Source of the DNA: an uncultured Nitrospirota bacterium
Lineage (GTDB): Bacteria; Nitrospirota; Thermodesulfovibrionia; Thermodesulfovibrionales; CALJEL01
NCBI GenBank assembly: GCA_947085365.1
Contig: CAMTWD010000028.1
Span: forward strand, 1-42,035
Direction of reading: 5' to 3'
Length of the DNA stretch: 42,035 nucleotides
The stretch's first letter is position 1. Each line of letters begins with the position of its first letter. The translations under genes and the position numbers were made by a program. Positions 1 through 42,035 of this stretch are shown in pieces. The notes under the pieces were generated by a model that saw nothing but the letters and a program-made list of their open reading frames with translations, did no database searches and was not told the origin of the DNA.

Positions 1-34
1 GGAATGCAAAAAAGGGAATAAAAGACCTCCTCAT
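1..34 (-). CDS. N-terminal fragment of a probable exported protein (runs off the window)
   Basis: ATG at 34 on the minus strand reads MRRSFIPFFAF, resembling a signal peptide; purine-rich GAGGGGGG lies upstream. Confidence 0.4.
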   Translation of the reverse strand, partial: MRRSFIPFFAF

Positions 35-262
35 CAAGACCCCCCTCTTTTAAAGTCTTAGACCCCTCCGGGGTCTTTAAAATTGTATCTTAAAACAAAG
101 GATTAAATCAAATTGCTCGTTGGTTAGGACATGGTATCCACACTCTTGGGTTTTAGGGAAGAATAGATCTAGTATATTCACTCATTTTTCTTCAGCCTTA
201 AGCCTATTTGGGGGAATGGGGTAAACCTGCACCTCCGAGGTGTTCACCAAGACTATATCTCC

Positions 263-2353
263 TTACCATCTCTTTGAAAGGCTTACGATGAGTGTATGAA
301 GCTCGCCGTCCTGAGAGTCATTCCTTCTGTCATTATAATCAACGAAAGAATACCTTACACCAGCCTCAAGACCCTTTTTTATCTCATAATCTGCCCTCAA
401 TGTAAGACCTGCCTCCCTTATATCAGCCTCTGGCTCAAGTTCCTTTATCGAAAGGAGATCTGATGTCAGAACCCCTGGAAGGTATCTGCCCCTACTTATG
501 GTATAGGTAAGATCAAGTCCTGTGTTGAGATAGGTTAAGGGAAGATAATTTATGGTCACTCCAAAAATATGGGATGTATCTCTGTAAAGGACATCCCTGT
601 CAAGATGATATTCAGGTGTTGTGCCTGTATTGTTGTAAAGGATATCCTGGATTGTCCTATTCCTGATATAGGAATAAATTGGTGAGAGAGTAAGCCTCTC
701 TGTTAAGAGAAGGTTGAGGCTTCCAAAGAATCTTTCCCTCTTTATATCCCTTTCACCTGTCTTTACCAGGCTGTTATCGTCTATATAATTAAGCTCCTTC
801 CTCTTCTGTAAGGCAATACTGTACATGAAAAGACCGCTCATCCATTTAAGTGGTCTCCCGTTAAGAGAAAACCTTGCCTCATCAGACCTGTCAGCTTCAT
901 TATTATAGGCAGGGGCATCGATCTCCTGATGGATAAACTTTGTCTTGAATTCAAGGCTATTAAGAGGTCTTATGTTCGCACTCAGGGAAAAGGTATTCTT
1001 TACAGTCTCTTTAGGAAGTTTCCATTCCCTGGAGTTTTCCCTCTCGATCCTCTCTCCTGAATATTCACCATAAAGGGTAAGGCCTCTCATAACCCTGTAT
1101 CTCACAGTACCTGCTACGGAATCTGTTGTGGAGCTTATTGAAGGCCTCACAGATATAGCTGAGCTGTAAGCAGGGTAACCAAGATAATTTACTGGAATAA
1201 ACTCAGGGTTATCTGTATCAGCCTTTCTGTGCCTGTATCTTAAAAAGAATGTGAGATTGGGATGAGGCATGTATTGAAGGTCACCCGCAGCAATTGTATA
1301 CTCAGCCTTTGTTCCACTCGTTTCATTCTTCCTTTCTGTCTTTGAAAGTGTGGCTGCTGCCACAATCTGTCCTGTATAGGAGGTATGGATCTTTAATGTA
1401 GTTGTTGAACCCCTGAGGTCAGGCATAAGGTTGTGGGGATAGAGATTATCACCATAAATATTCTCCAATATCCTCTCACCTCCTACATCAAGTCTCTTCT
1501 CCATGCGGGTCAGTTCCACCTCTATAGGGCCTACATGGGCATTTGTCCCTACTGTAACAGACCTGCTCTCCCACTCAATATTCCTTGGTAGGGCTACCCT
1601 GTTTAGAGGAAGATAACTGGAAAGAAACCTCTGCTGTATTGAGCCATCCCTCTTTATCAAAAGGGTATCAATAAAGAGATGAAAGGGATAATCAGGGGCC
1701 TTCAATCTGAGGAGAAGGCTTGAGATGGAGTTTGAGGTTCCATATCTCCTTCCCTGATCCATCTGCTGGACAGTATATCGATCAGAAGGCCCGGGATCAA
1801 TCAGAAGTATATTATCAAGATTATGATAGAGTCCCCTCGTGAGACCCCTTAAAAGGAGGAGATCCTTATAGGCATAGCGGATATCACCATAAAAGTCCTC
1901 TTTATTTAATACCTCAAACTCCAGATGAATCCTGTGAGGGAATGGAAAGGCCTTAAGAAATATCTCACTGCCTAAGGATGACTGAAGATATTGAAACTCA
2001 CCTGCCCTTACCGATCCCTTATGCCCTAAGAATAGATACTGGGGTTTTATAAAGAGCTCCGGAGCTATTTCAGGAAATTCATAGAGATACACAGGCTCTT
2101 CATACTCCTTTTCCTCACTCGGTGGCGAGGTAACAGTGGGGGGTCTCGCAGGGGGAAACTGCGTTTCCCCCTGTGTACCCCCAACAGTTGGTGGCGAGGT
2201 AACAGTTGGAGTCTCGGCACCAGCATAAGAAGGCAAAAGGAGGATCAGGATTATAAAAAGGAGGCTTATTCTCCTAAAAGGTGGAGATGTAGGTTCGCCC
2301 CTGCGAATATCTGGGGTGTAAATATTTGATGGCAGATGTAACAAACCCTTCAC
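263..2353 (-). CDS. Outer-membrane beta-barrel porin, MtrB/PioB-like partner of a decaheme cytochrome
   Basis: Signal peptide, amphipathic beta-strand pattern, C-terminal aromatic residue (LSKRW), translational coupling to the decaheme gene; carries an in-frame repeat insert just after the signal peptide. Confidence 0.75.
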   Translation of the reverse strand: MKGLLHLPSNIYTPDIRRGEPTSPPFRRISLLFIILILLLPSYAGAETPTVTSPPTVGGTQGETQFPPARPPTVTSPPSEEKEYEEPVYLYEFPEIAPELFIKPQYLFLGHKGSVRAGEFQYLQSSLGSEIFLKAFPFPHRIHLEFEVLNKEDFYGDIRYAYKDLLLLRGLTRGLYHNLDNILLIDPGPSDRYTVQQMDQGRRYGTSNSISSLLLRLKAPDYPFHLFIDTLLIKRDGSIQQRFLSSYLPLNRVALPRNIEWESRSVTVGTNAHVGPIEVELTRMEKRLDVGGERILENIYGDNLYPHNLMPDLRGSTTTLKIHTSYTGQIVAAATLSKTERKNETSGTKAEYTIAAGDLQYMPHPNLTFFLRYRHRKADTDNPEFIPVNYLGYPAYSSAISVRPSISSTTDSVAGTVRYRVMRGLTLYGEYSGERIERENSREWKLPKETVKNTFSLSANIRPLNSLEFKTKFIHQEIDAPAYNNEADRSDEARFSLNGRPLKWMSGLFMYSIALQKRKELNYIDDNSLVKTGERDIKRERFFGSLNLLLTERLTLSPIYSYIRNRTIQDILYNNTGTTPEYHLDRDVLYRDTSHIFGVTINYLPLTYLNTGLDLTYTISRGRYLPGVLTSDLLSIKELEPEADIREAGLTLRADYEIKKGLEAGVRYSFVDYNDRRNDSQDGELHTLIVSLSKRW
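2121..2207 (+). repeat. Composite element: 18-bp repeat, GC hairpin, 18-bp repeat (in frame in the porin gene)
   Basis: GGTGGCGAGGTAACAGT at 2121 and 2190 flanking the hairpin at 2138-2182. Confidence 0.95.
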
Positions 2354-3375
2354 TGGATAAATCTCCCCTTTCCGCTCTGGGATGGGATATCAGAACCATG
2401 TATCCTTGAATGGCAGTCGGTGCACCTGCCATAAAAGGTGACCACTCTTTCCTTATCAGGACTCGACGAGATCCTGTGACCCTCGTGACACTGAAGACAG
2501 AGGAAGGGTTCCCGTGCTACAAGGAGATTATTATTCACAGAGCCATGGGGGAGATGACAGTTAAGACAGTTCTCCATAAGCTCTGCATGTTCATAAACAA
2601 AGGGACCCTCCTTGTCTGCATGACATTGAGTACACTGTTCCTTCACACCCTTTCTCAAAAGCTTTTCAGGGATATCTCCGTGGGGATTATGGCAGTCATT
2701 GCAGAAGACCTTATTCTCAGGGACAGGGTGGTGGCTGGGTAGCATAAATTCTGCCCTTATATTACTGTGGCACCTGTAACACATGGAGGCAGTCTCCTTC
2801 GGACTAACGATAAGGTCAGGACCGGCATGGATCCTGTGACAGTCTGAGCAGGAGACATCATTTATTGCATGGGCTGAACTGTTCCACTGGTGAAGATTAA
2901 ATGTGGCATTGGAGGTATGACATTTAAGACATATGAGGGAAAGGGCTGGTGGAGGAAGCCTCCTCCAGTCAATAAGTGTCTCATAATTACATTTTGTCTC
3001 AATGCCCCTCTTTCTGTCCTCCTCAACCTTCTCAGGGGTGATGCCCTCTATGGCAAGACTTCCAGGGCCATGGCAGGATTCACAATCCACAATAGGCATC
3101 CCCGATTTCCTTGAAAGCTGTGCACCCATTGTGCTTGCCTCAAAATCACGCCTTATCTTATCGTGGCTATGACATGCTGACAGACACCTGTCTGTTCCTA
3201 CATACTGGGCATCAATCCTTCCTGCTATTAATCTTTCATATTCCTTAATTGGAATGATCGGCTTTGAAACCTTGAGGGCCTCACACCCAGCTAAGGCAAT
3301 AATTAAAATAGAGAATACAAGGATCACCCCTTTATATATACCTGATTCCTCAAATATGTGTCTGAACACACTCAT
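2350..3375 (-). CDS. DmsE/MtrA-family decaheme c-type cytochrome (lipoprotein)
   Basis: 9 CxxCH plus 1 CxxxCH (CLSACH); LAGC lipobox; family motifs SHHPV, GPFVYEH, CHxPHGS, IHGSD. Confidence 0.9.
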   Translation of the reverse strand: MSVFRHIFEESGIYKGVILVFSILIIALAGCEALKVSKPIIPIKEYERLIAGRIDAQYVGTDRCLSACHSHDKIRRDFEASTMGAQLSRKSGMPIVDCESCHGPGSLAIEGITPEKVEEDRKRGIETKCNYETLIDWRRLPPPALSLICLKCHTSNATFNLHQWNSSAHAINDVSCSDCHRIHAGPDLIVSPKETASMCYRCHSNIRAEFMLPSHHPVPENKVFCNDCHNPHGDIPEKLLRKGVKEQCTQCHADKEGPFVYEHAELMENCLNCHLPHGSVNNNLLVAREPFLCLQCHEGHRISSSPDKERVVTFYGRCTDCHSRIHGSDIPSQSGKGRFIQ

Positions 3376-3380
3376 TACAA

Positions 3381-3397
3381 ACCCTTACCTTGCCACT
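3381..3397 (-). repeat. Degenerate 18-bp repeat, intergenic
   Basis: ACCCTTACCTTGCCACT. Confidence 0.5.
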
Positions 3398-3403
3398 AAA
3401 TCC

Positions 3404-4771
3404 TCACTGATATATTATAGCTGTTCTATCATTTCTGGAAGGTCTGGGAACGGGTGGTGCTATCCCAAGGGCTATACAGGAATCATAAAGGAGCTGTGCG
3501 GCATAAGGATAATTATGGACATAGGCACCTGGCTCCTTATTTACAAAGTGGAGATTGAAGGCAGCTATCAGTTCGCTCTCCTTCCACTGGGTAACCCTGT
3601 TCGGGAAGATCTGTTGTTGTGGATCAGAGGTTCTGAAAAAATAGGGGAAGCGGGAAGGATTATAAAAGATACCCCGGTTTGCAAGTTCATTGATTATAGC
3701 AGTCTTCAGATCCTCAAGTACCTTCCTTCTGCCATAGACATCAAAGTCTTCAAGGCCTGGATGACAGTTCCTGCATAGAGAGATATTCTTTTTTGTACCA
3801 TTTTCCATATAAAAGGTATGACCACCAAGGTCCTCATCCTCTGATTCTGCCATATGGCACCCTGTGCAGGACATAACCTGATGCTGAAAGATTCCCTGAG
3901 AGTAATGACCTGAAAAGGTCTTTCCGAACTCGCCTCCCTTGAATTCATATCCCTTGAGGCTGAAGAGCATCGCACCTGCTGGAAGGTAATGGGGATCGAC
4001 AAATGTAAGGTTGGTGATCAACTCATCAATATCATTGTAGGGATCAACATTTTTACTTACCATGGTCTTATAAAGGCTCCATCCACTCTGCATTCCCTGA
4101 TGGCAGGTTATGCATGTAGCTGAGAGACCTGCATCTATCGTGGCATCAAAGACCTCCGTTGTGCCACTTCCACTTACAAGTTTTATCTCTCCTGTCTTCC
4201 TTAATCTCTTATCTTCAGGGGATGGATAAGCCTGTGCATCGTGGCAGGAGTTACAGGTTATGTGATGGGAATATATTTCAGTGGTTGGTGGATTCCATGA
4301 AGGATAACTTGTGTTACTGCTATCAACATAGTTTGCATACCCTATGCCTGAATGACACCTGAGGCAGACTCCTCCATCACGAACATTAGTAAAGGGAAAA
4401 GTAAAGGCTCGTGAGGTAATATCTGCATGGCCTGATTTATACCACTCTCTTATAATCTTCGATTCGGTCTTATGATAATTATGACAGCTTCCGTAACAGG
4501 CATCTCCACTTCCCTTCAAAAGATAACCCATGCCCTCTGGAGCCCACGAGAGAGGTGTATCAAGGAGATAACCTTCAATCTGGCCTGGTGCTAAAGGATT
4601 ATCATAATCATAATGGGTATCTTCTATATGAGTACTGTGACATTTAAGGCAGTCCTGAGAGGTTACCTGAAAGATACCTCCAACCTCTTTATACTCCTCA
4701 CCTCCGCTACAGGCAAAAAGAGTTGCAAAGATCAAAAACTCAATAATTATTATCCTGCCATGCATCTTCAC
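3404..4771 (-). CDS. Multiheme c-type cytochrome lipoprotein (about 7 hemes), OmcB/OmcC-like C-terminus
   Basis: 6 CxxCH plus CYGSCH; LFAC lipobox; C-terminal AAFNL..EPGAYVHN..YAAQLLYDS motif. Confidence 0.8.
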   Translation of the reverse strand: MKMHGRIIIIEFLIFATLFACSGGEEYKEVGGIFQVTSQDCLKCHSTHIEDTHYDYDNPLAPGQIEGYLLDTPLSWAPEGMGYLLKGSGDACYGSCHNYHKTESKIIREWYKSGHADITSRAFTFPFTNVRDGGVCLRCHSGIGYANYVDSSNTSYPSWNPPTTEIYSHHITCNSCHDAQAYPSPEDKRLRKTGEIKLVSGSGTTEVFDATIDAGLSATCITCHQGMQSGWSLYKTMVSKNVDPYNDIDELITNLTFVDPHYLPAGAMLFSLKGYEFKGGEFGKTFSGHYSQGIFQHQVMSCTGCHMAESEDEDLGGHTFYMENGTKKNISLCRNCHPGLEDFDVYGRRKVLEDLKTAIINELANRGIFYNPSRFPYFFRTSDPQQQIFPNRVTQWKESELIAAFNLHFVNKEPGAYVHNYPYAAQLLYDSCIALGIAPPVPRPSRNDRTAIIYQ

Positions 4772-4794
4772 CTGATAAGATAATGAAATCCCTC

Positions 4795-5268
4795 TTATAT
4801 GTCAAGAAATTTCTTGCACCTCTTTATTATCTCTGTTGTGGATATGCCCTCTACATAAGGAAGGCTCAGGGTCTTCTCTACAAGGTCAGAACCTACTATC
4901 TCCTCCACCTTCCAGTCTCCACCTTTCACAAGGATGTGGGGTCTCAAAAATCTTATCATCTCGTAGGGGGTATCCTCTTCAAATATAACAACATAGTCCA
5001 CCATCTCAAGACTGCTCAGGACCTCAGCACGATCGTCCTCCGGATTTATGGGCCTTCCTGGTTTTAGCCTTCTTACAGAATTATCAGAATTGAGTCCCAC
5101 AACGAGTATATCCCCCAGTTCCTTTGCCTGCCTCAGATACCTCACATGACCTTTATGAAGGATATCAAAACATCCATTTGTAAATACAATCCTCTTACCC
5201 AAGGCCTTTGCCTCATTAAGGAGATCCCTTAACTCCTCAGAAAACCCTCGGTATATCTTCTTCCTCAT
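4795..5268 (-). CDS. rfaE2: D-glycero-beta-D-manno-heptose 1-phosphate adenylyltransferase
   Basis: [30 protein letters not shown] motifs. Confidence 0.93.
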
Positions 5269-5272
5269 CCCA

Positions 5273-5289
5273 ACTGTTACCTCGCCACT
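5273..5289 (-). repeat. 18-bp repeat upstream of rfaE2
   Basis: ACTGTTACCTCGCCACT. Confidence 0.9.
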
Positions 5290-5293
5290 AAGA

Positions 5294-5423
5294 TAGGCTT
5301 AAGGCTTTAGGCTGAAGGCTGAAGAAGAGAGAAAGAAGACAGAAATTATTTCATCTTTTTGTCTTTAACTTCAGCCTATCGCCTTCGGCCTTCAGCCTAA
5401 TTATTGCCTATCGCCTTCAGCCT
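5294..5423. repeat. Inverted heptamer arrays, (A/T)AGGCT(G/T)n ... (CTTCAGC)n
   Basis: TAGGCTT AAGGCTT TAGGCTG AAGGCTG AAG versus CTTCAGC CTATCGC CTTCGGC CTTCAGC CTA. Confidence 0.8.
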
Positions 5424-5426
5424 CAT

Positions 5427-5879
5427 CTACCTCGCCGCCATTAGCAGATCCCTTGCCTTTTTAAGGATCTCCCTGTCTGTCTTATAAGAGGCCTTTTTAA
5501 GGGCCTCCTCAAGGGGTATCCATATCACCTCCTCAATCTCCCAGTCATGGTCCTCAGGAGAACCACTCTGATATCTCATGAGATAGTAATGGACAGTCTT
5601 TTTATACCGTGTGTTTTCATCCTTTATGTAAAACCAGTAGGAGACCTCACCAATCTTTTTTATAATTTCTCCAGTCATCCCTGTCTCCTCCCTTACCTCC
5701 CTTAGGGCTGTTGCCTCTGGATCCTCTCCCCTGTCTATAAGGCCCTTCGGAAGGGTAAGAACCCTCTTGTTCTTTGGAATAATCATGGCAACCATTATCC
5801 CTCCATCAACCTCCTTGAAAAGGACGCCTCCTGAGGAGTGCATTATCCTTAGAGAGGCTGGCCTATCTTTTCTGGACAT
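5427..5879 (-). CDS. NUDIX hydrolase (start may be the ATG at 5843)
   Basis: Nudix box LPKGLIDRGEDPEATALREVREETG. Confidence 0.9.
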   Translation of the reverse strand: MSRKDRPASLRIMHSSGGVLFKEVDGGIMVAMIIPKNKRVLTLPKGLIDRGEDPEATALREVREETGMTGEIIKKIGEVSYWFYIKDENTRYKKTVHYYLMRYQSGSPEDHDWEIEEVIWIPLEEALKKASYKTDREILKKARDLLMAAR

Positions 5880-6948
5880 CAGGTATCTCCTTACCCTGTA
5901 GAAGCCTCATGATGTCATTATAAAAGGCGACTGTAATAAGGAGGATGATTATGGCAAGACCTATCCTCTGGGCTATCGAGATAGTCCTCTCACTCAGTGG
6001 TCTTCCCCTTAATTTCTCTACAAGATAAAAAAGGAGATGACCTCCATCAAGGATGGGAATTGGCAGAAGATTCAAGACCCCAAGGTTTATGCTTATAATG
6101 GCCATAAATGCAAAGAATGTGATGATCCCTGATTCAGCAGACCTCTTTGCCACATCAAGTATCATTATGGGTCCTCCGATGGTCTCAAGGGGAATTACCC
6201 TCTGGATCAATTTTATTATGGAAAGCCCAATAAGATAGATCACCTCACCAGTCTTCAGGAATCCCTGTATTATTGCTGATAGAGGATCCAGTCTTCTAAT
6301 GATGGTCCTCTCTGAGGGTTTGATTCCGATAAGACCGACCTCTATCTCCTCTCCAAAGAGATTCTTCACCTTCTCTTTTCTGGGAACAACTGTGACATAA
6401 AAGGTATCAGTTGCCCTCTTCACTGTAAGCCTCAGGGGAACACCCGCCTTTTTCTGAATCCTTTCAGTTACCTCATCCCAGGATCTCACTTCCATCCCAT
6501 CTATCTCGATTATCCTGTCCCCTGGCTGAAGACCTGCCTTTTCTGCAGGAGAATCCTTTATCACCTCACCAATCTCAGAGGAGGGCACAGGTGCCCCTAT
6601 CATATAGATAATTGCAAAGAGCGGGACAGCAAGCAAGAGATTAAAGAGAGGACCGGAGAATACTATAAAGGCCCTCGTTGATAGAGGCTTATGGGAAAAG
6701 GAGAAGGCCTTTTCTTGAGGAGGAATCTCCTCACCAGGCTCCTCTCCGTACATCTTTACATATCCACCAAGGGGTATGGCACTTATAAGATATTCTGTCT
6801 CACCCCTTTTCATCCCTATAACCCTTGGCCCGAATCCGATGGAGAACTTCAGTACCCTTACCCCTGAAATCCTCGCAGCAATGAAATGCCCAAGCTCATG
6901 GAAAAAGATAACAATACCCAGCAAAAGTATTGCATAAAGGAATGTCAT
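5863..6948 (-). CDS. rseP: RIP metalloprotease RseP
   Basis: HELGH, PDZ domain, NLLPIPILDGGH; lies next to dxr. Confidence 0.95.
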   Translation of the reverse strand: MTFLYAILLLGIVIFFHELGHFIAARISGVRVLKFSIGFGPRVIGMKRGETEYLISAIPLGGYVKMYGEEPGEEIPPQEKAFSFSHKPLSTRAFIVFSGPLFNLLLAVPLFAIIYMIGAPVPSSEIGEVIKDSPAEKAGLQPGDRIIEIDGMEVRSWDEVTERIQKKAGVPLRLTVKRATDTFYVTVVPRKEKVKNLFGEEIEVGLIGIKPSERTIIRRLDPLSAIIQGFLKTGEVIYLIGLSIIKLIQRVIPLETIGGPIMILDVAKRSAESGIITFFAFMAIISINLGVLNLLPIPILDGGHLLFYLVEKLRGRPLSERTISIAQRIGLAIIILLITVAFYNDIMRLLQGKEIPDVQKR

Positions 6949-6950
6949 TC

Positions 6951-8105
6951 TTAACCCCCTATAATCCTCCTGGCTTCATCCCTTGCCCATCTATCAGCCT
7001 CAAGGACTTCCTCTATAGAATTACAGGTCATCTTATGATGCCTCTGCATAACCTTTTCGATAATTAAGGGTATATCGTTAAATCCTATCCTCTCCTTTAA
7101 AAAGGCCTCCACAGCAACCTCATTTGCAGCATTCAATACTGAAGGCATCGTCCCTCCTTCCCTCAGGGCAGTATAGGCAAGCTCAAGGCATGGAAAGGCC
7201 TCCTTATCAGGTAATTCAAAGGTGAGGCTCTTCAGGACGCCAAAGTTAAGGGATTCCACAACCCCAGAAAGCCTCTCGGGATAAGAAAGGGCATAGGCAA
7301 TAGGCCCTTTCATATCAGGTCTTGATAGCTGGGCAATAATTGTTCCATCGTTGAACTCCACCATGGAATGGATGATGCTTTCAGGATGTATAATCACCTC
7401 TATCCTCTCAGGGGGTATCCCGAAAAGCCAGTATGCCTCAATAACCTCAAGTCCCTTATTCATGAGGGTTGCTGAGTCAATGGTGATCTTTGCTCCCATC
7501 TTCCAGTTGGGATGCCTCAAGGCCTCCTCGACCCTTACAGAACTGAGTTCCTTTTTAGACATTCCTCTAAAGGGGCCACCTGAGGCAGTAAGGATGAGCC
7601 TCCTTATCTCAGATCGATTCCTTCCCTCAAGGCACTGAAAGAGGGCAGAATGTTCACTATCAACGGGGATAATCTTTGCAGAACTCTTCCTCGCCTCCTC
7701 AATAACAATCTTCCCTGCTATAACGAGTGTCTCCTTGTTTGCAAGGCCTACCGTCTTTCCCTCCTTTATTGCTGAATAGGTGGGGAGAAGCCCTGCTGCA
7801 CCAACTATAGCTGATATAACAAAGTCTGCCTCATCCATTGTGGCCACCTCAATAAGTCCCTCAAGACCGGAGAGGACCATTACAGGAGCACCGTTGCCCA
7901 ACTCCGCAGTTAACCTCTCAGCGCACTCCCTCTCATAAACAGCAACCAGCTGAGGAGAAAACCTCTCTATCTGCTCCTTCAAAAGGGAGAGGTTTCCCCG
8001 AGCTGCAAGCCCTACCACCCTGAACCTATCCCTGTTGAGCCCTATTATCTCAAGGGTGCTCTTTCCTATTGAACCTGTTGAACCAAGTATGCTTATCCTT
8101 TTCAC
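6951..8105 (-). CDS. dxr: 1-deoxy-D-xylulose-5-phosphate reductoisomerase
   Basis: ILGSTGSIG, LANKE, PVDSEH, TASGGPF, NAANE; the GTG start overlaps an 18-bp repeat. Confidence 0.97.
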   Translation of the reverse strand: MKRISILGSTGSIGKSTLEIIGLNRDRFRVVGLAARGNLSLLKEQIERFSPQLVAVYERECAERLTAELGNGAPVMVLSGLEGLIEVATMDEADFVISAIVGAAGLLPTYSAIKEGKTVGLANKETLVIAGKIVIEEARKSSAKIIPVDSEHSALFQCLEGRNRSEIRRLILTASGGPFRGMSKKELSSVRVEEALRHPNWKMGAKITIDSATLMNKGLEVIEAYWLFGIPPERIEVIIHPESIIHSMVEFNDGTIIAQLSRPDMKGPIAYALSYPERLSGVVESLNFGVLKSLTFELPDKEAFPCLELAYTALREGGTMPSVLNAANEVAVEAFLKERIGFNDIPLIIEKVMQRHHKMTCNSIEEVLEADRWARDEARRIIGG

Positions 8106-8120
8106 TGTTAGTTCGCCACC
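8104..8120 (-). repeat. 18-bp repeat overlapping the dxr start
   Basis: ACTGTTAGTTCGCCACC. Confidence 0.85.
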
Positions 8121-8144
8121 AATAATAGGCTGAGTCTTTTCAGT

Positions 8145-8972
8145 CTATCTCATGTAGAGATACCAGTAGACAAAAGGAGCAACCACAAGGGTTGAATCTA
8201 TCTTATCAAGGACTCCCCCATGTCCTGGGATCAGTCTGCTCGAATCTTTTACTCCAGCATCCCTTTTATACATGGATTCCACAAGGTCACCAGCCACAGA
8301 TAATCCTCCTATTATAATACCAAGAATCAACAGGTCTGATCTCTGAGGTCCACTGAAAAGACCTGGGGGCTTCAGGATAAGCCCCAGGATAATGGAACCA
8401 ATAACTCCTCCTATCACTGATGCAATGGCACCTTCCACTGTCTTTTTCGGACTCACCTCAGGGTAGAGTCTCCTCTTTCCCAGGTATGTGCCCACATAAT
8501 AGGCTGAGCTATCGCATAACCATATCGTGCCATAAAGATATATTATCCACTCAGGGCCTAAGTGCCTTAGGCCGAGCTGAAAACTCATGAGACCAATGAT
8601 ATAGAAAAGCCCCAGGAGTGTAATCCCTGTATCCCTCATACTCATAGAAGGGTCTCTTCTGGAGATGAGCCTGTAAAGGGCTATGAGAATAAAGGAGAAG
8701 ACAAAGGTACTGAAGAGATCTGAAAAAAAAAGGAATGGCTGATCCTTAGTAACAGTTGAGGAAAATCCTTTATATGCCCTGTTAAGGATCAAGATGCCAA
8801 GAAAGAGGCCAATCACCGTAAGACCTGTCCCCAGACGGGCCATCCTGTAGAATTCATAAAGACTGAGGAGGGCAACAATACTGAGAAGGGCAAAGAAATA
8901 TCCCTCTTCAAGTTTCATCACATAAAGATAGAAAAGTGGGATGAATATAACTGCCACTATCAGCCTTTTCAT
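8145..8972 (-). CDS. cdsA: Phosphatidate cytidylyltransferase
   Basis: SPKKTVEG, GDLVESMYKRDAGVKDS..IPGHGGVLDKIDS. Confidence 0.95.
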   Translation of the reverse strand: MKRLIVAVIFIPLFYLYVMKLEEGYFFALLSIVALLSLYEFYRMARLGTGLTVIGLFLGILILNRAYKGFSSTVTKDQPFLFFSDLFSTFVFSFILIALYRLISRRDPSMSMRDTGITLLGLFYIIGLMSFQLGLRHLGPEWIIYLYGTIWLCDSSAYYVGTYLGKRRLYPEVSPKKTVEGAIASVIGGVIGSIILGLILKPPGLFSGPQRSDLLILGIIIGGLSVAGDLVESMYKRDAGVKDSSRLIPGHGGVLDKIDSTLVVAPFVYWYLYMR

Positions 8973-8982
8973 TTAATTCACC

Positions 8983-9693
8983 TCATATCCCCCCAAATCT
9001 CCTCTCCCTTCTTTGGAAGTCCTGTATTGCCTCAAAAAATTCCTCCTTCGTAAAATCAGGCCAGAGTGTATCAGTAAAATAGAATTCAGCATAGGCAGAC
9101 TGATAAAGGAGAAAATTGCTGATCCGTTTCTCTCCCGATGTCCTTATGATGAGATCTGGATCGGGTATACCTGCTGTATCGAGGTAATTTTTGAAGCCCT
9201 CTTCATCAATAGAATCAGGGGCAGGCCTCTCCATAAGAATCCTTCTTACAGCCCTGATAATCTCATCCCTTCCACCATAACTGAGGCAGAGGTTTAAGTT
9301 CATTGCATTTCCACCAGCTGTGTAATCTTCTGTATCAGTAATGAGCTTCATTATGTCAGGAGGTATCATGGCCCTGTTGCCAATTACCCTGAAGCTTATG
9401 CCCCTTTTTTTCATATCTTCTCTTTCTTTCTGGAGATATTCCTTCAATAATTCCATGAGGGTAAAGACCTCATCCCGAGGTCTGCGCCAGTTCTCCAGAG
9501 AGAAGGCATAAAGGGTAAGGTTTTCAAGCCCTATATCAAAGGAGGCCTCTATTATCTCCTTTGCCCTCTGTGCACCCCTCCTGTGGCCTTCTGTCCTTGG
9601 TATGCCCCTTAACTCCGCCCATCTCCCATTTCCATCCATTATTATAGCTATATGCTTAGGAAGTCCCCTCACTGTTACCTCGCCACTAGGCAC
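8983..9693 (-). CDS. uppS: Undecaprenyl diphosphate synthase (alternative GTG start at 9672)
   Basis: HIAIIMDGNGRWA, FSLENW, DLIIRTSGEKRISNFLL. Confidence 0.96.
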   Translation of the reverse strand: MPSGEVTVRGLPKHIAIIMDGNGRWAELRGIPRTEGHRRGAQRAKEIIEASFDIGLENLTLYAFSLENWRRPRDEVFTLMELLKEYLQKEREDMKKRGISFRVIGNRAMIPPDIMKLITDTEDYTAGGNAMNLNLCLSYGGRDEIIRAVRRILMERPAPDSIDEEGFKNYLDTAGIPDPDLIIRTSGEKRISNFLLYQSAYAEFYFTDTLWPDFTKEEFFEAIQDFQRRERRFGGI

Positions 9694-9708
9694 TGTTAAC
9701 TCGCCACC
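9671..9708 (-). repeat. Two 18-bp repeats (21-nt period) at the uppS start
   Basis: ACTGTTACCTCGCCACT and ACTGTTAACTCGCCACC. Confidence 0.9.
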
Positions 9709-11406
9709 TCATCTCTTAAAGATATAAAGCCTCGTCTGTTTTGGATTCTCGCCCTTGAGAAGACTGCCAAGGCTTATTCCCATAAAAGGCTGTTGAAGTA
9801 TATAAAGCCTGTCGGCCGTGATCCAAAAGTCCATAATAGCACCTCCAACCTCCTTGATTCCCTCTTCTGTCATATTACCATCTCTCCATTGAAGGCTCAC
9901 AATCATGGAGGAGCTCCATCCAATACCCCTTGCGACACCTGAGATAGGTCTCCTCTTAATAACATAGGCCCTCTCTCCTTCAATAATAATCCTGTCCCAG
10001 AGACTCCATTCCTCTTCCCTAAGGATCAGGGAAAGAGAGGGTCTCTTAAAGGTATAAAAGGCTCCCCCTGTATCCTCCTTACTCCTCCAGAGGAGCCTTC
10101 CCTCCTTATCAAAGAGATTGAGATACCCCACCTTATCGTAGGATAAAAGAAGGTTCTCCTCTCCAATCTTTAATATATTGAAGCTAAGGATAGAGGTAAC
10201 TGGTATCGCTACATCCTTTTCAATGATCGCTGTTACCTCACCATCGTTGATATTTATCTTAAGCTCCTTTATCCTTCCTGTAGGCCCTTCATCGGAGGAA
10301 TATCCCTGCCAGAGTATCTTCCCATCAACAATCCTCAGAAATCCCTCTCTCTTATAAAGGGACTTAAAGGATCCATCCCTGAGTTCAAGTATCTCGGAAT
10401 AGACCCTGTCATTGTAAAGATAGGAGACCAAGATATCATACCTTCCATTTCTATTAAGGTCCCAGGAGTTAAGGGTGATTATCTCGCCCTTGAGCCTTAT
10501 CTCGTAAAGGCCCTTCAGGGTAACCCCCATCCGGTAGACCTCAACAGAATCGTCCTTAGCAATAACAAGCTCATCCACCCTATCACCATCTACATCAGAA
10601 AGATTGATAAACCTTACCGAACCAGGAAGCCTGAAGCTCAGAAGGAGGTCCGATTCCCTGAACTCCTTCTCATAAAGACCCTTCTCCTTTGATATCTTCT
10701 CAAGGTATTCTTTGGAGAGTCTCACCTCACCAGAAAGAAATACCATGCCTGTATCCGACCAGGCTAACTCATGTCTGAGGGCCTGGGCTTGATCATCAAT
10801 CCAAAGGGTAATAATTATATCTGATTCCTTCCTCTCATTTACTGGTTCAAACCTGCCTGTGGACTTCAGGGCCCTCAGGTAGTCCTCCGCAATAAAATAA
10901 TCAAGTCCGCTCAATCTCCGGGAGACTGTTACTTCGCCACCAAGTCCTGCCTCCTCTTTTAGAAAGACCTTTAAAGGCCTTTCAGGAAGAAAGGCTGATG
11001 CACCAGAACCGGCACTTCCCTTTAACAATCTCAGGATTGAATAATCCTCATAAACCTCCTCAACCTCAGCCAATCCTGTCTTTACATCAACAGTACCTAT
11101 CTCTTCCCGAGTTACAGGATGCCTCAGGGGCTGAGGGGTGGTTATCTCAAATCTCATCAACCTCTTAATTCCATCCTTTGTACCTGCCTTTATGAATATC
11201 CTTTCATTTTCCACATTCACAATCTTAAAAGACCTGGGTTTAAAGAATTCCAGAACCTCTGAGGTAAGACTCTTTAAAGGATCTACCGCACTTGGTGGCG
11301 AGGTAATCCTAGAAGTAATAGAGTCAGTGGCAAAAGAAGAAGGGATTAAAATCCCTCCAGAAAGCAAAAGGGCCATCAGAACCTTAAGGCGAAATAACTG
11401 TTTCAT
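9709..11406 (-). CDS. Exported hypothetical protein with FG-GAP/VCBS-like repeats
   Basis: Likely ATG at 11406 (RBS GGAG, signal peptide MKQLF...SFA); DVDGDRVDEL and DLNRNGRYDI motifs; the longer ORF-track start overlaps pheA. Confidence 0.7.
   Translation of the reverse strand: MKQLFRLKVLMALLLSGGILIPSSFATDSITSRITSPPSAVDPLKSLTSEVLEFFKPRSFKIVNVENERIFIKAGTKDGIKRLMRFEITTPQPLRHPVTREEIGTVDVKTGLAEVEEVYEDYSILRLLKGSAGSGASAFLPERPLKVFLKEEAGLGGEVTVSRRLSGLDYFIAEDYLRALKSTGRFEPVNERKESDIIITLWIDDQAQALRHELAWSDTGMVFLSGEVRLSKEYLEKISKEKGLYEKEFRESDLLLSFRLPGSVRFINLSDVDGDRVDELVIAKDDSVEVYRMGVTLKGLYEIRLKGEIITLNSWDLNRNGRYDILVSYLYNDRVYSEILELRDGSFKSLYKREGFLRIVDGKILWQGYSSDEGPTGRIKELKININDGEVTAIIEKDVAIPVTSILSFNILKIGEENLLLSYDKVGYLNLFDKEGRLLWRSKEDTGGAFYTFKRPSLSLILREEEWSLWDRIIIEGERAYVIKRRPISGVARGIGWSSSMIVSLQWRDGNMTEEGIKEVGGAIMDFWITADRLYILQQPFMGISLGSLLKGENPKQTRLYIFKR
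10925..10941 (-). repeat. 18-bp repeat in frame (GGEVTV); weaker copies at 10229-10245 and 11294-11307
   Basis: ACTGTTACTTCGCCACC. Confidence 0.9.
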
Positions 11407-11459
11407 CTTTTCTCCTGGATAGGTTTCAAGGTAGTCCATCAATTTTAACAGTTTACTCC

Positions 11460-11488
11460 TTGAAAAAACAAGAAAAATCTGGTAAAGT
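11460..11488 (+). promoter_or_regulatory. Putative sigma70 promoter of the pheA operon
   Basis: TTGAAA-17 nt-TAAAGT with extended -10 TG. Confidence 0.5.
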
Positions 11489-11497
11489 TTTAAATCT

Positions 11498-12565
11498 ATG
11501 GAAGAGATCAAAAAACTGAGGCAACAGATTGACCGGATTGATGACAAGATTCTGAAGCTCCTCACAAAGAGGGCAGAACTTGCCATAAGAATCGGAAAGA
11601 TAAAGAAAAGGTCACTGCTCAGGACCTACGCCCCGGAAAGAGAAAGGGAGATTATTGAGAGGCTCCTTCAGAAGAATAAAGGACCCTTTCCCAACAGTGC
11701 CCTGAAGCTTATATATCGAGAGATATTCTCTGCTACAAGGTCCTTAGAGGAGCCGTTAAGGATCGCCTGTCTTGGCCCACTTGCCACATTCACCCATCTG
11801 GCTGCAGTTAAACACTTCGGTACCTCTGCCATATACCTACCAGAGGAGAGTATAAAGGGGGTGTTTGAGGCGGTATCAAGGGATAAGGCCCAATTTGGGG
11901 TCGTCCCTGTGGAGAATTCCACGGAGGGAGTGGTGAGTTATACCCTTGATATGTTCATGGACTTTGATCTTTATATCTCTGGCGAGGTGATGCTTGAGAT
12001 AAGCCATAATCTCCTTTCCATCTCAGGAGACAGGACAAGGATCAAAAGAATCTACTCTCATCCCCAGGCAACAGCCCAGTGCAGGAGATGGCTTGAAAAG
12101 AATATGCCAGGGGTGGAGATTATAGAGGCAACAAGCACTGCAAGGGCTGCTGAACTTGCTTCAAAGGATGAAGAAGGGGCAGCTATTGCAGGAGACTTGG
12201 CTGCCCAGTATTACAATCTGGAATTTGTAGAGAAACATATAGAGGACTTCAAAGACAATTATACAAGATTTCTCATAATATCAAAGACCATGGTTCCAAG
12301 AACAGGCAGGGATAAGACCTCAATAATGCTCTCTTTAAAGGACAGACCAGGTGCCCTTCATGACCTCCTCACGCCCTTTAAGGAAGAAAGGATAAACCTT
12401 ACGAAGATAGAATCAAGGCCATCAAAGACAAAGGCATGGCAGTACATATTCTTCATAGACCTTGAAGGTCACATAGAAGACAGAAAGGTAAGAAAGGCCC
12501 TTGAAAAGGTGAGGGATATCTGTATAGACTTTAAGCTCCTTGGCTCATATCCAAGATATGAGTAA
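11498..12565 (+). CDS. pheA: Chorismate mutase/prephenate dehydratase
   Basis: AroQ-type N-terminus, PVENSTEG, SHPQA..QC, NYTRF, ACT domain LTKIESRP. Confidence 0.96.
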   Translation: MEEIKKLRQQIDRIDDKILKLLTKRAELAIRIGKIKKRSLLRTYAPEREREIIERLLQKNKGPFPNSALKLIYREIFSATRSLEEPLRIACLGPLATFTHLAAVKHFGTSAIYLPEESIKGVFEAVSRDKAQFGVVPVENSTEGVVSYTLDMFMDFDLYISGEVMLEISHNLLSISGDRTRIKRIYSHPQATAQCRRWLEKNMPGVEIIEATSTARAAELASKDEEGAAIAGDLAAQYYNLEFVEKHIEDFKDNYTRFLIISKTMVPRTGRDKTSIMLSLKDRPGALHDLLTPFKEERINLTKIESRPSKTKAWQYIFFIDLEGHIEDRKVRKALEKVRDICIDFKLLGSYPRYE

Positions 12566-12578
12566 CTGTTACTTCGCC
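12565..12578 (-). repeat. Partial repeat at the pheA stop
   Basis: ACTGTTACTTCGCC. Confidence 0.8.
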
Positions 12579-12588
12579 TGAGGTCTCA

Positions 12589-13680
12589 ATGTTAAATATA
12601 AAGATTTCGGATTTTATAAAGGATATAAGTCCCTATGTCCCTGGCAAACCCATAGAGGAACTCCAGAGGGAGCTGGGTATAAGGGATGTGGTTAAACTTG
12701 CCTCAAACGAGAATCCCCTCGGCCCATCCAGAAAGGCACTAAAAGAGATGAGAGAAGGACTCAGGGGACTTCACAGATATCCTGATGGAAGCTGTTATTA
12801 TCTAAAGAGGGAGCTCTCAAAGAGGCTGGGGGTAAGCCCTGATGAGTTGATTATAGGGAATGGTTCAAATGAGATCCTGGACATAGCAGCAAAGACATTC
12901 CTCATGCCAGGGGACAATGCAATTATGGCAAGGCCATCCTTTGTTGTCTATCCCATGGCAACAAAGATTGCTGGGGCCACACCTGTAGAGATCCCTCTTA
13001 ACAGTGAAGGAAGGCACGACCTGAGGAGGATGGCAGAGGCAATAACAGAAAGAACAAGGATCGTCTTTATTGCAAATCCCAACAATCCCACAGGCACAAT
13101 AGTAAGAAGGGATGAATTTGATGAATTCATGAAGGGCATTCCAGGAGATCTTCTTGTTATAATTGATGAGGCCTATTATGAATATGTCACAGACAGGGAA
13201 TATCCCGATACAATAGAATACCTCCGGAAGGGCTATCCTGTTCTAATCCTCAGGACATTTTCAAAGATCTATGGCCTTGCAGGCCTAAGGGTGGGTTATG
13301 GAATTGGAGACAGGAACTTGATAGCAGAGATGAACAGGGTGAGAGAGCCCTTTAATGTAAACTCCCTTGCCCAGCTTGGAGCAATTGGCGCTTTAAGAGA
13401 CAGGGAGCATGTAAGAAGGTCCCTGATGCTCAATAACAGGGAAAGGCTATTTCTCTACAGGAGGCTCACGGAACTGGATATAGAGTTTATACCTACAGAG
13501 GCAAATTTTATTTATATAAGACTACCTTTTGAGGCAGGATGGCTCTTCAATGAGCTTTTAAAAAAGGGTGTAATCATAAGGCCTGTTGGTGAGAGGGAGA
13601 TAAGGGTGACCATAGGTTTGAGAAAAGAGAATATAAGATTCATAAAGGCCTTGAAAGAGGCCCTTGAAAGGAGGAAGTAA
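12589..13680 (+). CDS. hisC: Histidinol-phosphate transaminase
   Basis: [36 protein letters not shown]. Confidence 0.95.
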
Positions 13681-14705
13681 TGGACATAATAGTGTTAAAA
13701 CCTGAGGCAACAGAGGATGAAATAGCACAGGTCCTCAGAAGACTTGAGCAGAAGGGTTTCAAGACAACCATCTCAAAGGGTGCTGAAAGGACGATCATTG
13801 GGGTTATAGGTGATACCTCAAAGATAACAGAGGAGGAAGAGGAGAGCTTCAAGGTGATGCCTGGTGTGGAGAATGTGATGAGGATCCTGAAGCCCTTCAA
13901 GCTGGCAAGCAAGGACTTCAAAAAGACCCCCACACTCATTGAGATAAAGGGAAATGTCATAGGTGGCAAGAAGATCCATGTGATGGCAGGACCATGCTCT
14001 GTTGAAAACAGGGAGATGATCCTCCACATAGCCCAGAGGGTAAAGGAGGCAGGTGCTACATTCCTCCGGGGCGGAGCCTACAAACCCAGGACATCCCCCT
14101 ATTCATTCCAGGGCCTTGGTGAGGAGGGTCTCATATATCTTAAAGAGGCATCAGAAAAGACGGGGCTACCTATTGTGACTGAACTGATGGATCCCAGAGA
14201 GATAGACATGTTTATAAAATATGTGGATGTGATACAGATAGGGGCAAGGAATATGCAGAACTTTCGCCTCCTCCTTGAGGTGGGTTCAATAAATAAGCCT
14301 GTACTTCTGAAAAGAGGGCTTTCAGCAACGATAAAGGAATGGCTCATGAGTGCAGAATATATCCTCTCAAGGGGAAATCCCAATGTAATCCTCTGCGAAA
14401 GGGGTATAAGGACCTTTGAGACTGCCACAAGGAATACCCTTGACCTCAGTGCAGTACCTCTGCTTAAGCAGATGACCCATCTTCCTGTCGTTGTTGATCC
14501 CAGTCATGGTGTGGGGAAATGGGATCTTGTGCCAGCCATGGCTAAGGCTGCCATTGCCGCAGGTGCTGATGGCCTCTTGATAGAGGTCCACCACAATCCA
14601 CAGGAGGCCCTCTCTGATGGTGACCAGTCCCTGAAGCCCGATGCCTTCTTTGAGCTTATGAAAGAGCTGAGGCCCATAGCTGAGGTAATCGGAAGGGAGC
14701 TTTAA
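13680..14705 (+). CDS. aroF: 3-deoxy-7-phosphoheptulonate (DAHP) synthase, type I-beta
   Basis: [35 protein letters not shown]; N-terminal regulatory domain. Confidence 0.95.
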
Positions 14706-14709
14706 AGAA

Positions 14710-16695
14710 ATGGGGAAGAATATTGTTCAAAAGATAATAGAGGCTCATCTCCTTTCAGGCAGGCTAGAGCCAGGGGAGATGATCAGCCTTCGGGTTGACC
14801 AGGTCTATACACAGGATGCCACAGGGACAATGGCATGGCTTGAGTTTGAGGCAATAGGCATTGACAGGGTTAAGGTGCCACTGGCAGTCTCCTATGTGGA
14901 CCACAATACCTTACAGTCAGACTTCATGAATCCTGACGACCATGCCTTTTTGCAGAGTGTTGCTGCCCGATACGGTGCATGGTTTTCGAAACCAGGAAAT
15001 GGCATATCCCATCAGGTCCATTTAGAGAGATTTGCAGCACCAGGGAAGATTGCCCTCGGAACTGATAGCCATACACCTACAGGTGGTGGGATCGGGATGC
15101 TCGCCATAGGAGTTGGGGGGCTTGAGGCAGCCAGTGTAATGGCAGGAGAACCCTTTGAGATAACAATGCCGAAGGTTGTCCTTGTGAGACTTACAGGAAG
15201 GCTCAACAGACCTTATGTAACTGCAATGGATGTGATCCTGGAACTCTTGAGGAGACTCACAGTAAAGGGTGGTGTGGGAAAGATCCTGGAATACGGTGGG
15301 CCAGGTATTGAAGACCTTTCAGTTCCCGAAAGGGCAACCATAACGAATATGGGAGCTGAGCTGGGTGCAACAACCTCCATATTCCCTTCTGATGAAATTA
15401 CAAAGGAATTTCTGAAGGCCCAGAAGAGGCTCAATGACTGGATTGAATTAAAGGCTGATCCTGATGCAGTCTATTCTGAGATAATAGAGCTCAACCTATC
15501 AGATATAGAACCATTGGTAGCAAGACCCCACAGTCCTGACAATGTAGTGCCCGTGAGGGAGCTCCAGGGCACAAGGGTCGATCAGGTCTGTATAGGAAGC
15601 TGTACAAATTCCTCTTATTCAATAATGAGACAGGTTGCAAGTATCTTAAGGGGAAGAACGATTGCAAGACATGTAAGCCTTCTTATAAATCCTGGATCAA
15701 AGCAGGTCTATGAGATGCTTGCTAAGGATGGATCATTGAAGGATATGATCAGTGCTGGTGCAAGGATCCTTGAGGTGGCCTGTGGCCCCTGCATCGGGAT
15801 GGGAGGGGCACCTGGAACAGACCAGATATCCCTGAGGTCCTACAACAGGAATTTCAGGGGTAGATCAGGGAATAAAAATGCCTTTGTCTATCTGGCAAGC
15901 CCTGTGGTATGTGCTGTAGCAGCAATAAAGGGTGAATTTGTTGATCCAAGGGTTGCAGGGATTGAGATTGAGATGCCTCCCAAGGTAGAGGAATTTCTTA
16001 TAAACGATAATCTCCTTATACCACCTCCTAATGTTAGTTCGCCACTAACTGTTACCTCGCCACTAAGTGAAGAGCACAAAAAGATCAGGGTAGTAAAAGG
16101 CCCAAATATAAAGGAGGTTCCTGTAAGAAGGGGTATTGAAGACCCCATAGAGGCAACAGTTCTATTGAAGCTTCAGGACAACATAACCACTGATGACATA
16201 ATGCCAGCAGGTTCAAAGATATTGCCTCTCAGGTCTAATATACCTGCCATAGCAGAATATGTCTTTCACAATATAGATCCAGGGTTTTCAAAGAAGGCCC
16301 TTGAGTTGAAGGACAAGGGCGGTGTGATAGTAGTTGGTGGAGAAAATTATGGCCAGGGCTCCAGCAGAGAACACGCAGCCCTTGCTCCCATGTACTTAGG
16401 ACTCAAGGCAGTCATAGCAAAGTCCTTTGCAAGGATTCACAGGTCAAATCTTATAAACTTCGGCATAATCCCCCTCTTATTCCAGAATCCTGAGGACTAT
16501 GAGAAGATATCTGAAGGTGATCGGCTGAGTATAAGAGATATAAGAAAGGCTATTGAAGGGGCAGAGACAATTCTAAATATAGAAAACCTCACAAAGGGTT
16601 ATAAATTTCCTGTAAGGCTTGAGTTAAACGAGAAGGAGAGGAATATCCTTTTAAAAGGGGGCCTCCTCCCCTATCTAAGGGAAAGGGAGAGCTAA
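14710..16695 (+). CDS. Aconitate hydratase (short single-chain aconitase-family enzyme)
   Basis: DHN, DSHT, IGSCTN, CGPCIG, NRNF, NYGQGSSREHA; tandem repeat insert in the interdomain linker. Confidence 0.9.
   Translation: MGKNIVQKIIEAHLLSGRLEPGEMISLRVDQVYTQDATGTMAWLEFEAIGIDRVKVPLAVSYVDHNTLQSDFMNPDDHAFLQSVAARYGAWFSKPGNGISHQVHLERFAAPGKIALGTDSHTPTGGGIGMLAIGVGGLEAASVMAGEPFEITMPKVVLVRLTGRLNRPYVTAMDVILELLRRLTVKGGVGKILEYGGPGIEDLSVPERATITNMGAELGATTSIFPSDEITKEFLKAQKRLNDWIELKADPDAVYSEIIELNLSDIEPLVARPHSPDNVVPVRELQGTRVDQVCIGSCTNSSYSIMRQVASILRGRTIARHVSLLINPGSKQVYEMLAKDGSLKDMISAGARILEVACGPCIGMGGAPGTDQISLRSYNRNFRGRSGNKNAFVYLASPVVCAVAAIKGEFVDPRVAGIEIEMPPKVEEFLINDNLLIPPPNVSSPLTVTSPLSEEHKKIRVVKGPNIKEVPVRRGIEDPIEATVLLKLQDNITTDDIMPAGSKILPLRSNIPAIAEYVFHNIDPGFSKKALELKDKGGVIVVGGENYGQGSSREHAALAPMYLGLKAVIAKSFARIHRSNLINFGIIPLLFQNPEDYEKISEGDRLSIRDIRKAIEGAETILNIENLTKGYKFPVRLELNEKERNILLKGGLLPYLRERES
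16030..16064 (-). repeat. Tandem pair in frame in aconitase (NVSSPLTVTSPL)
   Basis: AATGTTAGTTCGCCACT A ACTGTTACCTCGCCACT. Confidence 0.92.
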
Positions 16696-16698
16696 TTT

Positions 16699-17064
16699 TT
16701 ACTCCTCGACAATCTCTGTCCTTATAAGTGCCAAAATGGCTGAATGAGGCACAATAAGGAATTTCTTTCCCTCAAATTCTATCTCCACAGCAGAGTCTTT
16801 TAAAAATATGGCATAATCTCCCTCTGCTGCCTGCAGGGGTATGTATCTTGGTTTCTTCTTTTGCTTCCAGGGATCATCACTTGAGGAATTTACATCATGG
16901 ACAAGATACCCTGGCCCGGTCTTTACAACATATCCACCCTGAACCTTCTCCTTCTCCTTCACCGTTGGAGGGAGATAAAGACCTGCTGATGTGAGACCCT
17001 CTCTTTCGTCAGGTTCAATAAGGACCCTGTCTCCAACAACTATGAGATTCTTCTTCGCCTTCAT
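16699..17064 (-). CDS. GroES-family co-chaperonin paralog
   Basis: GDRVLI, TSAGLYLP, VVKTGPG, IEFEGKKFLIV; no groEL adjacent. Confidence 0.8.
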   Translation of the reverse strand: MKAKKNLIVVGDRVLIEPDEREGLTSAGLYLPPTVKEKEKVQGGYVVKTGPGYLVHDVNSSSDDPWKQKKKPRYIPLQAAEGDYAIFLKDSAVEIEFEGKKFLIVPHSAILALIRTEIVEE

Positions 17065-17121
17065 TATTTAAATTTTAACATTTTAGAGGGAGGTATCAAT
17101 TTTTATGATGAAAGTAACCAT

Positions 17122-17613
17122 TCAGGGCAAAAGCTGTCTTAATATATGAGATTCCCTTTTGTAAAAACCTTCTGTATGAAATGACTCAGAAAGTCCGAAT
17201 AATTCATAATCTAAGTGATGACAGAACTCGTGAATGAATGTCCTCAGAAAGGTCTTGAAGGCAACCACCTTTCCTTTCTTTGCTGTCCTCATCCAGAGCT
17301 TTATCGTTGCTGGGAGATTCTTCTTGCTGGGATAATAGATCCCATAAAGCTCTCCATAATAGTTACTCGGCCTCACCTCGAGGATCTTTATCCTTATGGA
17401 GGGGACCTGGAATCTCCTTGAAAGACTTATAGCAAGACCCTGACAGCTCCTCTCAAGACCGAGTGGATCCTCCCTCTTAAGAGAATCCTCTATCTTCCTC
17501 ACAATGGGGAACAGGGATTCTCTCTCAGGGATAACCACCTCTTCTATGCCATCACTCTTCCTGTATATCTCCTTCTCTTTTGGACTTAATCTCTGATAAT
17601 ATGCAAAGGGCAT
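17122..17613 (-). CDS. Hypothetical protein, possible SprT-like zinc metallopeptidase
   Basis: HEFCH (HExxH) followed by H..GF. Confidence 0.6.
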   Translation of the reverse strand: MPFAYYQRLSPKEKEIYRKSDGIEEVVIPERESLFPIVRKIEDSLKREDPLGLERSCQGLAISLSRRFQVPSIRIKILEVRPSNYYGELYGIYYPSKKNLPATIKLWMRTAKKGKVVAFKTFLRTFIHEFCHHLDYELFGLSESFHTEGFYKRESHILRQLLP

Positions 17614-17620
17614 CTCGCTA

Positions 17621-17905
17621 TTACCTTGCCTTTAATTCCTCCACCTCTTCCTTACCCTTCTCCATTTCCCTCACCTGTTCTTTATCAAGCTCAAGGAGCA
17701 ATGCCTGAAACTCTCCCACATGGGTCTTCTCCTCTTTTGCGATATCCAGAAATACCCGTTTTATTATCTCATTCTTTGAAAGGGTTGCGAGCTGTTCATA
17801 AAGATTAATGGCATCAAGCTCAGCTATCAGACCTATTCTCAATATCTCCCTCTCAATCTCTTCATCCTTTAATTTCGACAGGTCAAAGGGTATCCTTGAA
17901 AGCAT
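17621..17905 (-). CDS. Small ferritin-like/rubrerythrin-family protein
   Basis: AELDAINLYEQ and DIAKEEKTHVGEF diiron motifs; RBS GGAGG. Confidence 0.85.
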   Translation of the reverse strand: MLSRIPFDLSKLKDEEIEREILRIGLIAELDAINLYEQLATLSKNEIIKRVFLDIAKEEKTHVGEFQALLLELDKEQVREMEKGKEEVEELKAR

Positions 17906-17927
17906 AAAGACCTCCTTTTCATAACTT

Positions 17928-18019
17928 AGTTGCGAGGTAATAGTCTTATCCTCACCATAGTTAATGTTAATTATATCATATGGTGGCGAGGTAACAGTTG
18001 CCAGTGGCGAGGTAACAGT
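17928..18019 (+). repeat. Three repeats in a divergent promoter region
   Basis: Copies at 17928 (degenerate), 17982 and 18003. Confidence 0.88.
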
Positions 18020-18045
18020 TGTTTTTGATGTGATAAAATTATCTT

Positions 18046-19125
18046 ATGCCAAAGACAGGTGTTGCAACCCTTCCCCTTCATCACGGCAGGGCACCACGAT
18101 GGCTCTTTGAGAGGATGGTAAGGCTTGCCAGAGAGATCTCCTTGGCGATAATATCTGAACTGGGACAGCTGGAGTTCTTAAAAAGGCTCTCTGACCCTTA
18201 CTGGTTTCAGGCCTTAGGATGCATACTGGGCTTTGACTGGCATTCCAGTGGTCTTACAACCACTACCTGTGGTGCCATAAAAGAGGCATTAAGAGGTATT
18301 GAAAGGGAGACAGGTATATTTATAGCTGGAGGAAAGGGGAAGACCTCCAGAAAGACACCCCAAGAGATAGAATCCTTTGCCATGAAATACGGATTCAATC
18401 CCTTTCCCCTTATTTACGCCAGCAGGCTCTCTGCAAAGGTTGACAACTCCTGTATCCAGGATGGCTATCAGCTCTATGCCCATCTCTTTATATTTGACCA
18501 TCACAACAACTGGGCTGTAATCCAGCAGGGAATGAATCCTGAAAGGAGGACAGCCAGGAGGTATCACTGGATATCTGAAGGATTGAGGAGCTTCGTGGAA
18601 GAACCCCACAGGGCTATCTGCAGTGAAAAAAGGGAGGATCAGGTTCTCAATATGGTGGCAAGGGAGAGCAGGGACTCAAGAAGGATATGTACAATCCTGG
18701 CATCAAACCATCCTGAAAGGACCATCAGGGAAATAGAAAGGATAAAGGAACTTAACCTCCCCAGAAGATACGGCATAACCCTCGATGACATTGATCCAGG
18801 AAGACTCTACAGGATTCTTCTAAAGACTTATGAGCATACTCCAAAGGAGTTTGAGGAATTGCTCTCTCTTGAGGGAGTAGGGCCTAAGACCATAAGGGCA
18901 CTGAGCCTTGTTGGTGAAATCATTTATGGATGCCCTCCCAGCTTTAATGACCCAGCGAGGTTCAGCTTTGCCCATGGTGGCAAGGATGGCACACCCTTTC
19001 CTGTGGATAGAGAGACCTATGACAGGACGATCGAGATCATCAAAAGGGCGGTTGAGGCCGCCAGAGTGGGAAATCGCGAAAGGCTTGAGGCCCTAAGAAG
19101 GATGACGAATTACTTTGGCATTTAA
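18046..19125 (+). CDS. DUF763 domain protein
   Basis: LPLHHG..P.WL, SDPYWFQ, DWHSSG.TT, AHGGKDG.P.PV, HhH-like GVGPKT. Confidence 0.88.
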   Translation: MPKTGVATLPLHHGRAPRWLFERMVRLAREISLAIISELGQLEFLKRLSDPYWFQALGCILGFDWHSSGLTTTTCGAIKEALRGIERETGIFIAGGKGKTSRKTPQEIESFAMKYGFNPFPLIYASRLSAKVDNSCIQDGYQLYAHLFIFDHHNNWAVIQQGMNPERRTARRYHWISEGLRSFVEEPHRAICSEKREDQVLNMVARESRDSRRICTILASNHPERTIREIERIKELNLPRRYGITLDDIDPGRLYRILLKTYEHTPKEFEELLSLEGVGPKTIRALSLVGEIIYGCPPSFNDPARFSFAHGGKDGTPFPVDRETYDRTIEIIKRAVEAARVGNRERLEALRRMTNYFGI

Positions 19126-19230
19126 GGATCCAGAAATCCCCTTCTGAGAGAGGATGGCCTTTTTTAAAATAATTGCCTCCCTTCTATTGAGTGCTGATGT
19201 AATCTCTGCTCCAAAGAGAAACACAAGAGG
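19126..19230 (-). pseudogene. Possible remnant of a YihY/BrkB-family gene
   Basis: Minus frame reads LVFLFGAEITSALNRR, like the YihY C-terminal motif; no start or N-terminal part. Confidence 0.35.
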
Positions 19231-19254
19231 ATCACAACAAAATATGATTCTGAG

Positions 19255-19610
19255 GGAATTCCTTTCTTAAGCCTGAGCCTGCCTTCAAGGTCATCTATAA
19301 ACTGCCTTGCCGTCCTTCCAGAATAACTTCCTGAGGGTGAATCTCGGCATTTGAGATATCCGGGAGATTCTCTTCACCCTTTCAGGTATGAGAGCCTTCT
19401 GTTGGATGTGGCATATATGGTCATATTTTCAGGCCTGATCTCCAGACCTCCCTCAAGAACTGCCTTCAGTGTCCTGTAAGACCTCTCTTCCTCATCAAAG
19501 GAAAGGTCATCGGAGAAGACTATAAACTTCTCCTTTCTATCCCTGATGAGGTCTGGAATCTCTGGAAGATAGAAGAGGAGGTCCCTTGGGACCTCTATAA
19601 TCCTCAATCC
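19255..19610 (-). pseudogene. Fragmented DUF815-family AAA+ ATPase
   Basis: LRIIEV...FSDDLSF....Y..LKAVLEGG...IYATSNRR, then a separate piece SGRTARQFIDDL; Walker A region and middle are missing. Confidence 0.75.
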
Positions 19611-19613
19611 CCA

Positions 19614-19765
19614 ACTGTTACCTCCCCACCTCTACACCTTTGGTGTGTCCAGTCCTCATGGGAGTCAGTATAATTTATCTCATATCACTTTAATAAGCCA
19701 AATGTTATAATATTAAATCCTTTTGAGTAACGAGGTAACAGCTACATTGGTAGCGAAGTAACAGT
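19614..19765. repeat. Three repeats around the DUF815 remnant and the ferredoxin 5' region
   Basis: 19614-19630 (ACTGTTACCTCCCCACC), 19726-19742, 19749-19765. Confidence 0.8.
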
Positions 19766-19815
19766 GTGGTGACAGGAATTCCTGTCTTTAATATGTAAGA
19801 TTAAGGAGGTCTATT

Positions 19816-19995
19816 ATGACACCAGTAGTGGATCTTGATCTCTGCATAGGCTGTGGCTCCTGTGTGGAGCTCTGTCCTGAGGTATTTGAACTCAGGGATG
19901 ATAAGGCATGGGTTATAGGACCTGATAAGTGCAATACCTGTAACTGCCAAGAGGCCGCTGACATATGTCCTACTCAGGCAATAAAATTTGAATAG
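19816..19995 (+). CDS. Ferredoxin, single [4Fe-4S] cluster, 59 aa (absent from the ORF track)
   Basis: MTPVVDLDLCIGCGSCVELCPEVF...CQEAADICPTQAIKFE; RBS AAGGAGGT. Confidence 0.93.
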   Translation: MTPVVDLDLCIGCGSCVELCPEVFELRDDKAWVIGPDKCNTCNCQEAADICPTQAIKFE

Positions 19996-20010
19996 GGAAT
20001 ATTATTTACA

Positions 20011-21969
20011 ATGAAGATCCAACTCCTCAGTGGAGAGGCCATAAGCGTATCTGCTCATGAGACGATCCTTGAGGCCTTTAAAAGGGCTGAATACTATCTC
20101 GTTGCCTCTTGCGGAGGGAAAGGCACCTGCGGAAAATGCAGGGTGAGGATCCTCGATGGTAAATTCCAGACAAGGGGTTATGGAAAACTCACCACTGAGG
20201 AGAGGAAAAGGGGATTCGTCCTGGCCTGTCAGACTATACCCCTCAGTGATCTCATCGTGGAGGTGCCTGAGGACTCAAAACTCACTGTGGGAGACAAGAT
20301 TGCCATCTCCAAGGGAAAGGATCTCCTCGAACTTCTCCAATCCTTACTTAGTGGCGAAGTAACAGTTGGTAATGAACTCTCACCCCTTGTAAGATATCTG
20401 GACTTAAACCTGCCACCACCAACCCTCACAGACAACATTGGAGACCTTGAGAGGTTGAAGAGGGCCTTAATGGAGAAGGGACTTCGTACCATTAGATTCT
20501 CCCACCAGTTTATTAAAGAGATGTCCGGAGCCTTAAGAAAGAACAACTGGAATGTAAGGGTCTACTATACTGATTGCCTTGGATGTACTGAGGGTGTTAC
20601 TTCTACTGTTACTTCGCCACTAAGTTCTGGTGGCGAGGATCTTGAAACAATCTTTATTTCAGGGCAGAGGGATCAACAAAGATATGGAATTGCTGTTGAT
20701 ATAGGCACAACAACAGTTGTTGTTTATCTTGTCAATCTTGAGGATGGAAGGATTATTGATATGGGCTCAACCTATAACTCCCAGATAAGGTATGGCGATG
20801 ATGTCATTACAAGGATTATATATGCCACTGAAAAGAATGGACTGGATGAATTGAGAAGGGCGGTTGTGGAGGACATCAATACCATCGTATCCTCGATAGC
20901 AGAAAGGCAATCAGTGAATCCAGAGGATATAATAGCAGCAACTATTGCTGGCAATACCACCATGAGTCATATCTTCTGGGGTCTTGATCCAGCCTCTATA
21001 AGGGAGGAACCTTATATACCTCCCGTGAATTCCTTTCCTATCTGGAGGGCCGGTACTGCTGGTCTCAAGATAAACAGTCAGGCACCTGTTTATACACTCC
21101 CCTGCGTGGCAAGTTATGTGGGAGGAGATATCGTTGCAGGAGTCCTTGCCTCCAAGATGCACAGGCAGAAAGAGATCTCCCTCTTCATGGATATAGGAAC
21201 AAATGGTGAGATTGTTGTGGGAAACAATGAATGGCTCATGACAGCTGCCTGCTCAGCTGGTCCATGCTTTGAAGGAAGTGGAATAAAATCAGGGATGAGG
21301 GCAACAAAGGGGGCAATCGAGCAGATAAGAATAAACCCTGAAACACTTGAACCAGAATTCTCTGTCATAGGAAATACGAGACCCATTGGCATATGTGGCT
21401 CCGGCATGATAGATGCCATATCAGAGATGTTCCTTCATGGAATCATTGACCAGAAGGGCAGGTTTATTAAAGAAAGAAGTCCAAGGATAAGAGAGGGGGA
21501 GGAAGGGCCTGAGTATCTCTTTTATGAAGATGGTATCCGGGTCGTCCTCACAGAACCTGACATAGAGAATATACTGAGGGCAAAGGCGGCAATCTATGCA
21601 GGGGTTTCCCTGCTCCTTAAGGAGGTGGGGCTTGACCTATCTGCAATTGAAAGGGTATATATTGCTGGAGGTTTTGGAAATTATTTAAATCCTTCAAAGG
21701 CCATCCTTCTGGGGATGTTACCTGATATGCCTGAGGAGAGATTCCAATTTCTCGGCAATACATCAGTGGCAGGGGCATATCTCTGTCTCCTTTCTGAGAA
21801 GATGCGTAGGGAGGCTGAAGAGATCTGCCAGAAGATGACCTATGTGGAACTTTCTGTATCAAGAGGCTTTATGGATGAATATCTATCAGCATTATTTCTA
21901 CCCCACACAGAGATAGAGAGATTTCCATCTGTAAAAGAAAAGGTCTTAATGAAAGGATTTAGGAGGTAA
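20011..21969 (+). CDS. ASKHA-domain reductive activator of corrinoid proteins (RACo/DUF4445) with N-terminal [2Fe-2S] domain
   Basis: [10 protein letters not shown]...LACQ, DIGTTT, YVGGD, DIGTNGE, AGPCFEG, GICGSG, AGGFG. Confidence 0.9.
20350..20366 (+). repeat. Repeat in frame in RACo (SGEVTV)
   Basis: AGTGGCGAAGTAACAGT. Confidence 0.9.
20595..20638. repeat. Partial, full and inverted-partial repeat cluster in RACo ([14 protein letters not shown])
   Basis: TGTTACTTC T ACTGTTACTTCGCCACT ... GGTGGCGAGG. Confidence 0.88.
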
Positions 21970-21988
21970 CCAGTGGGGAGGTAACAGT
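21962..21988 (+). repeat. Repeat(s) at the RACo-hisI junction
   Basis: GGAGGTAAC C AGTGGGGAGGTAACAGT. Confidence 0.8.
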
Positions 21989-22328
21989 GATGTTTGAAGG
22001 ATTAAAGTTTGATGAAAAGGGGCTCATACCTGCTATAATCCAGGATGTAAATACAGGAGAGGTTCTCATGATGGCCTATATGAATGAGAATTCTCTCAGG
22101 ATGACGATCGAGACAGGCTATACTCACTTCTGGTCGAGATCAAGACAGAAATACTGGAAAAAGGGAGAGACCTCAGGAAATCTTCAGGAGGTGAAAGAGA
22201 TCCTCATTGACTGCGATGCCGACACACTCCTTATAAAGGTAATTCAACACGGTAGCGGAGCCTGTCATACAGGAGAAAGGACCTGTTTTTACAGGGACAT
22301 TGAAGGAAGACCTGTAAAAAGGGAATAA
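21987..22328 (+). CDS. hisI: Phosphoribosyl-AMP cyclohydrolase (start 21987 GTG or 21990 ATG)
   Basis: [27 protein letters not shown]. Confidence 0.95.
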
Positions 22329-22351
22329 AATTATATGGTGAGGTAAGAATC

Positions 22352-22693
22352 ATGGACTGCATCTTTTGTAAGATAGCAGAAAAGAAGATACCTTCAAGGA
22401 TAATTTATGAGGATGATACAAGCCTTGCCTTTGAGGACATAAATCCTCAGGCACCTGTGCATATCCTTGTAATTCCCAAAAGACATATATCCACCGTCCT
22501 TGAGCTGAGGGAAGAGGATAGGGAACTCATAGGCCATCTATTTCTCGTGGCAAAGAAGATCAGTTATGAAAAGGGAATAGCTGAGAAGGGTTTCAGGCTT
22601 GTAATAAACTGCAATAAGGAAGGCGGTCAAACAATCTTCCACCTTCATCTTCATCTGCTCGGTGGAAGGTCAATGCACTGGCCTCCCGGATAA
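22352..22693 (+). CDS. hinT: Histidine triad nucleotide-binding protein
   Basis: DCIFCKI, DINPQAPVH, HLHLHLLGGR..WPPG. Confidence 0.93.
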   Translation: MDCIFCKIAEKKIPSRIIYEDDTSLAFEDINPQAPVHILVIPKRHISTVLELREEDRELIGHLFLVAKKISYEKGIAEKGFRLVINCNKEGGQTIFHLHLHLLGGRSMHWPPG

Positions 22694-22702
22694 TTTAAAA
22701 AT

Positions 22703-22732
22703 AAAAGGGGCGAAATAGCTTCGCCCCTTTTT
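22703..22732. terminator. Bidirectional rho-independent terminator
   Basis: AAAAGGGGCGAA-atagc-TTCGCCCCTTTTT between convergent genes. Confidence 0.85.
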
Positions 22733-22737
22733 AAGGA

Positions 22738-23106
22738 CTATCTCTTTGCTGGAGCTGCGGGAGCCCCCTTGGGTGTTACATTAATTGATGTGGCCACATT
22801 CTTGTCCTGATCCTTCTTATACCTGGCTGTAGCAGTATCACCTACCTTCACATCTGCGAGGGACTTCCTCTCTTTGTTAATCATCACCTTTGTCTTATCG
22901 GTTACTGAGAGCTCCACCTCCTGCCTCTTTGACTTGATGATGATACTATTTGCAGCAGGATCAACGGCTGTAACCTCACCCTTTACTGTAGAGTATTTTG
23001 TAGGAGCCTTCTTAGGAGCTTCGGGTTTTGCTGCCTCCTCTGCAAAGGCCATACCCACAGTAAGGGCAAAGATCACCACTGCCATTAAGGCTATAACCCT
23101 CTTCAC
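22738..23106 (-). CDS. Exported hypothetical protein, OB-fold-like
   Basis: Signal peptide ending AFA; KGEVTAVD...LADVKVGD pattern. Confidence 0.75.
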   Translation of the reverse strand: MKRVIALMAVVIFALTVGMAFAEEAAKPEAPKKAPTKYSTVKGEVTAVDPAANSIIIKSKRQEVELSVTDKTKVMINKERKSLADVKVGDTATARYKKDQDKNVATSINVTPKGAPAAPAKR

Positions 23107-23201
23107 AATTAATCACCTTCTTTCCTCTTGGATTTCAATCTTTATTATACTGTAAATTCCCAAGGACTTTTATGTCCCTGCCAGTGGGATTTAATCCCTT
23201 T

Positions 23202-23867
23202 TCAGGAAAGGCCTTCCCTTTTGAGGAAGTCTGGATTCTTCTCGATCTTCATGTACCTCTTTAATCCCTCTATATAGGACCTGAGGAGCCTGTCCTTTTC
23301 ATCAAAGAGTATAGCCTCCCTCAGCGCCCTTGCAATCTCATTATCCCCAGAGATGGAGAGAGAAGGTCCTTCCATCTCAGCAGCTCCCTCAATAATCCTC
23401 CTCAGTTTCGCAATCCTCAAAGACCTCCTAAGGGATTCCTCATACATCTCAGGTGTAAGTCTGTTCTGTCTTAATGTCCATAGATAGAGGTCTCTGTTGA
23501 AGACACCATTTCTCATGAAAAGAGGGTTATTAACAATGGCATCCTCCACCTCTCTGTCACTCACCTTTATATCAAATTCATCAGCCATCTTCCAGAGGAT
23601 CCTCTCGTTTATAAGGGCCTCAAGGGCCTCCTCTTTAAGTCTCTTTTCCATTGCCTCATCTATCTCTGTTCTTTCAGAATAATATCTCCTCAGGTTATCA
23701 TAGACCCTCCAGTATTCTTCTGCATAGATCTTATCGCCATTTATCCTGGCAACAACAAGGCTCTGGGATTCATTTAAAGGTCCAACATCATAGAAGAGGA
23801 AGGAGAGGATGATTATAAAAAAGAAAAAATAGAAGAACTTGGCATGTCTTCTCATAAACTTTAACAT
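23202..23867 (-). CDS. SurA/PpiD N-terminal domain protein
   Basis: MLKFMRR plus TM segment, VARINGDKI, VSDREV...P.F..NG.F; no PPIase domain. Confidence 0.8.
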   Translation of the reverse strand: MLKFMRRHAKFFYFFFFIIILSFLFYDVGPLNESQSLVVARINGDKIYAEEYWRVYDNLRRYYSERTEIDEAMEKRLKEEALEALINERILWKMADEFDIKVSDREVEDAIVNNPLFMRNGVFNRDLYLWTLRQNRLTPEMYEESLRRSLRIAKLRRIIEGAAEMEGPSLSISGDNEIARALREAILFDEKDRLLRSYIEGLKRYMKIEKNPDFLKREGLS

Positions 23868-23884
23868 CCTTTAACCCCCTGAGA

Positions 23885-24277
23885 TTAATATCTACCGGTA
23901 AAATAATCCTTCAGTATATCCCTGTGGTCAAATACGATGGGTTCTGGAAGATCCTCCTCAGTAAAGACCCCAGCATCCTCTGCATCATCACCAGGTTTCA
24001 GCTCACCGTAACCCTTTGCAATAAATACTGTTGATATGGTATGTCTTCTGGGATCCCTTGAAGGATCAGAATAGGTGTGAAACTGCCTTACAAGCTCCAC
24101 ATCAAGGTTCGTCTCTTCCTTTGCCTCTCTTATAGCTGCATCCTCAAGGCTCTCTCCGTAGTCTACAAACCCACCCGGGAGGGCCCATCCCCTTGGCTCG
24201 TTCTTCCTCTTTATAAGGACTATACCATTCCTGTACTGGATTATAATATCCACTGTTGGAATGGGATTTTTATGCAT
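23885..24277 (-). CDS. NUDIX hydrolase (ADP-ribose pyrophosphatase-like)
   Basis: [35 protein letters not shown]. Confidence 0.92.
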
Positions 24278-24281
24278 TCTG

Positions 24282-24521
24282 TCACCTTTCCACTTCTTCT
24301 GCCTGAACTGTTAAATCCATCTCTCTTTCTGGAACAATTGTGGATATGGCATGTTTGTAAACCATCATGGTGTTTGACTCTTTAATAATTATCACAAAGT
24401 TATCAAACCCTTTTATTATTCCCTTCAATCTAACACCATTAGTGAGAAAGACCGTGACAGGCACCTTTTCCTTTCTCAATTGATTCAGATAAAGCTCCTG
24501 ATAGTTCTGTGTCTTTGACAT
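24282..24521 (-). CDS. hfq: RNA chaperone Hfq
   Basis: [22 protein letters not shown]. Confidence 0.96.
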
Positions 24522-24559
24522 ATCTCACCTCATTGAAAATAATTTTATAGACCTCACCA

Positions 24560-24576
24560 ACTGTTACTTCGCCACC
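24560..24576 (-). repeat. Repeat between mqnB and hfq
   Basis: ACTGTTACTTCGCCACC. Confidence 0.9.
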
Positions 24577-24583
24577 CCAAAGA

Positions 24584-25309
24584 TTATACCATAGCCTTTT
24601 TCAGATATTCTATAAGTTCAATAAGGACCTCCTGAGAATTTCCGGAGGCGAGTCCTATATCCCACCTCTCTTTATTGCGATCTCCTGCTATATTGCTTAT
24701 GCCCCTCAGCTCTATGAATTCAATGCCATAAACAAGGGCCACATGCCCCACTGCTGCCCCCTCCATATTCTCACATATGGCAGAATATCTTCCCTCATAA
24801 ATATCAGCCTGCTCAGGTGAGCCCGAGACTGAAGAGAGCGTAACAAAATTCCCTGTCCTGAAATTCAATCCCCTTTTATAGGCGATCTCAGAGATCTTTT
24901 CCACATATCTTTCCGAAACAGGTATCTCATTGAATATCTCAAGACCGGCCCTTTTAAAAAGAGGGAGTCCCAGTATCCTCATATCCTTGAAATCCTGAGG
25001 AGTCCCTGCGCCAGTATCACCGTAGAATTCCCTTCTGGCAATTGCCAGATCACCTATCCTGAGACCAGAGTTCCGATAGGCTCCACCTATCCCTATGGAT
25101 ACAAGAACCCGAGGAGAAAACCTTTCGGCAATGAGGGTTGCAGAAAGGGCAGCATTAACCATTCCAGGACCTGAAAGAGAGAATACACATCCCCCCTTAA
25201 TCACTGGGACAAAGGGTTCAAGGGGCCCAAGATGGAGATATTCAGAAACCCTCTTCAATTCAAAATCCACTGAGGCTATTATGCCTATAGTGGCGAGGTA
25301 ACAGTTCAC
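24584..25309 (-). CDS. mqnB: Futalosine hydrolase (nucleosidase family)
   Basis: G.GMVNAA, GIGGAY..SGL..GD, ENMEGAAV, ELRGISN..GDR...W. Confidence 0.85.
   Translation of the reverse strand: MNCYLATIGIIASVDFELKRVSEYLHLGPLEPFVPVIKGGCVFSLSGPGMVNAALSATLIAERFSPRVLVSIGIGGAYRNSGLRIGDLAIARREFYGDTGAGTPQDFKDMRILGLPLFKRAGLEIFNEIPVSERYVEKISEIAYKRGLNFRTGNFVTLSSVSGSPEQADIYEGRYSAICENMEGAAVGHVALVYGIEFIELRGISNIAGDRNKERWDIGLASGNSQEVLIELIEYLKKAMV
25289..25305 (+). repeat. Repeat at the mqnB N-terminus (NCYLAT frame)
   Basis: AGTGGCGAGGTAACAGT. Confidence 0.9.
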
Positions 25310-25318
25310 AGCAACCCT

Positions 25319-26353
25319 TCAAAAGATGGTCCAGCCCTGTGGAAGGAATATCCTCTCATAGGTGGAAAGGGCAAATCTATCAGTCATTCCTGCTATAAAA
25401 TCACAGACAATCCTGTGCCTTTCTGTCTTCTTTTCAGGAGGTGTGCCCTTAGTAATCTCTTCAAGATGCTCAAGATAGTAGTTATAGAGCTCCTCTATAA
25501 TCTTTTTTGTCTTTCTGAATTCTATCATGATAGCTTCACTCTCATAGACCCTCTCAAAAAGGAAGTCCCTCAACCTGTAAATAGCCTCCGAAACACCCTC
25601 GCTCATCCTTATCTCGCTCAGATCACATTTCAATGTTGTCATTATCACATCCTTCACTGCTGTATCTATCCTCTTTGAATGGGTCTCTCCAAGGACCTTC
25701 AGGACGAGGGAGGGTATATCTGACTTCTTCACAACACCTGCTCTTAAGGCATCATCAAGGTCGTGATTCACATAGGCAATTATATCAGCAATCCTTACTA
25801 TCTGGCCCTCCAGGGTTATTGCCCTGTCTTTTGGAGATTCAGGCACTATACTGCCTTTGCCTTTTGAATGTTTTAGTATCCCATCTCTTACCTCAAAGGT
25901 AAGATTCAATCCCTTACCATCCTTTTCTAAGTGATCCACCACCCTCAGGCTCTGCACATAATGATCAAATCCTCCAGGATGGATCTCCCTCAATGCCGCC
26001 TCTCCTGCGTGCCCGAAGGGTGTATGTCCTAAGTCATGACCAAGGGCAATCGCCTCTGTAAGGTCTTCATTCAGCCTCAGTGCCCTTGCTATCGTCCTTG
26101 CTATCTGAGAGACCTCGAGGACATGGGTCAACCTTGTCCTGTAGTGATCGCCTTTTGGTGCAAGAAAGACCTGTGTCTTGTGCTTGAGTCTGCGGAAGGC
26201 CTTACTGTGAATTATCCGATCCCTGTCCCGCTGAAAGGCTGTTCTTATATCGTCTTCTGGCTCAGGCTGCATCCTCCCCCTCGACTGGGAACTGAGGCAC
26301 GCCCTCGGATGGAGGGTCTTTCTTTCTATCTCCTCAATAGCCTGTCTAATCAT
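25319..26353 (-). CDS. dgt: Deoxyguanosinetriphosphate triphosphohydrolase
   Basis: [35 protein letters not shown]; likely ATG at 26353, since the upstream extension is repeat-derived. Confidence 0.92.
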
Positions 26354-26374
26354 AACAGAGGCAGGACAACCTTT

Positions 26375-26428
26375 TGTGGCGAAGTAACAGTTGGTGGCGA
26401 AGTAACAGTTGAAACTCACCTCGCCACT
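26375..26428 (+). repeat. Tandem pair plus inverted partial copy between nuoN and dgt
   Basis: Copies at 26375 and 26393; ACCTCGCCACT at 26418. Confidence 0.9.
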
Positions 26429-26449
26429 AAAAGATTCCGTGCTGATATT

Positions 26450-27895
26450 TTATAAGCTCATGGCTGCCCTTGTAAACTCTATGAAGTAATAGGGTAAGAT
26501 TCCTATAATAAGAACAAGGGATGTGGAGATTGTCACAGCCACTGCCTCTGAAAGACTGGGATGGGCAGAGATTGCCTTAACAGGTTCCTTCATATACATA
26601 AGCATCACAACCCTTAGATAAAAATAGGCAGAGACAGCACTCATTATCACAGCGATTATGGCAAGCCATAGATATCCAGCATTTATAACAGACATGAAGA
26701 GATAGAACTTTCCAACAAATCCTGCTGTGGGAGGAATCCCCGTAAGGGAGAACATAAATATAAGCATAAGGGCAGCCCAGAGGGGTTCTCTCTTTGCAAG
26801 GCCTTCATAATCAGAGAGATCCTCACCAACTATTGGTGGCGAAGTAACAGGAGGTGGCGAAGTAACGGTTGCAAGGATAATAACTATCGCAAAGGCCCCA
26901 ATATTCATAAAAGTATATATGAGGAGATAATTCATCGTGCTTGCAATTCCCTCAGGAGTCCCTGCGATTATACCCAGAAGGGCATAACCTGAATGGGCGA
27001 TAGAGGAATAGGCAAGCATCCTCTTTATATTCCTCTGACTTATAGCAAGGAGATTACCAACAATCATTGTAAGAACAGAAAGGAGAATGAGGATCACCTT
27101 CCAGTTAAAGGCGATAGAACCAAAGGCTACGATAAAGACCCTGGCGATCACAGAAAAACCTGCTGCCTTTGGTCCAACAGACATAAAGGCAGTAATAGGT
27201 GTTGGCGCTCCCTCATACACATCCGGTGACCACATATGAAAGGGCACTGCTGCAATCTTGAAGGCAAAGGCAGAGGCGATCAGGATAAGGGATATAAGTA
27301 AAAGGGGGTCAGTATCTCCCTGAGATATCCTTAATGAGATGTCTTGGAGATTCGTTGTCCCTGTAAAGAGATAAATAAAGGAGATGCCATATAAGAGTAT
27401 GGCTGATGAAAAGGCTCCTAAGAGAAAATATTTAAGGGCTGCCTCATTGGACTTAACCCTGTGCCTTGTAAATCCCGCAAGGACATAAACACTCAGGGCC
27501 ATAAGCTCTGTGCCAAGATAAAGGAGTATAAGGTCATTTGAAGAGGCCATAAAACTCATACCGAGAACTGAAAAGAGCAGGAGGCTATAATATTCACCAT
27601 AATGGGCCTTCTCCATTCCGAGATACCTTATGGATAATAGAATTGTAAGTATGGCACTGACAAAGAAGAGGAGCTTAAAGAAGAGGGAATATCCATCGGA
27701 TACATACATCCTGTTAAAGGCAAAACCTGAATCGGTGTTTACCAGGATGATACCTGTAAAGGCAATTGCCAAGAGGCTTAATAGTGCAATAACCTCCTTT
27801 CTCTTGATAAGCAATTCTGCCATAAGAACAATTATTGCGAAGATGCTCAAGGAGAGTTCAGGCCTTATAAGTGCCAGATCCTTTGAGAAGTCCAT
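26450..27895 (-). CDS. nuoN: NADH-quinone oxidoreductase subunit N
   Basis: EAALKYF, FKIAAVPFHMW.PDVYEGAP, KRMLAYSSIAH. Confidence 0.96.
   Translation of the reverse strand: MDFSKDLALIRPELSLSIFAIIVLMAELLIKRKEVIALLSLLAIAFTGIILVNTDSGFAFNRMYVSDGYSLFFKLLFFVSAILTILLSIRYLGMEKAHYGEYYSLLLFSVLGMSFMASSNDLILLYLGTELMALSVYVLAGFTRHRVKSNEAALKYFLLGAFSSAILLYGISFIYLFTGTTNLQDISLRISQGDTDPLLLISLILIASAFAFKIAAVPFHMWSPDVYEGAPTPITAFMSVGPKAAGFSVIARVFIVAFGSIAFNWKVILILLSVLTMIVGNLLAISQRNIKRMLAYSSIAHSGYALLGIIAGTPEGIASTMNYLLIYTFMNIGAFAIVIILATVTSPPPVTSPPIVGEDLSDYEGLAKREPLWAALMLIFMFSLTGIPPTAGFVGKFYLFMSVINAGYLWLAIIAVIMSAVSAYFYLRVVMLMYMKEPVKAISAHPSLSEAVAVTISTSLVLIIGILPYYFIEFTRAAMSL
26835..26869 (+). repeat. Tandem pair in frame in nuoN (TVTSPPPVTSPP)
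   Basis: GGTGGCGAAGTAACAGG A GGTGGCGAAGTAACGGT. Confidence 0.92.
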
Positions 27896-27925
27896 TTTAC
27901 GACCTCCTTACTGGGACTTTACCAA

Positions 27926-29386
27926 CTACTGAAGTTTTACGAGTAAATCTTTAACACTCTCATGCATAAAACTTAAAAAGGTATTAGGATAGACTCCTAT
28001 CCAGAAGACAAGCACAACAAGGGGCAGAAGGGTAATTATCTCTCTGAGATTCATGTCCTTATAATCTCTGATATTTGGATTAGGTTCCTGGAAGAAGACC
28101 CTCTGGTAAAGCCAGAGCATATAGGCAGCTCCGATTATTATCCCTGTAGCAGCCAGTGCTCCGGCCAGCTTTGATGCCTTGAATCCACCAAGTATAATAA
28201 GAAATTCTCCAATAAATCCATTAAGCCCTGGCAGACCTATTGCTGCCAGTGTAAAGACCATAAAGAATCCAGCATATACAGGAAGGACTGTGGCCAGCCC
28301 TCCATAATGGGAGATCTCCCTTGAATGACTCCTTTCGTATATAATTCCCACCAGCAAAAAGAGGGCCCCTGTAACTATACCGTGATTTACCATCTGGAGG
28401 ATTGCGCCTTCAAGACCCTGCTGATTGAGTGCAAATATCCCGAGGGTGACAAACCCCATATGACTTACAGAACTATAGGCAATAAGCCTCTTCAGGTCTG
28501 ACTGCACAAGACATATAACAGCACCATATATAATAGCTATCACTGAAAGGGCAAGCATCACTGGTGCCATGGCCTTTGTGGCATCAGGGAAAAGCGGTAT
28601 GGAGAATCTCAAGAAGCCGTAGGCACCCATCTTTATAAGTATTCCTGCAAGGATCACACTACCTGCTGTGGGTGCCTCTGTGTGGGCATCAGGAAGCCAT
28701 GTATGAAGTGGCCACATGGGAACCTTTACTGCAAAGGCTGCAAAAAATGCCCAGAAGAGTATCAGCTGGAGTTTATAAGGAAATTCCTTAGTCATGAGTG
28801 TGGGGATGTCAAAGGTGTTTCCACCATTAAAGTAAAGGACGATTATTCCAACAAGCATCAGGACACTTCCCACAAGTGTATAAAGGAAGAATTTAATGGC
28901 GGAATAAATCCTCCTGGGACCTCCCCACACCCCTATTATCAGATACATAGGGATGAGCATTGCCTCCCAGAAGACATAAAAGAGGAAGAAATCAAGGCTT
29001 GAAAAGACCCCGATCATGGCTGCCTCTATGAGAAGGAGGGCTATATAAAATTCTTTAACCTTCTCCTTTATGGAATCCCAGGATATAAGGACACATAGGG
29101 GTCCAATAAGGGCACTCAGGAGGACAAAGAGCACACTTATTCCATCAACACCGAGGTGATACCTTATATTCCATGCAGGGATCCACTCAAAGACCTCCTC
29201 AAATTGCATCCCCTTGTAGGATTTATCAAAGTTAAAGAAGAGGGGAAGGGATAAGAGAAATGTGGCGGTTGTGAAAAGAAGGGAGATCCCCTTTATGGCT
29301 ACCTCCTGTCTCCTGCTTATGAAAAGAAGTATTAATGCACCTATAACAGGAAGAAAGATCACTGTGCTCAAAACAGGGTATCCCAT
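27926..29386 (-). CDS. nuoM: NADH-quinone oxidoreductase subunit M
   Basis: FWEAMLIP, VKVPMWPLHTWLPDAHTEAP. Confidence 0.96.
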   Translation of the reverse strand: MGYPVLSTVIFLPVIGALILLFISRRQEVAIKGISLLFTTATFLLSLPLFFNFDKSYKGMQFEEVFEWIPAWNIRYHLGVDGISVLFVLLSALIGPLCVLISWDSIKEKVKEFYIALLLIEAAMIGVFSSLDFFLFYVFWEAMLIPMYLIIGVWGGPRRIYSAIKFFLYTLVGSVLMLVGIIVLYFNGGNTFDIPTLMTKEFPYKLQLILFWAFFAAFAVKVPMWPLHTWLPDAHTEAPTAGSVILAGILIKMGAYGFLRFSIPLFPDATKAMAPVMLALSVIAIIYGAVICLVQSDLKRLIAYSSVSHMGFVTLGIFALNQQGLEGAILQMVNHGIVTGALFLLVGIIYERSHSREISHYGGLATVLPVYAGFFMVFTLAAIGLPGLNGFIGEFLIILGGFKASKLAGALAATGIIIGAAYMLWLYQRVFFQEPNPNIRDYKDMNLREIITLLPLVVLVFWIGVYPNTFLSFMHESVKDLLVKLQ

Positions 29387-29395
29387 TGCACCTCC

Positions 29396-31369
29396 TTACC
29401 TCAAGAGCATTATAAAGGCAATTATGAAGAAGATGGCACCTGCCATATAAAGACCGTAATGACTCACGAGCCCGGTCTGGAGCCTTCTCAGCCTCTCAGA
29501 TGTCCTTCCTATAAAGGCAGGCACTCCATTGACAATTGCCTCAATTATACCTATATCCACCGTAGCCTCAACAACCCTTCTGGCAAGCCAGTTAGTTGGT
29601 CTTACAATAATGAATCCATAAAATTCGTCAATATAATATTTATTCCAGAGGAGTGTATGGATCCTTTTTAAGATCCTGTTATTCAATAGCGCAGAAGCCC
29701 GCACCCTTACTTCCCCACCCTCTTCTTTTTCTTTATAAAGATAAAAGGCAAGGGCTATACCTGTAAGTGCCATAAGGATGCTCAGCCCCATCACCATCAA
29801 TTCAACTGTTACTGAATGGGCTGACTTGTGATGTAATTGATCTTTTCCAAAGACAGGTGATAAGAACTCATAAAACCATGGGCTACCCTTCAGGCCAATA
29901 GCCTCTCCTATTAATGGAGGAATGCCAACCCATCCAGCAACCACTGCACCAATCGCAAGGATTATCAGGGGTATTGTCATGACAGGAGGTGATTCGTGGA
30001 GGTGATGCTCCTGCTCCTTTGTCCCCCTGAATCTTCCATGAAAGGCCACAGCAATTATCCTGAAGGAATAAAAGGCAGTAAGGAGAACTGTAATTGTTCC
30101 AATGAACCAGAGGAATCTTCCAAGCTCCCCTTGCAGATAGGCTTGATAAAGGATCTTATCCTTGCTGAAGAACCCTGCAAAACCGGGTATCCCTGCAATA
30201 CTCAAACTGGCAAGAAGCATGGTGAGATAGGTGATCTTCATCTTCTTCTTTAAGCCACCCATCTTCCATATATCAAGCTCTCCTGCCATGGCATGCATGA
30301 CACTGCCGGCTCCAAGGAAGAGTAATGCCTTAAAAAAGGCGTGGGTATAAAGATGGAATATGCCCGCAGAGTAGGCCCCGACTCCGCAGGCAAGAAACAT
30401 ATAACCAAGCTGACTTATGGTGGAATAGGCAATTATCCTTTTAATATCCTTCTGGACAAGCCCTATGGTTGCAGCAAAGAAGGCAGTTACAGCTCCAGTA
30501 ATAGCCACAACTGTCATCGCTGTTTCTGAAAGATTGAATATGGGACTGCATCGTGCCACCATAAAGACACCTGCTGTAACCATGGTTGCTGCATGGATAA
30601 GGGCGCTTACGGGAGTTGGGCCCTCCATTGCATCGGGAAGCCATACATGAAGTGGTATCTGGGCAGATTTTCCAATAGCACCACAGAAAAGCAGAAGGGC
30701 AATAACTGTTATAAGGTCAAATTCGTATCCAAGGAGGTGAATCGTCTTACCGCTTATAGCCGAGGCATTCTCAAAGACTGGTATATAATGGAGTGTACCG
30801 AAGGTTAAGAATATGAGGATTACACCAAGGCCGAATCCAAAATCTCCAAACCTGTTCACAATAAAGGCCTTTTTACCTGCATCTGAGGCAGACCTCTTTT
30901 CATACCAGTATCCTATAAGAAGATAGGAACAGAGACCAACAGCCTCCCAGCCAAAGTAGAGCTGGAGAAAATTGTTGGACATGACAAGCATGAGCATGGA
31001 GAATGTAAAGAGATTAAGATAGGCAAAAAACCTGTAAAATCCGGGATCACCATGCATATAACCGATAGAATATACATGCACAAGGAAGCTCACTACTGTA
31101 ACAACAAAGAGCATAACTGCTGTCAGCTGATCTATGAGAAATCCCACAGAGACCCTGAAATCTCCTGAAACCACCCATGTATAAAGATCTTCATTAATCA
31201 CATTCCCTGATATCACCTGACCAATTGTTATAAGTGAAAAGACCATGCTCAGACCAACAAGTGGAACGGATACCCAGTGGGCCTTATCCCTGAGAAGTCT
31301 TCTACCAAAGAGGATATTGATCAGAAATCCTGCCAGTGGTAAAAGGGGTATCAATAGATAATATCTCAT
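29396..31369 (-). CDS. nuoL: NADH-quinone oxidoreductase subunit L
   Basis: GKSAQ.PL.VWLPDAMEGPTPVSALIHAATMV, HAFFKALLF. Confidence 0.96.
   Translation of the reverse strand: MRYYLLIPLLPLAGFLINILFGRRLLRDKAHWVSVPLVGLSMVFSLITIGQVISGNVINEDLYTWVVSGDFRVSVGFLIDQLTAVMLFVVTVVSFLVHVYSIGYMHGDPGFYRFFAYLNLFTFSMLMLVMSNNFLQLYFGWEAVGLCSYLLIGYWYEKRSASDAGKKAFIVNRFGDFGFGLGVILIFLTFGTLHYIPVFENASAISGKTIHLLGYEFDLITVIALLLFCGAIGKSAQIPLHVWLPDAMEGPTPVSALIHAATMVTAGVFMVARCSPIFNLSETAMTVVAITGAVTAFFAATIGLVQKDIKRIIAYSTISQLGYMFLACGVGAYSAGIFHLYTHAFFKALLFLGAGSVMHAMAGELDIWKMGGLKKKMKITYLTMLLASLSIAGIPGFAGFFSKDKILYQAYLQGELGRFLWFIGTITVLLTAFYSFRIIAVAFHGRFRGTKEQEHHLHESPPVMTIPLIILAIGAVVAGWVGIPPLIGEAIGLKGSPWFYEFLSPVFGKDQLHHKSAHSVTVELMVMGLSILMALTGIALAFYLYKEKEEGGEVRVRASALLNNRILKRIHTLLWNKYYIDEFYGFIIVRPTNWLARRVVEATVDIGIIEAIVNGVPAFIGRTSERLRRLQTGLVSHYGLYMAGAIFFIIAFIMLLR
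29703..29719 (-). repeat. Degenerate repeat in nuoL (GGEVRV)
   Basis: ACCCTTACTTCCCCACC. Confidence 0.55.
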
Positions 31370-31393
31370 CAGTGCCTCCTTTTAAGATAACCG

Positions 31394-31696
31394 TCAACCC
31401 TTCATCTCAGTAACCTCATCCACATGACCGACTGCCTTTGTCCTGAAGAGGGCAATAACAATTGCCAGGCCTATGGCAGCCTCAGCAGCAGCAACAGCTA
31501 TAACAAAGAATGCGAGCATCTGACCCCTTAAGTCCTGCATATAATGACTCATGGCAACGAGATTGATATTCACTGCATTCAGCATGAGCTCCACAGAGAT
31601 TAATATTATGATAATGTTCCTCCTTGTGAGAAAACCTATCATTCCGATCGAAAATACCGCCAGACTCAACCATATATACCACTTGAGCTCAATCAT
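31394..31696 (-). CDS. nuoK: NADH-quinone oxidoreductase subunit K
   Basis: [17 protein letters not shown]; likely ATG at 31696. Confidence 0.94.
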
Positions 31697-31706
31697 CCTA
31701 CACCCC

Positions 31707-32210
31707 CTACAACCTCTTCTTTGTAAGGACAATGGCACCCACTATTGCCACAAGAAGGATCAGAGAGATAATCTCAAAGGGCAAGATATAATTCATAAAG
31801 AGTTCCTTTCCAAAGGCCTTTGTATGAGTAGCTGTTTTTATAAATTCTATGGTATGCACTCCTGAATAAGTGGGTCCTGCTTCCTTTAAGCCAAGCAATA
31901 GCATTATAAAGAGACCGATAACCACTGGAAGGGCCATTACCCACGAGCCAACAAAAAGACTTATCTCTAATTCCTCTTTTATGTTCAATATCATTATTGC
32001 AAAGAGGAAGAGGACAAGGATTGCTCCTGCGTAAACAATAACCTGCACCGCTGCAAGGAACTCTGCATTCAAGAGGAGATAAAGGGCTGCCACATGGATA
32101 AACATAAAGAGCATCCCCAGGACACTGTGCACAGGATTCTTTCTGGTGATAATGAATAGGGAAAGTCCTATTATACTTAAGGCAAGATAACCAAAGAGAA
32201 AGTGAATCAT
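31707..32210 (-). CDS. nuoJ: NADH-quinone oxidoreductase subunit J
   Basis: [29 protein letters not shown]. Confidence 0.95.
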
Positions 32211-32833
32211 ATCTTATCCCCCTCATTTGGTGGCGAGGTAACCATCCATTCTCCTCTTATATTCCTTAACCTACCTTTTCTCCTTTTATATCTTTCAGGA
32301 TCAAATACTGCCTGACCTTCGTATTCCCTGTAATCATTGCTTACAGGATGCCAGAATCTCTTAAAGTATTCCTCACCCTTCTGACCTGCCATATATTTAT
32401 CCCAGTTCTCAAGGAGCCTGTCCATGGTCATATAAAAGTCATCCCTTGAGTAATTAGCATATTCATAATGTTCAGTAAGGCAGATTGCCTGGAAAGGACA
32501 GGCCTCAACACAGAGGCCACAATAAACACACCTTAAGACCTCAATCTCATATCCCTCAACTATCTTCTGATGGTCAGGGCCTTCAGAGGTATATACATGG
32601 ATACATTCTGAGGGGCAGATAGCTGCACAGAGGCCACACCCAACACACCTTGCAGTTCCATCAGGTCTCCTGGCAAGGGCATGAAGACCTCTGAATCCAG
32701 GTGCAGGAGGACGCCTCTCTTCTGGATACTGCCTCGTGACGGGTCTTGTAAAGAGCCTGCTTAATGTAAGGGCCATGCCCTTGAGGATCTCGATTAAGAA
32801 GACCTTATTGATAATCTCCTTTATCTTTGACAT
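32207..32833 (-). CDS. nuoI: NADH-quinone oxidoreductase subunit I
   Basis: T..YPEE, two CxxCxxCxxxCP motifs. Confidence 0.95.
   Translation of the reverse strand: MSKIKEIINKVFLIEILKGMALTLSRLFTRPVTRQYPEERRPPAPGFRGLHALARRPDGTARCVGCGLCAAICPSECIHVYTSEGPDHQKIVEGYEIEVLRCVYCGLCVEACPFQAICLTEHYEYANYSRDDFYMTMDRLLENWDKYMAGQKGEEYFKRFWHPVSNDYREYEGQAVFDPERYKRRKGRLRNIRGEWMVTSPPNEGDKI
32229..32242 (+). repeat. Partial repeat in the nuoI C-terminal tail (VTSPP)
   Basis: GGTGGCGAGGTAAC. Confidence 0.8.
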
Positions 32834-32854
32834 AATGCCTCCATATACAGGCTA

Positions 32855-32871
32855 ACTGTTACCTCGCCACT
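32855..32871 (-). repeat. Repeat overlapping the nuoH stop
   Basis: ACTGTTACCTCGCCACT. Confidence 0.9.
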
Positions 32872-33910
32872 ATATGATATCAAGGATCTTTAATGTCCCT
32901 GTAATGAATATATTTAAAAGGGCAAGGGGTATAAGAACCTTCCAGCCTATTGCCATGAGCTGATCATACCTGTACCTTGGAAGGGTTGCCCTGACCCAGT
33001 AAAAAAGGAATATAAAGAAATAGACCTTCAGGACAAACCAGACTATCCCTGGAATCACCGAGAGAAAGGGCATAATCTCTATAACTACAGGTGGAAGGGT
33101 CCACCCCCCAAAATAACAGATAGTAAGAAGGGAGGCCATTACAATCATGGCAATGTATTCTGCAGCATAAAAGAGGGCAAAACGAAATCCAGAATACTCC
33201 ACAAAGTAGCCTGCCACAAGCTCATTTTCTGCCTCAGGAAGGTCAAAGGGTGACCTGTTCGTCTCAGCAAAGGCTGCCACAAGAAAGACAAAGAGGCCCA
33301 GTATCTGTGGAATGGCAAACATTCCGTAGGGGTATCTTGTCTGGGCCTCCACTATCTCCCTTAGATTAAGAGAACCAGCCATTATCATCACACCCACAAG
33401 ACTCAGTCCCATGGCAATCTCATAACTCAAGACCTGTGATGATGACCTGAGACCTCCCAGAAAGGCATATTTTGAATTTGATGCCCATCCAGCCATAACT
33501 ATCCCGTAGGCACCAAGGGAAGACATGGCAAGGATAAAGAGAAGCCCTACATTTATATTTGCCACATACCAGTCCCTGTAAAAGGGGATCACACTTAAAG
33601 AGCTTATAGCAGCAACAAAGGATATAACAGGGGCAAAATAGAAGATCGGTCTGTCTGCCTGATGGGGAATTATGTCCTCTTTAAAAAAGAGCTTTATCAG
33701 GTCAGCAATGGGCTGGAGTATTCCATGGGGTCCAACCCTCATTGGCCCCATCCTTACCTGGATATGACCTATAACCTTTCTTTCAAAATAGGTTGCATAA
33801 GCCACATGAAACATGGCAACAGAGATAAGTATTATGGACTTCACAACGGCGGTTATCAGGCTCCATACCACGGGCTCAGTAATAACTGTTACCTCGCCAC
33901 CAAAGGACAT
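32870..33910 (-). CDS. nuoH: NADH-quinone oxidoreductase subunit H
   Basis: ERKV...Q.R.GP, AETNR.PFDLPEAE.ELVAG, PRYRYDQLM. Confidence 0.96.
   Translation of the reverse strand: MSFGGEVTVITEPVVWSLITAVVKSIILISVAMFHVAYATYFERKVIGHIQVRMGPMRVGPHGILQPIADLIKLFFKEDIIPHQADRPIFYFAPVISFVAAISSLSVIPFYRDWYVANINVGLLFILAMSSLGAYGIVMAGWASNSKYAFLGGLRSSSQVLSYEIAMGLSLVGVMIMAGSLNLREIVEAQTRYPYGMFAIPQILGLFVFLVAAFAETNRSPFDLPEAENELVAGYFVEYSGFRFALFYAAEYIAMIVMASLLTICYFGGWTLPPVVIEIMPFLSVIPGIVWFVLKVYFFIFLFYWVRATLPRYRYDQLMAIGWKVLIPLALLNIFITGTLKILDII
33885..33901 (-). repeat. Repeat at the nuoH N-terminus (GGEVTV)
   Basis: ACTGTTACCTCGCCACC. Confidence 0.9.
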
Positions 33911-33928
33911 AAATATATTCCTCCTTCT

Positions 33929-36766
33929 CTATAGAGATATCTCAAATCTATCCATCAATGGTGCACCTGCAGGACCAATAGAAAAGCCCGTTAATACCCA
34001 AACTGTTACCTCGCTACTAACTGTTACTTCACCACCAATTGAGTCCGTCTCTCCAATAAAGCCAGGTATCTCAATAAGACCTTCAGGAAGGGAGTCTTCT
34101 ATCTTTACTGGCAGGGAGACGTCGTCGCCACTAACTGTTACCTCGCCACCAAAGGAGCTCCTAATCTTCACCTTCTGACCATCCCTGACTCCTAAGGTTT
34201 CTGCTGTCTTTAAGGCCATCTTCACAAAAGGCCTCCCAGAAATTAAACTTAAGGCTTTAGAATACCTGCTAATTGTAGCAGAAAGGAGGGAGTCTTTTTC
34301 AACTACTATTTTATAGCTATATGCAGAATCTACTGGGACTGTTACTTCGCCACCAACTGTTACCTCGCCACTAGGCGTAGTAAGTCCCTTTATCCATTCA
34401 TCTATCACAGCCTCTGTCTTTCTGAGGGGCTCACCCCTGTAGGGCCAGAGTACTCCTTCAATGAGTTCAGAAGGAGAGAGTCCTCTGTGGAGGCTTGAGG
34501 CAGTGCATATCTCCTTCCATAGTTCATCAATGGATGTATAAGGCATATTTATACCAATCCTTTTCCCGATCTCTCTGAAGACCTCCCAGTCACTGAGCAC
34601 TGTTACCTCGGGGGTACACAGGGGGGAACATTCGTTCCCCCCTGTGAGACCCCCCACTGTTACCTCGCCACTAAGCCCGGCTATCTCACTAACTCCTACT
34701 TCTCTACCAATCACTTCCGACCTCTGATTTCTGAAGAACTGTATCCTTCTTTCCATATTTGTGTAGCTTCCCTTCCTCTCAGGCCATGGCCTCACAGGGA
34801 TCCCTATATGGGCAAGCTCCATGGTATTTGTGAAAAAGGCATCCTGGACAATGAGGAGTTCAAGGTTCCTTAGGGCATTCCTTATCCTTCCTCCACCAGG
34901 CAATTCATTCACAGGATCAAACCCAGCCACATAAAGGGCCTTTATCTCTCCCTTCTCAATGCCCTCAATTATCTCATAAAGGGTCTTACCAGGGGAGGGC
35001 GTTATAGAGAATCCCCAGATATCTTCAAGATGAGATCTCCAGGCTGAAACAGTGAGGGATCTTCCTCCCGGAAGCATATCTGGGGAAAGACCCATATCTA
35101 TAAGGCCCTGCTCATTGGGAGAATTCTGGAGAAGGAATATCCTTGCATCAAGCAGATAAGCCATAATCCCTAAGGAGATGAGATCGTATAATCCACCCTC
35201 TCTCTGAAGGATCTCCCTTCCCAGGACAAAGGATATGAGGTCCTTTTGGGAGATCTCCCTTGCTATCTCTTTTATCCTCTCAGATGGTTCTATATCATTG
35301 AGATTGAGGATATCAATTAGCCTTTTTATCTTTTCTTCCTTAGGTGGAGAAGTAACAGTGCTTTTGATCTCTATCAAGGCCCTTGTAAGCTCCCTTAAGA
35401 CTAAGGACTCATCCTCTGCTTCTCCCATTGACCATGTCCTGTGCCTCCTGAGATTAGGACAGTACCCAATGGTCAAGACCTTTGCGCCTTTAAGATAGGC
35501 CCTTCTTATATGGACACCAAAGACAGGAGCAACCTGATAGGGATCACCCCCTGCAACTACTATTACCTCTGAATTCACTATGCCTTGAATCCTGTTTGCC
35601 GTTACACCAGGTCCAAAGAGCTCTTCAAAGAAGAGCTCCATCTGGATATAACCTGTCCTGGCAGAAGAATCTATATTGTTTGATCCAAGACCCCTTATCA
35701 ATTTGCCAAATAGATAGGCATCCTCATTTGTCAACCTTCCTCCAGCTATGGCCGCAATACTTCCTGGACCGTATTTATCTTTTATCTCCAGAAGATGAGA
35801 GGCAGTCTGTGTAAGGAGATCATCTATTTGGCGGGTATACCTCTCATTACCAATCCTCACAAAGGGTAATTTCAGGCGATTGCTGTGGTTAACAAAGTCA
35901 TATCCAAATCTGCCCATCATACAGGTAAGACCACGATTTGGTTCTGAGGTGTCTTCCAGATTTGACCAGAACCTCACAACTGTTGGGGGTACACAGGGGG
36001 AAACTGCGTTTCCCCCTGTGCGACCCCCAACTGTTACCTCGCCACCAATGGAACTACCCCTTCTCTGAATAAGAATCCTGCAACCCACACCGCAAAAACC
36101 ACATATGCCTTTCTGAGACTCTACAAGCCACGCCCTGTATTCATGGAGAGATAGTCTTGATACAAGGGCTCCTACAGGACAGGCACTCAGGCAGTTTCCG
36201 CAGTATTCACAGTTAAAGACCTTCCCTGAAAAGGGCTCAATAACGCTCCTGTCGCCTCTATGGACAACTGATAGGGCATCAGCTCCCTGAAGCTCCTGAC
36301 AGGTTCTGATGCATCTTGTGCAGAGAATACACCTCTTCATATTTCTCACAATCAAGGGATCATCCAGTACCTCAGGTAATTTCCTCTTTCTTTCCTTGAA
36401 CCTACCCTGAGAGGGACCATAAAGGAGCACAGCATCCTGAAGTTCACATTCACCCGCCTTATCGCAAACAGGACATTCCAAGGGGTGATTTATAAGTAGG
36501 AATTCCAGTATAGCACGCCTTGCCTTGATGACCTCCTCTGTATCTGTGCGGACAACCATTCCATCTGCCACCATTGTCGTGCAAGCTGTCTGGAGTCTTG
36601 GCATCCTCTCAATCTGCACAAGGCAGAGCCTGCATCCACCCCAGGGTGTTAATCCTTCAAGAAAACAGAGGGTTGGTATAGTGATCCCAGCCCTCTTTGC
36701 AGCCTCAAGAACTGTTAGAGGTTCTGAAAGGAATATGGTCCTGTCATTAATTGTTACCTTAATCAT
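33929..36766 (-). CDS. nuoG: NADH-quinone oxidoreductase subunit G (molybdopterin-oxidoreductase fold)
   Basis: IPTLC..CRLC, HPLECPVCDKAGEC.LQ, CILCTRC, CEYCGNC...CP, CGFCGVGC; likely ATG at 36766 with RBS GGGGAG; many repeat inserts. Confidence 0.9.
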   Translation of the reverse strand: MIKVTINDRTIFLSEPLTVLEAAKRAGITIPTLCFLEGLTPWGGCRLCLVQIERMPRLQTACTTMVADGMVVRTDTEEVIKARRAILEFLLINHPLECPVCDKAGECELQDAVLLYGPSQGRFKERKRKLPEVLDDPLIVRNMKRCILCTRCIRTCQELQGADALSVVHRGDRSVIEPFSGKVFNCEYCGNCLSACPVGALVSRLSLHEYRAWLVESQKGICGFCGVGCRILIQRRGSSIGGEVTVGGRTGGNAVSPCVPPTVVRFWSNLEDTSEPNRGLTCMMGRFGYDFVNHSNRLKLPFVRIGNERYTRQIDDLLTQTASHLLEIKDKYGPGSIAAIAGGRLTNEDAYLFGKLIRGLGSNNIDSSARTGYIQMELFFEELFGPGVTANRIQGIVNSEVIVVAGGDPYQVAPVFGVHIRRAYLKGAKVLTIGYCPNLRRHRTWSMGEAEDESLVLRELTRALIEIKSTVTSPPKEEKIKRLIDILNLNDIEPSERIKEIAREISQKDLISFVLGREILQREGGLYDLISLGIMAYLLDARIFLLQNSPNEQGLIDMGLSPDMLPGGRSLTVSAWRSHLEDIWGFSITPSPGKTLYEIIEGIEKGEIKALYVAGFDPVNELPGGGRIRNALRNLELLIVQDAFFTNTMELAHIGIPVRPWPERKGSYTNMERRIQFFRNQRSEVIGREVGVSEIAGLSGEVTVGGLTGGNECSPLCTPEVTVLSDWEVFREIGKRIGINMPYTSIDELWKEICTASSLHRGLSPSELIEGVLWPYRGEPLRKTEAVIDEWIKGLTTPSGEVTVGGEVTVPVDSAYSYKIVVEKDSLLSATISRYSKALSLISGRPFVKMALKTAETLGVRDGQKVKIRSSFGGEVTVSGDDVSLPVKIEDSLPEGLIEIPGFIGETDSIGGEVTVSSEVTVWVLTGFSIGPAGAPLMDRFEISL
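34002..34372 (-). repeat. Five repeats in frame in the nuoG 3' region
   Basis: Copies at 34002, 34020, 34134, 34338, 34356. Confidence 0.92.
34599..34672 (-). repeat. Composite hairpin-repeat element in frame in nuoG
   Basis: ACTGTTACCTC GGGGGTACACAGGGGGGAAC attc GTTCCCCCCTGTGAGACCCCCC ACTGTTACCTCGCCACT. Confidence 0.93.
35343..35359 (+). repeat. Repeat in nuoG, opposite orientation (TVTSPP)
   Basis: GGTGGAGAAGTAACAGT. Confidence 0.85.
35978..36046 (-). repeat. Composite hairpin-repeat element in frame in nuoG
   Basis: AACTGTT GGGGGTACACAGGGGGAAAC tgc GTTTCCCCCTGTGCGACCCCC AACTGTTACCTCGCCACC. Confidence 0.93.
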
Positions 36767-38639
36767 ACTTCTCCCCTGGTGGCGAGGTAACAGTTGTTGT
36801 CTCTTCACCAATCGGACATCTGCCGAGTCTTATATGTTCCTTAAACTCATCCTTGAAGTGCCTTAACATACCTGTAACAACACAGGCAGCAGCATCACCC
36901 AGGGCACAGAAGGTCTTTCCCGAGATATTCCCGCAGATCTCCTCAAGGAGCTCAAGGTCATCTTCACCTGCCCTTCCATCCTCAATCCTCTTGAGGATAT
37001 TTTCAAGCCAGCCTGTGCCTTCTCTACAGGGTGTACACTTTCCGCAGGACTCATCCCTGTAAAAACTCATTGCCCTCATGGCAATCCTCACCATACAATG
37101 GGATGACGAAAAGACCATCACTGCACCTGTACCCAACATGCTCTTCTTAGAGGCAAGCCCTGAAAAGTCAAGAGGGCAATCAAGATCAGCTGCTGTCAAG
37201 ACTGGAGTTGAAAGACCACCTGGAATAACAGCCTTTATATCATCGGCACCTCCAGCAAGCTGAATGAGCTCTCTTAAGGTGATACCTGTTGGCACTTCAT
37301 ACACCCCTGGTCTTCTTACACCACTTATGGAGAAGAGCTTCGGACCTGGGGCATCCTTTGAACCAATCCCCTGATAGGAAGTGGCACCAATATTCAGGAT
37401 AACAGGTATATTTGCGATTGTCTCTACATTATTTACCACCGTCGGCCTTCCGGAAAGACCACTATTTACAGGAAAGGGAGGCCTTATCCTTGGCTGTCCC
37501 CTTTTACCCTCTAAGGACTCGATAAGGGCTGTCTCCTCACCACAGATATACGCCCCTGCCCCCCTATGGATAAAGATATCAAAATTAAAGCCAGTTCCAA
37601 GGATATTCTCGCCAAGATAACCCTCAGACCTGGCAGACCTGATGGCCTCTTCAAGCACAGGGATAACCTCTGGATATTCATATCTGAGATAGATATATCC
37701 CACCTCTGCACCAATGGCATAGGCAGAGATGATCATCCCCTCAACTAATTGATGGGGATTCCTTCCAAGGATTATCCTGTCTTTGTAGGTACCTGGTTCA
37801 CCTTCATCAGCATTCGCAATAAGATATTTGGGTCTCTTGGGATCCTGTCTTGCAAAGGCCCATTTCATGCCTGTTGGAAACCCTGCACCACCACGACCCC
37901 TGAGTCCCGATGCCTTGACAAGGTCTATAATCTCTTCAGGTTTGAGTTGAAAGGCCTTTTTAAGGGCAGTGTAGCCACCCTTTTCTCTGTAAGAATCTAT
38001 ATCTATACAGTCAAGGGTTTTTAATAGGAGGCTTTCAGGCTCCATTGGAAAGACATCAATCTGAGAAAGGGTAGACTGGCCATTCTTCATATCATCAAAA
38101 CTGCCATTAATAATAGAGTCCATGATCTCTTCTATCTTTTCTATGTCCAGTCTTCCAAAGAGCCTTCCATTTACGAGCATGGCGGGTCCTATACCACAGG
38201 CACCAAGACATTCTGTGATCATGAGGCTGAAGATGGAGGGATCTTTGTAATGAAATATCTCAGGGCCTGAAGTCTTTTTTAACTCTTCAGCAGGAATCAG
38301 TTCGTATCTCTTTATAAGGTGATCTATCAATCTGTCAGCTCCGGCTACCATACAGGCCACATTCCTGCATATCTGGATAAAGTACCTTACCTTGCCACCT
38401 TGAGGAATAAAGTTATAAAAGCTATAAAAGGTGCCTACTCCCTTTATTAAGGCAGGGCTCTCTCCTGTGATCTCCGAGACCTTACGGAGATCCTCTTCAG
38501 TTAAATATCCTCTCCTCTCCTTCAGGATATGAAGGAGGGGCATTATAAGGGAAGACCTGAGGGGATAACGATTTATGAGAGAGGTATAATCCTCTGGAGT
38601 TAAAAAATTGGTATCTCTCCACTCTGCTCCTTTTTTCAT
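36759..38639 (-). CDS. nuoEF: NADH-quinone oxidoreductase fused subunits E and F
   Basis: N-terminal CRNVAC...CLGAC [2Fe-2S] (NuoE), then LRGRGGAGFP, NADEGEPG, GAGAYICGEE, CGKCTPCREG (NuoF). Confidence 0.9.
   Translation of the reverse strand: MKKGAEWRDTNFLTPEDYTSLINRYPLRSSLIMPLLHILKERRGYLTEEDLRKVSEITGESPALIKGVGTFYSFYNFIPQGGKVRYFIQICRNVACMVAGADRLIDHLIKRYELIPAEELKKTSGPEIFHYKDPSIFSLMITECLGACGIGPAMLVNGRLFGRLDIEKIEEIMDSIINGSFDDMKNGQSTLSQIDVFPMEPESLLLKTLDCIDIDSYREKGGYTALKKAFQLKPEEIIDLVKASGLRGRGGAGFPTGMKWAFARQDPKRPKYLIANADEGEPGTYKDRIILGRNPHQLVEGMIISAYAIGAEVGYIYLRYEYPEVIPVLEEAIRSARSEGYLGENILGTGFNFDIFIHRGAGAYICGEETALIESLEGKRGQPRIRPPFPVNSGLSGRPTVVNNVETIANIPVILNIGATSYQGIGSKDAPGPKLFSISGVRRPGVYEVPTGITLRELIQLAGGADDIKAVIPGGLSTPVLTAADLDCPLDFSGLASKKSMLGTGAVMVFSSSHCMVRIAMRAMSFYRDESCGKCTPCREGTGWLENILKRIEDGRAGEDDLELLEEICGNISGKTFCALGDAAACVVTGMLRHFKDEFKEHIRLGRCPIGEETTTVTSPPGEKYD
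36778..36794 (+). repeat. Repeat in the nuoEF C-terminal tail (TVTSPP)
   Basis: GGTGGCGAGGTAACAGT. Confidence 0.9.
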
Positions 38640-38659
38640 CTTCAGCCATTAACCTTATT

Positions 38660-38676
38660 GGTGGCGAAGTAACAGT
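38660..38676 (+). repeat. Repeat between nuoD and nuoEF
   Basis: GGTGGCGAAGTAACAGT. Confidence 0.9.
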
Positions 38677-38694
38677 ATGTCTGCCTTCCCTCTG

Positions 38695-39918
38695 TTATCT
38701 ATCACATTCCCCAAGGACTATATCAATTGTGCCGATGTTTGCAATAACATCCGCAACGAGATGCCCCTCACAGAGTCTTGGTAAGACCGAGGCATGAACA
38801 AAGGAAGGTGACCTGAGCCTGAGCCTGTAGGGTCTCCCTGTGCCGTCACTCACAATATAAAATCCCAGCTCTCCCTTGGGTGCCTCTATGGCTGAATAGA
38901 TCTCTCCTTCTGGGGCAGCTATGGGCCCTTTGGTGACGAGGACAAAATGATGTATAAGGGATTCCATATCAGACATAACCCTATCCTTTGGTGGTAGAGT
39001 AAACTTTGGTGCATCCGGTGTCATTATGGGGCCTTTTGGCATCCTCTCAATACACTGCCTTATTATCCTGTTTGACTGCCTGAGTTCCTCCATCCTCACA
39101 CGATACCTATCATAGACATCCCCGTTCTTTCCAATAGGCACATCGAAATCAACCCACTCATAGGCATCATAGGGTGCAAATCTTCTCACATCATAGGGAA
39201 CCCCTGAACCCCTGAGCACTGGTCCTGTAAGACCCCAGTTTATTGCCTCTTCAGCAGAGATGACACCTATACCTTTTGTCCTCTGAAGCCATATCCTGTT
39301 CTGATCTATGAGGGTCTCGTATTCTTCTATCCTCTTCGGAAACTCCTCTGTAAACTCATATAGGCTGTCAAGAAACTCCTCTGTCACATCATTTCTTACA
39401 CCGCCTATCCTTGGATAACTTGTTGTGAGTCTTGCACCTGAGAGCTGTTCAAAGAGATCAAGTATCCACTCCCTTTCCCTGAAGGCATAAAGAAATACTG
39501 TCATGGCACCTATATCAAGGGCATGGGTAGCAAGCCAGAGTAGATGACCTGATATCCTTGCCATCTCAGAGACGATTGTCCTGATAAACTTTGCCCTTGG
39601 AGGCGCTTCAATCCCGAAGAGTCTTTCCACAGCAAGGACATATCCCACATTGTTAGCCATGGATACAATGTAGTCAAGCCTGTCTGAAAGGGGAAGGGCA
39701 TTAAGATAGGTCCTATGTTCACAGAGCTTTTCAGTTCCTCTGTGAAGATATCCCACATAGGGTGTGCATTTCACAACTGTCTCACCATCAAGTTCAAGGA
39801 CGAGCCTCAAGACCCCGTGGGTAGAGGGATGCTGAGGCCCCATATTCACTAAGATCTCTTTTGTCTTAAGACCTGAACGAATCTCTTCTTTCTGTTTCTC
39901 AACTACGGTATCACTCAT
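38695..39918 (-). CDS. nuoD: NADH-quinone oxidoreductase subunit D
   Basis: [37 protein letters not shown]. Confidence 0.97.
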
Positions 39919-40463
39919 TGAGCCTCTCCATACCAGTCGTATCTTCTGTTGCGTCTGCTTAATTCAAGAACCTCCCTGAATCCCCTCCAGTCCCTTTCAC
40001 CCTTATATCCTTCAAGGGGGTAGTCCTTTCTTAACGGATGGCCCTCCCAGTCCTCTGGCAGAAGGATTCGTCTCAGATCAGGGTGGCCCCTGAAGGTAAT
40101 ACCAAACATATCATAACACTCCCTTTCATGCCAGTCCGCACCTCTGTAAATAGGAACAACTGTATCAATTACAGGATCTTCCTCAGGGACCTCTGCCTTT
40201 ATTCTTATCATATGTCTGAATTTTATGGAATAGAGATGATAGACCACCTCAAATCTCGGAACCTTCTTCCCGAGATAGTCCACAGCTGTAAGATCCTTTA
40301 GAAAATCCATCTGTATCTCAGGTTCCTCTTTCAGGAATCTTATTATCTTGAGAATGTTGTCCCTCTTTACAATAACAGAAACCTGGTTCCTGAATTCCCT
40401 TATCTCCTTCACATCTTCAGAAAACCTTTCTTTAAGAAGACCTGCTATCTGAAGGGGCTCCAT
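39915..40463 (-). CDS. nuoC: NADH-quinone oxidoreductase subunit C
   Basis: [19 protein letters not shown]....[10 protein letters not shown]. Confidence 0.96.
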
Positions 40464-40972
40464 CTCATACGCTCCTTTTTAATCTTTTCCTGAAGCTTCA
40501 GTATTCCATACATGAGTGCCTCAGGCCTTGGAGGACATCCAGGAACATAAACATCCACTGGCAGGAAACTATCACAGCCCTGCACAACAGAGTAGGTATT
40601 GTAGATGCCGCCCGAGCAGGCACAACTTCCCATGGCAATAACATATCTTGGCTCTGGCATCTGGTCATAAACCCTTCTTACAATAGGGGCCATCTTCTTT
40701 GTCACAGTCCCTGCCACTATCATGAAGTCTGCCTGTCTTGGAGATCCCCTGAATATTATGCCAAATCTATCAAGGTCATAATGGCTTGAACCAGTTGTCA
40801 TCATCTCGATGGAACAGCAGGCAAGTCCGAATGTGACAGGCCAGAGTGAAGAGGCCCTTCCCCAGTTTATGATCTTATCAAGGGTGGTGATTATTGTATT
40901 TGCACCAGGAATTATCTTAATGCCCTTTTCAACCTCTACAAGGTCTACTGCTGTATCTATAATTAATCCCAT
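40445..40972 (-). CDS. nuoB: NADH-quinone oxidoreductase subunit B
   Basis: [31 protein letters not shown]. Confidence 0.97.
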
Positions 40973-41334
40973 CGAAAGGCCCCCTTTCTCCAGGCATAGA
41001 TGTATCCTGCAAAGAGCACTAAAAGAAAGATAACCATCTCTATGAAGGCAAAAAGACCGAGTTTATCAAATACAATCGCCCATGGATAGAGGAATATAGC
41101 CTCCACATCAAATATCACAAAGAGCATGGCAATAATATAAAATCTAACGGAGAACCTGTATCTTGGCTCTCCCACAGGCGTAATACCTGACTCATAGGGC
41201 ATCAGTTTTTCTGGATAGGGTCTTCGGGGCCTAAGGAGGGAGGCAAATAGGAGTATGCCAACAGCCATTAAAGAGGCAAGAATTATAAAGACAAGTACTG
41301 GAAGATATTCACCCGGCATATATAAACCTGGCAT
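40963..41334 (-). CDS. nuoA: NADH-quinone oxidoreductase subunit A (start 41334 or 41319)
   Basis: [25 protein letters not shown]. Confidence 0.94.
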
Positions 41335-41340
41335 AGGGAT

Positions 41341-41370
41341 TTTATACACCAATCCCTTTACCTTTGTCAA
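41341..41370 (-). promoter_or_regulatory. Putative sigma70 promoter of the nuo operon
   Basis: TTGACA-18 nt-TATAAA on the minus strand, 6 nt before ATG 41334. Confidence 0.5.
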
Positions 41371-41486
41371 TAGAATACCTCTTTCCGGTTAGGACGCCGT
41401 CTTAGGGTAAAAATAAACCATGGAATTATACTGACCCCATGCGGGATGTATTGCCTTGAAGGGCTACTGTGTTGTATCATTCAGAT

Positions 41487-42035
41487 ATGGTGGGGGAGGC
41501 CTTAAGAAAGGCGAGGGTCTCAAAGGGCATCAGCCTGGAAAAGGCCTCCTCTGACCTGAAGATAAGGGCCACCTACCTTAATGCCCTTGAAGAGGAAAGG
41601 TTTGATCAGTTCCCTGCAGATGTGTATACAATGGGTTATCTCAGGGCCTATGCCCAGTATCTCGGTCTTGAGGCAGGGCCTTTGATTGAGGAATTCAAGA
41701 AGATAAATGCCCAGAGGCTTCAAGGGCCATTCCTGACTGTTACCCCTCCACCTATCCATGAAAATAGCAAGGTTCAAGGGTCACTACAAAGGCTTAGAGA
41801 GGTGGTTCTGAAAAGTTGTGTACCCATGATAGTTTTACTATTATCTGCCCTCCTGCTCTTCTTCATATTTAAAACTACAACCATCAAAGAATCATTAAAA
41901 GAAGAAGCTAAGATCCCCTTACCCGTTTTTACATCTCCCCCAACGGCTCAGGAATCCCTGACTGTTACTTCTCCACTTATTAATGAACATATCCTGAAGA
42001 TAACAGCCACTGAGCTCACATGGCTTCTCATAGAA
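41487..42035 (+). CDS. rodZ: RodZ-like protein (HTH, TM, DUF4115), truncated by the window end
   Basis: MVGEALRKAR..KGISLE.....KIR..YL.ALEE..F...P..VY..GYLR.YA.YLGL, a TM segment, then HILKITATELTW. Confidence 0.85.
   Translation, partial: MVGEALRKARVSKGISLEKASSDLKIRATYLNALEEERFDQFPADVYTMGYLRAYAQYLGLEAGPLIEEFKKINAQRLQGPFLTVTPPPIHENSKVQGSLQRLREVVLKSCVPMIVLLLSALLLFFIFKTTTIKESLKEEAKIPLPVFTSPPTAQESLTVTSPLINEHILKITATELTWLLIE
41736..41977 (-). repeat. Two degenerate repeats in frame in rodZ linkers (TVTPPP, TVTSPL)
   Basis: ACTGTTACCCCTCCACC at 41736 and ACTGTTACTTCTCCACT at 41961. Confidence 0.75.

Follow-up and report, generated by a model that had tools for sequence, protein, structure and literature searches.

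The 42,035-nt stretch analysed here (the window) raises the question of what a short sequence scattered along it is, and how it came to be there. At up to 3 mismatches, AACTGTTACYTCGCCACY matched the window 41 times between 2121 and 41977 (0.03 matches expected by chance), and none of 100 shuffled windows reached this number. The abundant dispersed repeat reported in the first-pass annotation was thus recovered, but its count of about 45 copies, split 19/26 between orientations, became 41 at this threshold, with 23 + and 18 - strand copies. The host genome (G000) is a draft Thermodesulfovibrionales MAG of 1.51 Mb, 91% complete; the host was characterised as a hot-spring-type bacterium. Across its 1,509,282 bases, AACTGTTACYTCGCCACY occurs 267 times exactly, 567 times at up to 1 mismatch and 931 times at up to 3. 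Copies in the window are listed in the table.

Repeat copies and associated elements in the window. Gaps are those of orthologous proteins at the site; fold values are predicted for the palindromic element as DNA.
Position	Strand	Feature	Location and reading	Orthologues, strains, fold
2121..2138	-	copy, 1 mismatch	MtrB/PioB-like porin ORF, TVTSPP	
2139..2182	-	44-nt palindromic element	between repeat pieces; the repeat's ACTGTT duplicated on both sides, 2183-2189 being an extra AACTGTT	fold -18 kcal/mol, z -5.2
2190..2207	-	exact copy	MtrB/PioB-like porin ORF, TVTSPP	
3380..3397	+	degenerate copy, 3 mismatches	intergenic	
5272..5289	+	exact copy	intergenic, adjoins heptamer arrays	
8103..8120	+	copy, 2 mismatches	edge of ORF 6951-8105	
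9670..9708	+	two copies, 21 nt apart	start of undecaprenyl-diphosphate synthase ORF and gap before next gene	
10924..10941	+	copy, 1 mismatch	antisense in ORF 9709-11586, GGEVTV	
12564..12581	+	degenerate copy, 3 mismatches	at stop of ORF 11498-12565	
16029..16064	+	two copies, 18 nt apart, PNVSSPLTVTSPL	aconitase	13-14-aa gap in 4 of 4 genus orthologues
17928..18020	-	three copies: 17928 degenerate; 17982 and 18003 exact, 21 nt apart	intergenic, upstream of ORF 18046-19125	
19613..19766	+ (19613), - (19726, 19749)	group of copies	intergenic	
20350..20367	-	exact copy	antisense in RACo, SGEVTV	7-aa gap in G002 and G003
20604..20624	+	copy and junction, 21 nt	RACo, TVTSPL	7-aa gap in G002
21972..21989	-	copy, 2 mismatches	between two genes	
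24559..24576	+	exact copy	intergenic	
25289..25306	-	exact copy	residue 2 of ORF 24584-25309, probably upstream of its real start	
26375..26410	-	two copies, 18 nt apart	upstream of conserved start of HD phosphohydrolase gene	
26835..26870	-	two copies, 18 nt apart, ATVTSPPPVTSPP	NuoN-like gene	12-aa gap in G002 and G003
32229..32246	-	degenerate copy	near NuoI C-terminus	9 extra bases behind 32242 in contigs of runs X1 and X3
32854..32871	+	exact copy	between nuoI and nuoH	
33884..33901	+	exact copy	NuoH N-terminus, GGEVTV	
34001..34036	+	two copies, 18 nt apart, GGEVTVSSEVTV	antisense in NuoG	13-aa gap
34133..34150	+	exact copy	antisense in NuoG	8-aa gap
34337..34372	+	two copies, 18 nt apart	antisense in NuoG	9-aa gap; remainder aligned with unlike residues
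34598..34672	-	composite: copy 34655-34672, 45-nt palindromic element 34610-34654, duplicated GAGGTAACAGTG 34598-34609	NuoG	gap of about 22-29 aa; fold -23.7 kcal/mol, z -6.4
35343..35360	-	older copy, 2 mismatches	NuoG, TVTSPP	site common to G000, G001 and, decayed, metagenome locus L082
35978..36046	-	composite: copy 36029-36046, 44-nt palindromic element 35985-36028, duplicated AACAGTT 35978-35984	NuoG	23-aa gap in all orthologues; fold -23.2 kcal/mol, z -7.4
36778..36795	-	exact copy	C-terminus of NuoE/F fusion, TVTSPP	10-aa gap in 3 orthologues
38660..38677	-	copy, 1 mismatch	between two nuo genes	
41735..41977	+	two degenerate copies, at 41735 and 41960	open-ended ORF 41469-42035, TVTPPP and TVTSPL	

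Alignment of the copies reduced the conserved part to a 17-nt core, ACTGTTACYTCGCCACY, followed by 1-4 variable junction bases, so that the whole unit measures 18-21 nt. Of 1009 cores found at up to 3 mismatches, 474 are exact. The core is directly followed by AA in 66-70% of copies, and two variable positions, Y9 and Y17, are unlinked (the four combinations occur 193, 179, 155 and 137 times). The repeat is non-palindromic, as first described: fold prediction detected no hairpin in the 17-mer, with only -1.7 and -2.0 kcal/mol for a tandem pair (z -2.2 and -1.2). There are no terminal inverted repeats in the consensus and no variable target-site duplication, flank identity being no higher than chance (largest |z| 2.3). 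The repeat therefore lacks the anatomy of any well-understood transposition pathway. For lack of inverted termini and of flank identity above chance, it is not a MITE either.

The repeat is multi-copy in this genus only. Six genomes of the genus contain 567, 56, 15, 8, 8 and 0 copies at up to 1 mismatch, the first number being that of G000, and 35 other genomes of the order contain 0-1 each. Of 401 genomes sampled across the phylum, 392 contained no copy, and single copies turned up in 5 that do not belong to the genus. These counts, across the genome and its sisters, had been proposed as a check in the first-pass annotation. G000 has undergone a large recent burst. The 17-nt consensus is identical in five species.

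Did the copies arise by insertion or by substitution? Comparison with orthologues was possible for 15 window copies: 10 fall wholly in alignment gaps, 2 partly and 3 outside them. Gaps occur at copies in NuoG, NuoN, aconitase, RACo and the NuoE/F fusion, as expected for the insertions initially proposed. Conversely, G001 and G002 carry copies where G000 is empty (gaps of 27, 24, 32 and 15 nt), and the NuoG of L082 has copies at sites of its own. Other sites are shared: C100 of G000 and L038 of G001 have a copy at the same site, and an intact G003 copy aligns with a decayed window copy near 24290. Polymorphism, also suggested as a check, was seen between closely related strains. One empty site is resolved to the base: a contig of run X2 is short of exactly the 21 nt at 20604..20624. 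Three others were deduced from shorter contigs of run X3, which belongs to a second study; each of the intervals concerned contains one copy, and the contigs spanning 21438-22151 (copy 21972..21989), 33197-33967 (copy 33884..33901) and 36550-37279 (copy 36778..36795) are 19, 17 and 18 nt shorter, respectively. The polarity of these polymorphisms, gain versus loss, is based on outgroup orthologues. Thus, several species of a single Thermodesulfovibrionales genus have gained the repeat at many independent sites; closely related strains differ in the presence of individual copies, in agreement with the active insertion first claimed, and old copies decay.

The relation of the repeat to reading frames was also analyzed. 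As had been noticed, more than half of the window copies leave the frame unbroken: 26 of 41 lie wholly within ORFs of at least 100 aa, with no stop; 5 others straddle an ORF boundary and the remaining 10 lie between genes. Some of these "ORF" copies, at residues 2-10, are probably upstream of the true start. The 18-nt pairs (16029/16047, 26375/26393, 26835/26853, 34001/34019, 34337/34355) and 21-nt pairs (9670/9691, 17982/18003) of the first-pass annotation are all present, and a further pair, 19726/19749, is spaced by 23 nt. However, the element is not codon-length, as had been proposed, since the core is 17 nt with 1-4 junction bases and spacings of 18, 19, 20 and 21 nt all occur. Pairs spaced by 18 or 21 nt lie inside ORFs in 86 of 150 cases, against 2 of 36 for spacings of 19 or 20 nt, which are thus nearly confined to non-coding DNA. 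The in-frame appearance is therefore largely a selection filter. Consistently, 398 of 856 cores (46%) lie in or at the edge of non-coding DNA, which makes up about 9% of the genome, and the frame counts within ORFs are very uneven (193, 159, 37, 36, 32 and 1; chi-square p = 3e-86). The two favoured frames within genes read TVTSPP and GGEVTV; there, the 6-7 residues added to many essential proteins are harmless. Selection shapes which copies survive. The copies themselves are young, as indicated by the proportion of exact cores and by four-fold-degenerate positions, which are conserved as much as the others.

A second element, absent from the first-pass annotation, nests in the repeat. It is palindromic, 44-45 nt long, and duplicates part of the repeat; at least 50 of its 77 copies are located in the repeat with such flank duplication. 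Repeat copies may be a landing pad for a second, MITE/REP-like parasite, which would duplicate 6-13 nt of the repeat on entry.

Altogether, the repeat is probably a genus-specific, non-autonomous, selfish micro-insertion element. The unit, an unstructured core with its junction bases, would insert at new sites in both orientations with little regard to gene structure. Purifying selection would then do the sorting, by eliminating lengths that shift the frame, the frame that contains a stop and most copies in awkward frames. Survivors would accumulate between genes, at their ends and within variable loops, and local slippage may then expand some of them into arrays. An 18-nt word is too short to encode an enzyme and must therefore move in trans, as had been proposed; the machinery would recognize the 17-nt core. 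Its behaviour is that of a mobile element, and among those observed to date it would be one of the smallest.

The search for this machinery bears on the nature of the insertion. The reverse transcriptase domain RVT_1 was absent from 5 of 5 genomes (G000-G004), while the same search was positive in 3 control genomes. The Y1 transposase (PF01797) had no match in G000, 91% complete, and had matches in G001-G004. None of DDE_Tnp_1, rve, IS110 and TnpB tracks the copy number. Hence none of these enzyme genes shows the matching distribution that was to be looked for. All genomes are draft MAGs, so the mobilising gene may be unassembled. Spread through RNA, a short core transcript being reverse-transcribed into nicks or breaks in a target-primed manner, is reportedly the route proposed by Elhai and co-workers for cyanobacterial repeats. 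Under this scheme junctions should vary, a fixed target duplication should be missing and AA should often follow the core; junctions do vary by 1-4 nt, no variable target duplication was found, AA is common at that position and Y9 and Y17 are unlinked. Given that RVT_1 was not found in G000-G004 and that an Rfam search of the window matched no family, we consider this route unlikely; a sequence-specific insertion activity acting on DNA is favoured over reverse transcription.

The copies might also have multiplied without any transposition, from a few ancestral seeds, by replication slippage, and then spread through ectopic gene conversion and inter-strain homologous recombination. Two or more copies are present at 188 of 767 loci, neighbouring copies agree at Y9 beyond chance (125 versus 57), and identical 21-nt units form arrays at C99:4008 and C73:4961. 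Multi-copy loci and the agreement of neighbours indicate that slippage, not transposition, supplies part of the copy number. However, the other 579 loci are single-copy, in unrelated genes whose orthologues have no repeat-like sequence, which also excludes a minisatellite confined to tandem arrays. Gene conversion requires flanking homology, which an 18-nt word in unique genes does not offer, and copy sites differ between species. As a full account, this scheme is distinctly improbable.

It is very improbable that the repeat is a functional word retained through selection or molecular drive, whether for DNA uptake, for binding by a nucleoid protein or regulator, or as a Chi/KOPS-like signal. 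Neisseria DUS and Pasteurellaceae USS occur about once per 1-2 kb, in both orientations and in tolerant frames inside genes; they arise by equal-length substitution and have a similar density across a family. The repeat, at 0.6 per kb genome-wide, likewise occurs in both orientations, inside and outside genes, with tolerant frames, intergenic enrichment and a consensus common to five species. Against this, its copies arose by insertion (10 of 15 wholly in gaps), their number differs more than 500-fold within one genus (0 to 567), old orthologous copies decay, linkers in tandem arrays vary, and replichore-like polarity was not seen, most contigs being near 50:50. Finally, although the DNA near contig ends (3.4% of the total) holds 59 of 856 copies, a twofold excess, one assembly contig ends in an adapter-like string and Logan contigs show many cross-joints at copies, an adapter, linker or assembly chimera is scarcely conceivable, given that the repeat is found in MAGs of several independent submissions, runs of two studies and a JGI metagenome contig, that some sites are orthologous between species, and that frame and length filtering in ORFs cannot stem from library preparation.

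We return to the probable selfish insertion element and the systems closest to it. The first-pass annotation had stated that it fits none of the known elements compared, overlooking two precedents, cyanobacterial small dispersed repeats (SDRs) and the REPs and RPEs located within genes (PMC3733652). Some REPs occupy the ends or loops of known genes, in frame (PMC3733652). REPs share with our repeat a high copy number, short length, occasional in-frame location and use as targets by other elements, but they are palindromic hairpins, often GTAG/CGTC-tagged and linked to Y1 (RAYT) genes. The 17-mer forms no stable hairpin and G000 has no Y1 match, so a REP/REPIN-RAYT system was rejected; the REP-like part is the nested palindrome (-18 to -23.7 kcal/mol). 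Rickettsia RPEs (Ogata 2000) are described as palindromic, about 100-150 bp long and in frame in essential genes (PMC3733652, PMC3184786). Tolerated in-frame insertion into essential genes, adding peptide segments, is common to both, but our unit is 18-21 nt, unstructured, and adds 6-7 aa.

SDR1-8 of Nostocaceae, reportedly described by Elhai et al. in 2008, are said to have units of 21-27 nt, SDR4-6 having a common predicted secondary structure. Like our repeat, they are very short, far below MITE size, dispersed and lineage-restricted. Recent mobility, deduced from filled and empty sites, and nested or precise insertion with other short repeats are found in both, and heptamer tandem arrays accompany both in their host genomes; no enzyme is known for SDRs or for our repeat. 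The association of the repeat with these heptamers (19 of 83 arrays) is not above chance. SDRs are described as confined to Nostocaceae (PMC5861425) and SDR5 is inserted in HIP1 (PMC4390886). The repeat differs in its shorter core (17 nt), in lacking predicted secondary structure, in its unrelated sequence and Nitrospirota host, and in having more than half of its copies in ORFs with a clear frame filter. Moreover, it hosts a nested palindrome, whereas SDRs are guests of HIP1 or heptamers. The repeat is thus best read as functionally like the cyanobacterial SDRs, but smaller and unstructured.

At up to three mismatches, the window contains 41 copies of AACTGTTACYTCGCCACY, against a chance expectation of 0.03 (none of 100 shuffles came near 41). 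The plus strand carries 23 of these copies and the minus strand 18; ORFs of 100 aa or longer contain 26, ORF edges five and intergenic DNA ten. All seven tandem pairs reported by the first-pass annotation were confirmed, with the spacing of 18 or 21 nt that it had given. In the whole host MAG (G000; 1,509,282 bases in 128 contigs, the window being C28; 44.3% G+C), 267 exact copies were found, 567 at up to one mismatch and 931 at up to three, or 0.62 per kb.

A per-position profile of 764 copies delimited a conserved core of 17 nt, ACTGTTACYTCGCCACY. Most core positions are 92-99% conserved, and two, named Y9 and Y17, are split between C and T (about 55:44 and 50:48). The base preceding the core is A in just 58% of copies, the two bases 3' of it are A in 66% and 70%, and a weak C-rich stretch lies upstream. 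The core itself is present 474 times exactly in G000; allowing one, two, three or four mismatches raises the count to 684, 856, 1009 and 1178. Same-strand neighbours are spaced by 18 nt (90 pairs), 19 nt (19), 20 nt (18), 21 nt (67) or 22 nt (3). Therefore the unit consists of the core and one to four variable junction bases, and is no fixed 18-mer. Copies are single at 579 loci, double at 146 and triple at 34, with four, five and six copies at 5, 2 and 1 loci. No meaningful fold of the repeat was obtained on either strand of a tandem pair (-1.7 and -2.0 kcal/mol), and no Rfam family was matched in the window.

These copies are insertions. Window proteins, with gene names assigned via Pfam, were aligned to their orthologues in four other species of the same genus (G001, G002, G003 and G005), G004 being added for aconitase. 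Among the 15 window copies that could be judged, ten fall wholly in orthologue gaps, two partly and three do not, which bears out the preference of the first-pass annotation for insertion over substitution. Not counted among the 15 are three more copies within called ORFs, each placed ahead of a conserved start codon. NuoG alone holds nine repeat copies and two copies of a nested palindrome described below. NuoE-like (2Fe-2S thioredoxin-like) and NuoF-like (51K FMN-binding) domains share one 626-aa ORF in the window, and this fusion is conserved in the genus.

Window features and their relation to orthologue alignments. TVTSPP is one of the two main reading frames of copies inside ORFs.
Feature	Position	Observation
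NuoG	33929-36811	orthologue gaps of 23, about 22-29, 8 and 13 aa fall at copies
NuoG, tandem pair		9-aa orthologue gap spans part of the pair
NuoG, TVTSPP copy	35343	aligned to residues; site common to G001
RACo	20011-21969	both copies in 7-aa orthologue gaps
NuoN-like gene		tandem pair in a 12-aa orthologue gap
NuoE/F fusion	36759-38639	C-terminal copy in a 10-aa orthologue gap
NuoI		degenerate C-terminal copy; orthologue gap of just 2 aa
NuoH		N-terminal copy stands in place of unlike residues
Aconitase		tandem pair in a 13-14-aa gap in 4/4 orthologues
Palindromic element	2139-2182	in frame in an ORF
Palindromic element	34610-34654	in frame in an ORF
Palindromic element	35985-36028	in frame in an ORF

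The repeat is restricted to one lineage. Counting in sister genomes, as had been suggested earlier, gave 567 (G000), 56, 15, 8, 8 and 0 copies at up to one mismatch in the six genomes of the genus, and 0 or 1 in 35 other genomes of the order; a control with the reversed pattern gave 0 copies. The repeat occurs in the lineages of G000, G001, G002, G003, G005 and the metagenome locus L082, and is missing from G004. In a 401-genome sample of the phylum, multi-copy matches were confined to G000, G001 and G002, and outside the genus there was one match in 5 genomes and none in 392. A scan of GTDB representatives returned multi-copy matches in Thermodesulfovibrionales, the others being single, at chance level and in unrelated taxa.

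Within the genus, copies have been gained independently and have decayed. Copies in relatives were taken as the start and their flanks were mapped back onto G000. Sites empty in G000 were found for G001 copies in intergenic (27-nt gap) and coding DNA (24-nt gap), for a G001 double copy (32-nt gap) and for one G002 copy (15-nt gap). G001 and G000 each carry a copy at one common site (G001 L038 and G000 contig C100). An intact G003 copy aligns with a decayed window copy at the orthologous site, AAGTGGAAAGGTGACAG, at about 24277-24310 (near 24290), which had escaped the 3-mismatch search. A metagenome scan with NuoG gave 80 loci, none of them strain-level. Only L082 (six cores) and L083 (one core), the two closest loci, have the repeat; thus the scan yields species-level sites and no base-exact empty sites. 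NuoG of L082 shows copies at its own sites and, in decayed form, the TVTSPP site that G000 and G001 have in common. The repeat family therefore predates these species. Insertion has continued in several lineages, with no upkeep of old copies.

The NuoG region is present in five public runs from two studies, and contigs of four runs were placed on window 17500-37400 at a likeness threshold of 88%. The repeat proved polymorphic, a point that the earlier reading had proposed to check: precisely the 21 nt starting at 20604 are missing from one contig of run X2, corresponding to a copy and its junction (TACTGTTACTTCGCCACTAAG). In run X3, a hot-spring metagenome from the second study, contigs fall short of the window by 19, 17 and 18 nt in three intervals, each holding one copy (21972, 33884 and 36778). 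These length differences are consistent with missing copies, without amounting to proof. Behind 32242, contigs of runs X1 and X3 have 9 extra bases (AGTTGGGGT), which complete the degenerate NuoI copy and start a palindromic element; thus the window version looks like a 9-nt deletion allele. A rearrangement reading of the uncovered parts and of the many cross-joints at copies was rejected. These were taken as repeat-induced assembly links, joints at dispersed repeats being usual assembler behaviour.

Copies inside genes are filtered by frame and by length. A rough ORF call on G000 gave 1451 ORFs covering 91% of the DNA, and 236 of them contain at least one core. Of the 856 cores, 398 fall within the non-coding remainder (about 9% of the DNA) or on its edge, an enrichment of about five-fold. 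The 458 cores inside ORFs are read mostly as TVTSP(P/L) (193) or (G/S)GEVTV (159); three awkward frames account for 37, 36 and 32 and the stop-containing frame for 1 (chi-square p = 3e-86). Only 2 of 36 pairs spaced by 19 or 20 nt lie inside ORFs, versus 86 of 150 pairs spaced by 18 or 21 nt. Copies are most frequent at ORF ends, with 85 in the first tenth and 74 in the last, the middle tenths having 23-49. The C/T split of Y9 and Y17 is the same in and out of ORFs, and sites with four-fold degeneracy in both main frames show the same conservation as the remaining positions. Therefore the variants arrive together with the copies, which are mostly young.

A k-mer survey of G000 revealed further short-repeat families. 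One of them, nested inside 17-mer copies, is a near-perfect palindrome of 44-45 nt, GGGGGTC(T/G)CACAGGGGG(G/A)AAC...GTT(C/T)CCCCCTGTGTACCCCC, with a DNA fold of -18 to -23.7 kcal/mol (z -5 to -7). G000 has about 60-77 instances, and at least 50 of the 77 loosely defined ones lie inside a 17-mer copy. A direct duplication that covers 6-7 nt (AACAGTT) or 11-13 nt (CGARGTAACAGT) of the repeat flanks these instances. An exact pattern retrieved 37 from G000 and none from G001-G005. The palindromic element behaves in a MITE- or REP-like manner, and the 17-mer is its preferred target. Tandem heptamers (AGGCTGA/AGGCTTA and complement), present at 5294-5423 of the window and in 83 arrays of G000, are reminiscent of cyanobacterial STRR heptamers. 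An association of heptamers with cores, like that of small dispersed repeats (SDRs), was rejected: a core lies within 60 nt of 19 of the 83 arrays, which is not above the expectation from intergenic density. G000 contigs besides the window (e.g. C3:29, C46:9336, C107:8316) also have, often at contig ends, a longer composite repeat in intergenic DNA that includes CCCCTTTGGGGAGAG (42 matches) and AAATAGAGATAGAAAT (34 matches). One end of contig C33 is AGATCGGAAGAGCGTCGTGTA, which we take to be the start of an Illumina adapter; this end is probably untrimmed adapter in the assembly.

The mobiliser gene of matching distribution envisaged by the first-pass annotation did not emerge: none of the tested domains tracks the repeat among G000-G004, five related genomes that give little power. 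DDE_Tnp_1 occurs in G003 and, in G000, as a 101-aa remnant on contig C123, which is not bounded by copies and was rejected as a master element. Likewise rejected were the IS3-like contig C41 of G000 and, among relatives, the Y1, IS110 and rve loci, all without a repeat copy. Two TnpB/Cas12f-like genes (PF07282) were found in G000 (C9:45302-46987, 561 aa; C52:68-1408, 446 aa), the only one of the five genomes with this domain above cut-off. Neither locus has a repeat copy, and these genes were discarded as mobiliser; no Y1 partner was found for them, nor any Y1 transposase (Y1_Tnp) in G000. Within the same five genomes, rve was detected in G000 and G001 and weakly in G003, and IS110 in G001 and G003 only. 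Ku was found in all except G000, and Cas1 in G002-G004 only, being undetected in G000 and in G001, the second most repeat-rich. With five related draft genomes, the Ku/Cas1 pattern is at most a lead; the missing genes may reflect assembly incompleteness. At 1.5 Mb and 91% completeness, G000 is smaller than its relatives (1.8-2.5 Mb). Comparison of the 10 bases on each side of 369 solo copies gave no diagonal (largest |z| 2.3), and the idea of a variable target duplication was therefore dropped. A constant A...AA duplication may be present at solo copies.

Altogether, the evidence agrees with a micro-insertion element that is selfish and non-autonomous, has secondarily multiplied by slippage and has been strongly filtered by selection. 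Our inference is that the core is inserted by a sequence-specific activity acting in trans, which works on DNA and not via RNA. The first rival is RNA-mediated spread of the core; RVT_1 was absent from G000-G004. The second is slippage and recombination alone, with no transposition. Arrays of identical 21-nt units (e.g. C99:4008, C73:4961) are a signature of slippage, and neighbours share the Y9 variant above chance (125 concordant versus 57, p = 4e-7), with no above-chance concordance for Y17. The third rival holds the repeat to be a functional or uptake motif; copy orientation is about 50:50 on most of the 21 contigs holding at least 12 copies, arrays causing a skew on two of them. This balance speaks against a polar signal. 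An artefact comes last among the rivals.

Tentatively, and with more doubt than confidence, we propose that, of all mobile DNA elements observed so far, the 17-nt core is the smallest. Its mover would need no terminal inverted repeats, hairpin or fixed target duplication, and might be a sequence-specific oligonucleotide-insertion or templated-synthesis activity undescribed in bacteria; a burst would have put hexa- or heptapeptide tags in about one-sixth of the ORFs (236/1451), including core complex I subunits. If so, a structureless, non-coding word of 17 bases can come to occupy roughly a thousand sites of a genome of 1.5 Mb, and the lower size limit of mobile DNA moves down, through an insertion that known transposition chemistries do not predict. 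The burst would then serve as an insertion scan done by nature across the whole genome, showing where proteins accept 6-7 added residues; surviving copies are predicted to lie in surface loops and linkers. In practice, such repeats fragment assemblies and may misguide the annotation of gene starts and ends.

A full-text literature search found no description of the 17-mer repeat. REPs and RPEs within genes are already described in PMC3733652 and PMC3184786, and the intragenic REPs listed in Additional file 3 of the former may help to judge whether the intragenic share of the 17-mer is out of the ordinary; its in-frame share in core genes is unusual. Here, outside cyanobacteria, short repeats form three layers (17-mer, nested palindrome, heptamers), and the movement of 'very small mobile repeats' becomes testable in a second, unrelated lineage. 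The SDRs of Nostocaceae, treated in PMC5861425 and PMC4390886, are the closest described system. The 17-mer works alike, yet is no member of that group, being shorter, unstructured, unrelated in sequence and from another phylum.
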